DNA of 62,401 bases from the NCBI GenBank assembly GCA_035291545.1, contig DATDRW010000087.1:1-62401 (forward strand). The letters are read 5' to 3'. A program made the position numbers and the translations under genes. This DNA is from Acidimicrobiia bacterium (GTDB taxonomy: Bacteria; Actinomycetota; Acidimicrobiia; Spongiisociales; UBA11373). Below the pieces are notes generated by a model. The model did not search any database, was not told where the DNA came from, and saw only the letters and a program-made list of their open reading frames with translations. Positions 1-62,401 of the stretch are shown here, in pieces; position 1 is the first letter of the stretch; each line of letters begins with the position of its first letter.

Positions 1-195
1 ACCACTACGCCGACGACGGTGCCCACTACGCCGACGACGGTGCCCACTACGCCGACGACGGTGCCCACTACGCCGACGACGGTGCCCACCACGCCGACGA
101 CGACGGTGCCCACCACGCCGACGACGGTGCCCGCCACGCCGACGACGACGGTGCCCACCACGACGACGACGACGGTGGCTGCGACGACGACGAGC
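1..195 (+). repeat. In-frame 21/24-nt tandem repeat (unit gtgcccactacgccgacgacg) encoding PTTPTTV(T) units
   Basis: Near-identical units start at 19, 40, 61, 82, 106, 127 and 151. The period is a multiple of 3 and lies inside the open frame. Confidence 0.9.
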
Positions 196-642
196 ACGAC
201 CTCGACGACTCTCGCCACGATCACGGGCGTGCCGATCGAACCGGCTGCGCCCGGCGGCGTGGCGTCGCCGGACCCCGGTGCGGGCTCCGGACTCCTCAAT
301 TTCGACACGACCGGGATGGCCCCGTCGCTGGCTGGTGCGGTCATGATCGTGGGGAACGCGGGCGACACCCCCTTCGAACCTGCGGACATGCCGGATCAGC
401 CGACCAACGTCTCGGTGTCGATCAACCACCTCCTGGGACCGGTGGCGCCGCCGGCACTCGTCGATGCCGTGGCTTCCCCTCTGGTCGTCCTCGAGGCCCT
501 GGTGGCGGCGATGACCTCGAGCAGCCAGTCGCTGATCGTCCCCGGGATCGTGCTCCTCGTCAGCTTCGCGGTTTCCGGGCCGGCGGCCCCGCGAGCCCTG
601 AGAGGCCGGGGACCCCGCGCTCACTCCCGACGCCGCGGCTAG
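1..642 (+). CDS. Pro/Thr-rich repeat protein, C-terminal part (5' end lies outside the window); ends in a hydrophobic helix plus Arg-rich tail
   Basis: Frame 1 is open from nt 1 (TTTPTTV...), so the GTG at 19 in the ORF track is internal. PTTPTTV-type units are followed by a non-repetitive segment, then LIVPGIVLLVSFAVSG and RALRGRGPRAHSRRRG before TAG at 640-642. No catalytic motif recognised. Confidence 0.55.
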   Translation, partial: TTTPTTVPTTPTTVPTTPTTVPTTPTTVPTTPTTTVPTTPTTVPATPTTTVPTTTTTTVAATTTSTTSTTLATITGVPIEPAAPGGVASPDPGAGSGLLNFDTTGMAPSLAGAVMIVGNAGDTPFEPADMPDQPTNVSVSINHLLGPVAPPALVDAVASPLVVLEALVAAMTSSSQSLIVPGIVLLVSFAVSGPAAPRALRGRGPRAHSRRRG

Positions 643-785
643 GCAGTTTCCCTGTTCCTGGCAGGAAGTCGGGGTGCGAAGCCCGCAGAGTGAGCGCGAA
701 CCACGATCACGCCCTTGCCGGGATTGGGACGCCGGAGAGACACCTGCGGTGGATCGTTCCCTCGTTCGGGAGAGGGAGGAAGCCC

Positions 786-983
786 ATGAACGAGACCCTG
801 CAGGCCATCATCGCCGGTGTCACCGCGGGCGCCGCCGAGGGTGCGGCCGCGCTCAGACGCAGCGGCGTCGCCGTCGAACTCGATGCCTACACCGTGGAGG
901 CTCGGATCGACGGCGGTGGTGGTCCTCCGTCCGCCTCGATCCGCGTGGACTTCGTGGTGCCCGCCGGGAGGACGGGGCACTAG
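786..983 (+). CDS. Small hypothetical protein (65 aa)
   Basis: ATG at 786 is preceded by a strong Shine-Dalgarno-like GGGAGAGGGAGGAAG (about 770-781). Product MNETLQAIIAGVTAG...IRVDFVVPAGRTGH. No family recognised. The stop overlaps the convergent gene's stop (CTAG at 980-983). Confidence 0.35.
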   Translation: MNETLQAIIAGVTAGAAEGAAALRRSGVAVELDAYTVEARIDGGGGPPSASIRVDFVVPAGRTGH

Positions 984-2398
984 GCGTCGTGGGGGAGGCT
1001 GCCCCGATCGGCGCGTAAGTAGGCGTACGGCGTGGCGGCGAGGAAGTTCGACGCCCGCGAGGTGTACACGTCGGCATACCGCTCCACCTGGCGTGCGAAC
1101 AGGCTCTTGTCGTTGCCCGAACGCATGAGCGGACCCCAGGCCCGGTTGCGCAAGCTTCCGGATTCGATGGCGATCGGGGTGATCTCGGCGTCGACGGCGG
1201 CGATCGCCGTACGCAAACTATCGATGATCCGGTCCGCCGCGGTGGCGGTCAGCGACGCCTCGGCATATCCGGCATGGGCCCGCTGCCGGGCGAGGCGCGC
1301 AGATGCGAAGTCGCGCTCCAGGTCGGTCTTTTGTTCCATCAACGCCCGCAACCGCTCCTCTCGGGGCCGGAATGCCTCCATCGCCGCGATCTCGCTCTCC
1401 AGTTCGCGCAGGACCAGCGCGGTGCGCCACCGCAGCAGTGCCTTGCTCACCGACACGTCCGAGTAGAGGTGATCGCCCACATACAGGATCTCGTCGCCGG
1501 AAACGCCGAGATGATCTTCGAGTTGGGGAGCGGAACCGCCGACGTACACCGTGCCCCGGGCGAGCGGGCCCGAATGCGGTCGCATCATCCCCAGGCCCTC
1601 GTCGACGACGCGATACAGAGGTCGGCGTGCGGTGAAGAACTCCGGCTTGGCGGCAGAGACGATCACGGCGTCGAACAGGTCCCGCCAGGTCTGCTCGCCG
1701 GGGAGGTGCCGGTCGAATGCGTACCGCATCATCCGGTCGGTGTACTCCCACTCCGAGTTGGTGATCAGCAGGATCTGTTTGCCGGCGTGGCGTTGATCGA
1801 GCAAGGTCAGCGGCATCTCCGGGTCGGCGACCACGAAGCGTTTCGGATCGGCGACGATCTCCTCCTTGAGGCGACCCTCCATGTGCGCCGAGTCGAGGGT
1901 GGTGCGGACGATGTCGTAGAGCTCTGCGTATCCCCGGACGCCGGAGAGGACGCCGGCGTCGAAGCGATCGACGAGGGCCGCGTACAGCGCCGCCTCAGAC
2001 AGCGAGAACAGCGTGTTGAGGAACACCCACCTCGGATCGGCCAGGTCGACCGCGGTGCCCTGGTACTCGGTGCGGAGGCGGTCGAACTCGAGGAACTCGG
2101 TGCCGTGTGCCGCCCGGATCACGTACCCGAATCGGGTCGGTTTCACCAGGTTGCCGCGCTCGAGGTCGATGGTGAGGCCCCGGATCACCGACTCGGGATC
2201 GAAGACCAGGTCGCCGATCGGCCAGCCGCGAGCGACGAGCCGATCCCGGGCGTGCTGGAACGCCCGCCGTTCCCACTCGTCCACCCGGTAGTGGATGAGC
2301 GTGTAGTCCATGTCGTACCCGATGGCCCGGATCGAACGCAGGTTGAGGGTGCGGTTGCCGTAGATCCGTCGCTCGGCCGGGGGAGGCGCGGTTGCCAT
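980..2398 (-). CDS. HAD-superfamily 5'-nucleotidase (cytosolic purine 5'-nucleotidase / HAD-IG type)
   Basis: 472-aa ORF with the DMDYTL (DxDxT) nucleophile motif near the N-terminus, LLITNSEWEYT and YVGDHLYSD motifs. Overall layout is typical of the cN-II-like 5'-nucleotidase family. Confidence 0.85.
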   Translation of the reverse strand: MATAPPPAERRIYGNRTLNLRSIRAIGYDMDYTLIHYRVDEWERRAFQHARDRLVARGWPIGDLVFDPESVIRGLTIDLERGNLVKPTRFGYVIRAAHGTEFLEFDRLRTEYQGTAVDLADPRWVFLNTLFSLSEAALYAALVDRFDAGVLSGVRGYAELYDIVRTTLDSAHMEGRLKEEIVADPKRFVVADPEMPLTLLDQRHAGKQILLITNSEWEYTDRMMRYAFDRHLPGEQTWRDLFDAVIVSAAKPEFFTARRPLYRVVDEGLGMMRPHSGPLARGTVYVGGSAPQLEDHLGVSGDEILYVGDHLYSDVSVSKALLRWRTALVLRELESEIAAMEAFRPREERLRALMEQKTDLERDFASARLARQRAHAGYAEASLTATAADRIIDSLRTAIAAVDAEITPIAIESGSLRNRAWGPLMRSGNDKSLFARQVERYADVYTSRASNFLAATPYAYLRADRGSLPHDA

Positions 2399-2467
2399 TG
2401 ACCGGAATCTAGGCGCGAGGGCCGGTGACCCCCGCCGGCGGGGATCTCACGGAGGCCGGGAGTCGTC

Positions 2468-3472
2468 CTAACGCACCAGGAACGCCGGAAGCGGGTCGCC
2501 GTCCTCCACGGTGAATGTCGACTCGCCGGTGTAGTGGGACTCACCTCCCACCTCGACGATCACCGCCGGCCGGTGGCCGACGGTGGTTTCCTCCACCGCC
2601 TCTCCGGTGAAGATCGACCCCACCACACTGGCGAATCTCCGCTCCACCCCCATCGGGATGTTCCCGGCGGCACGCTGGATGGCGATGCGGGCGGTGACCC
2701 CGGAACCGGTCGGGGACCGGTCGACCTGGCGGTCCGCAAACACGCAGACGTTGGCCGTCGCCCTCTCCGACCATTTGTCGTCGCCGTCGGTGAGGATCGT
2801 CCCGTAGAGGAAGTTCAGATCGGGGTCGTCGGGATGCGACAGGGCGAGGGCGGCTGCCGCCGCCCCGGTCGTGGCCCACGCCGCCCGGACCAGATCCGCG
2901 ATCGGACTCCCCGGAACCTCCAACCCGTAGTCGGCGGCGTCGGCGAATGCATAGAAGGCTCCCCCGTAGGCGACGTCCACGGTGATCTCACCGAAGCCGG
3001 GGACCGCCACCGGAACCCGGGAGTGCTCGACGAACGCGGGCACGCTGCGAAAGCCGACCCGTCCGACGCGGCCTCCGGCGACTGCGGCCGACACCCGCAC
3101 CAGACCGGCCGGTACCTGGAGGGCCAGCGTGGTCACCGGCTCCCGCATCGGCACGATCCCGTGTTCGATCGCCCATCGGCCGACGGCGATCGTGGCGTGT
3201 CCGCACATCGTCGAGTACCCCTCGTTGTGCATGAACAGCACCGCGAGATCGGCCTCGGGATGATCGGGCGTGACCGGGATCACGCCGTACATGTCGGCAT
3301 GCCCGCGGGGCTCGAACATCAGCAACCGGCGCAGGTGATCGAGGTGTTCGGCGGCGTAGCGGCGCTTTGCCAGGATCGTCGGCCCGGGGATCTGGGGATA
3401 TCCCTCGACCACGATGCGAACCGGTTCCCCTCCGGTGTGCATGTCCACGGTGCGCAGAGGGGCGACCTTCAC
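2468..3472 (-). CDS. Proline racemase superfamily enzyme with a Cys/Thr catalytic pair (predicted trans-3-hydroxy-L-proline dehydratase type)
   Basis: Contains DMHTGGEP, STMCGHATIA (first catalytic Cys) and DRSPTGSGVTA (Thr where racemases/epimerases have the second Cys). Start is set at GTG 3472 (VKVAPLRTVDMHTGGEP); ATG 3442 is the alternative. The 594-aa track ORF is an upstream over-extension. Confidence 0.8.
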   Translation of the reverse strand: MKVAPLRTVDMHTGGEPVRIVVEGYPQIPGPTILAKRRYAAEHLDHLRRLLMFEPRGHADMYGVIPVTPDHPEADLAVLFMHNEGYSTMCGHATIAVGRWAIEHGIVPMREPVTTLALQVPAGLVRVSAAVAGGRVGRVGFRSVPAFVEHSRVPVAVPGFGEITVDVAYGGAFYAFADAADYGLEVPGSPIADLVRAAWATTGAAAAALALSHPDDPDLNFLYGTILTDGDDKWSERATANVCVFADRQVDRSPTGSGVTARIAIQRAAGNIPMGVERRFASVVGSIFTGEAVEETTVGHRPAVIVEVGGESHYTGESTFTVEDGDPLPAFLVR

Positions 3473-3559
3473 CGGGCAAGTGTACGAGGCAGCGCCGATC
3501 GGGTGCCGGGGACACGACCGGTGGAGAGAGCGGGAGCGGACGGGGCTAGCCTCGACGGC

Positions 3560-4459
3560 GTGCAGATCGCGGTCGTCGGCAGTCTCAACGTCGACACCAC
3601 CATGCGCGTGGAGCGCCACCCGGCACCCGGCGAGACGGTGCTCGCGGCCGGCCATTTCACCGACACCGGCGGCAAGGGCGCCAACCAGGCGGTCGCCGCC
3701 GCCCGCCTCGGCCACCGGGTGGCGATGATCGGGATGGTGGGAGACGATCCCACAGGCGACCTCCTGCGCCGCACCCTGTCCGACGAGGGGGTCGATGTCT
3801 CCGGAGTGGGGACCGCCGTCGGCATCGAATCCGGGATGGCGGTGATCACCGTCGACGCCTCCGGCGAGAACACGATCGTGGTCGACCCCGCCGCCAACGC
3901 CGCCGTCACGGCCTACCACGTCGCGCGGTTCGCCTCCGTGCTCCGGGGGGCGGCAGTCACCCTGGCGCAACTCGAGATCCCGATCGAAGCGGTTGCCGCC
4001 GCCGCCCGCCTGGCGGGGGGCCGGTTCGTGCTCAACCCGGCTCCGGCAGCCACGGTGCCCGCCGAGGTCATGGCCCGGGTTGCGGTCCTGGTGCCGAACC
4101 GAACCGAAGTGGCCCGGATCACCGGCGGCGAGCCGCCGAGGACGCCCGAGGAGGCGATGGCCGTCGCCGGGGAGATCGCCGGACCGGAGGCGGTCGTCGT
4201 CACCCTCGGCTCCGCCGGTGCGGTGATCGTCTCCGGGCGGTTCCGGCGGCACGTCCCGGCACCCGGGGTGACGGTGGTCGATCCCACCGCTGCGGGCGAC
4301 GCCTTCTGCGGCGGGCTCGCCGGGGCGCTCGCCGACGGGGCATCACTCGACGATGCGGTGCGCTGGGCGGTGCGGTGCGGTGCGGTGGCGACGACGCGCT
4401 GGGGGGCCCAGTCGTCGCTGCCGAGCCGGTCCGACGTCGAAGCACTGGAGGGATCGTGA
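3560..4459 (+). CDS. rbsK: Ribokinase (PfkB family)
   Basis: VQIAVVGSLNVD start, GGKGANQAVAAARLG, and DPTAAGDAFCGGL (PfkB signature 2). GTG 3560 is in frame with the track ORF 2534..4459; the upstream part of that ORF is antisense to the racemase-like gene. Confidence 0.85.
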   Translation: MQIAVVGSLNVDTTMRVERHPAPGETVLAAGHFTDTGGKGANQAVAAARLGHRVAMIGMVGDDPTGDLLRRTLSDEGVDVSGVGTAVGIESGMAVITVDASGENTIVVDPAANAAVTAYHVARFASVLRGAAVTLAQLEIPIEAVAAAARLAGGRFVLNPAPAATVPAEVMARVAVLVPNRTEVARITGGEPPRTPEEAMAVAGEIAGPEAVVVTLGSAGAVIVSGRFRRHVPAPGVTVVDPTAAGDAFCGGLAGALADGASLDDAVRWAVRCGAVATTRWGAQSSLPSRSDVEALEGS

Positions 4460-5394
4460 CCCGCAAGATCATCATCGACACCGATCCGGGGCAGGACGAC
4501 GCCGTCGCCCTCCTGCTCGCTCTGGCCTCCCCCGGGGAGCTGCACGTGTTGGCGATCACCACGGTGGCAGGCAACGTGCCCGTGCCGCTCACCACGGTCA
4601 ATGCGCTGAAGATGGTCGAGCTTGCCCGACGCACCGAGGTGCCCGTCTACGCGGGCTGCGACCGTCCGATGGTGCGTCCCCTGATCACCGCCGAGTACGT
4701 CCACGGAAGAACGGGACTCGACGGCGCAGATCTTCCCGAGCCGGTGACCGCCCCCGGCACCGGTCATGCCGTCGATCGGATCATCGACCTGGTGATGGAG
4801 CACGAGCCCGGCTCGATCACGATATGCCCCCTCGGGCCGCTGACCAATGTCGGCACCGCCATCACCCGGGCACCGGAGATCGTATCCCGCATCCGCGAGA
4901 TCGTGCTCATGGGCGGCGGTTTCTTTGAGGGAGGCAATACCACTGCCGCCGCCGAGTTCAACATCTTCGTGGATCCGCACGCTGCCGATGTGGTGTTCCG
5001 CTCCGGCGTCCCCATCACCGTGATGCCTCTCGACGTCACCCACAGGGCGCTCATCCTTCCCCGCCACCTGAAGCGATTTGCTGCGATGGGAACCCCGGTG
5101 GGCGGGGCGGTGCACGGGCTGCTCGCCTTCTACGAGCGTTACGACGTCGAGAAGTACGGCCTCGAGGGCGGACCGCTCCACGACCCCTGCGTGATCGCCT
5201 ACCTCCTCCACCCCGAGCTGTTCACCGGCAAACTGGTCAACGTCACCGTGGAGACCGGGTCGGAGCTCACCATGGGGATGACCGTCGCCGATTGGTGGGG
5301 GATGAGCAGCCGTCCCCGAAACGCACGGTGGATTCGGGGAGTCGATGCCGACGGGTTCTTCGACCTTCTCGTCGACCGGTTGTCCCGCCTCTAA
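4456..5394 (+). CDS. Nucleoside hydrolase (inosine/uridine-preferring family)
   Basis: IIIDTDPGQDDAVALLLA (DxDxxxDD motif), TICPLGPLTN, AEFNIFVDP. GTG 4456 overlaps the ribokinase stop (GTGA). Confidence 0.88.
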   Translation: MTRKIIIDTDPGQDDAVALLLALASPGELHVLAITTVAGNVPVPLTTVNALKMVELARRTEVPVYAGCDRPMVRPLITAEYVHGRTGLDGADLPEPVTAPGTGHAVDRIIDLVMEHEPGSITICPLGPLTNVGTAITRAPEIVSRIREIVLMGGGFFEGGNTTAAAEFNIFVDPHAADVVFRSGVPITVMPLDVTHRALILPRHLKRFAAMGTPVGGAVHGLLAFYERYDVEKYGLEGGPLHDPCVIAYLLHPELFTGKLVNVTVETGSELTMGMTVADWWGMSSRPRNARWIRGVDADGFFDLLVDRLSRL

Positions 5395-6530
5395 TCGGGG
5401 TCGGGAACGAGCGCGAGCAGGACCACCAGGGCCGCCAGCGCCGCCGCCGCCGATACCGTTGCAGTGGCCGGAATCCCGTTCCACGCATACAACGACGGAC
5501 CAACCGCATCGCCCGCGGCGCGTCCGATCCCGATGGCGACCATCAGCCAGGCCAGGAAGCGGCCACGCGCTCCAGGAGCCGCCTCCGTGGCGAGGGGGAC
5601 CGTGGCCACGATCGTGATCTCGAACGCGACGAACGTCAGGGCGAGCACGACGAGACCACCGGTGAGCGTTCCCGAGGCGAGGGCCAGACCGGCATATCCC
5701 ACCACCGACACCGCGAGGCCGATCGCCACCATCCGCCGCGGCCCGAGACGGTCGGCATAGAGCAGGACCGATCCCTCCCCGGCCAGTTCGGCCACCGCGA
5801 TCGCGGTGGAGGCGAGACCGAGGGCGGCGAGCGAGAGGGCGAACCCGTCCTCCATCCAGGCACCGAACACGACGAACGTCGTCTCGGCGGCGAACGTGAA
5901 CAGGAACCCGGCGGCGAGCAGCGCCAGCATGGCGCGGTCGGGCCGGAGCGGTACCGGGGTCGCATCGGCGCCGGTGTGGTCGGCCTCCAGGATCCGGGGG
6001 GCGGCGGCGGCGACGACGACCAGCAGTCCCGACAGCACCCAGAAGGGGGCGCGCCACCCGTATCCGGAAATCAGCCATCCGGTGAGCGGCGCACCCACCA
6101 GCATGCCTCCGGCCCAGGTGAGCTCGAGGATGGAGAGGTACCGGGCTCGCCGGTCGAAGGGTGTCCGATCGGCGACGTAGGCCTGGGCGGCGGCGTCGAA
6201 GCTCGGTTTCCCCAGTCCGAGCAGCACGAATCCGACCAGGGCGCCGGCCGCCACCCCGGTGGCCGCGGTCACCACCGCCCCGACCGCCATCAGCGACAGG
6301 CCGAACACGACGAGCCGGACCCGGCGCTCGCCGCGCCCGACGGTGCCCACCACGAGCGGGGTGCCGACGAAGGCGAGGGAGCGGGCGGAGAGCAGGAGGC
6401 CGGCCCGCTCCAACGAGATGCCCAGGCCGCGGGCGATGGCGGGGAGGAACGGGGACACGAAGCGATGCGTCGTGTTCACCAGCAAGCGGGTCCCGGTGAG
6501 GAAAGTGATCGCGCCGCGAAACGACCTCAC
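5391..6530 (-). CDS. MFS transporter
   Basis: Hydrophobic multi-helix protein with MFS-like loop motifs (AYVADRTPFDRRARY, LYADRLGPRR). GTG 6530 overlaps the stop of the upstream gene (GTGA). The Arg-rich N-terminal 88 aa of the track ORF are rejected. Confidence 0.8.
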   Translation of the reverse strand: MRSFRGAITFLTGTRLLVNTTHRFVSPFLPAIARGLGISLERAGLLLSARSLAFVGTPLVVGTVGRGERRVRLVVFGLSLMAVGAVVTAATGVAAGALVGFVLLGLGKPSFDAAAQAYVADRTPFDRRARYLSILELTWAGGMLVGAPLTGWLISGYGWRAPFWVLSGLLVVVAAAAPRILEADHTGADATPVPLRPDRAMLALLAAGFLFTFAAETTFVVFGAWMEDGFALSLAALGLASTAIAVAELAGEGSVLLYADRLGPRRMVAIGLAVSVVGYAGLALASGTLTGGLVVLALTFVAFEITIVATVPLATEAAPGARGRFLAWLMVAIGIGRAAGDAVGPSLYAWNGIPATATVSAAAALAALVVLLALVPDPD

Positions 6531-7003
6531 GAGGGTCCGCCGCCGAGCGCGGCGGGAACGATCATCCAGCGCAGGACGCCGCCCCCGGGCTCTGGCTCGC
6601 CCTCGATGCACGCCGCCGCCGCCGTCACCATGCCCACGGTGCCGCCTCCCACGATTGCCGAGATCGTTGCCGACCACACCGGCTCGTGCCCGAAGGCGAT
6701 CGTGGAATCGGTGCGCTGCTCGGCGAGCACCGCGAGGAGGTCGGCGACGCTTCCCCCGTAAAGGCGATCGTCGACGGTGATGGAGGCGTTCCATCCGGCC
6801 GCGGCCGCCACCCGTTCAGCGGTCTCCCGGGCCCGGCGCGCCGGCGATGAGACCAGGGCTCGGGGGTGGGGGACTGCCCCGGCGAGAAAGGCTCCGATGA
6901 GTGCGGCATCGCTCCGCCCGCGATCGGCGAGGGCCCGATCGAGATCGGCAACGCGGGGTGAACGCTCCGCCTTGGCATGCCGGACGAGGACGAAGGTGGG
7001 CAT
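6527..7003 (-). CDS. sixA: Histidine phosphatase family protein (SixA-like phosphohistidine phosphatase)
   Basis: VLVRHAKAE (RHA/G catalytic motif), SSPARRARETA and GHEP motifs; 158 aa, a typical SixA size. Confidence 0.75.
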   Translation of the reverse strand: MPTFVLVRHAKAERSPRVADLDRALADRGRSDAALIGAFLAGAVPHPRALVSSPARRARETAERVAAAAGWNASITVDDRLYGGSVADLLAVLAEQRTDSTIAFGHEPVWSATISAIVGGGTVGMVTAAAACIEGEPEPGGGVLRWMIVPAALGGGPS

Positions 7004-7020
7004 GGCGGGGGAGAGTAGGG

Positions 7021-7048
7021 ACCAGATACCAGATTCCAGACACCAGAT
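7021..7048. repeat. Heptanucleotide tandem array ACCAGAT x4 (third unit TCCAGAC) in a divergent promoter spacer
   Basis: Read directly: ACCAGAT ACCAGAT TCCAGAC ACCAGAT, preceded by GAGTAGGGA (7013-7021) and followed by GCCCGCTACCTT. It lies in the 66-nt spacer between the sixA-like start (7003) and the aminotransferase start (7070). Confidence 0.85.
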
Positions 7049-7069
7049 GCCCGCTACCTTGCGCCCGAC

Positions 7070-8257
7070 GTGACCTCACCCATCTCGCGCCGCATCGCCG
7101 CCATCTCCGACTCCGCGACGATGGCCATCACCGCCCGGGCGGCGGCGTTGCGGGCCGCCGGCCGCCCCGTCATCGGCTTCGGTGTCGGCGAACCGGACTT
7201 CCCCACCCCCGAGCACATCGTGGCCGCGGCGCAGCAAGCCGCCGCCGACCCGAGGGCACATCACTACTCGCCCGCCGCCGGGCTCCCCGAGTTGCGGGCG
7301 GCGGTGGCGGTCAAGACCCGGCGTGACTCGGGACTCGACTGCGGGCCGGAGAACGTGACGATCACGGTGGGAGCCAAGGGGGCGGTCTTCGGGACCTGTG
7401 CCGCGCTCCTCGACCCGGGCGACGAGGTGCTGGTGCCGACGCCCTACTGGGTCTCGTACCCGGAGATCGTCGCCCTCGCCGGCGCCGTGACCCGGCCGGT
7501 CCCCTCCACCATCGCCACCGGCTACAAGGTCTCGGTCGATGATCTCGAGGCGGCCCGCACCCCTCGCACCAAGATGCTCATCTTCGTCTCGCCGGGGAAC
7601 CCCACCGGTGCGGTGTACCGCCGCGACGAGGTCGCCGCGATCGGCCGCTGGGCCGCCCACCACGGCATCTGGGTGCTCACAGACGAGATCTACGAACACT
7701 TGGTATACGGGGATGCCGAGTTCTCCTCCCTGCCCGTCGAGGCCCCGGCGGCGCGCGAGCGCTGCGTCGTGGTCAACAGCGTGGCCAAGACCTACGCCAT
7801 GACGGGCTGGAGGGTCGGATGGCTGGTCGGGCCTCCCGCGGTTGCCGCTGCGGTGGGCCGCCTCCAGTCGCACTCCACGTCGAACGTGGCCAATGTCTCG
7901 CAACTCGCGGCGCTGGCTGCTCTCGAGGGTCCGATGGACCCGGTGTGGGCGATGCGGTCCGCATTCGACCGCCGCCGCAAGACCATGTACGGACTGTTGC
8001 AGGACATCCCCGGGGTCGAGGTGCGCGAACCCGAGGGCGCCATCTACGCCTTCCCGCGGGTCGCCCTGGGCCGGGCCCTGGGCGGAAGAACGCCGTCCAC
8101 GACCGTGGAACTCGCCGAGACACTCCTCGAGCTCGCCGAGATCGCCGTGGTCCCCGGCGAGGCCTTCGGTTCTCCCGGATCGCTCCGGCTCTCGTTCGCC
8201 CTGGGAGACGACGACCTCGTCACCGGTCTCGGCCGGTGGCGGGATCTCGCCGGCTAA
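7070..8257 (+). CDS. Class I PLP-dependent aminotransferase (aspartate aminotransferase-like)
   Basis: [18 protein letters not shown], and [15 protein letters not shown] (PLP-lysine motif); 395 aa; GTG start. Confidence 0.88.
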
Positions 8258-8688
8258 CCGGCGCCGCCGGACACGAGCACCTCGATCGCTCTCCGGTATC
8301 CGGCCACGCCCTCGCCGCTGATCGTCGCCCGGCACGCCGGCGCGACGACCGACTTCGCCCGCCACTCCTCGCGGGCTGAGATGTCGGAGATGTGGACCTC
8401 GACGGTGTCGATGGCAACGGCCTCGATGGCGTCGTGGATCGCGTACGAGTAGTGGGTGAGTGCTCCCGGGTTGATGATGATGCCGTCGAAGCGGCCGATG
8501 GCTTCGTGGAGGCGGTCGATGATGGCTCCCTCGTGGTTCGACTGGAAGACGGTCACCGTGCAGCCGAGCTCGGCGCCCCACTGCCGGCACAGCTCCTCGA
8601 GGTCGCCGAGCGTGGTTTGCCCGTAGACGTCCGGCCGGCGGGTGCCGAGCAGGTTGAGGTTGGGTCCGTTGACGACGAGCACTCGCAT
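8254..8688 (-). CDS. aroQ: Type II 3-dehydroquinate dehydratase
   Basis: [29 protein letters not shown] and EVHISD motifs; 144 aa. Confidence 0.93.
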
Positions 8689-8697
8689 GACCGCAGG

Positions 8698-9444
8698 CTA
8701 TCGGGAGGGGTCGTGTTCCGGGGCGAGGCGGTCGGCGAGGCGGAGGCAAGCCTCGTCGAGGACGCCTTCTTGGACCTCGTGGCCGGCCGCGGCCAGGGCG
8801 GCAACGAGCGCGGTCACGACCCGGTCCACACCGATCCCGGGGAGGGCGAGGTCGAGGGCGCCGGTTGCCTCGGGACGCCAGTCGTACTCCAGGGCACGGT
8901 ACGCCGGGAGCAGCGGGCGGTTCACCAGTTCCGGATCGGAGACGACGATCACCCCGCCGAGGTGGGCGGCACCCCGCACCAGGCGTTGCCCGACTCCCAT
9001 GACCTTGTGGATGCCTCCGAGGTTGACCGACCACTCGCCGGGGCAGTATTCCCCGGGCACCTCGCCGACGCGACCGTCGAGGCCGAGCGCGCGCAATGCC
9101 CCGACGACGAGGCCCGAGACGGTGCGAAACCGATCGCCGATCGTCTCGCGCGCCCGGGGCTCGGGCATCGCCCAGGAGAACGCGATCGTTCCCTCGTGGA
9201 ACACCGCGGCCCGTCCGCCGGCGAGACGCTCCACCGGCGCGAATCCGAGGGAAGAGACCGCCGCCACCGCCGCGCGGTATCCGGGGCGCACACGGTCTTG
9301 GCGCCCGAATGCGACCGACCGCTGCGGCGTCCACATGCGCAGGGTGGGGGGATCGTCACCGGCTGCGACCCGGTGCAGGATCGCCGACGAAATGGCGGTG
9401 TCCAGGGCCGGGGGATCGAAGCGGTCGGTGATCAGCCGCAGCAC
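8698..9444 (-). CDS. Lipoate-protein ligase family protein (BPL/LplA/LipB catalytic domain)
   Basis: PTLRMWTPQRSVAFGRQD and GIHKVMGVGQR (conserved Lys) are typical of LplA/LipM-like ligases. Confidence 0.75.
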   Translation of the reverse strand: MLRLITDRFDPPALDTAISSAILHRVAAGDDPPTLRMWTPQRSVAFGRQDRVRPGYRAAVAAVSSLGFAPVERLAGGRAAVFHEGTIAFSWAMPEPRARETIGDRFRTVSGLVVGALRALGLDGRVGEVPGEYCPGEWSVNLGGIHKVMGVGQRLVRGAAHLGGVIVVSDPELVNRPLLPAYRALEYDWRPEATGALDLALPGIGVDRVVTALVAALAAAGHEVQEGVLDEACLRLADRLAPEHDPSR

Positions 9445-9471
9445 CCGGCGAGGGTACCGGCACCGGAGAGA

Positions 9472-9858
9472 TCAGCGTATGCCGGTGTCGTAGGAGAAGT
9501 CGAGGACCGTGGTCGAGTACGCCACCACGGTGACGTCCACCGGTGGCGCCGTTCCCAGCAGCCCATCGACCGCCTGGGGTACGACGTGGTAGAGCCCCGG
9601 GGAGAGGTCCACCGAGTAGCGGCCGTCGGCGTCCGTGGTCGCCTCGGCGACGGTGACCCCGGCGCCGTCGGTGATCTCGATCAGGGCATCGCCAACCGGC
9701 CGATCCGGGCAAGGCACCCCCACCTGGACCACCGGACAGGTGGGTCCGGCGGTCACGACTCCGGCGAGGTGGGCGGTGGCGGGAGCGGTGGTGGTGCCGG
9801 CGTCACCTGCACAGGCGGCCACTGCGAGGGCCAAGACGAGCGCGGCGACGGATCGCAT
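9472..9858 (-). CDS. Putative lipoprotein with a carboxypeptidase-regulatory-like beta-sandwich
   Basis: An internal ATG gives MRSVAALVLALAVAACAG (lipobox-like). ADGRYSVDLSPGLYHV is typical of CarboxypepD_reg-like folds. Confidence 0.6.
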   Translation of the reverse strand: MRSVAALVLALAVAACAGDAGTTTAPATAHLAGVVTAGPTCPVVQVGVPCPDRPVGDALIEITDGAGVTVAEATTDADGRYSVDLSPGLYHVVPQAVDGLLGTAPPVDVTVVAYSTTVLDFSYDTGIR

Positions 9859-9968
9859 ACCGGTTCGACGGGTGGCGGGCCGGCTCCGGTTCCACGCCGC
9901 CGACAAATACCGAACCAGGTTGGGCACCCGTCCGACGATAATCGCTACACCGACCGGCGGAGGCCCCG

Positions 9969-10649
9969 GTGCAACGAGTCATCAGGATGATCGCGATGGC
10001 GCTCCTCGTCGCGTCGTGCGGTGATGCGTTGGGCGGTGTCGGTGACCTCTCCCACAGGATCGTCTACGGCGACGAGACCACCACGACGACGAGCCTCGCT
10101 CCGGCGCAGAGCCAGGTCCTGCGGCTCCGGGGGATCACCGACCTGGTTTGGTGGAACGACGGCATCGACTCCGACACCACCGGTCTGGACCGCGAGCCCA
10201 TGATCACGGCGGTGTGGCTCCGCGGCGACAAGATCAACCCGTTCGTCCAGGCCAGCCGGCGCGAGATCGCCACGGCGCTTCCCGGCATCGAGTTCCCCCA
10301 ATTGGCCCCCGAGACCGTGACCCACGTGTCGTCTCAGCTGCTCTACGACCAACTGACCGGGATTCTCGACGCCTCGACGGCTGCGGCTTTCGGGCTTTGG
10401 GCGGGGGAGCCCTACGACCTACCCCGGGCAGAAGGTCAGCTCGCCGTGCTGCGGGTCGGGCTGAAGACGTTCGAGGACGATGCCGAGGACGAGGTCTTCT
10501 CGTTCCGGGTCACCGACGGACGGGAGCTCACCTGGACGGAAGGGGGCTACGTCTACCAGCTGTTCTGCCGCACCGGAGTCAGCGAGGCGGCGTGCTTCGA
10601 GATGGCCGAGTCGACCATCCCGCTGTCGCTCATCGTGGCGCTTCCCTGA
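9969..10649 (+). CDS. Putative lipoprotein, unknown function
   Basis: N-terminus MQRVIRMIAMALLVASCGD (signal peptide plus lipobox). No family recognised. Confidence 0.6.
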   Translation: MQRVIRMIAMALLVASCGDALGGVGDLSHRIVYGDETTTTTSLAPAQSQVLRLRGITDLVWWNDGIDSDTTGLDREPMITAVWLRGDKINPFVQASRREIATALPGIEFPQLAPETVTHVSSQLLYDQLTGILDASTAAAFGLWAGEPYDLPRAEGQLAVLRVGLKTFEDDAEDEVFSFRVTDGRELTWTEGGYVYQLFCRTGVSEAACFEMAESTIPLSLIVALP

Positions 10650-10702
10650 TCGCGTCCGCGCGTCGCGGCGATACCCTCCTTCGGCGATCACCGGGAGGCA
10701 CC

Positions 10703-12610
10703 GTGTTCCACCAGGGCAATTGGTGGTCCTACATCCAGTACGACGAGGAGCAGGATCGGCCGACAGTCGACCGGGCGCTGCTGCGCCGCGTCCTCGGGTA
10801 CGCCCAGCCCTACCGCGGCCTGCTTGCCGTGGTGATCGGGACGATCGTGGTGATCACGCTGATCTCGCTCGCGCCCCCGCTCCTCATGCGGGACCTGCTC
10901 GACACCGCCATTCCCACCGGTGACCTGGGCCGGGTGACGCTGCTCGGCATCGGCATGGTGGCGGTGCCCCTGCTCAGCGGTGTGGTCGGGGTGGTGCAGC
11001 GCTGGGCGTCGGCGAGGGCGGGTGAAGGGATGATCTTCGACCTCCGCACCGGCGTGTACGCCCACCTTCAGCGGATGTCGCTCGGTTTCTTCACCACCAC
11101 CCGGCCCGGCGAGCTCATGTCCCGACTCAACAGCGATGTCGTCGGCGCCCAGTCGGCGATCACCGGGACCCTCGTCTCCGTTGCGTCCAACGGCCTCGCG
11201 GTGGTGGCGACGATCGCCGTGATGCTCAGCCTCGAGTGGCGGTTGACGCTGGTGGCGGTGGCGATCCTGCCCCTCTTCATCTGGCCGAGCCGCCGCGTCG
11301 GCCGGGTACTGCGCAAGGTGACGCGCAATCAGATGCAGGCCAACGCCCGCATGAACTCGGCGATGAACGACACGCTCAACCTGAGCGGAGCGCTGCTGGT
11401 GAAGCTCTTCGGTCGCACCGCCGACGAAGACCGCCGATTCTCCGGCCACGCCGCCTCGGTGCGGAACCTCGGGGTGCGCCGCGCCCTCATCGGGAGGTGG
11501 TTCTTCATGGCGCTCGGCGTGGTGAGCGCCCTGGGCACCGCGCTCGTCTTCTGGCTTGGGGCGGTCCTCGTCATCCGGGGTGCCCTCACCATCGGGACCA
11601 TCGTCGCCCTGTCGGCCTACCTGAGCCAGTTGTACGGGCCGCTGTCCGCGCTCTCCAACACCCGCGTCGAGCTCGCCACCTCGCTGGTGTCGTTCGAGCG
11701 GGTCTTTGAGGTGCTCGATCTCCCTCGCGACGTGGGCGAACCCGACCCGGCGGCACACCTCGACGACGTCGCCGGGCGCGTGACCTTCGAGGACGTGGCC
11801 TTCGACTACCGGGCGGCGATGCCGTCCGGGCTGGAGCACGTGGAGCGGTTCTCCTGGTCCCACCCGCCCGAGGAGGACGCCGCCGCGGCGACGCCGGTCT
11901 CCGGGCGGGGAAGGGCGATCGAGCACCTCGATTTCGACGTGCAGCCGGGAACCCTGGTGGCCCTCGTGGGCCCGAGCGGAGCCGGGAAGACGACGGTCAC
12001 GTACCTCATCCCCCGTCTTTACGACACCACCGAAGGCCGGGTCCTCATCGACGGGCATGACGTCCGCACGCTCTCGTTCGAGACCATCGCCCGCAGCGTC
12101 GGGGTGGTCACCCAGGAGAACTACCTGTTCCACGACACGATCGCGGCGAATCTGCGCTACGCCCGTCCCGAGTCGACCCAGTCGGAACTGGAGGCGGCTG
12201 CCACGGCTGCGAACATCCACGACTTCGTCAGCGGGTTGCCGGAGGGATACGAGACCCTCGTGGGTGAGCGCGGTTACCGCCTTTCCGGAGGGGAGAAGCA
12301 ACGGGTCGCCATCGCCCGCGTGATCCTCAAGGATCCGCGGATCCTGGTGCTCGACGAAGCAACCTCCCACCTGGACGCCCGATCCGAGGCTCTGATCAAG
12401 GAGGCCCTGGAACGGGTGATGGCGGGGCGGACCTCATTCGTCATCGCCCACCGCCTGTCGACGGTGCTCGCCGCCGATCGGATCCTCGTCCTCGATCGGG
12501 GGCGTCTCGTCGAGGAAGGCCGTCACGACGAGCTCCTGGCTGCCGGAGGATTGTATGCCGAGCTATTCCGGACCCAGTTCGCCCCTGCATCGGCTCATCC
12601 CGGGGTGTGA
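10703..12610 (+). CDS. ABC exporter, fused permease/ATP-binding protein
   Basis: Six-helix transmembrane domain followed by GPSGAGKTT (Walker A), LSGGEKQR (signature) and ILVLDEATS (Walker B). GTG 10703 is preceded by GGGAGG. The upstream part of the 820-aa track ORF is Arg-rich and overlaps the lipoprotein gene. Confidence 0.9.
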   Translation: MFHQGNWWSYIQYDEEQDRPTVDRALLRRVLGYAQPYRGLLAVVIGTIVVITLISLAPPLLMRDLLDTAIPTGDLGRVTLLGIGMVAVPLLSGVVGVVQRWASARAGEGMIFDLRTGVYAHLQRMSLGFFTTTRPGELMSRLNSDVVGAQSAITGTLVSVASNGLAVVATIAVMLSLEWRLTLVAVAILPLFIWPSRRVGRVLRKVTRNQMQANARMNSAMNDTLNLSGALLVKLFGRTADEDRRFSGHAASVRNLGVRRALIGRWFFMALGVVSALGTALVFWLGAVLVIRGALTIGTIVALSAYLSQLYGPLSALSNTRVELATSLVSFERVFEVLDLPRDVGEPDPAAHLDDVAGRVTFEDVAFDYRAAMPSGLEHVERFSWSHPPEEDAAAATPVSGRGRAIEHLDFDVQPGTLVALVGPSGAGKTTVTYLIPRLYDTTEGRVLIDGHDVRTLSFETIARSVGVVTQENYLFHDTIAANLRYARPESTQSELEAAATAANIHDFVSGLPEGYETLVGERGYRLSGGEKQRVAIARVILKDPRILVLDEATSHLDARSEALIKEALERVMAGRTSFVIAHRLSTVLAADRILVLDRGRLVEEGRHDELLAAGGLYAELFRTQFAPASAHPGV

Positions 12611-12636
12611 TCCGGGGGCGGGGGTATCGTGCCGCG

Positions 12637-13935
12637 ATGGTCCGTCTCCGCTGCGCCGTCACCCTGGCACGCCTCGCCCGGACGCTGAGCCGGGTGGCCG
12701 GGCGCGGAGGAACCGCATTCCCCGGGTTGGTCGCCCTCCGTATCGACCCGCGAGTGATCGAGAAGTTGGTGGCGAGCATTCCCCAGGGCGTGGTCGTGGT
12801 CACCGGAACCAACGGGAAGACGACGACGGCAAAGATGATCACGACGATGCTCACCGGCTCGGGGTGGACGGTCCTCGCCAACCGGACGGGCTCCAACCTG
12901 GCGCGGGGTGTGGCCGCGGCCCTGGTCGGCGCCGTCCGGCGCGGGCGACTCTGCGTCGATGCCGCCGTCTTCGAGATCGACGAGGCGGCCGTGCGTGACC
13001 TCGGGCCCCGACTCCGGCCGCGCCTGATCGTCGTCACCAACTTGGCCCGCGACCAGCTCGACCGGTACGGGGAGCTGGATACCACCGCTCGTCACGTCGC
13101 CGCCGCCGTGGCGGCGAGCCGTATCGCGGTACTCGCCGCCGACGACCCGATGGTGGCCCGGCTCGGCGCAGGACGCAGCGCCGAATCGCCGGAGGGCGGC
13201 GAGATCGCGTGGTTCGGGGCCGTGCCCGAGATCAAGGCGACCTTGCCCGACGACCGGGCGTTGTACGGGTACGCCGAGGCCGGTCACGCGGGGCCGTTCG
13301 ATGCGCGGTTGACCCGCACGACGCCGGATGGTGACGGCCAATCGATCGCGGTGACCGTCGATCGGCGCGAGGTGGCGGTCTTCCTGCAGGTACCGGGGGT
13401 GTACAACGGGTACAACGCCACCGCGGCCCTGCTCGCGGTGTCCCGGCTCGGGATCGACCCGGTGTCCGCAGCGGTCCACCTCTCGGCGATGGCCCCCGCG
13501 TTCGGACGGGGACAGGTCGTCGACTATCACGGGAGACGCGTCAGACTCGTCCTGGTGAAAAACCCGGCCGGGCTCAACCAGGCCATCCGGTTGCTGTGCG
13601 ACGAGCCCACCCCGTCTGCGGTGCTGATCGCCATCAACGACAACCACGCCGACGGTCGTGACGTGTCGTGGCTGTGGGACGCCTCGGTGGAGGCGCTGGC
13701 GGCGACCCCGCACCGGTTCGGGGCCGGGGGGATTCGTTCCGCCGACATGGCGCTTCGCTTCAAGTACGCCGGGATCGACTCCTGGGTAGAGCGCGACGAC
13801 CGTCGCGCCCTCGAACGCCTGGTGGCGGACGCGGCCGCGGGCGATGCCGTCTATCTGATCCCGACCTACACAGCCATGCTCTCGTTCCTCGAGTTGCTCC
13901 TGCCGGGACGCTCGCCCGAGGAGGTGTGGTCGTGA
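12637..13935 (+). CDS. murT: Lipid II isoglutaminyl synthase subunit MurT (Mur ligase family)
   Basis: LARLARTLSRVAGRGGTAFPG, VTGTNGKTTT, and a C-terminal DGRDVSWLWD (DUF1727-type). It is followed directly by gatD. Confidence 0.88.
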   Translation: MVRLRCAVTLARLARTLSRVAGRGGTAFPGLVALRIDPRVIEKLVASIPQGVVVVTGTNGKTTTAKMITTMLTGSGWTVLANRTGSNLARGVAAALVGAVRRGRLCVDAAVFEIDEAAVRDLGPRLRPRLIVVTNLARDQLDRYGELDTTARHVAAAVAASRIAVLAADDPMVARLGAGRSAESPEGGEIAWFGAVPEIKATLPDDRALYGYAEAGHAGPFDARLTRTTPDGDGQSIAVTVDRREVAVFLQVPGVYNGYNATAALLAVSRLGIDPVSAAVHLSAMAPAFGRGQVVDYHGRRVRLVLVKNPAGLNQAIRLLCDEPTPSAVLIAINDNHADGRDVSWLWDASVEALAATPHRFGAGGIRSADMALRFKYAGIDSWVERDDRRALERLVADAAAGDAVYLIPTYTAMLSFLELLLPGRSPEEVWS

Positions 13936-14651
13936 CGGCACCGGTCGTCCTCGTTCACCTGTACCCGCGCCGGATGAACATCTACGGCGACACCGGCAAC
14001 GTCCTGGCTCTGCGCCGGAGGCTGGAGTGGCGGGGCTACCCGGTGCGGGTGGTGCCGGTCGACGAGGGCAACCCCTTCGATCTCGAGGAGGCGGACATCG
14101 TGGTAGCGGGTGGGGGAGAGGACGCTTCACAACTCGCGATCGCCGGCGACCTCGTCGATCGGGGGGCGGCGGTCCATCGGGCGGTGCGCGACGGCGTCGT
14201 CTTCCTCACGGTGTGCGGCACCTATCAGCTGTTCGGGAGGCGTTTCGTGACCGCAGACGGTGCCGAGATCCCGGGTATCGGCGTCTTCGCCGCCGAGACC
14301 ATCGGAGGGGGCAGCAGGATGATCGGCAATGTCGTCGTAGATACGCCGTGGGGAGATCTGGTCGGTTTCGAGAACCACAGCGGCCGAACGGCGCTCGATC
14401 CCGGGCAGCCGTCACTCGGGCGGGTGCGGCGGGGGTTCGGGAACAACGACATGACCGCCGAGGAGGGAGCGAGCGTGGAGAACTGCTTTGGGACGTACCT
14501 GCACGGTTCCGTGCTCCCCAAGAACCCGGCATTCGCCGACGAGCTGATCCGGCGGGCGCTGCAGCGGCGAAACGGTGCGCCCGTCACCCTGCAACCTCTC
14601 GACGATGCGGTCGAGAGGCGAGCGGCGGCGACGGCGGCGACGCGACCCTGA
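13932..14651 (+). CDS. gatD: Lipid II isoglutaminyl synthase glutaminase subunit GatD (CobQ-type amidotransferase)
   Basis: MNIYGDTGN, TVCGTYQLFG (nucleophile Cys), and YLHGSVLPKNP (His). GTG 13932 overlaps the murT stop (GTGA). Confidence 0.88.
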   Translation: MTAPVVLVHLYPRRMNIYGDTGNVLALRRRLEWRGYPVRVVPVDEGNPFDLEEADIVVAGGGEDASQLAIAGDLVDRGAAVHRAVRDGVVFLTVCGTYQLFGRRFVTADGAEIPGIGVFAAETIGGGSRMIGNVVVDTPWGDLVGFENHSGRTALDPGQPSLGRVRRGFGNNDMTAEEGASVENCFGTYLHGSVLPKNPAFADELIRRALQRRNGAPVTLQPLDDAVERRAAATAATRP

Positions 14652-14657
14652 GCGGAC

Positions 14658-15032
14658 TCAGGAGGCGAGTGGCACCGCGTCGGGTCGATCGACTGCGACG
14701 GCAAACTCGAGGCCCTCGGCCGACGATCGGAGCAGGTAGAGCGCCTCGATGTTCACACCGCTGTCGGCCAGCCGACGCGCCATTCGAGCAAGGGCGCCGG
14801 GCTCCGGTGGGAGCTCGGTGGTCAGCACGGGACGCTCTTCGAACGCCATCCCTGCTCCCCGGAGCACCGACCTCGCCATCTCGGAATCGGAGACGACGAG
14901 GTGCACGACCCCGCGCGCTCCGGCGCCGAAGGCGGCGACCGCTTCGATGTGCACCCCGGCGTCGTCGAGCCGTTCTGCGAGCGCAGCCAACATGCCCGGG
15001 GCGTTGGCCAGTCTGACGGTGAACTCGGTCAC
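14658..15032 (-). CDS. ACT domain-containing protein (two ACT-like halves)
   Basis: 124 aa, with the pattern FTVRLANAPGMLAALAERL...GVHIEAV repeated as LPPEPGALARMARRLADSGVNIEAL. Confidence 0.65.
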   Translation of the reverse strand: MTEFTVRLANAPGMLAALAERLDDAGVHIEAVAAFGAGARGVVHLVVSDSEMARSVLRGAGMAFEERPVLTTELPPEPGALARMARRLADSGVNIEALYLLRSSAEGLEFAVAVDRPDAVPLAS

Positions 15033-15064
15033 GCCCTCAGGCTACGCCGGTTTGGGACGGTTGG

Positions 15065-15946
15065 TCAGGGGAATCTCTGCAGGAAGGCGACGAGGCGGCC
15101 CGCCACCTCGGGGCCGGCGTCCTCCTGGAGGAAGTGGCCCGCGCCGGCGACGACCTCGAGCTCGGCCGCTCCGGGGATGTGGTCGACGAACCGCCGGCCG
15201 GCCCGGAGGCTGAAGATGGGGTCGGTGTCGGAGAAGAGCACCTGCGCCGGGCCGCCCCACGATGCCAGCGCCTCCCGGGTCGACGCCATTTCGGCCGCAC
15301 CGGGGTCGGCCGGCGACCGGGGGACGATCAGGGGGAGCCGCCAGGCCCCCACCTTGTGCTCCCGCGTGGGGAAGGGAGCCTCGTATCCCGCGATCACCGA
15401 TCGGTCCCAGGGCCGGGCGGCGGCGTTGGCCATGATCATGCCGATCGGGAGATCAGGATTGGCCGCGACGAAGCCCCGCCAGGCATCGAAGGCAGGGTTG
15501 CCGCGCGTCCCTCCGGTGAACAGGCCGGTGTTGAGCAGCGACAGCCGCCGGAACCGCTGCGGGCGGCGCACCGCCACGGCGAGGCCGATGGGCCCTCCCC
15601 AGTCGTGGACGACCGCAGTGGCTCCATCGAGGTCGAGATGATCGACCAGTGCGAGCATGGCTTCGACCAGTCGGTCGTACGTGTAAAAGCCGGGATCAGA
15701 GGATTTGTCCGACTTTCCGAACCCCGGGTAGTCGGGCGCGATGGCGCGGAACCCCGAAGCCACCAGCGGTGGGATCACATGCCGGTAGAGGAACGACCAG
15801 GTCGGCTCGCCGTGGAACAGCACGACCGGAGGCCCGCTCCCCTCGTCGACGTAGTGGATTCGGAGGCCCTCCCAGACGAGGTGGTTCGGTGCGAAGGGAT
15901 AGTCGGGAAGGTCGGAAAAGCAGGCCTCGGGCGTGGTGAGGATCAC
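15065..15946 (-). CDS. Haloalkane dehalogenase-family alpha/beta hydrolase (DhlA-like)
   Basis: FSDLPDYPFAPNHL, HGEPTWSFLYR, GFGKSDK, VVHDWGGPIG (Asp nucleophile) and GAGHFLQED (His). The GTG start overlaps the upstream stop. Confidence 0.8.
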   Translation of the reverse strand: MILTTPEACFSDLPDYPFAPNHLVWEGLRIHYVDEGSGPPVVLFHGEPTWSFLYRHVIPPLVASGFRAIAPDYPGFGKSDKSSDPGFYTYDRLVEAMLALVDHLDLDGATAVVHDWGGPIGLAVAVRRPQRFRRLSLLNTGLFTGGTRGNPAFDAWRGFVAANPDLPIGMIMANAAARPWDRSVIAGYEAPFPTREHKVGAWRLPLIVPRSPADPGAAEMASTREALASWGGPAQVLFSDTDPIFSLRAGRRFVDHIPGAAELEVVAGAGHFLQEDAGPEVAGRLVAFLQRFP

Positions 15947-16437
15947 TGGTCGTCGTTCCCGGCGTGGCCCCGCGTGGGAACCACGAGCACGGGGCGACGC
16001 GCCTCACTGATCACCCGGGTCGAGACGCTCTCCCACTGGCTTTCGTCGAAGAGTTGTTTGGTGGCACCGACGACAATGACGTCCGCACCGAGCCGGTCGG
16101 CGGCCTCGAGGATCGTCGTTGCCGGGTCCTGACCCTCCACGTACTCCACGTCGGCGGCGACGCCGTATGCGGCGAGGGCCGAGACGAGTGGTTCGGTGAG
16201 GCGGGCACCCCGCTCTTCGACGTACCGGGCGATGATGGCGTCCTCGGCGGAGGACCACATCGGGCTCCCCTCGGTGAGGGGATGCCACTCGTCGGATCGG
16301 ATCTCGTCGAGGAAGGACCGCGGCACTTCGATGACCGTCATCACGACGACCTCGCCGTCGGGTCCGCTGAGCCGTTCCACGATGCGGGCCACCCCCTCAG
16401 GGCTGAGCACCCCGGCGGTGGCGATGAGGATGCGCAT
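15943..16437 (-). CDS. Universal stress protein family
   Basis: MRILIATAG..., ADVIVVGATK, ...PVLVVP; a typical UspA layout. Confidence 0.75.
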   Translation of the reverse strand: MRILIATAGVLSPEGVARIVERLSGPDGEVVVMTVIEVPRSFLDEIRSDEWHPLTEGSPMWSSAEDAIIARYVEERGARLTEPLVSALAAYGVAADVEYVEGQDPATTILEAADRLGADVIVVGATKQLFDESQWESVSTRVISEARRPVLVVPTRGHAGNDDQ

Positions 16438-16503
16438 CAGACGGAAAGCCTATCGGTACGCGGGCCCTCGCGCTTCGCCACCAGGAAGACCTAGGGTGGC
16501 GCG

Positions 16504-17010
16504 ATGGCACTGAACCCCGAGACGCTCAACACCGTTCTGTGGTCCATCCCCAATGTGCTCTGTCTGGTCGGATCGGCAGCAGGGGAGGAGTGGAACGGCA
16601 TGACCGCGTCCTGGGTAACCCAGGTGTCGATGTCGCCGGTGTTGGTCGGGGCGTCGATCGACGCGTCCTCAGTGACGCATCGGTTGATCACCGCGGGAGG
16701 CACCTTCAGCGTCAATCTGTGGAGCCGCGAGGACACGCGGACCTTCGTCAAGTTTTCCAAGCCCGCCGATTACCGCGACGGCATGCTCAACGGCCGACGG
16801 GTACGCCCCGGGGTGACCGGCTCTCCGATCTTCGAAGAAGCGATCGCATATCTCGATTGCAGCGTGCGCAACTCGCTCGCGCTGGGCTCACACACCCTGT
16901 TCGTCGGCGAGGTGGTCGATTGCGGCTTCCAGAACGATGGCGAGCACGCCGCGGTCGCCCGAATGGAGGACACCCGGATGAAGTACGGCGGTGTCCTCCG
17001 GGGTCATTGA
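16504..17010 (+). CDS. Flavin reductase family protein (FMN-binding split barrel)
   Basis: NGMTASWVTQVSMSPVLVGASI, FSVNL, and HTLFVGEVV are typical of the family. Confidence 0.8.
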   Translation: MALNPETLNTVLWSIPNVLCLVGSAAGEEWNGMTASWVTQVSMSPVLVGASIDASSVTHRLITAGGTFSVNLWSREDTRTFVKFSKPADYRDGMLNGRRVRPGVTGSPIFEEAIAYLDCSVRNSLALGSHTLFVGEVVDCGFQNDGEHAAVARMEDTRMKYGGVLRGH

Positions 17011-17789
17011 TGCTCGGGTGCTCCGACGGACGAGTCTGATGTCGGCCGATCGCCCAGCCAGGGTCGGATCCTTCCCCGCCATCCGGCCACGGTGCGGCGG
17101 TGATCGCCGGCGGCGAGGGCGGCGACCACGAGCAGGGTGGCCCCCGTCATGTCGGCGAGACGTGAGGCGAATCTGACGGCGTCGCCCACCCCGAGGAGCC
17201 CGACGGCCGGAGTGGCGGCGATACAGCAGCACGAGAGCACGAGGTAGCCGACCACGCGGGGCTCGGTGACCATCACCCTGCCGGCCGCCCAGGAACTCGC
17301 CCGGCGCAGGACCCAGTATCCGCCGAGCGCCACGATCACCAGGCCGGCCGCGCCGAGGCCGGTTCCAAGCCCGAGATCAGCCGCCCATCGGCCGAGTCCG
17401 TCGGCCAGACTCGTTGCCGACGAGACACGGATTTCCCCGATCTCGATGGGTTGGACCCCGATGAGACCGAGACCGTAATGCGCCGTGTCGAGCACGCCCC
17501 ACACCGCGACCCCCGGGATCACCCATCGGAACCTCGAGTCGGATGGAGAGCGCCGGGCCGCCCACACCCCGACGATGGCGGCGCCGGCGTATGCGCCCCG
17601 GGTGAACCACGACACCAGGCCGTGTTCCGATCCCAACCATGGACGCACACCCGGCGCCGTCGCGTAGGCGGCGGCGAGCGCCAATGTGAGGGCCACGACC
17701 ACTGAGGCAAAGGCGGCAGTGACGTCGGCCACGGGGATCCGGGTCGCCCTCGCAGAACGGCGCGGCGGTGCGGTGGTTCCCGGGATCAT
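17004..17789 (-). CDS. Polytopic membrane protein, unknown function
   Basis: ATG 17789 overlaps the stop of the NERD gene (ATGA). About six hydrophobic segments (AAFASVVVALTLALAAAY, AYAGAAIVGVWAA, VIPGVAVWGVL, LGAAGLVIVALGGYWVL, VVGYLVLSCCCIAATPAVGLL, GATLLVVAALAAG). The upstream 130 aa of the track ORF are Arg/Pro-rich and rejected. Confidence 0.55.
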   Translation of the reverse strand: MIPGTTAPPRRSARATRIPVADVTAAFASVVVALTLALAAAYATAPGVRPWLGSEHGLVSWFTRGAYAGAAIVGVWAARRSPSDSRFRWVIPGVAVWGVLDTAHYGLGLIGVQPIEIGEIRVSSATSLADGLGRWAADLGLGTGLGAAGLVIVALGGYWVLRRASSWAAGRVMVTEPRVVGYLVLSCCCIAATPAVGLLGVGDAVRFASRLADMTGATLLVVAALAAGDHRRTVAGWRGRIRPWLGDRPTSDSSVGAPEHQ

Positions 17790-18286
17790 CCGGAGTACCG
17801 GCGCAGTGCCCACAGCACTTCGACCCGCTGCGAACGCCGCAGCGGGAGACCCGGGTGTGACCAGATGTGCTCGGCAATTCGCTCTCCGGGGACTACGCCC
17901 AGCCGGTCGAGGTGATGACGTGACGCCTGGATGGCGGTGACCAGGATCGGGTAGGCAATCGTCACCAGCCCGAGTGCCCGGCGCAGCTCGTGGGCGCCGA
18001 GGAGTGCGTGCTTCACCGGAGTGGTGACCCGGACGCCGTGACGGTAGAGACCATCGTCGTGGATCTCGGCCGGGATGGTTTCGGGATCCACTCCCACGGT
18101 GAATACACCGTTCGGCCCGACCACCACGTGATCGATCCGCGGGCCGGATGGCAGGGTCACCCCGTCGACCACGCTCCAATCGGACGGCAGGTGCTCCAGA
18201 CCGGCCGGGTGGACGCGGGGGCGCGGCGGCGTTGCCAGAGCGACGTCATATAGCCAGCGACCGGGAAGTGCCACAACTTCGGCCAT
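17786..18286 (-). CDS. NERD (nuclease-related domain) protein
   Basis: IDHVVVGPNGVFTVGVD is the characteristic NERD core strand pattern; 166 aa. Confidence 0.65.
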   Translation of the reverse strand: MAEVVALPGRWLYDVALATPPRPRVHPAGLEHLPSDWSVVDGVTLPSGPRIDHVVVGPNGVFTVGVDPETIPAEIHDDGLYRHGVRVTTPVKHALLGAHELRRALGLVTIAYPILVTAIQASRHHLDRLGVVPGERIAEHIWSHPGLPLRRSQRVEVLWALRRYSG

Positions 18287-18342
18287 GCCTACCCATCGGC
18301 GGGCGCTCGGGAGCCCTTGAGGCGGCGGTAGCCTTCGCCGCC

Positions 18343-18618
18343 GTGGACGTGCCGCAGCGCATCGAGGTGGGAGACGGCGCCGGGGTGACCATCACCTGGG
18401 GCGACGATCGCGTCGACCGGCTCTCCGCAGCGATTCTCCGCTCGGCGTGTCCGTGCGCGGCTTGCCGCGGGGTTGCCGGGGCCCCTCCCGGGACGAGCGT
18501 GCGCACGGTCCGTCCGGTCGGCGGCTATGCGATCGCGGTGACCTTCGCCCCCGACGGCCATGCCGCCGGCATCTACCCATTCGACCTGCTCCGTTTGCTC
18601 GGGACCGAGCCCGCATGA
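18343..18618 (+). CDS. DUF971 family protein (gamma-butyrobetaine hydroxylase-like N-terminal domain)
   Basis: GVTITWGDDRVDRLSAAILRSACPCAAC...YAIAVTFAPDGHAAGIYPFDLL matches the DUF971 pattern. The start (GTG 18343) is uncertain. Confidence 0.55.
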   Translation: MDVPQRIEVGDGAGVTITWGDDRVDRLSAAILRSACPCAACRGVAGAPPGTSVRTVRPVGGYAIAVTFAPDGHAAGIYPFDLLRLLGTEPA

Positions 18619-20303
18619 TCCCGGCGACCCCCCGGGCGACGCTCGCCGCGTCGGTCGAGACTCTCGCACAGCGATCCGGGGCCTGGGTCGCGGTACCGGT
18701 TGCAGAGAAGGTAGATCACCTGCGGACGGTGATGTCCAGATTCCTCGAGGTGAGCGACGACCTCGTCGCCGATGCGCTGACGGCCAAGGGCCTCGACCCG
18801 TCGTACGGAGCCGAGGATTGGGTGTCGGGGCCGATCAGCTTCCTGCGCACCTGCCGATTCCTCGCGGCGACGCTCGATGGGATCGAACGAACCGGCCGGG
18901 TTCCGCTGCCCGACGAAGCTTTCGGGGAGCGACCGGACGGACGGGTGACCGTGGACGTGATACCGGGCGATCGGTGGGATCGCGTGCAGTACCCGCGCTG
19001 GAGCGGCCGGGTGTGGATGGAGCCGGGTATTCCCCTTGCCGCAGCCCGGGAGCACCTCGGGTCGATCTACACCAAGCCCGGGTCCGCCACGCCGGCGGTC
19101 GCCGCGGTGCTCGGCGCCGGCAACGTGGCGAGCATCGCCCCCCTCGACCTGGTGCACAAGCTGTTCGTCGAGGGCCATGTCGCCATCGTGAAGTTCAGTC
19201 CGATCAACGAGTACGTGGGACCGCACGTGGAGCACGCATTCGCCCCTCTGGCCGACGCCGGGTTCGTCCGTTTCGCCTACGGCGGTCCCGACGTCGGGGA
19301 GTACCTGGTGCGCCACCCGCTGGTGGACGAGGTGCACATCACCGGGTCCGAGCTGACCCACGATGCCATCGTCTTCGGCACAGGCGACGAAGGACGGGCA
19401 CGCAAGGCGCGCAACGAGCCGATTCTGGCCAAGCGGATCACGAGTGAACTGGGCAACGTGAGTCCGGTCATCGTCGTCCCGGGCGACTGGTCGTCTCGCG
19501 CCCTCGCCTGGCAGGCACGCCACGTGGCCACCCAGGTGGTGCAGAACGGCGGGTACAACTGCAACGCCGCAAAGGTGGTGCTCCTGTCCCGTCTCTGGCG
19601 GCAACGTGACGAGTTCGTCGAGGCAGTCGCCGCGTGCCTGGCATCGCGCCCCCCGCGACCCGCCTACTACCCCGGGTCGGAAGCCCGGTATGAGCGGGCC
19701 ATCGTCGGGGCACCGCGGGTGCGGGTGCTGGGCCAACACGGCGACGGGTGCCTTGCCCCGACGATCCTCGAGGGATTCGACGCCTCTGCCGAAGCCGCGG
19801 CGATCACCGAGGAGGCCTTCTGCCAGGTGGTCGCCATCGTGGATCTCCCCGAGGCTGCACCCGGCCGGTTTCTGGGAGCGGTGGTGGACTTCTGCAACGA
19901 ACGGCTCCGCGGCACGCTGAACGCCACGATCCTCGTCGACCCTCGAACCGCCCGGGCTCCCGAGACGGGTGTGGCGCGAGCCGTGGAGCGGCTGCGCTAC
20001 GGCTCGATCGGGATCAATGTGTGGGCCGCAGCGGCCTTCCCACTCGGCGTCGCCCCCTGGGGCGCGTACCCGGGGCACCGTCTCGACGACGTGCAGAGCG
20101 GGATCGGGTTCGTGCACAACGCCCGGCTCATCGATCGTCCGGAGAAGACGGTGATCCGGGCACCGTTCGTGATGTTCCCCGCCCCGCCGTGGTCGGTGTT
20201 CCACCGGCGGGCCACGGCGGCCCTGCGCCGGGTGGCCCGATTCGAAGCGGACCCCGGCCCGCTGCGTTTGGCCGCGATGCTGGGACCCTCGCTCCGGCCC
20301 TGA
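18615..20303 (+). CDS. Aldehyde dehydrogenase superfamily protein (divergent subfamily)
   Basis: VLGAGNVASIAP, KFSPINE, ITGSELTH, ELGNVSPVIVVPG and GGYNCNAAK (catalytic Cys region). ATG 18615 overlaps the DUF971 stop (ATGA). Confidence 0.8.
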   Translation: MIPATPRATLAASVETLAQRSGAWVAVPVAEKVDHLRTVMSRFLEVSDDLVADALTAKGLDPSYGAEDWVSGPISFLRTCRFLAATLDGIERTGRVPLPDEAFGERPDGRVTVDVIPGDRWDRVQYPRWSGRVWMEPGIPLAAAREHLGSIYTKPGSATPAVAAVLGAGNVASIAPLDLVHKLFVEGHVAIVKFSPINEYVGPHVEHAFAPLADAGFVRFAYGGPDVGEYLVRHPLVDEVHITGSELTHDAIVFGTGDEGRARKARNEPILAKRITSELGNVSPVIVVPGDWSSRALAWQARHVATQVVQNGGYNCNAAKVVLLSRLWRQRDEFVEAVAACLASRPPRPAYYPGSEARYERAIVGAPRVRVLGQHGDGCLAPTILEGFDASAEAAAITEEAFCQVVAIVDLPEAAPGRFLGAVVDFCNERLRGTLNATILVDPRTARAPETGVARAVERLRYGSIGINVWAAAAFPLGVAPWGAYPGHRLDDVQSGIGFVHNARLIDRPEKTVIRAPFVMFPAPPWSVFHRRATAALRRVARFEADPGPLRLAAMLGPSLRP

Positions 20304-20306
20304 CGG

Positions 20307-23300
20307 TCAACGCGTTCGGGCGGCGATCCCGCGGTACGACGCGACGAAACCGGTGGCGAGCAAAGCCATTCCCAGTGCGGTGCCGCCGGGCTCGGCTCCG
20401 TCGATGGTCGTCACCACCATGCGCCGGATCCGCCGTTCGGCGAGATCGGCAAGCGCAGCCGCGGTGGCCGCCAGGTCGTCCGGGTCGCCGGTGAAACACA
20501 GCACCGACCTCCCGCTGCGCTCCACGAAGGCGGCGGGCCGTCCCCCGACGAGAACCGCGTAGGCGCCCGCAGAGCGTGAGGGACGGCCGGGGTGCTCGGG
20601 CCACGGGATCGCGGCACCGAAGGGATTCGCCGGATCGGCGGCGGCGACGACGGTGGCCGGGCCACCCTCGTCATGACCCAGCCTGAGGCGATCGACGGCC
20701 CCGGGGAGGGCGAACTGGGAGCCGCCGAGACCTTCGACGAAATAGCCACGGCGCACCCGTCCGGCGTCCTCGAGGGCGGCGAAGACGGGATACGCCCCCG
20801 AGAACCCACCCGGGATCCCTTCGGCCAGGACCGCGTCGCGGACCACGATGCCGTGGCGCTCCAGCAACTGGTCGACCCTCGCCGCAGCAGCCTCGGTGGG
20901 TGAGATGGGCGTCGCGAGATCGGACACCAGGTACCACCGCCCGCTCCCCGCGGGCGGCGCGGCCGCCGATGGCAGGGTCGGGCGCCTCGTCGCCGGCCTG
21001 CGTACTCGCCCCCACAGGAAGGCCCGGAGCGGCGCCACGGTGTCGTTGGTCACCTCACCCGCCCACACCAGATCCCACAGGGCGTCGAGGGTCTCCTCCG
21101 GGTCGCCACCTCCGGCGGCGGCGTACAGGTCGCGGAAGAACGATGCACCCCGCTCGGCGAGGCGGCTGCGGATGCGCTCGTGGATCGTTCCCGCGGGTCT
21201 GTCGGCACCGGCATCCCACACCAGCGCCTGCACCCGGTCGCGCAGATAGAGCGCCACCCGCCCGTCGCGGCCCCCGAGGGGACCCCTGCCGACCCAGACC
21301 ACGTCGCCGGATGCAGTGAGCGAGTCGAGCAGGTCGGGGGAGTAGCGCAGTCGGGAGGAGAGCACGTCCCCTTCGAGGATCGACGCCGGGATGGCGGCGC
21401 CCTGCAGCCTGGCGATGCACTCGACCAGGCGTACCGTGCCGGTCCCGCCGGTGCCGATGCCGTGCCAGCCGAGACCGAAACGGGTGAAGGTGGGGTGATC
21501 CACCGCCTCGATCGACCGCCGCAGCAGGGCGAGCGATCGGCGGCGCATCCGTTGCAGTACCTCGACGGAGACCCACTCGACTCCGTGCCCGCCGGGGCGC
21601 ACCGCTCCCCGGGTGACCCGCCCGCGGTGCTCGAGGGCGTCCAGGGTGGCGGTGACGACGGCGCGGGGGAGTCCGAGCGCGGCGGAGACGTCCTCCGTGG
21701 TGAACGGCCCGTTCGTGCGGGCAAACCGCGAAACGAGGTCCGACACCGGATCATCGCCCGGCTCGAGGTGAGCCGCCGGGATGCCGGGGGGCACGGCGAC
21801 ACCCAGGCCGTCGCGCAGCCTCCCGGCGTCCTCGACGGCCGCCCAGTGCGGCTCGCCGTGGAGGGTCACCCGAATCACCCTTCGCGTCCGTTCGAGGCGG
21901 GAGAGGATCGCGTTCGCGTCGGCGTCGGCAGACCGCGCGGCCACGGCGGCGGGGGTGAGTGGTCCGAGGCGGCGCAACAGATCGGCGGTGGCGTCCTCGC
22001 CGGAGGCGCGTCGTTCCGGACTGAGGGACTGCAGGTCGGCCTCGACCCCGGCCACCGCCTCGGGTTCGAGCAGGTCGCGCATCGCCGGTTCCCCGAGGAG
22101 TTCCCGGAGCAGGGTCTGGTCCACGGTGAGCGCCATGGCCCGACGCTCGGCAGGAGGGGCGTCGTAGTCGTACATGAACGAAGCGACGAAGTCGAACGAG
22201 AGGCTCGTGGCGAAAGGGCTGGGACCGGCGGTGTCGACGACGGTCACCCGCACCCGCCGCGCCGCGACGTCGGCGAGCAGCGCCTTCAGGGCCGGGAGGT
22301 CGAAATGCTCCTGGAGGATCTCGCGGTACGTCTCGAGCACGATCGGGAACGTGGGGTATCGGGCAGCGACGCCGAGCAGGCCCTCCGAGCGCCGCCGTTG
22401 CAGCCACAGCGGAGTGCGGTGACCGGGTCGGCGCCGGGGGAGCAGCAGCGACCTGCCCGCCGCCTCGCGGAACCGCCCGGCGAAGAGGGTGCTGACCCCC
22501 ACCTCGTCGACCACGAGCCGCTCGACCTCTTCTGGGTCGAGCAGAATCGATGCGGGATCGGGCGGGACGTCGGCGTCGGGAAACCGGACGATCACGCCGT
22601 CGTCCGACCACACCGCCTCGGTGGTCACGCCCGCGGCCTCGCGCAACCGACGCTGTACGGCGAGGGCCCACGGCGCGTGCACCCTTGCGCCGAAGGGAGA
22701 CAGGACGACGAGCCGCCAGTCCCCGATCTCGTCGCGGTAGCGCTCGACCACGATGATGCGATCCGACGGAAGTGCACCGGTGGCGGCGACCTCTTCGGCG
22801 AAGTAGGAGACCAGGTTGACGGCGGCACGGGGATCGAGCCGGTACCGGGTGGTGAGCAACTCGCGGGCCGCCTCGGGCTCGAGGTGCCCCAGTTCTCGCA
22901 CGAAGGCGCCGATGGCCCGTCCCGTCTCGACCGGTCTCCCCAGCCCGTCGCCGTGCCAGAAGGGCATCCGGGCGGAGCGTTCGCCGGGGGCGGGGACGAC
23001 CACCACGCGATCGGGGGTGATCTCGACAACCTTCCAGGAGGAGGATCCGAGGACGAACACGTCCCCGATGCGGCTCTCGTACACCCACTCCTCGTCGAGT
23101 TCCCCGACCCGGCCCCCTTCGGGCAGCACCGCCGGGTACAGCCCTCGGTCGGGGATCGTCCCGGCATTGGTGACCGCCAGCAACCGGGCATTGCCTCGGG
23201 CGGTGAGTGTCCCGTTGGTGCGGTCCCACACGATCCGGGGCCGGAGTTCGGCGAAGTCGTCGGAGGGATACCTGCCGGACAGCATGTCGAGCACGGCCTC

Positions 23301-24677
23301 GTACGCGCTCCGGGGAAGGTTCCGAAACGGCGTCGCCCGACGCACCATGTCGTAGAGATCGTCGGCGGCGCGGTCGGCGACCGCGACACACGCCACCACC
23401 TGCTGGGAGAGGACGTCGAGCGGGTTCTCGGGGATCACGGTCTCCTCGATGAGACCGTGGTGCATGCGGTCGACGATCACAGCGGTCTCGAGGAGGTCAC
23501 CGCGATGTTTGGGGAAGACCCGGGCTCGACTCGGCGCGCCCACCTGGTGGCCTGCCCTGCCGACCCGCTGCAGTCCCCGGGCGACCGTCCCCGGTGACTC
23601 GACCAGAACCACCAGATCGACTGCGTCCATGTCGATGCCCAGTTCGAGAGAAGACGTGGCGACGACGCAGCGCAGCGCGCCGGTCTTCAGCCCGTCCTCG
23701 ATGATGAGTCGCTGTTCGCGCGACAGCGAGCCGTGGTGAGCCCGCGCGATCTCCTCCCCGGCGAGATCGTTGAGCGCACCCGCCAGCCGCTCCGCGATCC
23801 CGCGGCTGTTCGAGAAGACGATCGTCGATCGATGTCGGCGGACCAGGTCGAGGATTGCCGGGTACACCGATGGCCAGATCGACCGGGTCGGGTGGCCCTC
23901 GTCGTCGGTGGTGTCCGGGGCGGTCATGTCCTCGACCGGGACGACGATCTCGATCTCGAGTTGCTTGTCTCTCGGGGCGTCGACGATGCGAACCGGCCGC
24001 GGCGTCCAGCCGTTCTCCGAGGCGGTGCCACCGGCGAGGAACTCGGCGATCCGCTCCAGGGGACGCTGGGTGGCGCTGAGCCCGATCCGCTGCGCGGGTG
24101 CCTTCGTGATCTCTTCGAGCCGCTCCAGGCTCAGACTGAGGTGAGCTCCCCGCTTGGTACCGGCAATCGAGTGGATCTCGTCGACGATCACCCAACGCAC
24201 CGGGGCGAGGATCTCGACGGCGGCGGAGGTGAGCATGAGGTACAGGCTCTCCGGGGTCGTGATGAGGATGTCCGGGGGGTGCCGCTGCATCCTTCGGCGC
24301 TCGTCGGCAGGGGTGTCTCCGGTTCGCATGGCGGTGACGAGGTCCGCCAGCCGTTCACCGCGGCGCGCTGCGGCGTGCGAGATGCCGCGCAGGGGACTTC
24401 GCAGGTTGCGTTCGATGTCGTACGCGAGCGCCTTCAACGGCGAGACGTACAGCACCCGGCAACGGTCGCGTTCGGGGGGTGGTCCCTCCAGGAACAGGCG
24501 GTCGAGCGCCCAGAGAAAGGCGGCCAGCGTCTTTCCCGATCCGGTCGGGGCGTGGACCAGTGTGTGCGTCCCGCCGGCGATGGCGTCCCAACCCAGCTCC
24601 TGCGCCGGAGTCGGAGCCGCGAAAGAGGCCTCGAACCACGAGCGGGTGGCCGGGGTGAAGCGGTCGAGGGCGGACAT
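20307..24677 (-). CDS. lhr: Lhr-type ATP-dependent DNA helicase (large, about 1456 aa)
   Basis: MSALDRFTPATRSWFEASF..., HAPTGSGKTLAAF (motif I), VIVDEIHSIAGTKRG (DEIH), and a long Lhr-type C-terminal extension. Start is set at ATG 24677; the upstream 174 aa of the track ORF overlap the divergent gene and are His/Arg-rich. Confidence 0.9.
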   Translation of the reverse strand: MSALDRFTPATRSWFEASFAAPTPAQELGWDAIAGGTHTLVHAPTGSGKTLAAFLWALDRLFLEGPPPERDRCRVLYVSPLKALAYDIERNLRSPLRGISHAAARRGERLADLVTAMRTGDTPADERRRMQRHPPDILITTPESLYLMLTSAAVEILAPVRWVIVDEIHSIAGTKRGAHLSLSLERLEEITKAPAQRIGLSATQRPLERIAEFLAGGTASENGWTPRPVRIVDAPRDKQLEIEIVVPVEDMTAPDTTDDEGHPTRSIWPSVYPAILDLVRRHRSTIVFSNSRGIAERLAGALNDLAGEEIARAHHGSLSREQRLIIEDGLKTGALRCVVATSSLELGIDMDAVDLVVLVESPGTVARGLQRVGRAGHQVGAPSRARVFPKHRGDLLETAVIVDRMHHGLIEETVIPENPLDVLSQQVVACVAVADRAADDLYDMVRRATPFRNLPRSAYEAVLDMLSGRYPSDDFAELRPRIVWDRTNGTLTARGNARLLAVTNAGTIPDRGLYPAVLPEGGRVGELDEEWVYESRIGDVFVLGSSSWKVVEITPDRVVVVPAPGERSARMPFWHGDGLGRPVETGRAIGAFVRELGHLEPEAARELLTTRYRLDPRAAVNLVSYFAEEVAATGALPSDRIIVVERYRDEIGDWRLVVLSPFGARVHAPWALAVQRRLREAAGVTTEAVWSDDGVIVRFPDADVPPDPASILLDPEEVERLVVDEVGVSTLFAGRFREAAGRSLLLPRRRPGHRTPLWLQRRRSEGLLGVAARYPTFPIVLETYREILQEHFDLPALKALLADVAARRVRVTVVDTAGPSPFATSLSFDFVASFMYDYDAPPAERRAMALTVDQTLLRELLGEPAMRDLLEPEAVAGVEADLQSLSPERRASGEDATADLLRRLGPLTPAAVAARSADADANAILSRLERTRRVIRVTLHGEPHWAAVEDAGRLRDGLGVAVPPGIPAAHLEPGDDPVSDLVSRFARTNGPFTTEDVSAALGLPRAVVTATLDALEHRGRVTRGAVRPGGHGVEWVSVEVLQRMRRRSLALLRRSIEAVDHPTFTRFGLGWHGIGTGGTGTVRLVECIARLQGAAIPASILEGDVLSSRLRYSPDLLDSLTASGDVVWVGRGPLGGRDGRVALYLRDRVQALVWDAGADRPAGTIHERIRSRLAERGASFFRDLYAAAGGGDPEETLDALWDLVWAGEVTNDTVAPLRAFLWGRVRRPATRRPTLPSAAAPPAGSGRWYLVSDLATPISPTEAAAARVDQLLERHGIVVRDAVLAEGIPGGFSGAYPVFAALEDAGRVRRGYFVEGLGGSQFALPGAVDRLRLGHDEGGPATVVAAADPANPFGAAIPWPEHPGRPSRSAGAYAVLVGGRPAAFVERSGRSVLCFTGDPDDLAATAAALADLAERRIRRMVVTTIDGAEPGGTALGMALLATGFVASYRGIAARTR

Positions 24678-24713
24678 CGCACGGAATGTACCGAGAGAAG
24701 GCGACATGGGAAC

Positions 24714-25193
24714 ATGCCGCGCGTGCGCCGAACCATCCCGTTTCTCTACACGGGCGTGACCGTGGCTCTGTGGGTGGTGATCCTTCCCGGGGTGCTCATC
24801 CGCGACCAGCAGGGCGTCGGCGGGATTCCCTGGCGCCCTCTGCCGCTGGTGATCGCGGCCGCCGCCGTGCTTCTCGCCGGTACCGGCTTGGTCCACTACC
24901 CCGCTCGGCAGCTGGCGCAGCGGGGGATCGGTCTGTTCGGGATGACTCCCGGGCCGGTGCTGGTGACCGACGGCTGGTACCGGCGGGTGCGCAACCCGAT
25001 CGACGTGGGGACGACGCTGATCGCGCTCTCGCCGGTCGCCGCATTCGACGTGGCCTTGATGTGGGTGGTTCCGGGAGCTGCGCTGATCAACTTCACCGTC
25101 GGGGCCGGTCTCTACGAAGACCGGCGGCTGTTCGAGGGTTTCGGCGAGGAGTTCACCGGCTACCGGCGCCGGGTACCCAAGTGGATTCCGTGA
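24714..25193 (+). CDS. Membrane methyltransferase family protein (isoprenylcysteine carboxyl / phospholipid methyltransferase-like)
   Basis: 159 aa, about four hydrophobic helices, with LVTDGWYRRVRNPIDVG...LYEDRRLFEGFGEEFTGYRRRVPKWIP typical of ICMT/PEMT-like proteins. Confidence 0.7.
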   Translation: MPRVRRTIPFLYTGVTVALWVVILPGVLIRDQQGVGGIPWRPLPLVIAAAAVLLAGTGLVHYPARQLAQRGIGLFGMTPGPVLVTDGWYRRVRNPIDVGTTLIALSPVAAFDVALMWVVPGAALINFTVGAGLYEDRRLFEGFGEEFTGYRRRVPKWIP

Positions 25194-25197
25194 CCGC

Positions 25198-25225
25198 ATG
25201 GTCGATGGTCGGTCGACGGTCGACG
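25198..25225. repeat. Heptanucleotide tandem array ATGGTCG x2 + GTCGACG x2
   Basis: Read directly in the 39-nt convergent spacer between the stops at 25191-25193 and 25233-25235. Confidence 0.75.
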
Positions 25226-25232
25226 ATCAGCC

Positions 25233-26195
25233 CTACCCGTCGGCCAGCCTCCGCTGAGCCATCCCGTTGAGCAGCTCCAGGATCACCCGGTTCGCCAGGA
25301 GCGCCGTGATGTTCGCCGGGTCGTAGGCGGGTGCGACTTCGACGACGTCGGCCCCGAGAACGTTCAACTCCCGTCCGAGACGCCGCACCGTGTCGAGCAA
25401 CTCCCTGGCGGTCAGCCCACCCGGCTCCGGCGTGCCCGTCCCCGGGGCGGCGGCGGGGTCGACCACGTCGATGTCGATCGACACGAACACCCCTTTCGCC
25501 CCGTCGGCGGCATGGGCCACGGCGTCGTCGACCACCGCGGCGAGCCCACGCTCGACGATCTCGGCCATGAAGAAGGACCTCATGCCCTGATCCCGCATCC
25601 AGGCGACGGTCTCTGGTCCGGGCCAGTAGCCGCGGAGTCCGATCTGCACGAACCGGTGGCCGGGCACGGCGCCCGACTCGATGAGCCTGCGCATCGGGGT
25701 GCCGTGACCGTGGAGCATTCCCCACTGGCTCTGTCCGGTGTCGGCGTGGGCGTCGAAGTGGATCAGGGCGATGTCGCCGTGCCCGTGGATGTCGGCGACG
25801 CCCCCGGCGTCGGGAAAGGTGATCGTGTGGTCGCCGCCGATGACGACCGGGACCGCACCGGTGCCGGCGACGGCCGCCACCACTCGGCGAATGCGGTCGA
25901 TCCCGTCGTCGATGTACCCGGGTACGACCTCGACGTCGCCGATGTCGACCACGCCGAGCACCGCCAGGGCGTCGATGCCGGTGTCGAGGTGAGGCCGCCG
26001 GCCGTCGGCTTCGAGATAGTCGGCATCGCGCACCGACGCAGGGCCGAACCGGGCACCGGGCCGGTAGCTGGTGCCCCAGTCGAGGGGTGCGCCCATCACC
26101 ACGACGGCGGCGTCCCCGATGTCTTCGAGGGTGCGCATCGGGACGCCGACGAAGGTGTTGCGGGAGGAGAAGGGGAGGTTGCCGAAGCCGATCAC
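25233..26195 (-). CDS. speB: Agmatinase / ureohydrolase (arginase family)
   Basis: Mn-binding motifs GGDHTITFP, HFDAHADT and SIDIDVVDPAAAPGTGTPEPGG. Confidence 0.88.
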   Translation of the reverse strand: MIGFGNLPFSSRNTFVGVPMRTLEDIGDAAVVVMGAPLDWGTSYRPGARFGPASVRDADYLEADGRRPHLDTGIDALAVLGVVDIGDVEVVPGYIDDGIDRIRRVVAAVAGTGAVPVVIGGDHTITFPDAGGVADIHGHGDIALIHFDAHADTGQSQWGMLHGHGTPMRRLIESGAVPGHRFVQIGLRGYWPGPETVAWMRDQGMRSFFMAEIVERGLAAVVDDAVAHAADGAKGVFVSIDIDVVDPAAAPGTGTPEPGGLTARELLDTVRRLGRELNVLGADVVEVAPAYDPANITALLANRVILELLNGMAQRRLADG

Positions 26196-26237
26196 CCCGC
26201 CAGGCTATCGCGGAACACCCGCGGCGAACCGACCAAG

Positions 26238-26897
26238 ATGGGTCCGACGGACCCCGGGGATGGGAGAGGTGTGGACATCGCGGTGAATCTCGTGGAGAGC
26301 TATCTGCGGCTCAACGGCTATCTCACCCTCACCGAGTTCGAGGTCCAGGCTCGCAACGAGCGCGGCTCCTTCGAGAGTGTCACCGATGTCGACATCATGG
26401 CGATCCGGTTCCCCGGAGAGGTGTTCGCCGGCGATCCCCACGACGGGATCGAGGCGCGGATGCTGGCCATTGCAGATCCGGCGCTGCAACTCGAGCCCGA
26501 CCAGATCGACGTGATCCTCGGCGAGGTCAAGCAGGGTTTCGCCGAATTCAACCCCGGCCTCCGACGCCACGTGGTGCTCCACTCGGTGTTGCGGCGCCTC
26601 CAATGGCTGTTCGCCGCCGACCTGGCGCAGATCGTCGACGAATTGGCCCGCCGCAACCTGTGCATGGTCCCGGGGCGCGGCGGGGGAATGATCCGGGTGC
26701 GGCTGGTCGCGTTTGGACGCTCCGACCACAACGACCTGCACACGATCGGGCACGGCCACATCGTCACGACGATGCTCGGCTTCCTCTCGGGACTCGATGA
26801 CGCCTTCCGCCCGGTGCAATTCCGGGATCCGGCACCGGCCATGCTGAGCCTGCTGTTGAAGACGGGATTCGACGTCCGTGAGCATCCGAGGGCTTGA
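26238..26897 (+). CDS. Hypothetical protein with a predicted PD-(D/E)XK nuclease-like core
   Basis: AVNLVESYLRLNGY (helix with Glu), VTDVDIMAI (Asp on a strand), and VILGEVKQG (E-x-K). Order and spacing fit the restriction-endonuclease-like fold. No family name recognised. Confidence 0.5.
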   Translation: MGPTDPGDGRGVDIAVNLVESYLRLNGYLTLTEFEVQARNERGSFESVTDVDIMAIRFPGEVFAGDPHDGIEARMLAIADPALQLEPDQIDVILGEVKQGFAEFNPGLRRHVVLHSVLRRLQWLFAADLAQIVDELARRNLCMVPGRGGGMIRVRLVAFGRSDHNDLHTIGHGHIVTTMLGFLSGLDDAFRPVQFRDPAPAMLSLLLKTGFDVREHPRA

Positions 26898-26927
26898 AGC
26901 TCCGGGCGGTCGAAGGTTCGTCTGCGC

Positions 26928-27359
26928 CTATCCGCCGCCCCACAGTTTCAGACCGGTCGACTCGTCCGGGAGCCGAACCGGAGGCTCACCGACGAGTTCC
27001 TGGAGGTTCACCTCGAGGGCGAACACCGTGCACCCGCGGTTGAGGTGGCCCCCGAGTGACCGTCCCTGATCGTCGCCGAAAGCGGCGTGGGTGTGGACGA
27101 AGGGCGCTCCGTCGAGGAGCGACACGTTCCCCAAACCGGAGAGCACCTCGAGGTGACGATCGACGGTGAAGTCGGAGTAGGCGTGTCCGACCTGGTCGTA
27201 GTACCGCAGTGAGGCGGCGCTCACCGCACCGAGGTAGGTGAACCAGGCGGCCTGGATCCGTTGCTCGGCGGCGTACCCGGTGATGGCTCCCACGATGTCG
27301 TCGCCGCGGTCGAGACGGAGCAGGTGGATCGGACCCGGCCGGAAGCGGAAGACCCTCAC
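26928..27359 (-). CDS. PPC (DUF296) domain protein
   Basis: HLLRLDRGDDIVGAI..., LEVLSGLGNVS, and HTHAAFGDDQGRSLGGHL fit the PPC/DUF296 pattern. GTG 27359 overlaps the upstream stop (GTGA). Confidence 0.75.
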   Translation of the reverse strand: MRVFRFRPGPIHLLRLDRGDDIVGAITGYAAEQRIQAAWFTYLGAVSAASLRYYDQVGHAYSDFTVDRHLEVLSGLGNVSLLDGAPFVHTHAAFGDDQGRSLGGHLNRGCTVFALEVNLQELVGEPPVRLPDESTGLKLWGGG

Positions 27360-28123
27360 GCGCCGGACGCCGCCACGAACGCCTTGGCCCGCCCCGGGTC
27401 GACGGGCGCGGCGGTGACACCGCCGACCTTCACTGCGGTGCCGACGATCAGGCCTGCGCACACGGCGAGGAGTTGGCGCGCCGAGCTCGCATCGGCGCCC
27501 GATCCGACGTAGAGAGGAGCACCCGGGGCTGCGGCGGCGACCCGCTCGAGATCGGAACGGTCGACGGCCTTGCCGGTGCCGGGCCCGCTCACGACGATGC
27601 CATCGGCGCCGGCGCGCTCCCAGAGGTCGGCCGCGGCCTGGTCGATGGTGAGGCCGGCCGGAGGGGTGGCGTGTTTGACGAAGACGTCGGCGAAGATCGC
27701 CACCCCGGGCGCCACCGCGGCACGGAGGCGGGCGACCTCTGCCGCCTTTCCGGTGATCGTCCCCTGATCGGTGTGCATCACCCCGGAGAGGACGTTGACC
27801 CGGATGAAGGCGGCTCCGGTGGCGGCGGCGACGGCCAGCGCTCCCAGGGCATCGTTGCGCAGCACGTTGACGCCGGTAGGGACACCGAGCGCGGCGATCG
27901 CGGTCACCGCCCGGGTCATGGCGGCGATCGTCGTCTTCGGCGCGTCCTCAGCGAAGAAGGGGGCATCTCCGAAGTTCTCCACGAGGACGGCGTCGAATCC
28001 GGCCTGGATCAATGTGCGGGCGTCGGTGGATGCTGCCGCGACGATGCCGTCGATGTCACCGCCGTAGCGCGGCGAGCCCGGGAGTGGCCCGAGGTGGACC
28101 ATCCCGATGAGGCGGAGAGTCAT
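27356..28123 (-). CDS. BtpA/SgcQ family TIM-barrel protein
   Basis: LIGMVHLGPLPGSPRY, DAVLVENFGDAPF, GVNVLRND and IRVNVLSG are typical BtpA family motifs. Confidence 0.8.
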   Translation of the reverse strand: MTLRLIGMVHLGPLPGSPRYGGDIDGIVAAASTDARTLIQAGFDAVLVENFGDAPFFAEDAPKTTIAAMTRAVTAIAALGVPTGVNVLRNDALGALAVAAATGAAFIRVNVLSGVMHTDQGTITGKAAEVARLRAAVAPGVAIFADVFVKHATPPAGLTIDQAAADLWERAGADGIVVSGPGTGKAVDRSDLERVAAAAPGAPLYVGSGADASSARQLLAVCAGLIVGTAVKVGGVTAAPVDPGRAKAFVAASGA

Positions 28124-28851
28124 CGGTAGATGCCGGCGACTTCGAGGGCGAGTTCGGCGATGTCGCCGGTGGCGCTCAGTTCCCCGGGATCATCGGTGTG
28201 GGCCACGACGAGGCGGCACCAATCGCCTGCAGGTCCGCGTATGACGTTTTCTGCGTCCTCCGGGCCGAACACCCACCGGGCGTAGTTGGGTCCCCCGAGT
28301 TCTACCCGGACGTCGTCGTATTCCTCCCCGGCGGCGTCGAAGGCATGGGGAAGCGTCGCCCAGCCGAGCCATGCGACGTGGCGGAGCCGCGGGGTGTCCA
28401 CGATCTCCTTGGCGAGGCTCGTCAGGATCTCGAGGCCGTGGGCCCAGGTGTCGGCCAGACGGATCGTGGCGAAGGTCCGCGCCGAAATCCTGCCGTCGGT
28501 CCAGCGCACCCGCTGGCCGGGCTTCATCCGGCTGAGGGCATCGACGACGTCGGCCCGGGCGAACCGCCACCACTCGATGACTTCTTGCGGGCGCTTGCCC
28601 TTGCCCTCGACGACCCCCGCCTTTTCGAACGTGGTGAGGTCGCCGAAATCGGCGAGGAGGTCGTCGATCGACAACTTCGCGGTGATCAGCCGGGCCGAGT
28701 GCTGCTCCCCCCAGGCGAGGATGGCGATCGTGTCCTGGACGGTCACCCCGCCCGGCGTCACGCGCTGCCGCCAATCCCTGTCCGGTGCTCGCTGGAGGGA
28801 TTGGTCGAGGCCTTGTTGCTCGGCGACGAGGTCGGCGAGGATCTCGCGCAT
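28120..28851 (-). CDS. DinB / mycothiol-dependent maleylpyruvate isomerase superfamily protein (TIGR03084-like)
   Basis: N-terminal four-helix-type region (ILADLVAEQQGLDQSL...WRQRVTPGGVTVQDTIA) plus a C-terminal domain of the size seen in this family. Assignment is by resemblance only. Confidence 0.6.
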   Translation of the reverse strand: MREILADLVAEQQGLDQSLQRAPDRDWRQRVTPGGVTVQDTIAILAWGEQHSARLITAKLSIDDLLADFGDLTTFEKAGVVEGKGKRPQEVIEWWRFARADVVDALSRMKPGQRVRWTDGRISARTFATIRLADTWAHGLEILTSLAKEIVDTPRLRHVAWLGWATLPHAFDAAGEEYDDVRVELGGPNYARWVFGPEDAENVIRGPAGDWCRLVVAHTDDPGELSATGDIAELALEVAGIYR

Positions 28852-28866
28852 GGGGAACCGAGTTTA

Positions 28867-29934
28867 CTAGACGCCGGGAGTGGCTTCTCCCGGGTCGATT
28901 TCGTTGAGTCTGTTCACGAGTAGGCGCAACCGGCCGTGGTTGCGGCGATCGAACCGCAACCTCATGCGGCCGAGCTCCACATGGTCTTCGTCGGAGCGTT
29001 CGGCGTCGGTGGCCTCGATCGCCTCGATCCGGCCCGAGACCACGATGTCGGAGAACTCGTCGTTCAGCGCCTCGATCATCCCGGGATCGGGCCGACGCTG
29101 CATCCGAAGGACCAGGTCATCGTGCACATACCGCTGCGAGTGGTAGTTGCGGTAGAAGCCGCAGATCTCGGCGGCGGCCGCGGCGGCATCCGTCACCAGC
29201 GTGAAGAGGTGGAGGTCGTCGGGGGTGATCATCCCCTGACCGACGACGGTCGAGGTGACGAAGTCGATCCACCCCTGCCAGTACCCGGCGCCCGGGGCTT
29301 CGATCAGCACGATGGGTTGGAGGGGTGCCTTCCCCGTCTGGGCCAGCGTGAGGATCTCGAAGGTCTCGTCCAGAGTGCCGAAGCCGCCGGGGAACAGCGC
29401 AAAAGCGTGCGACTCCTTCACGAACATGAGCTTGCGGGTGAAGAAGTACTTGAAGTTGATGAGGCGAGCGTTGTCGACATAGCGATTCGCCTCGGCTTCG
29501 AACGGGAGGCGGATGTTCACTCCGAAGGAGGCATCGCCGCCGGCGCCCAAATTCGCCGCCTCCATCGTCCCCGGCCCGGCGCCGGTGATGACCATCCAGC
29601 CGCGGTCGTCGGTCATGTGCTGCGCCAGATCGACGGCGAGCCGGTAGTTCGGATGACCGATTGGTGTTCGTGCGGAACCGAACACCGAGAGCTTTCTGAA
29701 GGAGCGATACTGGCCGAACACGAGGAACGAGTACCGCAACTCCTTGAGTGCCGCGTTGACCAGCTTCAGGTCGGCACGGTCGGGGTGATCGCGATGCAGC
29801 TTCAGCGTCGTCACCAGGATCTCGGTGATCAGGTCGGCGTCTTCGTGTTCGTGCCCGTGACCGGCGACTGCATCGGCTGCCAGTTGCCGGATACGGTCGT
29901 CGAGGTCGGGATCGCCCAGGTCGTAGCGGCGCAT
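28867..29934 (-). CDS. LOG family protein (nucleotide 5'-monophosphate nucleosidase / TIGR00730-type) with about a 120-aa C-terminal extension
   Basis: SVFGSAR, ITGAGPGTMEAAN and FPGGFGTLDE motifs. Start is set at ATG 29934, which leaves a divergent spacer to the VOC gene. Confidence 0.8.
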   Translation of the reverse strand: MRRYDLGDPDLDDRIRQLAADAVAGHGHEHEDADLITEILVTTLKLHRDHPDRADLKLVNAALKELRYSFLVFGQYRSFRKLSVFGSARTPIGHPNYRLAVDLAQHMTDDRGWMVITGAGPGTMEAANLGAGGDASFGVNIRLPFEAEANRYVDNARLINFKYFFTRKLMFVKESHAFALFPGGFGTLDETFEILTLAQTGKAPLQPIVLIEAPGAGYWQGWIDFVTSTVVGQGMITPDDLHLFTLVTDAAAAAAEICGFYRNYHSQRYVHDDLVLRMQRRPDPGMIEALNDEFSDIVVSGRIEAIEATDAERSDEDHVELGRMRLRFDRRNHGRLRLLVNRLNEIDPGEATPGV

Positions 29935-30026
29935 CGAGACACGACGGTAGTGGGGCCCGGGCGGTGGACCGTCCGGCGGGCGATGTCCGCCCGCTCCTAG
30001 AGTCGGGCGAGCGACGGAGGACATCC

Positions 30027-30425
30027 GTGCAGGTCGAGCGAACCCACCAGGTGGCACAACGCGCCGTCGACCTGGCTCGAGCCGTCGCGTTCTACCGAGA
30101 CACGCTGGGTCTGCCCCTCATCGCCGTGTTCGATCCGCCGGGACTGGCGTTCTTCGACCTGGGAAATGTCCGGCTGCTCATCGAACGGGAGGCCCCGTCG
30201 GCCCTGCTGTACCTCGAGGTCGCCGACATCGAGGCGACGTATGCCGCTCTCGCCGCGTCCGGGGTGGAGACGGTGGATTCGCCCCACCTCATCTTCCGCG
30301 ACGATGCCGGCACCTTTGGACCCGCAGGCACCGGGGAATGGATGGCCTTCTTCCGCGACTCGGAGGGCAATCTCGTCGGGTTGGTGGAGCGTCGTCCTCC
30401 GAATTCGCAATCTTCAAGCGGGTAG
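30027..30425 (+). CDS. VOC (glyoxalase/bleomycin resistance/dioxygenase) family protein
   Basis: VDLARAVAFYRDTLGL..., FRDSEGNLVGLVE. GTG 30027 is preceded by GGAGG. The TAG stop lies inside the first unit of the downstream heptamer array. Confidence 0.75.
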   Translation: MQVERTHQVAQRAVDLARAVAFYRDTLGLPLIAVFDPPGLAFFDLGNVRLLIEREAPSALLYLEVADIEATYAALAASGVETVDSPHLIFRDDAGTFGPAGTGEWMAFFRDSEGNLVGLVERRPPNSQSSSG

Positions 30426-30489
30426 CGGGTAGCGGGTGACGGGTAACGGGCGACGGGCGTCGGGCGTCGGGTAACGGGTAACGGGCGAC
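30420..30489. repeat. Heptanucleotide tandem array GGGYRNC x10 (ten GGG tracts with 4-nt loops), filling a convergent spacer
   Basis: Read directly: GGGTAGC GGGTAGC GGGTGAC GGGTAAC GGGCGAC GGGCGTC GGGCGTC GGGTAAC GGGTAAC GGGCGAC. It contains the TAG stop of the VOC gene (30423-30425) and abuts the TAG stop (CTA 30489-30491) of the AAA+ gene. Confidence 0.92.
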
Positions 30490-31481
30490 TACCTGCCGAA
30501 GGGCGGTCCCTCGGGTCCGCGCCGCGCCACCGCGGACCACACCGTCTCGTAGTGGTCCTCGTCGAAGGGGTCGATGTGGCTCACCACGAACTCCTCCCAG
30601 GAGCGGCGCAGCGGATCGGCGTCGTCGGCGTACATCCACAGGCCGGCGGGGATCCGGTCGAGTATGGCGCGCAGGCTCATCGGCGTTCCCACCCGGGTGC
30701 GGGCGTCCCTCGAGGTGAAGGACTCGTTGACCTCGACGGCGAGCCGGGCGATGGTGGTGACGAAGGCCGCCTTCAGCTTGGGATACCGCCGGCCGAGCAT
30801 GGCCTCGATCTGGGTCACGTCGGGGAAGCGCTTCTCCCAGATCACCCAGCGGTCGGCGAACGCCTTGTTCAGGGTCTGGGTGCCTGCGTAGTCGCGCAGG
30901 TCCGTGGGGTTCATGGTTCCGAAAACACGGGTGTCGGGCCGGAGTTGCACGGTCTCTCCGGTGGGGAGATCGAGCGCCTGGTAGCGGTCGAGGAGCGCGT
31001 GCAGGGCGAACAGCGTTTCTGCCCCTGCCGCGTTGAGCTCGGACAGGTTGAGCAGCGCCGGGCCCCGCAGCGCCCGGGTGATGTCGCCGTCTTCCCATCG
31101 GCTCTCGGTTCCCCCCCTCCCGTCTCCATACAGCTTGACCGACCCGATCAGGGTGATGTCGCGCACCTCGCCGGTGAGCGGGATGCGGAAGTAGGGGAGG
31201 CGGAGCAGGGAGGCGAACTGCTCGAGGTCGTGGTCCTTGCCGGTGCCCATGTGCCCGCGCAGTGCCACGTGGAGGGGGGTGTCGGTCACCCTGGTGCGGC
31301 GCACCCGCTCCAGGGCGGCCAGCTTGTAGAGCATCCCCAGGTCGACATAGTGCGGGTCGGGCTCCGGGATCTTCCCCGAGCGCTGCACGAAGTCGGGGAG
31401 GTCGGCGGGCACGGAGAACGTGGTCAGCTCGATCGGCTTGCGCAGGCCGGCGGGGTCGGTGAAAGTGACGGAGTCAGGCAT
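30489..31481 (-). CDS. CobS-like AAA+ ATPase (AAA_5 / MoxR-CbbQ-CobS clade) with atypical Walker A and B
   Basis: Colinear with the CobS layout: IPEPDPHYVD, GHMGTGKDHDLEQFASLLRLPYFRIPL (Walker A with Asp after the Lys), ALLNLSELNAAGAETLFALHALLD (Walker B position reads SE, not DE), VFGTMNP (sensor 1), FADRWVIW. 330 aa. Confidence 0.8.
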   Translation of the reverse strand: MPDSVTFTDPAGLRKPIELTTFSVPADLPDFVQRSGKIPEPDPHYVDLGMLYKLAALERVRRTRVTDTPLHVALRGHMGTGKDHDLEQFASLLRLPYFRIPLTGEVRDITLIGSVKLYGDGRGGTESRWEDGDITRALRGPALLNLSELNAAGAETLFALHALLDRYQALDLPTGETVQLRPDTRVFGTMNPTDLRDYAGTQTLNKAFADRWVIWEKRFPDVTQIEAMLGRRYPKLKAAFVTTIARLAVEVNESFTSRDARTRVGTPMSLRAILDRIPAGLWMYADDADPLRRSWEEFVVSHIDPFDEDHYETVWSAVARRGPEGPPFGR

Positions 31482-31505
31482 CGGTTCTCCTCGGCGGCCG
31501 GTGGT

Positions 31506-33665
31506 TCATCGCGGTGCCGCCCGGACCGTCTGTCCCGGCGGCGGCGTCTCCGCCCGTTCTGCCCGCGACTGCTGATCGTAGAGGCGGCCCTCGTGCCCCC
31601 ACCAGGTGTCGCCTCCCGTGAGGACGATGCTCCGGCGCAGGGCGGAGCGCACCCCGTCGATCATTGCCCGGGTGAGCGCCTCCGGCCGGGCGACCACCCG
31701 GCTTCGCGAATACGCCGCTTCCACGGTCGCGTCGCCGATGCCGATGCCGAGCACCGTCGTGCCCGACCCCTCGACGGCGTCGACGGATGCGGTGAGGGTC
31801 TCGATGGATCCGCGGGTCATGCCGTCGGCGAGGACGACGAGCATCCGTACCTGAGTGCGTCGGGCGGCGAGCCTTTCGGCCGCGTGGCTCACGTTGAGCT
31901 CGTCGACGTTGGCCGCCTTCTCGAACATCGACACCGGCGGCGCCTGATCGGATTCCTTGCGGGCCACGGTTGCCGCCTCGGCCGGCTTGGCTGCGGTCCA
32001 AAAGAGCCCGGCCAATGTCGGCTCAGCCGCCTCCCAGCGCTGGTCGAAGGACTTGACCACGTAGTGATTCACCGTCCTGGTGAGGCGGTCGGCGGCGCCG
32101 CCTTGCGACCTGCGCAGTGCTCCCCGGGTGGCGTTGAGCCTGTTGACGTACGAGCGCTCCGTGTCCTCCGGCCGCGCCGCAAAAGCCCGGTTGAACAGCG
32201 CCACCTCGAACTCGACCTGCAACTCGTCGCAGAGGCGGGCCAGGGTCACCGCCCCCAGGGTCGCCGCCGCCATCGCCCACGGCGCCTTGATCCCGCTGGG
32301 AAGAGGGCGCGGTTGGAGCATGCTCGCAGATCCGTCGACGAGCAGACTCACTGCGTAGGCGCGCCGGATGGGGAGCGCCCGCCGCTCGAACATGCGCTGG
32401 TACAGACCGGCGCCGAGAAAGAGCGCGGCATACGGCGAGAGATCGCCGGCGTCGTACCCGCTGCGCAGACCCCTCCGCTGGTTGGCGATGAAGAGCGGGT
32501 GCAACTCGCCCGAGATGTGGCGCTGGGCCACCTCCCAGCGGCGCGCAGCTTCGCTGAGAGCCTCCCGTCCCGGTTCTGCAAACCGGCCGAAGCGGTCGGG
32601 GATCCTGGACACGATCAGCTTGCCGGACTGCCCAGTCGGGAGGTACACGTCGGGGGCTTCCGACACGCGAAGGATCTGGTCGGTGGCGGGATCACCTGCC
32701 TCGTCGCTCTCGCCTTTGCGGCCCTGGGTCGACGTCATTTGGACCATGCTGTGCCGGGTGGCGTCGTACGACTCGGCATCCCGCAGGATGGGCGAGATCA
32801 TCCTCACGGCGTCGACGCCGTTGTCGATCTCGTCGCGGTTCGATTCCCCGCGCTCGGCCCGCTCCAACCGTGTCTCACGGGGCGACGCCTCGGTGAGGAG
32901 CCCGTGTTCCCGGGCGACGGCGAGCAACTCGAGTGCGACGGTCGCCGCTTCCCAGGGCCCCGGCGCCCTCCTGGCCTCGGCGATCAACGCCCGTGCCTCT
33001 TCGAGGGCCGTGGCCACGGCCGGTTCCGCACCTCGCTGCACGGTGTCGACCTCCTGGTACCCGCCGACGCCGAGAAAGCACGCCAGGGCGAATTGGCCCA
33101 TCGGCCGCGCCCGTTCCATCGCGGCCGGAATCGCGGCCCGGTAGATGTCGCCGAGCACAGAGCGCGCCCCGGGGTAGACGTCGAGGTTCTGTGACTCCTG
33201 GCGGGCATCTTCGACGGCGAGAAACATCGCCTCGGCCGCCGGGCCGCCGGCCCGGTCGATGGCGTCGAGCAGCGGTACCGGATCCTCGGGGAGCGTTTCG
33301 TTACGGTCCAAGAACCACTCGGGGGGCAGGGGGCGCCGCTCGTCGAAGTCGGTGGCGACGAGGTGGACCGCCTCGTGGAGAGCCGCCGCCAGCGCCACCT
33401 CCGCCGGGGTGACCGGCGCCCGGCGGGCGTAGGCGGCCTGGAACACCCCCGGATCCATGACGATCTCGCCCGGCGACGCCGAGGTGCGCGAGCCGAGCCT
33501 CACCCGGAGGTCGTCGTTACCGGCGAGCGATCTGGCGAATCGGGTGACGGCCGGGGCCACCCGCTGGTAGCGGGCCACGACCGCCTCGACGGCGCGTTCT
33601 TCCGCCGGGAGGATCTCGGTGAGCAACGGTTCTTCACGGCGACGCACAGCCGGCCATTGTCCCAC
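31506..33665 (-). CDS. CobT-like VWA domain protein (partner of the AAA+ ATPase)
   Basis: C-terminal VWA domain with an intact MIDAS (LLVDGSASM ... VVLADGMT). The N-terminal region resembles CobT/NorD-type partners and contains HEAVH. Start is uncertain (GTG 33665 or 33647); the upstream part of the 842-aa track ORF would run into the divergent liv promoter and gene. Confidence 0.72.
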   Translation of the reverse strand: MGQWPAVRRREEPLLTEILPAEERAVEAVVARYQRVAPAVTRFARSLAGNDDLRVRLGSRTSASPGEIVMDPGVFQAAYARRAPVTPAEVALAAALHEAVHLVATDFDERRPLPPEWFLDRNETLPEDPVPLLDAIDRAGGPAAEAMFLAVEDARQESQNLDVYPGARSVLGDIYRAAIPAAMERARPMGQFALACFLGVGGYQEVDTVQRGAEPAVATALEEARALIAEARRAPGPWEAATVALELLAVAREHGLLTEASPRETRLERAERGESNRDEIDNGVDAVRMISPILRDAESYDATRHSMVQMTSTQGRKGESDEAGDPATDQILRVSEAPDVYLPTGQSGKLIVSRIPDRFGRFAEPGREALSEAARRWEVAQRHISGELHPLFIANQRRGLRSGYDAGDLSPYAALFLGAGLYQRMFERRALPIRRAYAVSLLVDGSASMLQPRPLPSGIKAPWAMAAATLGAVTLARLCDELQVEFEVALFNRAFAARPEDTERSYVNRLNATRGALRRSQGGAADRLTRTVNHYVVKSFDQRWEAAEPTLAGLFWTAAKPAEAATVARKESDQAPPVSMFEKAANVDELNVSHAAERLAARRTQVRMLVVLADGMTRGSIETLTASVDAVEGSGTTVLGIGIGDATVEAAYSRSRVVARPEALTRAMIDGVRSALRRSIVLTGGDTWWGHEGRLYDQQSRAERAETPPPGQTVRAAPR

Positions 33666-33783
33666 GGCACGGCCGTGCCCGCCCCTGGGTGGCCCCAACA
33701 CCCGGGCACCCGCATGGCTACACTCGCTGGTTCCGGGCCGGGGCTCGCCCCGGTCCGGTTCCACAATGGAGGGAAACAAACCA

Positions 33784-35139
33784 ATGAGTCGGAGAATCAA
33801 CATCTTCCGGCCGCTGGGTGTGCTGCTGATCGTGCTGGCCCTCGTTGCCGTCGCCTGTGGCGACGACGACGCCGTGACCACGACGACCGGCGGCGGTGAC
33901 ACGTTCACCCCCGGTGCGCTTGGATATATCGAGGTTGCCCCGGGCGCCCCGCTCGAGATCCGTGCTCTGCAGTCGATCTCGGGCGATACGTCGTTCCTGG
34001 GTACCGACCAGGTCCGCGGCGTCGAACTCGCCATCGCCGACTACGGCGATGTTGCGGGGCACTCCGTGAGCCTGGGCACCGTCGAAGACGACCTGTGCTC
34101 GGCCGAGGGTGGCCAGGCGGGCGCGCAGAACATTCTGGCGCAGCTGGCTCCGATCGCGGGCACGGACAACGGCTTCACCGGCCCGCTCGGCGTGATCGGC
34201 ACCACCTGCTCGGGCGCGGCCCGTGCGGCGTTGCCGTTGCTCTCGGCGGCCGGATCGGTCCTCATCTCGGGTTCGAACACGGGGCCGTCGATGACGCAGA
34301 GCCCGTTCGGCACCGCCGGTGAGAACTACGCCCCCGGTTACTACCGGACCGCGCACAACGACCTGTTCCAGGGTGGTGCGGTGGCCCGGTTCGCCTACAA
34401 CGTCCTTGGTGTCCGCACGGTGGGCGCCATCCATGACGGCGATCCGTACACCGACGGGCTGGCTACGGCGTTCGCCGACGCCTTCACCGAGCTCGGTGGC
34501 ACGGTCTCGGTGTACACCGCGACGATCGCCGATCCCGGCGACACCGACAAGACCGCGGTCCTCACCGAGGTCGCTGCCGGTGCTCCCGAACTCGTCTTCT
34601 TCCCGATCTTCCAGCCCGCGGGTGACTTCATCATCCAGCAGGCGGGCGGGATCGCCGGGCTCGAAGACGTGATCTGGGTCGGTGCCGACGGCATCCTCGT
34701 GGATGACTTCCTGGCGATCCCCGAGACCGAGGGTATGTACTTCTCGGGTCCGGACCTTCGCTTCGGGACCAACACCTCGCTGACGGGTAAGTCGTACAAC
34801 GACTTCCTGGCCGACTACGAGGCCGCCTACGGCCTGACGCCGCCCGCAGCGTTCCATGCCCACACCTACGACGCCACGGTGCTGCTCTTGAGCACGATCG
34901 AGGCGATCGCATTCGAGGAGGCCGACGGCACCCTGAAGATCGACCGGCAGGCGTTGCGCGATGCGCTGACCGCCACGTCCGGGTTTGCAGGAGTGACCGG
35001 CACGCTGTCGTGCGACGCGTTTGGTGACTGTGCCTCGCAGACGATCTCGATCATCCACCATGAGGACCCGAGCGACATCGCGGCGAGCAAGGCCAACGTC
35101 GTCTACAGCGAAGCCGCTGGGGTGGCAGCCGCAGGCTGA
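33784..35139 (+). CDS. Branched-chain amino acid ABC transporter substrate-binding lipoprotein (LivJ/K-like)
   Basis: MSRRINIFRPLGVLLIVLALVAVACGDD (lipobox) plus a type I periplasmic binding fold pattern. GGAGGG lies 10 nt upstream of ATG 33784. Confidence 0.88.
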   Translation: MSRRINIFRPLGVLLIVLALVAVACGDDDAVTTTTGGGDTFTPGALGYIEVAPGAPLEIRALQSISGDTSFLGTDQVRGVELAIADYGDVAGHSVSLGTVEDDLCSAEGGQAGAQNILAQLAPIAGTDNGFTGPLGVIGTTCSGAARAALPLLSAAGSVLISGSNTGPSMTQSPFGTAGENYAPGYYRTAHNDLFQGGAVARFAYNVLGVRTVGAIHDGDPYTDGLATAFADAFTELGGTVSVYTATIADPGDTDKTAVLTEVAAGAPELVFFPIFQPAGDFIIQQAGGIAGLEDVIWVGADGILVDDFLAIPETEGMYFSGPDLRFGTNTSLTGKSYNDFLADYEAAYGLTPPAAFHAHTYDATVLLLSTIEAIAFEEADGTLKIDRQALRDALTATSGFAGVTGTLSCDAFGDCASQTISIIHHEDPSDIAASKANVVYSEAAGVAAAG

Positions 35140-35162
35140 GCCCATCGGATTCGATTCGGTGA

Positions 35163-35194
35163 GGGGAGGCCCGGCCATGGGGGCGGGCCTCCCC
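35163..35194 (+). terminator. Perfect 11-bp GC-rich stem-loop between the binding-protein and permease genes
   Basis: GGGGAGGCCCG (35163-35173), a 10-nt loop, CGGGCCTCCCC (35184-35194), then TT. Possibly an intra-operon attenuator or mRNA stabiliser. Confidence 0.45.
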
Positions 35195-35216
35195 TTCCCA
35201 TAACCCGGAAGACACC

Positions 35217-36503
35217 ATGACGACGTCGAACACCGCCCTGCGGCGCATCCTCGCCCTCGACGCACCGACCCTCGCGGTCGACTTTTTCCTGTTCGCCCTC
35301 AAGATGTTCCTGCTGTTCGTCGCCGTCTGGGCGGTGGCGGGCACCATCGCGCTCCAGGTGGCCGGAGAGGGTCTTCCCGCCGACGCCTGGAGAGACGTCG
35401 TGGTCGGCGGCCTCGCCCAGGGATTCATGTACGGGCTCATCGCCCTCGGCTACTCGATGGTCTACGGCGTGCTCGGCTTCATCAACTTCGCCCACGGCGA
35501 GGTGTTCATGGCCGGGGGGATGACCGGCTACCTCGTCGCCGACGCCCTCTTCGACGCCGGGATGTGGGAATCGGCCTTCCTGCTCGCCTTCGGCATCGTG
35601 CTGCTCACCGCGGTGGTGTCGTCGAGCGTGATGGCGGTGCTGATCGAGCGCATCGCCTATCGCCCGCTCCGCGGCGCCCCCCGCCTGATCCCGCTGATCA
35701 CCTCGATCGGGATGTCGTTCTTCATCCAGTACGCGGTGCGCGGTCTCGTCGGCGAGTCGTTCCAGACGTTTCCGCAGCTTCCGGTCGGGCTCCAGGAGCG
35801 CGTCTCGATTCTCGGGGTGGAGATCGAAGGCATCAAGTTGTTCGTGATCTGCACCGCGATCGTGTCCATGATCGGGCTCTGGGCGTTCGTCAACCGGTCG
35901 AAGACGGGTCGAGCCATCAGGGCGGTTTCCGAGGACAAGGAGATCGCCGGGCTGATGGGGATCGACGTCAACCGGGTCATCGTCACCACCTTCGCCGTCG
36001 GCGGCGCCATGGCCGGTGTCGCCGGGTTGCTGTGGGCGATGCTGTTCCGCAAGGTCTATTTCTTGACGGGGTTCCTCCCCGGGATCAAGGCCTTTACCGC
36101 CGCGGTCCTCGGCGGCATCGGCAACCTCGTCGGGGCCATGCTCGGCGGGGTCACCCTCGGTCTGCTCGAGGCCTCGGGACCGACGCTGATCGGCGGCCTC
36201 CGGTGGCAGATCCCCGCCTGGGCGGGGGTGGCGGTTTCCATCATCGCCGTGGGCGGGGTGGTGTTGGGGCTGCGGATCGTGCGCCGCGCCGAGCCGGGTC
36301 GTCTCGGCGCCGGACTCGGCTACGTGTTGTTCGGTGCGGTCGGGTTGGTCCTCGGGCTGCTGGTGCTTCCCGGGTCGACGGTCACCATCCCCGGTGCCGC
36401 GCAACTCAAGGACATGATCGCCTTCATCGTGCTGATCGGGGTGCTGATGATCCGGCCCATCGGTCTGCTCGGGGAGCGGCTGGCGGTGGAGGAGCGGGTG
36501 TGA
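35217..36503 (+). CDS. livH: Branched-chain amino acid ABC transporter permease (LivH-like, extended)
   Basis: GFMYGLIALGYSMVYGVLGFINFAHGE and a LivH-type core; 428 aa. Confidence 0.85.
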   Translation: MTTSNTALRRILALDAPTLAVDFFLFALKMFLLFVAVWAVAGTIALQVAGEGLPADAWRDVVVGGLAQGFMYGLIALGYSMVYGVLGFINFAHGEVFMAGGMTGYLVADALFDAGMWESAFLLAFGIVLLTAVVSSSVMAVLIERIAYRPLRGAPRLIPLITSIGMSFFIQYAVRGLVGESFQTFPQLPVGLQERVSILGVEIEGIKLFVICTAIVSMIGLWAFVNRSKTGRAIRAVSEDKEIAGLMGIDVNRVIVTTFAVGGAMAGVAGLLWAMLFRKVYFLTGFLPGIKAFTAAVLGGIGNLVGAMLGGVTLGLLEASGPTLIGGLRWQIPAWAGVAVSIIAVGGVVLGLRIVRRAEPGRLGAGLGYVLFGAVGLVLGLLVLPGSTVTIPGAAQLKDMIAFIVLIGVLMIRPIGLLGERLAVEERV

Positions 36504-38440
36504 CCGAGCGCAGCACGATCCTGCGGCAGAACGTGCTGTTCTGGGGTGGCGTCGGCGGGCTCGCCGCGGTGTTCATATCCGCCATCGGCATGGTGGAGGT
36601 GTTCGACGGCCGCAAGGTGATCGACCCCTGGCTCAGCCTCGGCTACCTGCTGCTGCTGTGCATCCCGGCGGCAGTCGGCTTCCGGGTGTCGCGTCGGGTG
36701 GTGCTCGAGGGAGTGGCAGGCCCCGTCCCCGGCAAGCACGACATCGTGGCCGGGGCGGCGACCGGCGCCGTGACCGGCCTCGTGATGGCGGGATTCATCC
36801 TCCTCACCGACGCCTTCGATTTACGCGGCGTCTTGGTCAACGTGACCCCTGCTCTCCTCGATCTCCTCACCTTCGGGCAGGGGTCCGCCACCGGGGTGCT
36901 CATCATCGTCGGCCTGGGATCGGTGCTCGGCGCCTTCGGCGGGGCGATGCATCTGGTGCCGGCTCGCACCCGGTCGCTGGCACTGCGCGCCTTCCTGTGG
37001 GTGCTGCTCGTCGGGTTCGTCGAGCTACTGCTGGGGAACATGTTGCGGGAGGTGAGACTGGCGGCGGTCGATGACTACCTGTTCAACACGAGCCGTAGGG
37101 TGCCCTGGTACTCGGCGCTCACCGTCGCCGCCCTCGTCGTCGTCCCGAGTGTCCTCTTCCGGGGACGGTCACAGAAGCTGCGTGCCCGGTTCGTCGCGCT
37201 CTCGGCGCCGCGTCGTCGCCGCATCGGATTCCTGCTTGCGGCGGTCTTCGTCATCTTCGGGATGGTGGTCCCGGCGAACTTTGGGCCTCTCCTCAACGAG
37301 ATCATGACCACCGTCGGGCTGTTCATGCTGATGGGGCTCGGTCTGAACATCGTGGTCGGGTACGCCGGTCTGCTCGACCTGGGATACGTCGCCTTTTTTG
37401 CGGTCGGGGCGTATTCGACGGCAATCCTCGTGTCGGCATCGTCGCCGACCTTCACCCCCGAGCTCGCCTTTTTCTCCGCGGTTCCCTTCGTCATCCTGAT
37501 CGCGGCCTTGGCCGGCCTCGTAGTCGGCACCCCGGTGATCCGGATGCGCGGGGACTATCTGGCCATCGTGACCCTGGCATTCGGCGAGATCGCCCGGCTG
37601 GTTTTCCAGGCCGACTGGCTGAAGGGCGCCTTCGGGGGAGCGCAGGGCATCAAGGTCGATCCCGCCCGGATCCGGACGATGTTCGGGTACGTGCTGGTAG
37701 GCATCGGTCTGGTGGCGCTCATCGTCGGCGGGCTCCGGTGGTGGGCGGCACGATCGCTGGCACGGGAGCGGGGAGAACACGATTCCCGCGCCACCTCGGG
37801 CGCGGTCGTCGCGGTGCTCGGCATCGTCGCCATCGCAGTCGGTGTGGCGTTTCCCGACTTCGCCACCTGGACGGCACGCGGTATCGACACCGAGCAGATC
37901 TTCCGATTCGCCCTGGTCTTCGTCGTGATCGCCGCTTTCGTTTCGTGGCGCCTCGAGGATTCCCGGGTGGGTCGGGCGTGGATGGCGATGCGCGAGGACG
38001 AGCACGTCGCCGAGGCGATGGGCATCAACGTCGTCACCGCCAAGCTGGCGGCGTTCGTGACCGGCGCCGTGCTGGCGGCATTCGGCGGAGCCCTGTTCGC
38101 CATCAAGATCGGCACGATCTTTCCCGCGTCGTTCAAGATCGTGCAGTCGATCATCATCCTCGTGATCGTGATCGTCGGAGGCATGGGCAGCCTGCGCGGC
38201 GTCGCCCTGGGCGCCGTCGTCCTGATCGGGGTGCTCGGCGGGCCCAGCCAGCCCGGGATGTTGCGTGAGTTCGAGGAGTTCAAGCTGCTCATCTACGGGG
38301 TGCTGCTGGTCGTGATGATGCTGAAGCGCCCCGAGGGTCTCCTCCCCAGCGCCCGGCGCACGCGGGAACTCCACCAGGAGGAGTTCCTCCAGGATGCCTG
38401 GATCAAGGCCAAGGCCGACGAGATCGAGGAGCACGCCTGA
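36500..38440 (+). CDS. livM: Branched-chain amino acid ABC transporter permease (LivM-like) with about a 270-aa N-terminal membrane extension
   Basis: The LivM core starts near LNEIMTTVGLFMLMGLGLNIVVGYAGLLDLGYVAFFAVGAY. GTG 36500 overlaps the livH stop. The upstream track ORF (from 35564) is out of frame with the livH coding frame and Arg-rich. Confidence 0.82.
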   Translation: MTERSTILRQNVLFWGGVGGLAAVFISAIGMVEVFDGRKVIDPWLSLGYLLLLCIPAAVGFRVSRRVVLEGVAGPVPGKHDIVAGAATGAVTGLVMAGFILLTDAFDLRGVLVNVTPALLDLLTFGQGSATGVLIIVGLGSVLGAFGGAMHLVPARTRSLALRAFLWVLLVGFVELLLGNMLREVRLAAVDDYLFNTSRRVPWYSALTVAALVVVPSVLFRGRSQKLRARFVALSAPRRRRIGFLLAAVFVIFGMVVPANFGPLLNEIMTTVGLFMLMGLGLNIVVGYAGLLDLGYVAFFAVGAYSTAILVSASSPTFTPELAFFSAVPFVILIAALAGLVVGTPVIRMRGDYLAIVTLAFGEIARLVFQADWLKGAFGGAQGIKVDPARIRTMFGYVLVGIGLVALIVGGLRWWAARSLARERGEHDSRATSGAVVAVLGIVAIAVGVAFPDFATWTARGIDTEQIFRFALVFVVIAAFVSWRLEDSRVGRAWMAMREDEHVAEAMGINVVTAKLAAFVTGAVLAAFGGALFAIKIGTIFPASFKIVQSIIILVIVIVGGMGSLRGVALGAVVLIGVLGGPSQPGMLREFEEFKLLIYGVLLVVMMLKRPEGLLPSARRTRELHQEEFLQDAWIKAKADEIEEHA

Positions 38441-39231
38441 TGGCGTCACTGCTGGAGATCCGCGGGCTCACCAAGCAGTTCGGTGGTCTGCGCGCCCTGG
38501 GAGGGGTGGACTTCCGGGTCGAGCCGGGCGAGATCGTGAGCGTGATCGGCCCCAATGGTGCCGGCAAGACGACGTTCTTCAACACCATCAGCGGCCTCTA
38601 CCCCCCGGATTCGGGGGAGATCCTGTTCGAGGGGTCCGACGTGGCAGGCCTCAATCCCGACCAGATCACCCGCCGCGGTATCGCCCGCACGTTCCAGAAC
38701 GTCCGGCTGTTCCCCAACATGACGGTGCTGGAGAATGTGATGGTGGCCCAGCACTGCCGGACCACGAAAGGGATGTGGCCGGCCCTGTTCCAGACTCCCG
38801 GTTTCCGGCGGGAAGAGGCGGAGATCCGCGAGCGCGCCAGGGAGGTGCTCGGGTTCTTCGGAACCCGGCTCGTCGGGTACCGCTTCGACCAGCCGGCATT
38901 CGCACTCTCCTACGCCAACCGGCGCCGCCTCGAGATCGCCCGGGCGATAGCGACCCAGCCCAAGCTGCTCCTGCTCGACGAACCCACCGCAGGCATGAAC
39001 CCGCGCGAGACCCTCGAACAGACCGAGCTCATCGGCAAGCTGCGCTCGGAAAAGGGATTCACCGTCGTCGTCATCGAGCACGACATGAAGGTGGTGCGCA
39101 ACGTCTCCGATCGGGTGGTGGTGCTCGACCACGGCGTGAGGATCGCCGAGGGCTCCTACGAGGAGGTCTCCTCGAACGAGGACGTCATCGAGGCCTACCT
39201 CGGCCGCCCCGCCACCAAGGAGGGCGCGTGA
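38440..39231 (+). CDS. livG: Branched-chain amino acid ABC transporter ATP-binding protein (LivG-like)
   Basis: GPNGAGKTT, a C-terminal LivG-type extension, LLLDEPTAGMNP. Confidence 0.9.
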   Translation: MASLLEIRGLTKQFGGLRALGGVDFRVEPGEIVSVIGPNGAGKTTFFNTISGLYPPDSGEILFEGSDVAGLNPDQITRRGIARTFQNVRLFPNMTVLENVMVAQHCRTTKGMWPALFQTPGFRREEAEIRERAREVLGFFGTRLVGYRFDQPAFALSYANRRRLEIARAIATQPKLLLLDEPTAGMNPRETLEQTELIGKLRSEKGFTVVVIEHDMKVVRNVSDRVVVLDHGVRIAEGSYEEVSSNEDVIEAYLGRPATKEGA

Positions 39232-39956
39232 TGGCCGGAACCCCGGTTCTCCAGTTCCGCAACGTCGACACCCACTACGGACCGGTGCACGTCCTCAAGG
39301 ACGTCAACCTGGAGGTTCACGCCGGAGAGATCGTCTGCCTCCTCGGCGGCAATGCCTCCGGGAAGACGACGACGCTGAAGGCGGTCCTGGGAATGGTCAT
39401 CCCGTCTGCGGGTGACATCCTCCTCGACGGGGAGGTGGTGACCAACTGGTCGACGAGCGACCGGGTCCGCAAGGGCGTGTCGATGGTCCCGGAGAACCGC
39501 CGCCTGTTCAAGCGGATGACCGTGAAGGAAAACCTCGAGATCGGGGCGTTCCTGCGTGAAGACACCGAGAACCTCGAAGCCGATCTCGACCACATCTTCA
39601 CGTTGTTTCCCCGCGTCAAGGAGCGGATCAACCAGAAGGCGGGAACCCTCTCCGGTGGCGAGCAACAGATGGTGGCGGTCGGCCGGGCTCTGATGGCCCG
39701 CCCCAAGGTGCTGCTCATGGACGAGCCTTCGATGGGACTCGCCCCGGTGCTGGTGGCGCAGAACTTCGAGATCATCCAGCAGATCAACGAGGCGGGCACG
39801 ACGGTGTTCGTGGTCGAGCAGAACGCCAACATGGCGCTGTCGATCGCCGACCGCGGCTATGTGCTGCAGACCGGACAGATCGTGCTCGCCGACACCGCGC
39901 AGGGCCTGCTCGCCAATCCCGAGATGCGGACCGCGTACCTCGGCGAGGTGGAGTAG
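39231..39956 (+). CDS. livF: Branched-chain amino acid ABC transporter ATP-binding protein (LivF-like)
   Basis: GGNASGKTT, LSGGEQQM, LLMDEPSMGLAP. The ATG overlaps the livG stop (TGATG). Confidence 0.9.
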   Translation: MAGTPVLQFRNVDTHYGPVHVLKDVNLEVHAGEIVCLLGGNASGKTTTLKAVLGMVIPSAGDILLDGEVVTNWSTSDRVRKGVSMVPENRRLFKRMTVKENLEIGAFLREDTENLEADLDHIFTLFPRVKERINQKAGTLSGGEQQMVAVGRALMARPKVLLMDEPSMGLAPVLVAQNFEIIQQINEAGTTVFVVEQNANMALSIADRGYVLQTGQIVLADTAQGLLANPEMRTAYLGEVE

Positions 39957-39960
39957 GGAG

Positions 39961-40114
39961 GCTCCAGGCTCCAGGCACCAGGCACCAGTGCGGATCCGCA
40001 GCTGGTGTGGGTCTCTGCCATCTGCCATCTGCCATCCGTCATCTGCCATCTGTCATCTCCCTGGTACCTGACGCCTGGTGCCTCGTCTCTGGTCTCCGGT
40101 ACCATCCCCCGCCC
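39961..40114. repeat. Composite heptad element: 22 consecutive 7-nt registers filling the livF / M16-peptidase spacer
   Basis: GCTCCAG x2 + GCACCAG x2 (39961-39988); palindrome TGCGGATCCGCA (39989-40000); GCCATCT-type x6 (40017-40058); degenerate NCCTGGT-type x6 (40059-40100), which is the inverse of the first block. It is preceded by GAGTAGGGA (39951-39959). Confidence 0.9.
39983..40007 (+). terminator. Hairpin CACCAGTGCGGA / TCCGCA(G)CTGGTG just after livF
   Basis: 12-bp stem with one bulged G around the GGATCC centre, 27 nt after the livF stop. No U-tract. Confidence 0.35.
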
Positions 40115-41365
40115 ATGGATCACCAGCTCACCACGCTCCCCAACGGCCTACGGGTCATCACCGAGGCGATGCCTTCGGTGCGTTCGATCGCGGTCGGCGC
40201 CTGGGTGGACACCGGCAGCCGCGACGAGGTCGGCGTCGAGGCGGGTTGTTCCCACTTTCTCGAGCACCTCTTGTTCAAGGGGACCGAGGATCTCAGCGCC
40301 CAGGCCATCGCCGAGGGGTTCGACTCGGTGGGCGCCCGGAGCAACGCCTTCACCTCCAAGGAGTACACGTGTTTTTGGGCGCAACTGCGTGACGAGGACA
40401 TGCCGATGGGGTTGGGCCTCCTCGCCGAGATGATGCAGCGTCCGGCATTTCGCGCTGAGGAGATCGAATCGGAGCATCACGTGGTGCTCGAGGAGATCAA
40501 CATGAACGAGGACGACCCGTCCGACGTCGCCCACGACCAGTTCGCTCAGGCCCTTTGGGGTGAGCACGTACTCGCACTGCCCGTGCTCGGAACCCGGGAG
40601 AGCATCTCGGTGATGACCCGTGACGTCATCGCCGGCTACTGGCAGCGCCGTTACCACCCGGCCACCGTCGTCGTCGCCGCCAGCGGCAACCTGGAGCACT
40701 CGGCCGTCGTGGACCTCGTCTCCGATCAGTTTGGGGCGTGGACTGGCGGTACCGCCGATCACGAGTTCTCCAGGCCGAAGATCTCCTCGATCGTGAAGGT
40801 CGTCAGGCGCGACACCGAGCAGGCCCACCTCGTGATCGGGTCCGAGGCGCTCGATCGCGCCGATGAGCGTCGCTTCGCTTTCGGGATCCTCAACCACGTT
40901 CTCGGGGGCGGGATGTCGAGTCGTCTGTTCCGCGAGATCCGCGAGGAGCGGGGCCTCGCCTATGCGGTGTACTCGTTCCGCATGCCCTATGCCGACTCGG
41001 GCGCCTTCGGGGTGTACGTCGGTACCACTCCTCACCAGACGGCGCAGGTGCTGGAACTGGTCAGGGAGCAAATCGCCAAGGTGGTCGCCGAGGGCATCAC
41101 GCTCGACGAATTGGACCGCGCCAAGGGCTTCACCAAAGGGTCGGTGGCGCTTTCGATGGAGGACACCAACAGCCGCATGGTCCGTCTCGGCCGCCACGAG
41201 CTCACCGGCGTCGAGCATCTCTCCCTGGACGAGACCGTGGCGCGCATCGAGGCGGTGACACTGCAGGACGTCCACGGGGTGGCGACGGAAGTGCTCGGCG
41301 GTCCCTTCGTGATCGGAGCCGTCGGTCCGTTCGACGCGCTCGACCTGGAACGCTACGTGGCATGA
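40115..41365 (+). CDS. M16 family zinc peptidase (insulinase/PepR-like)
   Basis: LPNGLRVITE, an intact GCSHFLEHLLFKG (HxxEH), NAFTSKEYT. The ATG 40115 start avoids the heptad element. Confidence 0.88.
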   Translation: MDHQLTTLPNGLRVITEAMPSVRSIAVGAWVDTGSRDEVGVEAGCSHFLEHLLFKGTEDLSAQAIAEGFDSVGARSNAFTSKEYTCFWAQLRDEDMPMGLGLLAEMMQRPAFRAEEIESEHHVVLEEINMNEDDPSDVAHDQFAQALWGEHVLALPVLGTRESISVMTRDVIAGYWQRRYHPATVVVAASGNLEHSAVVDLVSDQFGAWTGGTADHEFSRPKISSIVKVVRRDTEQAHLVIGSEALDRADERRFAFGILNHVLGGGMSSRLFREIREERGLAYAVYSFRMPYADSGAFGVYVGTTPHQTAQVLELVREQIAKVVAEGITLDELDRAKGFTKGSVALSMEDTNSRMVRLGRHELTGVEHLSLDETVARIEAVTLQDVHGVATEVLGGPFVIGAVGPFDALDLERYVA

Positions 41366-42123
41366 CCCAGGTCGCCGTCTCCGGGGCGGGCGGGCGGATG
41401 GGCCGTCTCGTTGCCGAGACGGTCGCCGCCACGCCCGGCCTCACACTGGTGGCCGGGTTCGATCCGTCGCATGCCGGGGTGGCGGTGGGAGGCATCATGA
41501 TCTCCGCCGACCCCACGGTCGTGGGCGAGGCAGAGGTGGTCGTCGAGTTCACCACTCCCGCCGCGGTGCTGGGCAACCTGGCGACCTGGCGGGCTCACGG
41601 CGTGCATGCCGTGGTCGGCACCTCGGGGTTTGACGCGGCTCGTCTCGAGGCCGTGCGGACCGCATGGGGGAGCGGACCTCCGAACTGCCTGGTCGTCCCC
41701 AACTTCTCGATCGGAGCGGTGCTGATGATGCGGTTCGCAGAGATGGCGGCTCGTCACTTCTCGGCGTCCGAGATCATCGAACTGCACCACGATCGCAAGG
41801 TCGACGCGCCGTCCGGAACCGCTCTCAGCACCGCCGCCCGGATGCAGGCGGCGGGCGGGAGGCAGGAGCGACACGTCGAGTCGACCGAGCTGGTTCCCGG
41901 GGCACGGGGCGGAGACGCCGGACCGCGGGTGCACTCGGTGCGGCTTCCGGGACTGCTCGCCCACCAGGAGGTCATCCTTGGAAGCGAGGGCGAGACCCTC
42001 ACCATCCGCCACGACACCACCGACCGGATCTCCTTCATGCCGGGGGTGCTGCTGGCGGTGCGGTCCGTGGCCGCATTGCCGGATCCGGTGACGGTGGGGT
42101 TGGAGGGATTGCTGGGGCTCTGA
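41362..42123 (+). CDS. dapB: 4-hydroxy-tetrahydrodipicolinate reductase
   Basis: VAVSGAGGRMGR, and ELHHDRKVDAPSGTAL (DapB signature). The ATGA overlaps the upstream stop. Confidence 0.93.
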   Translation: MTQVAVSGAGGRMGRLVAETVAATPGLTLVAGFDPSHAGVAVGGIMISADPTVVGEAEVVVEFTTPAAVLGNLATWRAHGVHAVVGTSGFDAARLEAVRTAWGSGPPNCLVVPNFSIGAVLMMRFAEMAARHFSASEIIELHHDRKVDAPSGTALSTAARMQAAGGRQERHVESTELVPGARGGDAGPRVHSVRLPGLLAHQEVILGSEGETLTIRHDTTDRISFMPGVLLAVRSVAALPDPVTVGLEGLLGL

Positions 42124-42133
42124 GTCTTTCGTT

Positions 42134-42222
42134 CCCCGCCTCCCGCCTCCCGCCACCCGCCCGCAACCACCCGCCGTCTGGATCTGCGGGCAGCGGGAAG
42201 CGGGCAGCGGGAAGCGGGTGGC
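42134..42222. repeat. Inverted pair of heptamer arrays: NCCCGCC x5-6 (42134-42175) and GGGNRGC x5 (42188-42222)
   Basis: CCCCGCC TCCCGCC TCCCGCC ACCCGCC CGCAACC ACCCGCC ... GGGCAGC GGGAAGC GGGCAGC GGGAAGC GGGTGGC. The arms are imperfect reverse complements. The element fills the convergent spacer between the dapB stop and the thioredoxin-TPR stop. Confidence 0.88.
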
Positions 42223-42226
42223 CTCC

Positions 42227-43060
42227 TCAGAACAGCTCGTTCGCCAGGGCCCGGCGGTACACCACGGCGAGCGGGTGCTCCGGTCCGATCAGTCCGAACA
42301 CGTCGATCATCGCCCGGCGGGCGTGTTCGCGGAGCGGACCTCCCGTGCGCACCACTTCCAGCAGGTGATCGAGTCCCGGCTCGTACTCGCCTTTGGCAGC
42401 CAGCGCCTCTCCCAGCTCGAGGCGGGCGGCATGGTCGGCGGGATTCGCCGCGAGCCGGTGCTCCAGGGAGGTCAGATCGACCTCCGAGCGCGCGGCGACC
42501 CGGGCTGTCGCCTCGAGGCGCTCCACCTCGGCGGTGCGGGGGAGGCGCCCCAGGACGATGAGCGCCTCATCCGTCTCCTTGCGGGCGATGAGAAGAGAAG
42601 CGAGCGCGGTGGCGGCTTCGGTGTGATCGGGGACACCGGCGAGCACCTCGCGGTAGAGGGACTCGGCGCCGGCCTCATCACCCTCCAAAGACAGGTCACG
42701 CGCCCGATCCACCAGGAGGTCCCATCGCGAAGGGAGCATGGCATCGATCCAGGTGCGGACCTGTGTCTCCGGCTTGGCGCCGATGAAAGAAGCGACGGGC
42801 TGGCCGCCCTTGAAGGCGATGACGGTCGGAATCGACTGCACGCGGAACTGGGCTTGCAGCTCGCGGTTGGCGTCGACGTCGACCTTCACCAACACGAATC
42901 GTCCCTCGTAGTCGTCGGCGAGGCGCTCGAGGATGGGACCGAGCACCTTGCACGGCCCACACCACTCCGCCCAGAAGTCGACGACGACGGGGACCTCATG
43001 GCTGCGCTGCAGCACCTCCGGGCCGAACTGGCTCTGATCGATGTCTCTCACGTGGGGCAT
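42227..43060 (-). CDS. Thioredoxin domain plus TPR-like co-chaperone (YbbN/CnoX-like)
   Basis: VVVDFWAEWCGPCK (active CxxC) followed by a helical repeat C-terminal domain; 277 aa. Confidence 0.85.
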   Translation of the reverse strand: MPHVRDIDQSQFGPEVLQRSHEVPVVVDFWAEWCGPCKVLGPILERLADDYEGRFVLVKVDVDANRELQAQFRVQSIPTVIAFKGGQPVASFIGAKPETQVRTWIDAMLPSRWDLLVDRARDLSLEGDEAGAESLYREVLAGVPDHTEAATALASLLIARKETDEALIVLGRLPRTAEVERLEATARVAARSEVDLTSLEHRLAANPADHAARLELGEALAAKGEYEPGLDHLLEVVRTGGPLREHARRAMIDVFGLIGPEHPLAVVYRRALANELF

Positions 43061-43106
43061 TTCACCATCCAGAACGATACAAACGCGTTCGCCATTCCGA
43101 GACTAG

Positions 43107-43176
43107 GCAGCCGAGCTTGCAGCCTGCAGCCTGCAGCCCCGGTGTCGCGGCTGCACGCTGCAGGCTGCACGCTGGC
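43107..43176. repeat. Inverted pair of heptamer arrays: GCAGCCT-type x4 (43107-43139) and SGCTGCA x4 (43149-43176)
   Basis: GCAGCCG..GCAGCCT GCAGCCT GCAGCCC, spacer CGGTGTCGC, then GGCTGCA CGCTGCA GGCTGCA CGCTGGC. About 21 bp of the arms pair with one mismatch. It lies in the divergent spacer between the thioredoxin-TPR gene and dapA. Confidence 0.88.
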
Positions 43177-43216
43177 GACCCCCGAGTCCACTACCGTCAT
43201 GGTTACAGGAGGTTCC

Positions 43217-44101
43217 ATGACCGCTCCATTCGGGCGGGTCCTCACCGCCATGATCACGCCGTTCGACGCCGAAGGCGCCGTCGACGTCCAGGCGGCGTGG
43301 GACCTCGCCCGCCACCTCGTCGAAGAGGGCTCGGACGGTGTCGTCGTCGCCGGTACGACGGGCGAGTCGCCCACGCTGTCCGCCGACGAGAAGGTGATGC
43401 TGTTCCGTACGGTGGTCGAGGCAGTGGGAGATCGAGCCGTCGTCGTCGCCGGGACCGGCACCTACGACACGGCCGAGTCGGTCCACCTCACCAAGCTTGC
43501 AGCGGAGGCCGGTGTGCACGGGGTGATGGCCGTGACTCCCTACTACTCACGACCCCCGCAGCAGGGGCTGTTCGAGCACTTCAGCGCGATCGCCGACGCC
43601 TCGTCGGTGCCGGTTCTCCTCTACAACATCCCCTCGAGAACCGGGCGACTCATCGAGGTGCCGACGCTCGCCAGGCTGGCGTCGCATCCCCGGATCGCGG
43701 CGGTCAAAGACGCGGTCGGGGACCTGGCGTTCACCACCAAGACAATGCAATCCTGCGGCGGCTCGCTCACGATCTACTCCGGTGACGACATCCTCACCCT
43801 CCCCATGATGTCGGTGGGTGCGGTCGGGGTCGTGTCGGTCGCTTCCCATCTCGCCGGCAGGCAGATCAAGGCCATGGTGGAGGCCGCCGCCGGCGGAAAC
43901 TGGGACGAGGCGCGGCGGCTGCACCTCGCCCTCGCCCCGCTCTTCGCCGCGTGCTTCCTGGAGCCCAACCCGATTCCGGTGAAGGCTGCGGTCGACGCCC
44001 TGTGGAAGCCGGTCGGGCGACCCCGGCTGCCGCTCGTGCCGGCCGCGGCCGAGACGGTCGCCGCCATCAAGGAGGCGCTGGCCGCGGCCAGGGCGGGATG
44101 A
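43217..44101 (+). CDS. dapA: 4-hydroxy-tetrahydrodipicolinate synthase
   Basis: AGTTGESPTL, YNIPSRTG, and AAVKDA (Schiff-base Lys). AGGAGG lies 6 nt upstream of ATG 43217. Confidence 0.93.
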   Translation: MTAPFGRVLTAMITPFDAEGAVDVQAAWDLARHLVEEGSDGVVVAGTTGESPTLSADEKVMLFRTVVEAVGDRAVVVAGTGTYDTAESVHLTKLAAEAGVHGVMAVTPYYSRPPQQGLFEHFSAIADASSVPVLLYNIPSRTGRLIEVPTLARLASHPRIAAVKDAVGDLAFTTKTMQSCGGSLTIYSGDDILTLPMMSVGAVGVVSVASHLAGRQIKAMVEAAAGGNWDEARRLHLALAPLFAACFLEPNPIPVKAAVDALWKPVGRPRLPLVPAAAETVAAIKEALAAARAG

Positions 44102-45729
44102 GCGTCCGCGTCTCCTTTCTCGGCGGCCTCGGGGACATCGGGCGCAACTGCGCCTCGATCGAGGTCGGCGGCAAGCTCGCCCTGATCGACTGCGGGTTGA
44201 TGTTCCCCGACGAGCACATGCTCGGCGTCGACCTGGTGCTCCCCGACTTCGCCTCGGTGTTGGCTCGCTCCGACGACCTCGAGTGCATCGTGCTCACCCA
44301 CGGGCACGAGGACCACATCGGCGCTCTCTCCTACTTGCTCGCCGAGGTGAACGTCCCGGTGTACGGCACCCGGCTGGCGGTGGCACTGGCGAGCAGCCGG
44401 ATCGAAGAGGCCGGCGTCGACGCCGACCTCCGGGCCATCGACACCGGGGTGTGGACCGAGCACGGCCCGTTCCGGTTCATGCTGATCCCGGTTTCGCATT
44501 CCATCCCGCAGGGTGCCGGGATCGCCTTCGACACCCCGGAAGGACTCGTGGTGCATTCGGGCGACTTCAAGCTCGATCCAACGCCGATCGACGGGATACC
44601 GACCGACCTCCCCGAGTTCGCCGCGCTGGGACGCACGGGGGTTCGCCTGCTCCTGTCGGACAGCACCAACGCAGAGGTGGCCGGCTTCGTCCCCTCGGAG
44701 TCGAGCCTGGCCCAGCCGCTCTACGAGATCGTGGTCGAAACCAAAGGGCGGGTGATCGCCGCCTGCTTCGCCAGCCACATCCACCGGGTCCAGCAGATCG
44801 TCAACGCCGCCGTCGATGCCGGGCGTTATGTGGCCTTCATGGGGCGCACGATGCAGCGCACGGTGCCCACCGCCGAGGGGCTCGGCCTGTTCGAGCTCCC
44901 CTCCGACCGGGTGCTGCCGCTCGAGGAACTGCTCACGCTTCCCCCCGAAGAGACCGCCATCGTGTGTACCGGCAGTCAGGGCGAGCCCTTCGCCGCCATG
45001 TCGATGATGGCGGCCGGCCAGCACCGCTGGGTCCAGGTGGGCGAGGGGGACACCGTAGTGATCTCGGCGCGGCCGATCCCCGGCAACGAGACGAAGGTGT
45101 CTCGGGTGATCAACGGGTTGCTCCGCCGCGGGGCCAGGGTCTTCCACGGGAACAACGCCAACGTGCACGTCTCGGGACACGGCGCCCGCGAGGAGCTGAA
45201 GACGTTCATCAACGTCGTGCGTCCCCGTGCATTCGTCCCCGTCCACGGGGAGTACCGGCATCTCGTCGCCCACGCCGCGCTCGCCCGGGAGATGAAGGTT
45301 CCAGACGTGATGGTGTGCGAGGACGGCGATGCCGTCGTGCTCGACGGCGGAAAGATTCGGCGCGAGGAGAAGGCGGTGCCCGCCGCCTACGTGTTCGTCG
45401 ACGGCCTCGAGGTCGCCGGTTCCGTACAGGGGATCATCCGCGACCGCCAGCACCTCGCCGAGGACGGCGTCGTCGTGGTCACGCTCGCCGTCGACGGCCA
45501 CACCGGAGAAATCGTCCAGGGCCCCGACCTGGAGAGCCACGGCTTCATGGACGATCCCCGGGAGGTCTTCGCCCAGACTGCCCGCGCCGTCACCGACGAG
45601 ATCCCCGCCGTCGAGCTGCCGGTCGACGCCGCCAACGTGCGGCGCCGGGTGAAGGGGATCGTCAATCGGGTCACCCGCGCCGAGACGGGAAGGCGGGCGG
45701 TGGTGCTCGTGGTCGTCCTCGAGGTTTGA
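44098..45729 (+). CDS. rnj: Ribonuclease J
   Basis: Metallo-beta-lactamase motif LTHGHEDHIGA plus beta-CASP and C-terminal domains. The ATGA overlaps the dapA stop. Confidence 0.92.
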   Translation: MSVRVSFLGGLGDIGRNCASIEVGGKLALIDCGLMFPDEHMLGVDLVLPDFASVLARSDDLECIVLTHGHEDHIGALSYLLAEVNVPVYGTRLAVALASSRIEEAGVDADLRAIDTGVWTEHGPFRFMLIPVSHSIPQGAGIAFDTPEGLVVHSGDFKLDPTPIDGIPTDLPEFAALGRTGVRLLLSDSTNAEVAGFVPSESSLAQPLYEIVVETKGRVIAACFASHIHRVQQIVNAAVDAGRYVAFMGRTMQRTVPTAEGLGLFELPSDRVLPLEELLTLPPEETAIVCTGSQGEPFAAMSMMAAGQHRWVQVGEGDTVVISARPIPGNETKVSRVINGLLRRGARVFHGNNANVHVSGHGAREELKTFINVVRPRAFVPVHGEYRHLVAHAALAREMKVPDVMVCEDGDAVVLDGGKIRREEKAVPAAYVFVDGLEVAGSVQGIIRDRQHLAEDGVVVVTLAVDGHTGEIVQGPDLESHGFMDDPREVFAQTARAVTDEIPAVELPVDAANVRRRVKGIVNRVTRAETGRRAVVLVVVLEV

Positions 45730-45771
45730 TCGTTTACCCAGGGACCACACCTGTGTAATCTGCCGATCCAG

Positions 45772-48036
45772 ATGCCATCGCGGACGTCCTCCCGCCGGGG
45801 TAACGGGCGGAGTGGGACTACCCGGAGCACCAATAAGCAGGCTTCGCAACCGAAACGGTCGATGCTGGCGGCCCTTCGGGAGCGAATCCGAAACGGATTC
45901 GGCAGGCACACCGACGACCTCTCGGGAGCGATCCTGGTGGTCGGCGGGATCCTCGTCGGTCTGTCCTTCTTCGGCCTCGCCGGACCGCTGGGGACCGGGA
46001 TCGTGGCCGGGCTGACGCTGCTCTTCGGCATCTGGGGGTACGGGGTCGCCCCCGCCCTCCTCGGCCTGGGCGTGCTGCTCCTGGTCACCCGGTACCGGGA
46101 CGACTACCGCCGCGTCGTGCTCGGCTTCTTGGTGACCTTCGCCGCCTCCCTGGCGATGTTCCACCTCATGACCGGCACCGTCTCGCTGGCCGGCTCGCTC
46201 GATCTGGTGCGGGATCGCGGCGGTGCCGTCGGCTCGATCATTGCTTTCCCGTTGCGGCGGTTGGTTGGCTTCTGGGGGGCATTCGTCGTGATGCTCGCCT
46301 TCACCGCACTCGGCGTCCTCCTGATGACCCGCACCACCGTGCGCGAGGCCCTGCGGGCGATGCAGGCCGCCGTCGCTGCCGGCCGGAGCCGCCTGCGCAG
46401 CCGCCGACAGCGGCGCAGGCCGGTGGTCGAGGTGCGCCAGACGACACCGGCCCGCCCGCGGCTCGTCGCGGTGAACCCGGACCCGGTTCCCCAACCCGCT
46501 CCGAAGCGCCCCGGGCCACCCGCTCTTGCCCCGGCGCCTTCCCGGACGACACGACCTGTCGCCGCCATGCGGCCGACGCCGAAGAAGGGCTACGCGCTTC
46601 CCCCGCTCGAGCTCCTCGCTCTCGGGGGCGGCGTCGGGCACAGCAGGAAGGCTCTGGACGACACGGCGCGGGAGCTCGAGGAAGCCCTCATCCAGCACGG
46701 GGTCGATGCCCGCCTCACGCGGATCGTCCCCGGTCCGACCGTGACCCGGTTCGAGATCGAGCTGGCTCCGGGGGTGAAGGTCGCCCGGATCACGAGCCTG
46801 GCGCACGACATCGCCTACGCGCTGGCCACACCCGACGTCCGCATCCTCGCCCCGATCCCGGGGAAGAGCGCCATCGGGGTGGAGGTGCCCAACCGGCGCC
46901 GGCAGCTGGTGACCCTCGGGGACATCCTCCGCAGCCCCGAGGCCAAGCAAGCCACCCACCCCCTCGAGGTCGCGCTGGGCATGGACGTGTCCGGCCGTCC
47001 CCACATGCTCAACCTGAGCGAGCTACCCCACGTCCTCATCGCCGGGGCGACCGGCGCCGGGAAGTCGTCGTGCATCAACGCCATCGTCACCTCGCTGCTG
47101 ATGCGCACCACGCCCGAGGAAGTCCGCCTGATCCTCGTCGACCCGAAGCGTGTCGAGCTCGGCCAATACAACGACGTGCCCCACCTGTTGACCCGGGTGA
47201 TCACCAACCCGAAGAAGGCGGCAGATGCGCTGCAGTGGGTGGTGCGGGAGATGGATCGGCGGTACGACCTGCTCGCCGAGGCCGGCGTCCGCGACATCGG
47301 CGGGTATCACGAGAAGTTCGACCGCGGGATGCTCGAAGGAGAGCGCGCCGTCCGATTCCCCTACATCGTGACGGTCGTCGACGAGTTGAACGATCTGATG
47401 ATCGTTGCGGGTCGGGCCGTCGAGGACGCCATCGTCCGCATCGCCCAGATGGCCCGCGCCGTGGGGATCCACCTGGTGGTCGCCACCCAGCGCCCCTCGG
47501 TCGACGTCATCACCGGCGTCATCAAGGCCAATATTCCCTCGCGCCTGGCGTTCTCGGTCGCCTCGCAGGCCGACAGCCGGGTGATCCTCGACCTCTCGGG
47601 GGCGGAGAAGCTGATCGGCCTCGGCGACATGATCGTCGTGACCGCCCGCGACCCGAAGGCGGAGCGGATCCAGGGTGCCTGGGTCTCCGAGGAGGAGGTT
47701 CACGCCGTCGTCGAGTTCGTGCGCCAGCAGCGCCGTGCGCGGTACGAGGAGTCCGTGTTCGAGGCGGCCGAATCCGCGCGGAAGGGCGATGACGAATTCG
47801 AGGCGGTGGACGCGGACATTGTGCGGCAGGCGCTCGAACTGGTGGTGCGATCGCAGCTGGGATCCACCTCGATGCTGCAGCGCAAGCTCAGGATCGGCTT
47901 CGCCCGGGCGGGCCGGGTGATGGACATCCTGGAGCGTCGGGGCATCGTGGGACCCTCGACCGGCTCCAAGGCCCGTGAGGTCCTGCTCACTCCCGAGGAA
48001 CTCGACGAGATGCTCGGGGAGTCGGTCGACGTCTGA
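45772..48036 (+). CDS. ftsK: DNA translocase FtsK/SpoIIIE
   Basis: N-terminal membrane helices, a Pro-rich linker, GATGAGKSSCINA (Walker A), VVDELNDLM, and a gamma-domain winged helix STSMLQRKLRIGFARAGRVMDILE. Confidence 0.93.
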   Translation: MPSRTSSRRGNGRSGTTRSTNKQASQPKRSMLAALRERIRNGFGRHTDDLSGAILVVGGILVGLSFFGLAGPLGTGIVAGLTLLFGIWGYGVAPALLGLGVLLLVTRYRDDYRRVVLGFLVTFAASLAMFHLMTGTVSLAGSLDLVRDRGGAVGSIIAFPLRRLVGFWGAFVVMLAFTALGVLLMTRTTVREALRAMQAAVAAGRSRLRSRRQRRRPVVEVRQTTPARPRLVAVNPDPVPQPAPKRPGPPALAPAPSRTTRPVAAMRPTPKKGYALPPLELLALGGGVGHSRKALDDTARELEEALIQHGVDARLTRIVPGPTVTRFEIELAPGVKVARITSLAHDIAYALATPDVRILAPIPGKSAIGVEVPNRRRQLVTLGDILRSPEAKQATHPLEVALGMDVSGRPHMLNLSELPHVLIAGATGAGKSSCINAIVTSLLMRTTPEEVRLILVDPKRVELGQYNDVPHLLTRVITNPKKAADALQWVVREMDRRYDLLAEAGVRDIGGYHEKFDRGMLEGERAVRFPYIVTVVDELNDLMIVAGRAVEDAIVRIAQMARAVGIHLVVATQRPSVDVITGVIKANIPSRLAFSVASQADSRVILDLSGAEKLIGLGDMIVVTARDPKAERIQGAWVSEEEVHAVVEFVRQQRRARYEESVFEAAESARKGDDEFEAVDADIVRQALELVVRSQLGSTSMLQRKLRIGFARAGRVMDILERRGIVGPSTGSKAREVLLTPEELDEMLGESVDV

Positions 48037-48082
48037 TCGGGGCGTGGTCTCGGTGAGAGCACCCCGATAGCATCACCGCCCC

Positions 48083-49126
48083 ATGGAACCGGTCCGCATC
48101 CTCGACCTCGACGGTCGCCTGCTCGGCGAATCTCCCCTCGGTGTCGAGGAGATCCGGCGACTCTTTGCGGCGATGGTCACAGCCCGCGCCTACGACCACA
48201 AGGCCTCAGCCCTGCAGCTGCAGGGTCGGCTCGCCACCTACGCCCAGTTCGAAGGTCAGGAGGCGGTTCAGGTGGGCGGCGCCGCGGCCCTGCGCCCCGA
48301 CGACTGGCTGGTGGCCACCTACCGGGATGCCGCCGCCATGTGGATGCAGGGCTATCCCTGGGACGGTCTCTTCCTGGGGCGGATGGGGGACGAGCGCGGC
48401 GGCTCGCCACCGCCGGGCGTCAACGTCCTCCCGCCCTCGATCACGGTGGGTGCACACATGATCCACGCGGTTGGTCTGGGATGGGCCGAGCGCCTCCGTG
48501 GCTCCGATCGGGTGGCGATGACCTTCTTCGGCGATGGGGCCACATCGGAGGGCGACTTCCACGAGGCAATGAACTTCGCCGGGGTGTACCGGACCCCGAC
48601 CGTGTTCGTGTGCGAGAACAACGGATGGGCGATCTCGATGAGTCGCGACCGCCAGACCGCATCGGAGACCATTGCCCAGAAGGCCGATGCCTACGGGATG
48701 CCGGGCGTCCTCGTGGACGGCAACGATCTGCTGGCGATGTTTGCGGTGGCCCGGGATGCGGTCGGCCGGGCCCGTCGCGGCGAGGGAGCGACCCTCATCG
48801 AGGCCCTGACTCACCGGATGGGGGCGCACACCACCGCCGACGACGCCGGGCGGTACCGCGCGGAGGACACGCTCGACGAGTGGAGGCTGCGGGATCCCGT
48901 CGATCGGGTCCGCCGTCACCTCCAGGCGACCGAGGCGTGGTCGGAGGCGTGGGAGCACGACGTGGTGTCGACTGCGGCTGCGGAGATCGAGGCGGCGGTG
49001 GCCCGTGCCGAGGGGCTGGCACCCTTTGGCCCCGGTGCTGCGTTCGATCGAACCTACGCCCGGCCGACGACCGACCTCGAGGCGCAACGGACCGCGCTGC
49101 TCCGCGACCTGGGGGGCGAAGGATGA
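48083..49126 (+). CDS. 2-oxoacid (pyruvate/branched-chain) dehydrogenase E1 component, alpha subunit
   Basis: The TPP-binding motif GDGATSEGDFHEAMNFA...ENNGWAIS. Confidence 0.9.
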   Translation: MEPVRILDLDGRLLGESPLGVEEIRRLFAAMVTARAYDHKASALQLQGRLATYAQFEGQEAVQVGGAAALRPDDWLVATYRDAAAMWMQGYPWDGLFLGRMGDERGGSPPPGVNVLPPSITVGAHMIHAVGLGWAERLRGSDRVAMTFFGDGATSEGDFHEAMNFAGVYRTPTVFVCENNGWAISMSRDRQTASETIAQKADAYGMPGVLVDGNDLLAMFAVARDAVGRARRGEGATLIEALTHRMGAHTTADDAGRYRAEDTLDEWRLRDPVDRVRRHLQATEAWSEAWEHDVVSTAAAEIEAAVARAEGLAPFGPGAAFDRTYARPTTDLEAQRTALLRDLGGEG

Positions 49127-50100
49127 GCGTGATGAACATGGCGCGCGCCCTCAACGACGCCCTTGCGGTCGCGCTCGCCGAGGATGAGCGGGTGGTGCTC
49201 CTGGGCGAGGACATCGGACGCACCGGGGGGGTGTTCCGGGTGACGGACGGGTTGCAGGAGAGATTCGGCGAGCACCGCGTCGTCGACACCCCGGTGGCGG
49301 AGTCGGGGATCGTCGGTGCGGCGTTCGGGATGGCGGTCGCCGGACTGCGTCCCGTCGTCGAGATCCAGTTCCTCGGGTTCTCGTATCCGGCCTACGACCA
49401 GATCGTGAGCCACGTCGGCCGGATCCGCAATCGCAGCAACCACCGGTTCACCGCGCCGATGGTGATCCGAATCCCGTTCGGCGGCGGGATCGGGGCCGCC
49501 GAGCACCACAGCGAGTCGAGCGAGGCGATCTACGCCCACACCCCGGGAATCAAGGTCGTCGCCCCGGGAACCCCGGCGGCAGCCAAAGGCCTGCTGCTCG
49601 CCGCCATCGAGGATCCCGACCCGGTCGTGTTTCTCGAGCCGATCCGGGTGTATCGGGCGATCAAGGAGGAGGTCCCGGAAGGGCGCTACACGTTCCCGAT
49701 CGGGGTCGCCGAGGTGGTACGCGCCGGATCCGACGTCACGCTCGTCGCCTACGGAGCCATGCTCCGCGACGCCCTGCAAGCCGCCGGCGCACTAGAGGGC
49801 GACGGCGTATCCGCCGAGGTGATCGATCTGCGCACCCTCGCCCCGCTCGATGCGGCGACGGTCGTGGCGTCGGCCCAGAAAACGGGACGGGTGGTCGCCA
49901 TCAGCGAGGGGCACCGCACCGTCGGCATCGCATCCGAGATCGCCGCGCTGGTCCAGGAGCGGGCGCTGTACTCGCTGCTCGCGCCCGTCGAGCGGGTCAC
50001 GGGATGGGACACGGTGGTCCCTCTGAAGCGCACCGAGCGCCATCACATACCCGGGGTGGGTCGTATCGTCGCAGCGGTACGCCGCACGCTGGAGGATTGA
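49123..50100 (+). CDS. 2-oxoacid dehydrogenase E1 component, beta subunit
   Basis: LLGEDIGRTGGVFRVTDGL, DTPVAESGIVG, and a transketolase-like C-terminal domain. The ATGA overlaps the upstream stop. Confidence 0.9.
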   Translation: MSVMNMARALNDALAVALAEDERVVLLGEDIGRTGGVFRVTDGLQERFGEHRVVDTPVAESGIVGAAFGMAVAGLRPVVEIQFLGFSYPAYDQIVSHVGRIRNRSNHRFTAPMVIRIPFGGGIGAAEHHSESSEAIYAHTPGIKVVAPGTPAAAKGLLLAAIEDPDPVVFLEPIRVYRAIKEEVPEGRYTFPIGVAEVVRAGSDVTLVAYGAMLRDALQAAGALEGDGVSAEVIDLRTLAPLDAATVVASAQKTGRVVAISEGHRTVGIASEIAALVQERALYSLLAPVERVTGWDTVVPLKRTERHHIPGVGRIVAAVRRTLED

Positions 50101-51260
50101 TGGCCTTCGAGTTCCACCTCCCCGACATCGGTGAAGGCCTCACCGAGGCGACGATCGTCTCGTGGCGGGTGCCGGTGGGGGCGACGGTCGGTCTCGACGA
50201 ACCGATGGTCGAGGTGGAGACCGACAAGGCCGTGGTCGAGATCCCCGCCCCGAGGGCCGGGGTGGTGCTCCATCACGGGGCCCCCGCCGGGGCCACGATC
50301 GCCGTCGGTTCGCTCCTGGTGGTGATCGGGGAGGCGGGCGAGGTGTGGGTCTCCGGGGCTGCGGCGACCCCCCGGGTTTCTCCGGGCACGCAGGCCGGCG
50401 TCGCCAAACCCATCGTGGGCCACCTCGAAGAAGGGCCGACATCGGAAAGCGTCTCGGGAAAGCCCCGGGCGCTTCCCCTGGTGCGCCGGCTGGCGGCGAC
50501 GCTCGGTGTCGACCTGAGCACCGTGCGCGGCTCGGGACCCGGTGGGCGGATCGTGCGCGGCGACGTGGAGGCGGCGGGTCGCGGATCCGGCCCCGCGGAG
50601 CGGGTGCGGATGTCGCCCACCCGGCTCGCCATTGCCCGCAACCTGACGAGGTCGTGGCAGGAGATCCCGCATGTCACCACCTTCGGCGTTGCCGATCCCA
50701 AGGCCCTGCTCTCCGCCCGGTCGCTTCTCGCCCGCGCCGGCGGCGAACCGGTCCCGTTGGAGGCTCTCCTCGTCCTCGCCGTCGTGCCCGTCCTGCGGGA
50801 GTATCCCGAGTTCAACGCGGCGGTGGACGGTGACTACCTGGTGCTCCGCAAACAGTTAGACATCGGGATCGCCGTCGACACCCCCGAAGGGCTGATGGTG
50901 GCGGTGGTCCGCTCCGCCGACACCCGCGACGTCGCCGGGCTGTCCGCAGTGATTGTGCGCCTGGCGGCGGCGGCCCGGGCCAGGACGATCGCCGCCGCCG
51001 ACCTGCGCGGCGCCACATTTACCATCTCGAACATCGGAGCGGTCGGCGGCGGCTACGGCACTCCGATCATCCCCTACGGAACGACGGCGATCCTCTCGGT
51101 GGGACGCGCCGAGGAGAAGGCCGTGGTTCGGCAGGGGAGCGTCGTCGTGGGCATGGAGTTGCCACTCTCGCTGTCGTACGACCACCGGGTGATCGACGGG
51201 GCCCGTGGCCGGGCGTTCCTCGGCGCGGTGATCACCAACATCGAGGGCATCACAAAGTGA
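50100..51260 (+). CDS. Dihydrolipoamide acyltransferase (E2) with a single lipoyl domain
   Basis: PDIGEGLTEATIVSW, VEVETDKAVVEIP (lipoyl-Lys), a PSBD segment, and the catalytic LSYDHRVIDGA. Confidence 0.9.
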   Translation: MAFEFHLPDIGEGLTEATIVSWRVPVGATVGLDEPMVEVETDKAVVEIPAPRAGVVLHHGAPAGATIAVGSLLVVIGEAGEVWVSGAAATPRVSPGTQAGVAKPIVGHLEEGPTSESVSGKPRALPLVRRLAATLGVDLSTVRGSGPGGRIVRGDVEAAGRGSGPAERVRMSPTRLAIARNLTRSWQEIPHVTTFGVADPKALLSARSLLARAGGEPVPLEALLVLAVVPVLREYPEFNAAVDGDYLVLRKQLDIGIAVDTPEGLMVAVVRSADTRDVAGLSAVIVRLAAAARARTIAAADLRGATFTISNIGAVGGGYGTPIIPYGTTAILSVGRAEEKAVVRQGSVVVGMELPLSLSYDHRVIDGARGRAFLGAVITNIEGITK

Positions 51261-51273
51261 CGGGGGCCCGGCC

Positions 51274-51549
51274 GTGATCGACGGGCAGCGGCAGCGGCGC
51301 GCCCTCACCGTCGCCGAGCAGGCGCTGCGCGCCCTGGAGGCGGGTGACGCCGCCCGGGCCCGGACGGCCGCCGCGGGGGCGGCCGCTCTCGACCAGGTCG
51401 ACGCCTATCTCGGGTTCGTGTCGGCCGTGGAGGGCGCTGCGGCCGACATCGAGGCGGGGGGCGGGGTGTCGCCCGAGTCGTGGGCGAACCTGGCCGGGGT
51501 TCTCGGGCCGGGCCCGCTGGGGGCGTGGGCCGCAGAGCGCGGGCGCTGA
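51274..51549 (+). CDS. Ala-rich hypothetical protein (91 aa); may not be real
   Basis: An ORF with a GTG start fills the gap between the E2 gene and the convergent hisN-like gene. No motif recognised; the composition is typical of GC-rich noise. Confidence 0.3.
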   Translation: MIDGQRQRRALTVAEQALRALEAGDAARARTAAAGAAALDQVDAYLGFVSAVEGAAADIEAGGGVSPESWANLAGVLGPGPLGAWAAERGR

Positions 51550-51556
51550 GCGACCG

Positions 51557-52318
51557 CTATCGCATCGCCTCGAGCACGGCCTGATGGAGTCGGCCGTTGG
51601 TGGCCAGCGCATTCCCGCCGGCGACGGTGCGGTTGCCCGCCAGGTCGGTGAACCGCCCTCCCGCCTCCTCGACGATGACGAGGAGCGGGGCGAGGTCCCA
51701 TATTGCGGCCACCGGCTCCACCACGGCATCGATCGCTCCTTCGGCGAGCAGTACGAACGACCAGAAGTCACCAAACCCCCGGGTGCGGGCACATCGCCGG
51801 GAGAGGGCGAGGATCTGCGGCCCGAGACCATGAGCCTCGTGGGTGACCACCGAGTTGATCGAGAGATGTGAGTCTTCGATGTGATCGACCGCGGACACCC
51901 GGATGCGCCTGGCGTTGGCCCACGCCCCCAGGCCCCGCCCGGCCCACCAGCGGCCGCCGAGGGCCGGCGCGGAGACCATGCCGGTCGTTATCTCTCCGTC
52001 CTCTTCGAGTGCGATCAGCGTCGCCCATACCGGGACTCCGCGCAGGTAGTTCACGGTGGCGTCGATGGGGTCGATGATCCAGCGGCGCTCCGAATCCCCA
52101 GATGCCCCGAACTCCTCGCCGATGACGGCATCGCCGGGCCGGAGCCTGCCCAGCACCCCGCGAATCGCCTGCTCCGCGGCCCGGTCCGCCTCGGACACCG
52201 GGGTGTGGTCCGCCTTGACCTCGACCGACAGGTCGGCGGCGCGGAACCTGCGCATGGTGATCTCGTCGGCGGCATCGGCTGCCTCGAGGGCGACGCGGAG
52301 GTCGGTGGAGGTCGGCAT
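51557..52318 (-). CDS. hisN: Inositol monophosphatase family protein (actinobacterial histidinol-phosphatase HisN-like)
   Basis: PVSEADRAAE, WIIDPIDATVNY, WDLAPLLVIVEEAGG. The ATG 52318 start was chosen; the upstream part of the track ORF is rejected. Confidence 0.8.
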   Translation of the reverse strand: MPTSTDLRVALEAADAADEITMRRFRAADLSVEVKADHTPVSEADRAAEQAIRGVLGRLRPGDAVIGEEFGASGDSERRWIIDPIDATVNYLRGVPVWATLIALEEDGEITTGMVSAPALGGRWWAGRGLGAWANARRIRVSAVDHIEDSHLSINSVVTHEAHGLGPQILALSRRCARTRGFGDFWSFVLLAEGAIDAVVEPVAAIWDLAPLLVIVEEAGGRFTDLAGNRTVAGGNALATNGRLHQAVLEAMR

Positions 52319-52361
52319 CCGACGATGTTCGCACAGCGGGACCTGGCTACGGTTGCCTGCC

Positions 52362-52877
52362 GTGATCCACGACGAGAACCCGTTCGGCGTCCCGGAGTCC
52401 GATCGCGACCCGGTGCGACGCTTCCGGGGGCGGATGCCGGCGCCGGTGACGGTGGTCACCTCGGGTACCGGAATGCGGGCGACCGGGCTCACCGTCTCGT
52501 CGCTCATGGTGGCGGACGGAGAACCGGGAAGGATCCTGTTCCTGTGCGGCCGAAACGCCGATCTCGGCGACGTCATCCTGTCCTCGGGAGGGTTCGTCGT
52601 CCATGTCCTCGCCGCCGGCGATGAGGCTCTCTCCGACCGTTTCGCCGGCATCCGACCCAGCCCGGGGGGCCTGTTTGCCGGCCTCGCCGTGTTCGAGGGT
52701 CACCGCGGCCCGGTTCTGACGTCGGTTCCGACCCGGGCCGACTGTGGGCTCACCGCCACTGCGGACGCCGGCTGGTACCTCCTCGTCGAGGGTGCCATCG
52801 AGACCATCACGCTCGGTGATCCTGTCGAAGCCCTGCTGCGCTTCCGGGGGCGGTATCGGGGCGTGGACGGCGGCTGA
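52362..52877 (+). CDS. Flavin reductase-like (FMN-binding split barrel) protein
   Basis: MPAPVTVVTSGTGMRATGLTVSSLMV..., FVVHVL, FAGL. The start is uncertain (GTG 52362 or TTG 52352). Confidence 0.65.
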   Translation: MIHDENPFGVPESDRDPVRRFRGRMPAPVTVVTSGTGMRATGLTVSSLMVADGEPGRILFLCGRNADLGDVILSSGGFVVHVLAAGDEALSDRFAGIRPSPGGLFAGLAVFEGHRGPVLTSVPTRADCGLTATADAGWYLLVEGAIETITLGDPVEALLRFRGRYRGVDGG

Positions 52878-52901
52878 GGGCACCTTCCTACACTCGACGC
52901 G

Positions 52902-54212
52902 ATGGCCTCCCGACCCGCCGTCTGGCTCACGACTCTCGGCTGTGCCAAGAACCAGGTCGATTCCGACAAGCTCGAGGCGCGGCTCGGTGCGGCCGGCTAC
53001 CGGTGGGCCGCCACCCTCGAAGGTGCCGACGTGGTGATGGTGAACACCTGCGCGTTCATCGAGGCGGCGCGCCGGGAATCCGTGGACACCGTGCTCGACC
53101 ACGCCGATCGCAAGCGCTCGGACGCCCGGCTCGTGGTGCTGGGATGCATGGCGCAGCGGTACCAGAGCGAACTCGGGGACCTGCTTCCCGAAGCGGATGC
53201 GGTTCTCGGCATGGAGCGCTACGGCGAACTGATCGGTGAACTCGACCGGCTCACCGGCTGGCAGCCGGTGAGACCGGCCGGGAGCCCGATGGACATCCTG
53301 TACGAGGTGCGGCGGCCGAACCCGGCGACGCCGTATGCCTACGTGAAGGTCGCCGAGGGCTGCGACAAGGGCTGCACCTTCTGTGCGATCCCGCAGTTCC
53401 GCGGGCCACAGCGTTCCCGGTCGCCGGTCAACATTCGAGAGGAGATCGCGGTCCTGTGCGGCGCCGGCGCCGGCGAAATCGTCCTGGTGGCTCAGGACCT
53501 CGCCGCCTTCGGGAGAGACATCGACGCCCCGGGGGGGATCGTGGATCTTCTCCGCTTCGTCTCCGACGTCGACGGCCTGCGCCGGCTGCGCCTGCTGTAC
53601 CTGTACCCCCGAGAAGTGAGCGATTCCCTCATCGCCGAGATGGCGGGGAACCCGGTGATCGCCCCCTACTTCGATCTCAGCCTGCAGCACGCGGCGGCGC
53701 CGCTCCTGCGGGCGATGCACCGCCCGGGCGACGGCGACCGGCATCTCGACCTGATCGCCCGCATCAGGGCGGCGGCCCCCGAAGCGGCGCTGCGCTCCTC
53801 ATTCATCGTCGGGTTCCCCGGTGAGACCGAACACGACGTCGACACCCTGGAACGCTTCCTCGCGGCCGCCGGGCTCGATTGGGCCGGGTTCTTTGCGTAC
53901 TCGGCGGAGGAAGGGACGCCGGCGGCATTGCTCCCCGGAAGGATCGGCGCCGATGAGGTCGCCGAGCGGACCCGGCGACTACACGACGTGCAGGATCGGC
54001 TGACGGCGAAACGCAATGCCGCCGTTGTCGGGACTGAGCTCGATGTGGTGATCGATCTCGTCGAGGACGGAACCCCGGTGGCCCGCTCGTATCGCGAGGC
54101 GCCGGAGATCGATGGGGTGATCCTGCTCGACCGGGGCCGCCCCGGGGAGTGGCTGCGTGCCCGGATCACCGGGTCGTACGGCTCGGAACTCGCCGGAGAG
54201 GTGGTCGGATGA
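52902..54212 (+). CDS. rimO: Ribosomal protein S12 methylthiotransferase
   Basis: TLGCAKNQVDS, VNTCAF, the radical SAM motif EGCDKGCTFCAIP, and a C-terminal TRAM domain. Confidence 0.9.
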   Translation: MASRPAVWLTTLGCAKNQVDSDKLEARLGAAGYRWAATLEGADVVMVNTCAFIEAARRESVDTVLDHADRKRSDARLVVLGCMAQRYQSELGDLLPEADAVLGMERYGELIGELDRLTGWQPVRPAGSPMDILYEVRRPNPATPYAYVKVAEGCDKGCTFCAIPQFRGPQRSRSPVNIREEIAVLCGAGAGEIVLVAQDLAAFGRDIDAPGGIVDLLRFVSDVDGLRRLRLLYLYPREVSDSLIAEMAGNPVIAPYFDLSLQHAAAPLLRAMHRPGDGDRHLDLIARIRAAAPEAALRSSFIVGFPGETEHDVDTLERFLAAAGLDWAGFFAYSAEEGTPAALLPGRIGADEVAERTRRLHDVQDRLTAKRNAAVVGTELDVVIDLVEDGTPVARSYREAPEIDGVILLDRGRPGEWLRARITGSYGSELAGEVVG

Positions 54213-55459
54213 ACGTTGAGATCCTCGCCGTCGGAACCGAGTTGCTCCTCGGTCAGATCGTGAACGGCAACGCCGCCGACATCGGTCAACGCCTGGCGGA
54301 AGCGGGATTGGATCACTTTCGCCAGGTGGTGGTCGGCGACAACCTGGATCGCGTCACCGCGGCGATCCGGGAGGCGGCGGGTCGTGCCGACGCCTTGATC
54401 CTCACGGGAGGGATCGGTCCCACTCAGGACGATCTCACCCGCGAGGCGCTGCGGGATGCCGCCGGGGTCCCGATGGACTTCTCCGAGGAGTATGCGGAAC
54501 GCCTGCGGGTGTGGTGGGAGCGCCGGGGCCGGGAGATGCCCGCGACCAACCTGCGCCAGGCCGAGTATCCGCGCGGGGCCGAGATGATCCCCAACGCCAA
54601 GGGGACCGCACCCGGATTGCGGCTCCGCATCGGCGGTTGCTGGGTGTTTGCCCTCCCCGGAGTGCCCCAGGAGATGCTTGCCATGGTCGACGAGCACGTG
54701 GTGCCCTTCCTGGTCGCAGAGGCGGGGGAGGGGGCAGGGGTGATCGTGAGCCATGTGTTGCGCACCTGGGGTGAGTCGGAGTCCCGCATCGCCGAACTCG
54801 TGGGTGACCTGTACGAGGCTCACACCAATCCGACCCTGGCATTTCTCGCCAGCGGTGGTGAGATCAAACTGCGGCTCACCGCCCGGGCCCCGACCCCCGC
54901 CGGAGCCGGGGCGCTGATCGCTCCCGTCGAATCCGAGATCCGCCGTCGGCTGGGGCGGCTGGTCTTCGGTTCCGGCAGCGACACCATCGACCGCATCGTC
55001 CTCGGGCTCTGCGCCGAGCGGGGTTGGACGATCGCCACCGCGGAGTCGGCGACGGGCGGCCTCGTCTCGGCGGCTTTGACCGCCGTGTCCGGGTCCTCCG
55101 CCGTAGTGAGGGGCGGCGTCGTCGCCTACACCGCCGAGGTCAAGGTCGGCGTCCTCGGGGTCGATCGCGGAGTCCTCGACCGATCCGGCGTGGTCAGTGA
55201 GGAGACGGCGCTGGCCATGGCCGCCGGAGCCCGGAGAGCACTGGGTGCCGACGTTGCCGTGGCGATCACCGGTTCCGCCGGCCCCGATGCGCTGGAGCAA
55301 CCTGCGGGAACGATGGTGTTCGCGGTGGAAACTCCCGAGGCGGCGCGGGTGCGGACGCTGCGCTTCCCCGGAGATCGCGAGCGGGTGCGGACGTACGCCA
55401 CGACCGCCGCACTGCACCTGGTGAGGCTCGGAGTCACCGGAGAGTGGTGGCCCCGGTGA
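54209..55459 (+). CDS. cinA: CinA family protein (MoCF-like domain plus nicotinamide-nucleotide amidohydrolase PncC domain)
   Basis: EILAVGTELLLGQIVN, TGGIGPTQDDLT, and ESATGG in the C-terminal domain. The ATGA overlaps the rimO stop. Confidence 0.88.
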   Translation: MNVEILAVGTELLLGQIVNGNAADIGQRLAEAGLDHFRQVVVGDNLDRVTAAIREAAGRADALILTGGIGPTQDDLTREALRDAAGVPMDFSEEYAERLRVWWERRGREMPATNLRQAEYPRGAEMIPNAKGTAPGLRLRIGGCWVFALPGVPQEMLAMVDEHVVPFLVAEAGEGAGVIVSHVLRTWGESESRIAELVGDLYEAHTNPTLAFLASGGEIKLRLTARAPTPAGAGALIAPVESEIRRRLGRLVFGSGSDTIDRIVLGLCAERGWTIATAESATGGLVSAALTAVSGSSAVVRGGVVAYTAEVKVGVLGVDRGVLDRSGVVSEETALAMAAGARRALGADVAVAITGSAGPDALEQPAGTMVFAVETPEAARVRTLRFPGDRERVRTYATTAALHLVRLGVTGEWWPR

Positions 55460-55995
55460 GGGTGTTCGTGGCGGTGCCGGTGCCCGACGAGGTGCGCCAC
55501 CGGATCGTGGCGATGCTCGATGCGGCGGTGGACGTCATTCCGGGACGGGTGGTGCGACCGGGCAACTGGCACGTCACCCTCCGCTTCCTCGGCGACATCG
55601 AGGACGTCTCCTACGAGCTGTTGGTATCCCGTCTCGCCGAGACCGACCTCGGCGGGCGGTTCCGCCTGCGCTGGGCCGGCCTCGGGGCTTTTCCCCGGGC
55701 GGCGCGGGCGACCGTGCTGTGGATCGGTCTCGACCGGGGGGAAGAGGCCTTGTCCGCCTTGGCTGCGACGGTCGACGTCGCCGTGGACCGTGCGGGGTTC
55801 GCACCTGAGGACCGGCCGTTCAACCCCCATCTCACCCTGAGCCGACTGCGCCCTGTCGAGGACGTGTCGGCGCTCGTCACCTCCACGGCGCCGTTTGCGA
55901 TCCCCATGGAGGTGGATCGGGTGACCGTCTACCAGAGCCGTTTGGGGAGTGGCGGCGCCGCCTACCGGGTGCTCGAGGAGTTCCCGCTCACCTGA
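55456..55995 (+). CDS. thpR: RNA 2',3'-cyclic phosphodiesterase (2H family, ThpR/LigT)
   Basis: Two HxT/Sx motifs: WHVTLRFLG and [11 protein letters not shown] 55456 overlaps the cinA stop (GTGA). Confidence 0.85.
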
Positions 55996-56014
55996 TGCCC
56001 CGGGGTGGTTGGCA

Positions 56015-56029
56015 TCGAACAGGTGTTCG
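56015..56029 (+). promoter_or_regulatory. LexA (SOS) box upstream of recA
   Basis: TCGAACAGGTGTTCG matches the Gram-positive/actinobacterial consensus TCGAAC-N4-GTTCGA in 11 of 12 specified positions, about 80 nt upstream of the recA ATG. lexA is present at the window edge. Confidence 0.8.
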
Positions 56030-56080
56030 GCTATCGTTACCCGATGGCAGCGAATATCATTCGTGTGATTCACCGAACCG

Positions 56081-56102
56081 TGTCACACCCTGTGCGTACG
56101 GT
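56081..56102 (+). promoter_or_regulatory. RecA-NDp-like promoter motif (TGTCA-N3-N8-TACGGT) immediately upstream of recA
   Basis: TGTCAcac-cctgtgcg-TACGGT compared with the mycobacterial tTGTCRgtg-N8-TAnnnT. The -10-like hexamer ends 6 nt before the recA ATG, and no Shine-Dalgarno is visible. Confidence 0.5.
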
Positions 56103-56108
56103 GCCTGC

Positions 56109-57176
56109 ATGAGTCAGAAGAGTCCCGGAAGGAGCACCGCCGTGGAAGACAAGTCCCTCGAGATGGCCCTGTCGCAGATCGAGCGTCAATTCGGCAAGGG
56201 CGCCATCATGAGGTTGGGCACCGAGAACATCCAGCAGATCGGTGCCATCTCCACCGGTGCGCTGGCACTCGACCTCGCCCTCGGCATCGGCGGCGTTCCC
56301 CGCGGCCGGATCGTCGAGATCTTCGGCCCCGAGAGCAGCGGCAAGACGACGCTGGCGCTCCACATCGTGGCCGAAGCGCAGCGCAACGGCGGTATCGCCG
56401 CCTTCATCGACGCCGAACACGCCCTGGACCCCGGCTACGCCTCGGCGTTGGGTGTCGACGTCGACGAACTGCTCATCTCGCAGCCGGACACGGGGGAGCA
56501 GGCGTTGGAGATCACCGACATGCTGATCCGCTCCGGTGCGCTCGACGTCGTGGTCATCGACTCGGTGGCGGCGCTCGTGCCGCGCGCCGAGATCGAAGGA
56601 GAGATGGGCGAGACCCACATGGGGCTTCAGGCTCGCCTCATGTCCCAGGCCCTCCGCAAGCTCGCCGGGAGCATCAACCGGTCGCAGACCACGGCGGTGT
56701 TCATCAACCAGCTCCGGGAGAAGATCGGCGTCATGTTCGGGAGCCCCGAGGTGACGCCGGGGGGCCGTGCGCTCAAGTTCTACGCCACGGTTCGGATCGA
56801 CATCCGGCGGGTGCAGTCGATCAAGGAGGGCCAGGAGGCGGTGGGCAACCGTGTCGTGGCCAAGGTCGTCAAGAACAAGGTGGCTCCGCCGTTCCGTAAG
56901 GCGGAGTTCGACATCATGTTCGGCGAGGGCATCTCCCGCGAGGGTTCGCTGCTGGACGTTGCGGTCGAGCACGACATCGTGCGCAAGAGCGGTGCGTGGT
57001 ACACGTTCGACGGGGACCAACTCGGTCAGGGACGGGAGAATGCGAAGCACTTTCTCCGCGAGAACCCCGAGGTGGCCGTTCAGCTCCAGGCCCGGGTTCT
57101 GGAGACGGTGGGACTCTCGGGTTCCCGCTCCGGGTCCTTCGACGAATCCGAGGCCAACGATGCCGCCGACGACTGA
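56109..57176 (+). CDS. recA: Recombinase A
   Basis: [48 protein letters not shown]; 355 aa. Confidence 0.97.
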
Positions 57177-57312
57177 GGGGGTGCCAGACGCAGTGTCGGG
57201 GGCGGGGTACGATGACCGTTCAACGCGCACCAACGATGTGAAACCAGTGTCGGATGTGGCCCCGTTTGGACATGTGAGCGACCAAGTCAGCGGTTGACGA
57301 GGTCTGAGGAGT

Positions 57313-57340
57313 GCGCGTCGAACCCGCGGGTTCGACGCGC
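57313..57340. other. Perfect 28-nt palindrome GCGCGTCGAACCCG/CGGGTTCGACGCGC between recA and rny
   Basis: Read directly. It lies 137 nt after the recA stop and 34 nt before the rny ATG. It contains TCGAAC-N6-GTTCGA and has no U-tract. Confidence 0.9.
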
Positions 57341-57373
57341 CGTGCGTTCCGGGGTCGCCGAGAGGAGCCGCTC

Positions 57374-58906
57374 ATGATGACCGTGATCGTCGCCACGGTG
57401 ACCGCCGTGGTGGCACTGCTGCTCGGCCTCGGTGTCGGGCGCCTCCGGCGGGGGCGGAACGCGGGACAGGCCGGCGTCACCGCCGACGACGTTGTCCGCG
57501 AGGCCCGCCGCCAGGCACAGCGCACCCTCGAGGTTGCGGAGCGTGAGGCGCGGGCCACCGCCGAGGCGTACCGCGAGCGCGAGGCCGCAGCCCTGGACCA
57601 CCGGCGTCTCGAACTGGAGTCGCAGGACGAGCGTTCGGTGCAGCGGGAGGCGACGCTGGAGCAGCGCGCGGCCAATCTGGCACAGCGCGAGACCAACCTC
57701 ATCGAGCGCGAGCGCGAGGCTGTGGAGATTCGACGCCTCGCCGAGGAGTTGCGGGAAGAGGCCCGGGCATCGCTCGAGAAGCTGGCGGGCGTCGACGCCA
57801 AGGCTGCCAAGACGGAGTTGTTGCAGCGGGTCGAGGACGAGGCCAGGCGGGAGGCGATGGTGCTCATGCGAGACCTCGAGATGAGGGCCCGCGAGGAGGC
57901 CGACAAGCGGGCCCGGCGCATCCTCACCACGTCGGTGCAGAGACTCGCCTCAGAGGTGGTGGCGGAGACGACGTTGTCGACGGTAGCGCTGCCCAGCGAC
58001 GACATGAAGGGCAGAATCATCGGACGGGACGGCCGCAACATTCGTGCCTTCGAGGCGGTCACCGGGGTCAACCTCATCGTGGACGACACGCCCGAGGCCG
58101 TAGGGATCTCGGCGTTCGATCCGATACGGCGCGAGGTGGCCCGGATCGCCCTCGAACGCTTGATCGCCGACGGGCGCATTCATCCGGCCTCGATCGAGGA
58201 CGCATACGAGAAGGCGCTCGGCGAAGTGGAGCAGAGCGTGCGGGACGCCGGCGAGTGGGCGATCCTCGAGGTGGGCATCTCCCGGATGCATCCCGAGCTG
58301 GTGAACCTGCTCGGGCGGCTGAAGTACCGCCTCTCGTACGGGCAGAACGTGTTGCACCATCTGATCGAGTCGGGCAAGGTGGCCGGCATGCTTGCCGCGG
58401 AGATCGGCGTCGACCCGGTCGAGGCGCGGCGCGCCGCGTTTCTCCACGACATCGGCAAGGCGGTGAGCCACGAGCTCGGAGGCTCGCATGCCCTCGTGGG
58501 CGCCGAGATCGCCCGCAGGTTCGGAGAGACGCCCGCGATCGTGCACGGGATCGAGGCACATCACAACGAGGTCGAGCCTCGCACCCTGACTGCGGTGATC
58601 GTGCAGGCCGCCGATGCGGTGTCGGCCTCACGCCCGGGGGCGCGTCGCGAGGCGGTGGAGGCCTATGTCCGCAGATTGGAGCAGCTCGAGGCGATCGCCC
58701 GCAGCTTCGCGGGGGTCGAGCGGGTGTACGCCATGCAAGCCGGTCGTGAGGTGCGCGTCGTCGTCGACCCGGGTGCCGTGGACGACCTTGCTGCGTACGA
58801 CCTGGCGCGTCAGATCTCGAAGCGGTTCGAAGAGGAGCTCCAGTATCCGGGTCAGATCGAGGTGACCGTGATCCGCGAGCTCCGGGCCACCGACTACGCC
58901 CGATGA
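57374..58906 (+). CDS. rny: Ribonuclease Y
   Basis: N-terminal membrane helix (MMTVIVATVTAVVALLLGLGVG), a coiled-coil region, KH domain (GRIIGRDGRNIRAFE), and HD domain (FLHDIGKA). GAGGAG lies 6-7 nt upstream of ATG 57374. Confidence 0.92.
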   Translation: MMTVIVATVTAVVALLLGLGVGRLRRGRNAGQAGVTADDVVREARRQAQRTLEVAEREARATAEAYREREAAALDHRRLELESQDERSVQREATLEQRAANLAQRETNLIEREREAVEIRRLAEELREEARASLEKLAGVDAKAAKTELLQRVEDEARREAMVLMRDLEMRAREEADKRARRILTTSVQRLASEVVAETTLSTVALPSDDMKGRIIGRDGRNIRAFEAVTGVNLIVDDTPEAVGISAFDPIRREVARIALERLIADGRIHPASIEDAYEKALGEVEQSVRDAGEWAILEVGISRMHPELVNLLGRLKYRLSYGQNVLHHLIESGKVAGMLAAEIGVDPVEARRAAFLHDIGKAVSHELGGSHALVGAEIARRFGETPAIVHGIEAHHNEVEPRTLTAVIVQAADAVSASRPGARREAVEAYVRRLEQLEAIARSFAGVERVYAMQAGREVRVVVDPGAVDDLAAYDLARQISKRFEEELQYPGQIEVTVIRELRATDYAR

Positions 58907-60282
58907 GCCTCCTGAGCCTTCCCGTCGTTCGCGAGCGCCGGACGCCCACGAGAGTGGGGAAGCGCTATCTGGTGCGCACCTTCGGATGCCAGATGAACGA
59001 GCACGACTCGGAGCGGATGTCCGGTCTCTTCGAGGTGGACGGCATGGTGCCGGCCGACGGTGTCGGCGACGCCGATGTCGTTCTCATCAACACCTGTTGC
59101 ATCCGCGAGAATGCCGACAATCGGCTCTACGGCAACCTGGGGCAGTTGAAGGCGATCAAGGATCAACGACCGGGGATGCGGATCCTCGTCGCCGGTTGTC
59201 TGGCGCAGAAGGACCGCGACGTGGTCAGAGAAAAGGCGCCGTGGGTCGACGTGGTGTTCGGCACCCACAACCTGCACCGCGTGCTCACCCTGCTCGACCA
59301 TGCCGAGGAGTGGGGTCCTGTCACCGAGATCTGGGAAGAGACCGCGTCGCTCGACGACGTTCCGTCGACGCTGCCGACTCGGCGCGAGGTTGCACACTCG
59401 GCGTGGGTGACGATCACGATCGGATGCAACAACGCATGCACGTTCTGCATCGTCCCCATGGTGCGGGGCAAGGAGATCTCGCGCCGTCCCGCCGACATCG
59501 TGCGTGAGGTCCGCGAGCTCGCCGCCGAGGGCGTCGTCGAGATCACGCTCCTCGGCCAGAACGTCAACTCGTATGGCCGCGACCTGGCCGTGGACGGGCG
59601 CAGGCGCCCGATCTTCGCCGACCTGCTGCGTCGGGTCGGCGAGATCGAGGGGATCAGGCGGGTGCGGTTCACCAGCCCCCACCCCAAGGACATTCGGGCG
59701 GACGTCCTCGAGGCGATGGCGGCGACCCCTGCCGTCTGCGAGCAGCTGCACCTTCCCCTGCAGAGCGGGAGTGCTTCGATCCTCCGGGCGATGCAGCGCG
59801 GATACACACCCGAGCGATTCCTCGAGAAACTCCGGCTCGCCGAGGCCACGATCCCCGGGCTGGCGACGTCGACCGACATCATCGTCGGCTTCCCCGGGGA
59901 GACCGACACCGACTTCCAGGCGACGCTCGACGTGATCGCCGAGGCGCGATTCGATGGTGCCTTCATGTTCATCTACTCGCCGCGGGCGGGGACTCCAGCG
60001 GCCGACATGCCGCTTCAGGTGGACCGGGAAGTGGCATCGGAGCGCTTCTCCCGGCTGTCCGTCCTCCAGCAGCAGATTTCGCTGGAGAAGAACCGCGCGC
60101 TCATCGGCGGCACGGTGGAAATCCTCAGCGAAGGACCGTCGCGCAAGGATGCGGCGATGATCACGGCGCGGACCCGGACGAACAAGGTGGTGCATGTTCC
60201 CGGATTCCACCCGTCGGGGTCGTTCCTCGACGCGCGTATCTCGCGGGCGTCGCCCAGCCACCTGATAGGGACCGCGGTCTGA
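58903..60282 (+). CDS. miaB: tRNA-2-methylthio-N6-dimethylallyladenosine synthase
   Basis: TFGCQMNEHDSE, INTCCIRE, the radical SAM motif GCNNACTFCIVP, and a TRAM domain. The ATGA overlaps the rny stop. Confidence 0.92.
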   Translation: MSLLSLPVVRERRTPTRVGKRYLVRTFGCQMNEHDSERMSGLFEVDGMVPADGVGDADVVLINTCCIRENADNRLYGNLGQLKAIKDQRPGMRILVAGCLAQKDRDVVREKAPWVDVVFGTHNLHRVLTLLDHAEEWGPVTEIWEETASLDDVPSTLPTRREVAHSAWVTITIGCNNACTFCIVPMVRGKEISRRPADIVREVRELAAEGVVEITLLGQNVNSYGRDLAVDGRRRPIFADLLRRVGEIEGIRRVRFTSPHPKDIRADVLEAMAATPAVCEQLHLPLQSGSASILRAMQRGYTPERFLEKLRLAEATIPGLATSTDIIVGFPGETDTDFQATLDVIAEARFDGAFMFIYSPRAGTPAADMPLQVDREVASERFSRLSVLQQQISLEKNRALIGGTVEILSEGPSRKDAAMITARTRTNKVVHVPGFHPSGSFLDARISRASPSHLIGTAV

Positions 60283-60296
60283 CGACGATCGCCGCG

Positions 60297-61199
60297 GTGC
60301 TCGGTCCAACCGCAGCCGGGAAGAGCGCGATCGCCATGGCTCTCGCCCGCCGCTTCTCGGCGCACATCGTGTCGGTGGACAGCATGCAGGTCTACCGCGG
60401 CATGGACATCGGAACCGCCAAGCCGTCGGTGTCGGATCGGGCCGAGGTGCCTCACCACCTGATCGACATCGCCGATCCAGCCGAGCCATTTTCCGTGGCC
60501 GAGTTTCAACGGGTGGGGCGTGCCGTGCTGGTGGATGCGGTAGAAGCCGGCCGGCGGGTGGTCATCGTCGGCGGAAGCGGGCTCCATTTCCGTGCGCTCG
60601 TCGATCCGTTCGAGTTTCCCCCGTCGTCGCCGGACGTGCGCGCCGGGATCGAGGCGCTTCCTGCCGCCGAGGCGGTGTCGCGTTTGCTGTCGGCCGACCC
60701 CGACGCCGGTACTCACCTGGATCTAGCCAACCCGAGGAGGGTGAGCCGGGCGCTCGAGGTGTTGGCGCTGACCGGAGACACCCCGGCGGCCAGGGCAGGC
60801 ACTGCCGGGGCAGAGGCCGTGCGTCGCTACCGGGGCGTGTGGCCCGTGGTCGGCCTCGGTGTCGACCCGGGCGGGACCCTATCCGGTCGGATCCGGTCCC
60901 GGTTTGCTGGCATGCTCGCCGCAGGCCTGCTTGCAGAGGTCGCGGCCCTCGCTCCCCGGATCGGGGTCACCGCAGGACAGGGGGTGGGGTACCGCGAACT
61001 GTTGGCGGTGGTACGGGGTGAGTGGACCCTCGAATACGCCACGCGGCGGGCGATCGATGCTTCTACGGCCCTGGGGCGGCGGCAGCGAACGTTTCATCGC
61101 AGGGACCCCCGCATCCGCTGGCTGGAGTGGGAAGATGATGAGTCGTCGCTGGTGGCGCAGGCGATGGCGGTACTCGAGGAGGCGGGATGGACTTCGTGA
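60297..61199 (+). CDS. miaA: tRNA dimethylallyltransferase
   Basis: GPTAAGKSAIAMALA (P-loop), SVDSMQVYRGMDIGTAKP. The annotated GTG leaves only two residues before the P-loop, so the true start may be non-canonical and further upstream. Confidence 0.88.
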   Translation: MLGPTAAGKSAIAMALARRFSAHIVSVDSMQVYRGMDIGTAKPSVSDRAEVPHHLIDIADPAEPFSVAEFQRVGRAVLVDAVEAGRRVVIVGGSGLHFRALVDPFEFPPSSPDVRAGIEALPAAEAVSRLLSADPDAGTHLDLANPRRVSRALEVLALTGDTPAARAGTAGAEAVRRYRGVWPVVGLGVDPGGTLSGRIRSRFAGMLAAGLLAEVAALAPRIGVTAGQGVGYRELLAVVRGEWTLEYATRRAIDASTALGRRQRTFHRRDPRIRWLEWEDDESSLVAQAMAVLEEAGWTS

Positions 61200-61930
61200 A
61201 GATGGAGGGTCTCGGCAACGACTTCGTCGTGCTCGATGGTCCTCTCGTCCCCACCCCCGCCCAGGTGGCCGAGTGGTGCGACCGAAAACGCGGCATAGGC
61301 GGCGATGGGGTGCTCGTGGTGACGGGCGGGGAGACCGTGGAGATGGGGTACTGGAACGCCGACGGCTCGGCGGCCGAGATGTGCGGCAACGGATTGCGGT
61401 GCGTGGCGCTCTATGCGGTATTGCGCGGGATGGTCGGCGGGGACGAGTTCACCGTGAAGACGCCGGTCGGTCCGCGGCGTGTCGTGGTCGGAGAGGGCAG
61501 CGTTCGTGCCGAATTGGGGGCGGTGCAGGTGGGGGAGGACACCGTAGAGATCGCGGGATATCGGGTCATCCCGGTGAGCGTGGGAAATCCGCACGCGGTC
61601 GCCTTCGTCGACGACTGTTTCGCGGTCCCGATCGCGGCCGCCGGTCCTCTCGTGGAGTTCGACCCGGCGTTCCCCGGACGGACGAACGCCGGTTTCGCCA
61701 CCGTGGTCGGCCCGGACCGGATCGACCTTCGGGTGTGGGAGCGGGGAGTGGGCGAGACGCTGGCGTGCGGCACGGGCGCCGTCGCCGCGGTCGCGGCGGC
61801 GCACGCCAGGGGACTGACGGGCGAATCGGTCACCGTCCGGCTCCCGGGCGGCGAGTTGCGCGTCGAACTCGTCGACGGTTGCGCCTGGATCGAGGGTCCG
61901 GCGAGGGTGGTGTACGCCGGGGCGATATGA
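61187..61930 (+). CDS. dapF: Diaminopimelate epimerase
   Basis: KMEGLGNDFVVLD, EMCGNGLRC and LACGTGAVA (two catalytic Cys). It overlaps the miaA end by 13 nt. Confidence 0.92.
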   Translation: MDFVKMEGLGNDFVVLDGPLVPTPAQVAEWCDRKRGIGGDGVLVVTGGETVEMGYWNADGSAAEMCGNGLRCVALYAVLRGMVGGDEFTVKTPVGPRRVVVGEGSVRAELGAVQVGEDTVEIAGYRVIPVSVGNPHAVAFVDDCFAVPIAAAGPLVEFDPAFPGRTNAGFATVVGPDRIDLRVWERGVGETLACGTGAVAAVAAAHARGLTGESVTVRLPGGELRVELVDGCAWIEGPARVVYAGAI

Positions 61931-61956
61931 GGACGATCTGACGACGGAGACGCCGC

Positions 61957-62401
61957 TCAGCGCACCGATCGCAGTACGGCGACGACCTTGCCGATGATCT
62001 CGACGCCGCCGGTGCGCACGATCGGGTCGTAGGCGGGGTTCTCCGGGAGCAGGACGACGCGGCCGGCTTCCCGGCGGAATCGTTTGACGGTCGCCTCCTC
62101 GCCGTCGATGAGCGCGGCGACCAGCTCGCCGTCGTGGGCGTCGGGCTGGCGTCGGATCACGACGAGATCGCGGTCGAAGATGCCGGCCCCAATCATCGAG
62201 TCGCCCTGGACCCGCAGCATGAAGACGGGGTCGTTGCCGACGATCTCGGTGGGCAGTGGGAAGATCTCCTCGATGTCCTCCTCGGCCAGGATCGGCGATC
62301 CGGCGGCGATGCGGCCGACGAGCGGAACGTCACGGACCGGGGCGCGGCGCAGGTCGTGGTCGTGTTGCGGTTCGAGAACCTCGATCGCTCGAGGCTTCGA
62401 C
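61957..62401 (-). CDS. lexA: LexA repressor, C-terminal part (5' end lies outside the window)
   Basis: RIAAGSP (cleavage site), VQGDSM (Ser) and ATVKRF (Lys) of the S24 peptidase domain. The frame stays open upstream of the track's Met (62220) to the window edge. Confidence 0.9.
   Translation of the reverse strand, partial: SKPRAIEVLEPQHDHDLRRAPVRDVPLVGRIAAGSPILAEEDIEEIFPLPTEIVGNDPVFMLRVQGDSMIGAGIFDRDLVVIRRQPDAHDGELVAALIDGEEATVKRFRREAGRVVLLPENPAYDPIVRTGGVEIIGKVVAVLRSVR

Follow-up and report, generated by a model that had tools for sequence, protein, structure and literature searches.

In cyanobacteria, 7-bp STRRs form hairpins whose function is unknown and which were proposed to stabilise or terminate transcripts (PMC2670836). 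Heptanucleotide repeats are also the commonest class in most repeat-rich prokaryote genomes, and the ten genomes with the most repeats of 5–11 nt units include three Actinobacteria (Mrazek, Guo and Shah 2007, as far as summarised in PMC4679880). To the extent of that summary, the statement of an earlier note on this DNA, that no equivalent was described in high-GC Gram-positives, is contradicted. The arrays presented here, found in a 62,401-nt stretch of Acidimicrobiia (Actinomycetota) DNA (the window), likewise have 7-nt units and form hairpins at three loci (loci 4–6). The analysis supports a genuine period-7, non-coding, STRR-like class, which adds an example to a known phenomenon, since this type of repeat is known from cyanobacteria and other bacteria. 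We consider, with a probability of about 0.7, that the arrays are slippage-generated, hypervariable heptanucleotide microsatellites of the STRR/LSSR type, filling unconstrained DNA between fixed signals.

A TRF search and inspection by eye revealed period-7 tandem arrays in six of six spacers, at the positions given in the earlier note. Six arrays of at least three units have period 7, against an expectation of 0.0 from 30 first-order Markov simulations, and none was observed in the window at periods 6 and 8–11. Identity at lag 7 ranges from 0.40 to 0.80 across the six spacers, compared with about 0.26 at other lags. In the window and 160 related Acidimicrobiia loci, TRF returned 93 rows for period 7, 1 for period 5, 15 for period 6, 1 for period 8 and 18 for period 9. 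None of the three grounds for rejection set in the earlier note applied: the period-7 excess is present, the arrays are not artefacts (see below), and they also occur at orthologous spacers of relatives, with a density per 100 kb of 16.7 where M16 peptidase identity is at least 85%, 4.3 at 70–80% and 2.4 at 60–69%. The repeats are a typical feature of one uncultured clade of Acidimicrobiia.

At least 15 independent metagenome assemblies from this species contain the arrays. In short-read MAGs, arrays are often found at contig ends or beside N gaps, as would be expected of assembly or sequencing artefacts. This explanation is refuted by the recovery of identical arrays from different samples, in ENA, JGI and Logan assemblies that are independent of one another, and by clean 7-nt differences between alleles. 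The placement of the arrays outside coding sequences was borne out as well: coding-like ORFs span 0 of 36 stringent period-7 arrays, compared with 5 of 8 period-6 arrays, and the flanking genes were fixed by Pfam matches and database gene calls. The arrays reach up to stop codons and −10-like boxes without entering them, with the exception of the first unit of array 3, which includes the glyoxalase stop codon and is the sole overlap with a CDS.

Array 1 (7021–7048; imperfect ACCAGAT, x4.0 in TRF) belongs to a spacer of 66 nt, from which His_Phos_1 (minus strand, ATG at 7003) and an aminotransferase gene (plus strand, GTG at 7070) diverge. It sits between the two −10-like boxes (TANNNT) of this spacer, TACTCT (7012–7017, minus strand, 14 nt upstream of the ATG) and TACCTT (7055–7060, plus strand, 15 nt upstream of the GTG). 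Array 2 (25198–25225; lag-7 identity 0.66), the weakest of the six, was delimited by eye as ATGGTCG x2 plus GTCGACG x2, and TRF recognised 25210–25225 (x2.3). Its 39-nt convergent spacer separates a PEMT-like gene (plus strand, stop 25191–25193) from arginase (minus strand, stop 25233–25235), and the array is unchanged in L181. Array 3 (30420–30489, plus strand; (GGGYRNC) x10; lag-7 identity 0.80; TRF 30417–30489, CGGGYRN, about 10 units) exactly fills the convergent spacer from the glyoxalase stop (TAG, 30423–30425) to the stop of a MoxR-type AAA_5 gene (30489–30491, minus strand). Folding of loci 1–3 gave no hairpin, with z about 0.3–0.4 for array 1 and, for array 3, no Watson-Crick structure (z = +3.1). 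The plus strand of array 3 reads G3N4 x10, a G4 motif, and its G4-aware fold has −26.7 vs −20.9.

The other three loci had been noted to carry reverse-complementary arms, and this was confirmed by folding, with MFE from −58 to −87 kcal/mol and z from −3.0 to −6.8. Locus 4 (plus strand; whole spacer MFE −67.8 / −73.9, z −3.0 / −3.7) begins with outer arm A ((GGCWCCA) x4, 39961–39988; TRF 39959–39988, x4.3), 5 nt past the stop of an ABC-ATPase gene (TAG, 39954–39956). A short inner palindrome (TGCGGATCCGCA) with a linker (39989–40013) and an unpaired inner array, also reported by TRF ((CTGCCAT) x6.4, 40014–40058), are followed by outer arm B (40059–40099), delimited by eye as degenerate (NCCTGGT) x6. 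Arm B is reverse-complementary to arm A and pairs with 39961–39988 in the MFE structure. The −10-like box TACCAT (40100–40105, plus strand), 15 nt before the ATG of the M16 peptidase gene (40115), is kept as GGTACCATC in relatives, whether or not they have arrays. Locus 5 (MFE −57.7 / −69.3, z −3.3 / −4.3) occupies the spacer on which DapB (stop TGA, 42121–42123) and Trx-TPR (minus strand, stop 42227–42229) converge. Its arm A ((NCCCGCC) x5–6, 42134–42177; TRF 42135–42161) is largely complementary to arm B ((GCGGGMA) x5, 42186–42222; TRF 42186–42218). Locus 6 (MFE −73.0 / −86.5, z −5.1 / −6.8) is in the spacer from which Trx-TPR (minus strand, ATG 43060) and DapA (plus strand, ATG 43217) diverge, and is formed by arm A ((GCAGCCT) x3.6, 43107–43138; TRF 43114–43138) and its reverse complement, arm B ((SGCTGCA) x3.6, 43150–43176; TRF 43150–43174). 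The dapA −10-like box TACCGT (43192–43197, plus strand) is kept as ACTACCGT in L001, L002, L004, L008 and L030 and as CTACCGT in L020, and ACTACCGT is conserved even where relatives have no arrays.

The recurring strings beside the arrays, listed in the earlier note, are not a shared motif or boundary of the element but stop codons and TANNNT −10-like boxes of leaderless-type promoters. The string GAGTAGGGA has exactly two copies in the window and, with one mismatch allowed, 10 vs 8.9 expected. At 7013–7021 it is the reverse complement of the TACTCT box of the minus-strand His_Phos_1, whose CATGGCGGG..GAGTGTAGGGAC arrangement is also present in L003, L011 and L081, while GAGTAG at 39951 consists of a Glu and a stop codon. 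CTACC belongs to the −10-like boxes of the aminotransferase gene and dapA at 7054 and 43191, respectively, and at 25233 and 30489 it contains, in reverse complement, the TAG stops of genes on the minus strand.

It is possible, with a probability well short of even, that the arrays are selected structural elements, in which inverted arrays work as factor-independent terminators, mRNA 3′-end stabilisers or insulators that separate closely packed genes; transcript stabilisation and termination were proposed for the cyanobacterial hairpins (PMC2670836). Single-arm arrays would then be decayed or nascent forms, or G-quadruplex variants, as the G4 motif of array 3 suggests, or C-rich (Rho-loading) ones. 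Consistent with this explanation, the hairpins begin 0–10 nt past stop codons and, at locus 4, the paired outer arms are invariant between strains while the unpaired inner array varies. In the window, L030, L004, L005, L081 and L082, the convergent DapB–Trx spacer contains a heptamer hairpin (z from −6 to −15 in the window, L005 and L030); the hairpin of L002 is shorter, and L001 has only a short array. The sequences of these hairpins are unrelated, so the structure is conserved and the sequence is not; however, in the more distant L008 and L020 this junction is a minimal spacer of about 12–18 nt with no hairpin. Arrays are also enriched in convergent spacers (10/78 vs 14/442 other spacers; odds ratio 4.5, p = 0.0011; gene calls of the relatives from a crude GC3-based caller), but this is equally explicable because convergent spacers have no promoter to protect. 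Moreover, the explanation leaves the periodicity unaccounted for, since a hairpin does not need a stem with a 7-nt period. The terminator idea is weak in itself: no U-tracts follow the hairpins, significant structure is absent from 24 of the 28 window spacers, most gene 3′ ends included, and one of the hairpins, locus 6, has a divergent promoter on either side. Stability is no greater for the sense than for the antisense strand, and thus there is no G-U wobble signature of selection at the RNA level.

The reading of the arrays as slippage-generated microsatellites is consistent with their variation between strains. The predicted slipped-strand differences in copy number were seen in array 3 and in the inner array of locus 4. 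Array 3 has 9 or 10 units among 11 assemblies, and the inner array of locus 4 has 6 units in the window and L167, 7 in eight assemblies and about 3 in L163, with arm A constant in 10 assemblies. Arm B of locus 5 presents two population haplotypes, with a 4-nt indel and SNPs in 7 of 8 other assemblies, and locus 6 has just two SNP columns among six assemblies. All internal indels in 9.2 kb of ten assemblies, leaving out one misaligned contig end, fall within array-bearing spacers. SNP columns make up 5.8% of arrays, 0.9% of coding DNA and 1.4% of other intergenic DNA, so that SNP density in arrays is about six times that of coding DNA. The variation is confined to the longer arrays; the short arrays 1 and 2 are constant.

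In Haemophilus influenzae, 7-bp repeats upstream of hmw1A and hmw2A cause phase variation, and a similar contingency role, in which unit number would alter promoter geometry and switch neighbouring genes, could be imagined from the differences in unit number and from the position of arrays 1 and 6 between divergent promoters. This role, suggested in the earlier note, found no support and is largely disfavoured as very improbable. Array 1, embedded between two promoters, is identical in seven other conspecific assemblies, locus 6 varies by SNPs only, and the polymorphic arrays (array 3 and the inner array of locus 4) are not between a −10 box and a start codon or −35. In addition, arrays are commonest in convergent spacers, and the genes beside them have housekeeping roles (dapA, dapB, aminotransferase, arginase) instead of surface or variable ones.

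The claim that the unit differs at each locus holds inside the window but not across relatives, in which the unit families CGGG-YRN, CAGAT-NN and CAGTC-NN recur. The 89 unique arrays comprise 67 distinct canonical units, with different units at orthologous spacers of different species and homogenised units within one array. A CGGG core is present in 27% of units (13% expected at random) and a CAG/CTG core in 45% (25% expected). Whole arm-loop-arm composites recur within one genome: in L017, 11281–11402 and 15183–15294 have both units and a similar loop in common, and in L030 the spacers of loci 4 and 5 have both arms in common. These recurring cores and composites hint at dispersal or sequence-dependent selection beyond local birth. 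They could be accounted for by dispersed mobile or copy-pasted cassettes (REP/BIME- or MITE-like) with incidental heptamer stems, spread by a hairpin-recognising enzyme such as a RAYT/IS200-type Y1 transposase or by gene conversion; unit families common to different species at non-orthologous spacers and the REP-like placement after stop codons agree with this. A whole cassette is also replaced between L081 and L082, whose flanks are 97–98% identical, but donor-like SNPs in the adjoining coding sequence make this swap fit ordinary homologous recombination. We consider such cassettes rather unlikely: the three hairpins of the window have no common sequence, neither terminal inverted repeats nor target-site duplications nor conserved flanks were found, and the units are far more diverse than those of any REP family.

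For slippage-generated microsatellites, we propose that an array would originate when an arbitrary 7-mer of the local sequence is duplicated in tandem, and would grow or shrink by replication slippage. In Actinobacteria slippage may go uncorrected, because the NucS-type mismatch repair does not fix indels (PMC7015689). Arrays would persist only where an indel that is not a multiple of three does no harm, and would spread between lineages by homologous recombination. Adjacent arrays have complementary units in 10 of 27 pairs across relatives, vs 3% of random pairs, and direct units in 0 of 27; the copy numbers of inverted arms agree within about one unit. A second, inverted array with matched copy number may arise by fold-back or template-switch copying, or by selection for pairing, and would lead to the long hairpins just downstream of stop codons. 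On our reading, most arrays are tolerated filler, and the hairpin subclass may act on transcripts as a putative U-tract-less terminator, 3′-end stabiliser or convergent-gene insulator.

The strict 7-nt register, kept despite the free unit sequence, would also be expected if the arrays were platforms bound by a protein whose footprint is 7 nt, on DNA or on single-stranded nucleic acid (e.g., a cold-shock-domain protein), for which the register and not the sequence matters. CspB is described, for TAACTGA repeats, as binding heptamer repeats at one protein per unit and with weak specificity for sequence (PMC4679880), and the modest enrichment of CAG and CGGG cores points in the same direction. 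This is quite improbable, given that it has no candidate protein, that the diversity of units equals that of random local sequence (GC 0.62, vs 0.66 for the loci), that half of the arrays are held in double-stranded hairpins and that the SNP density in arrays argues against sequence constraint. As to the register itself, purely neutral slippage predicts no sharp preference for 7 over 5, 8 or 10, and the one idea in print relates the 7 nt to the length of DNA that the polymerase holds in slippage (PMC4679880).

Six intergenic spacers of the window (sp1 to sp6, or loci 1 to 6, numbered by position) carry tandem arrays with a period of seven nucleotides. Direct reading and Tandem Repeats Finder (TRF) placed such an array at every position for which the earlier note had claimed one. 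Locus 1 holds four copies of ACCAGAT (7021–7048); locus 2 holds two copies of ATGGTCG and two of GTCGACG, inside which TRF reported 25210–25225; and locus 3 holds about ten units of GGGYRNC (30417–30489). Two arrays each are found at locus 4 (39959–39988 and 40014–40058), locus 5 (42135–42161 and 42186–42218) and locus 6 (43114–43138 and 43150–43174). At all six loci the period-7 copies found by TRF run head to tail, with 2.3 to 8.1 copies per array. Locus 2, with its two plus two units, is weak alone and credible only as a member of the set.

With a stricter detector, six period-7 arrays of at least three units were observed in the window, 30 first-order Markov simulations of it yielded 0.0, and no array of this length was detected in the window for period 6 or periods 8–11. 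The self-identity at lag 7 reaches 0.40–0.80 in exactly these six spacers and is about 0.26 at other lags, and the arrays occupy about one sixth of the approximately 2.4 kb of intergenic DNA in the window. The same excess was seen in related Acidimicrobiia loci. The non-redundant TRF arrays of the window and 80 genome loci (1.27 Mb) number 56 for period 7, and 1, 8, 0 and 11 for periods 5, 6, 8 and 9, respectively; when 80 metagenome loci were added (161 sequences), the TRF rows numbered 93 for period 7, and 1, 15, 1 and 18 for the same other periods. Among 89 unique arrays, 67 distinct canonical units were counted. A scan of the whole window with Rfam at gathering thresholds gave no match, so the arrays do not belong to a known RNA family. 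Another tandem repeat, truncated by the window start, lies at 2–209; it is coding, with about eight copies of a unit of 21 nt, or of 45 nt in another reading, and encodes in plus frame 0 a Thr/Pro-rich seven-residue repeat (TTPTTVP-like). It lacks an inner period of 7 nt and has nothing to do with the non-coding heptamers.

The arrays had been described as lying outside coding DNA, and this holds beyond the window: in the window and 80 relatives, a coding-like ORF spans none of 36 stringent period-7 arrays, and 5 of 8 period-6 arrays. According to Pfam and database gene calls, sp1 is divergent, between a His_Phos_1 gene and an aminotransferase; sp2 is convergent, between a PEMT-like gene and an arginase; sp3 is convergent, between a glyoxalase and a MoxR-type AAA_5 gene; sp4 is co-directional, leading from an ABC ATPase to an M16 peptidase; sp5 is convergent, between DapB and a thioredoxin-TPR protein; and sp6 is divergent, between the latter and DapA. 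Arrays were present in 10 of 78 convergent spacers versus 14 of 442 others (odds ratio 4.5, p = 0.0011). A reading of sp2 as intercistronic DNA ahead of an ORF of 1630 aa (20307–25199) was rejected, since the Lhr helicase starts at about 24677; sp2 is convergent because the PEMT-like plus-strand gene ends at 25193. In the region 24678–25232, the longest ORF of this Lhr-type helicase over-extends, as judged from database gene calls and Pfam. The PEMT-like gene (159 aa, 24714–25193) lies on the strand opposite to the helicase, and its Pfam score is below the family gathering cut-off.

About 17 of the 35 window genes that have an upstream spacer carry a TANNNT hexamer 12–15 nt 5′ of the start codon and no Shine-Dalgarno sequence, and hexamers at such a distance are a signature of leaderless-type actinobacterial promoters. 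This pattern suggests that leaderless transcripts dominate in the source organism. Examples are found at 7055–7060, 40100–40105, 48068–48073 and 52889–52894. These signals explain the recurring flanks of the earlier note, and a reading of them as boundaries of an element was rejected. The string GAGTAGGGA at 7013 represents the His_Phos_1 -10 box in reverse complement, and GAGTAG at 39951 combines a Glu codon with a stop codon; CTACC falls within -10 boxes at 7054 and 43191 and contains reverse-complemented TAG stops at 25233 and 30489. As a shared motif, GAGTAGGGA with at most one mismatch gave 10 matches versus 8.9 expected, a chance frequency. In addition, the -10 boxes of dapA (ACTACCGT) and of the M16 gene (GGTACCATC) are conserved across the family, whether or not a relative has arrays. 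Since the flanks are -10 boxes and stop codons, the arrays take up the stretch from one fixed signal to the next and end there.

The M16 peptidase adjoining locus 4 matched only MAGs of Acidimicrobiia or Actinomycetota, the best with 92% amino-acid identity, and metagenome contigs reached up to 89%. Scans of genomes and metagenomes with this protein found no relative above 92% identity, and conspecific contigs were obtained solely through exact-protein look-ups. The arrays recur in all of these conspecific contigs, which stem from numerous assemblies made independently of one another (ENA, JGI and Logan), and they are not assembly artefacts. Heptamer arrays evidently break short-read assemblies. 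Several of them sit at true contig ends, as in L001 (10718–10784), L003 (5577–5636), L016 (2141–2172), L017 (17884–17915) and L057 (58–126), all related loci, or beside a run of N at a scaffold gap (L030, 400–480), and short-read MAGs therefore under-count them.

Comparison of the conspecific assemblies revealed variation in unit number: sp3 comes in versions of 9 and 10 units and the inner CTGCCAT array of sp4 in versions of about 3, 6 and 7. In one of its arms sp5 presents two haplotypes. All internal indels in 9.2 kb of 10 assemblies fall in array-bearing spacers, one misaligned contig end excepted, and SNP columns make up 5.8% of arrays, 0.9% of coding DNA and 1.4% of other intergenic DNA. 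The short arrays of sp1 (compared in seven assemblies) and sp2 showed no variation. The polymorphic arrays sit in a convergent spacer (sp3) and in a hairpin loop upstream of a -10 box (sp4). A phase-variable contingency locus was considered and is largely disfavoured, since the variable arrays lie outside positions of frame or promoter spacing and the promoter-embedded sp1 is invariant. A known case is that of hmw1A and hmw2A of Haemophilus influenzae, a host-adapted pathogen, in which 7-bp repeats in the upstream promoter tune adhesin expression. The arrays resemble it in the 7-bp unit, the slippage-type polymorphism of unit number and the non-coding location, but here the variable arrays are flanked by housekeeping genes.

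Period 7 is a property of the clade. The density of arrays is 16.7 per 100 kb in relatives with M16 identity of at least 85%, 4.3 at 70–80% and 2.4 at 60–69%. Orthologous spacers in other species bear arrays of other units (sp4, sp5 and sp6); at sp4 the window has GGCWCCA and CTGCCAT, and the related loci have CAGTCNT (L030, L002 and L004), CGCCCGT (L005), TTCTCGT and TGCGAAT (L008) or CAGATCT (L083). In the more distant L008 and L020 the sp5 junction has a minimal spacer. Two metagenome contigs, L081 and L082, are 97–98% identical over 7.2 kb, yet their sp5 cassettes (arm-loop-arm composites) are unrelated, one being of ACCCGCG type (116 nt, L081 5010–5125) and the other of GAGTTCA type (75 nt, L082 5010–5084). 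The L082 cassette is similar to that of L005, a locus with a flank identity of only about 80%, and the last 22 nt of dapB in L082 contain four L005-like SNPs. The simplest reading of the difference is a cassette swap by homologous recombination, and L082 seems to carry a recombination tract from another lineage with the spacer between dapB and the thioredoxin gene at its centre. Heptamer hairpins can also exist as paralogous copies within one genome: two sites of L017 that are 4 kb apart (11281–11402 and 15183–15294) have in common the composite (CAGATYT)n, a similar loop and (YGATGTC)n, and two sites of L030, corresponding to sp4 and sp5 (9908–9980 and 12009–12103), have both arms in common.

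Long hairpins had been anticipated at three loci, and folding bore this out at loci 4, 5 and 6, with minimum free energies (MFE) of -58 to -87 kcal/mol and z-scores of -3.0 to -6.8. No hairpin fold was found at loci 1 and 2, and locus 3 is less structured than its shuffles (z +3.1). The latter, as (G3N4)x10, has predicted G-quadruplex potential; G-runs or G-quadruplexes as a general property of the arrays were rejected, since the CGGG core alone is enriched, by about twofold, and a clean motif occurs in sp3 only. Across all loci, units of adjacent arrays are reverse-complementary at six or more of seven positions in 10 of 27 pairs versus 3% of random pairs, with no direct pair among the 27, and the copy numbers of the two arms are equal within about one unit.

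A stable G+C-rich hairpin lies just 3′ of a stop codon at loci 4 and 5, as an intrinsic terminator would require; loci 1–3 are without hairpins. Against a simple terminator reading, the hairpin of locus 6 sits between divergent promoters and start codons, and significant structure was found in just 4 of 28 window spacers, three of them heptamer hairpins. Furthermore, a terminator scan of 39800–43400 found no U/T tract 3′ of a stem and no terminator-like site at any array, and in co-directional spacers the sense strand is not stabler than the antisense, with no consistent asymmetry of the kind that G-U wobble under RNA-level selection would leave. Terminators without U have been reported in Actinobacteria, so that the absence of U-tracts lowers only the claim of a canonical terminator. 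The hairpin subclass may have a putative role at transcript ends. The other strongly structured spacer of the window (35097–35216) holds a non-heptamer hairpin, GGGGAGGCCCGGCC..GGGCGGGCCTCCCC, with its stem at about 35160–35200 (MFE -66.9, z -4.1); it is divergent and precedes a gene whose start lies at 35217.

The hairpins recall the REP/BIME elements of proteobacteria, for which roles in mRNA stabilisation or termination have been proposed, in their position 3′ of stop codons, in spacers of both the tandem and the convergent kind, their species-specific sequence and their dispersed copies within a genome, as in L017 and L030. REP elements are a single conserved imperfect palindrome of about 20–40 nt, have no internal tandem periodicity and are associated with RAYT transposases, whereas the stems here are tandem 7-mers. 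A single conserved palindrome was rejected, since the three window hairpins share no sequence, units are as many as 67 in 89 arrays, and recurrence is only pairwise.

The arrays are STRR/LSSR-type heptanucleotide microsatellites, a known kind of repeat in a lineage in which it was undescribed before; a literature search on Acidimicrobiia and heptamer repeats found no paper linking the two. Heptanucleotide repeats have been known from scattered bacterial phyla since 1990 (STRR). The cyanobacterial units, which Mazel and coworkers are said to have described in that year, are reportedly CCCCAGT (STRR1), TTGGTCA (STRR2) and CAACAGT (STRR3); in any rotation, no run of at least two of them was found in the window, and among the related loci only L057 has a CAACAGT-type array. 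Like STRRs, the arrays consist of tandem 7-bp intergenic units with several unit families per genome. They differ in the phylum, the genome having 70% GC and its closest relatives all being Acidimicrobiia or Actinomycetota MAGs, in a far higher diversity of units, and in having no tie to filamentous or heterocystous biology. As to the STRR trait of one unit at many loci of a genome, units differ among the six window loci, yet composites recur in L017 and L030 and unit cores recur across species. Both the arrays and the STRRs can fold into hairpins close to the 3′ ends of genes or in the DNA separating them, with cyanobacterial cases at hupS-hupL and upstream of hoxW, and the function of STRRs is given as unknown (PMC2670836).

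As summarised in PMC4679880, Mrazek, Guo and Shah (2007, PNAS 104:8472) showed heptanucleotides to be the dominant class of long microsatellites (LSSR) and the commonest one in most LSSR-rich genomes, counted three Actinobacteria among the ten genomes richest in repeats of 5–11 nt units, and proposed as generator slippage with a 7-nt polymerase contact. By that summary, LSSRs and the present arrays have in common tandem units of 5–11 nt with 7 dominant, a length beyond what chance allows, exclusion from coding DNA of units that are not a multiple of three, slippage as the proposed generator and a scattered phylogenetic distribution that includes Actinobacteria. The arrays likewise show a tandem unit of 1–11 nt, an excess over composition and a slippage-consistent instability of unit number. 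Uncultured Acidimicrobiia were not among the genomes available in 2007; matched-arm inverted hairpins, cassette swap and population polymorphism of units are documented here for this clade, LSSRs being represented by the summary.

Other heptamer families are the TAACTGA repeats of marine Beggiatoaceae, cyanobacteria and Bacteroidetes (PMC4679880) and the GGACCGG x4 and MTYCTGA x5 elements of Geobacter metallireducens (PMC2700814). These also form short 7-nt tandem runs with other heptamers mixed into the same spacers, and their suspected post-transcriptional or regulatory roles are unproven; TAACTGA and MTYCTGA are mostly intergenic and often beside start or stop codons, and GGACCGG also occurs inside genes. 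Each family has one defined unit at tens to hundreds of loci, whereas here the unit changes by locus, and recurrence is limited to loose cores (CGGG, CAG). In the window and the related loci, none of the three units was found.

A mutational account of the arrays is most likely. Slippage would generate and vary them, inverted duplication and recombination would contribute, and purifying selection would restrict them to spacer DNA free of constraint. In Actinobacteria, mismatch repair of the NucS type leaves indels uncorrected (PMC7015689), and such a background, putative for the source organism, is plausibly permissive for arrays. It appears improbable to us that the 7-nt register reflects, in place of a passive slippage bias, a lineage-specific mechanism (a property of the replicase or repair, or the 7-nt footprint of some protein or RNP) that builds matched-arm 'heptad-stem' hairpin cassettes, exchanged between genomes, as the main transcript-end or insulator devices of compact genomes with leaderless transcripts. 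The real novelty would lie in the reason for this register; the current picture of such repeats is unchanged by the finding. The clade is a high-GC, array-dense lineage (about 17 arrays per 100 kb of DNA sampled) that allows cross-species comparison at orthologous spacers, with gain and loss of units visible in natural populations and a statistically clear hairpin subclass, and can thus be used comparatively to tell whether mutation or selection explains such repeats. The arrays could also be strain markers (MLVA-type) for this uncultured group.

Different species share loose unit cores at spacers that are not orthologous. A CAG/CTG core is present in 45% of units versus 25% of random ones and a CGGG core in 27% versus 13%, counts that are inflated by paired arms and orthologues. 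Stop codons, as expected under the idea of a three-frame stop, are not enriched in the units (37% versus 31% random). The CAG(T) core, common in units outside the CGGG-YRN family, is likewise part of STRR1 and STRR3 of cyanobacteria, of Geobacter MTYCTGA and, read as its reverse complement, of Beggiatoa TAACTGA. With the cores at about twofold over random, this could be a coincidence. If the lineage-specific mechanism were true, the recurring CAG(T) and CGGG cores would point to a heptamer mechanism shared across phyla. The recurring cores are a lead, not a finding, toward dispersal or a weak sequence preference. Members of a CGGG-YRN family (CGGGTAG, CGGGCGA, CGGGTAA and others) are located in the window at 30420–30489 and 42186–42222, in sp5 and sp6 of L081, in L004 at 4934–4958 and in sp6 of L002.
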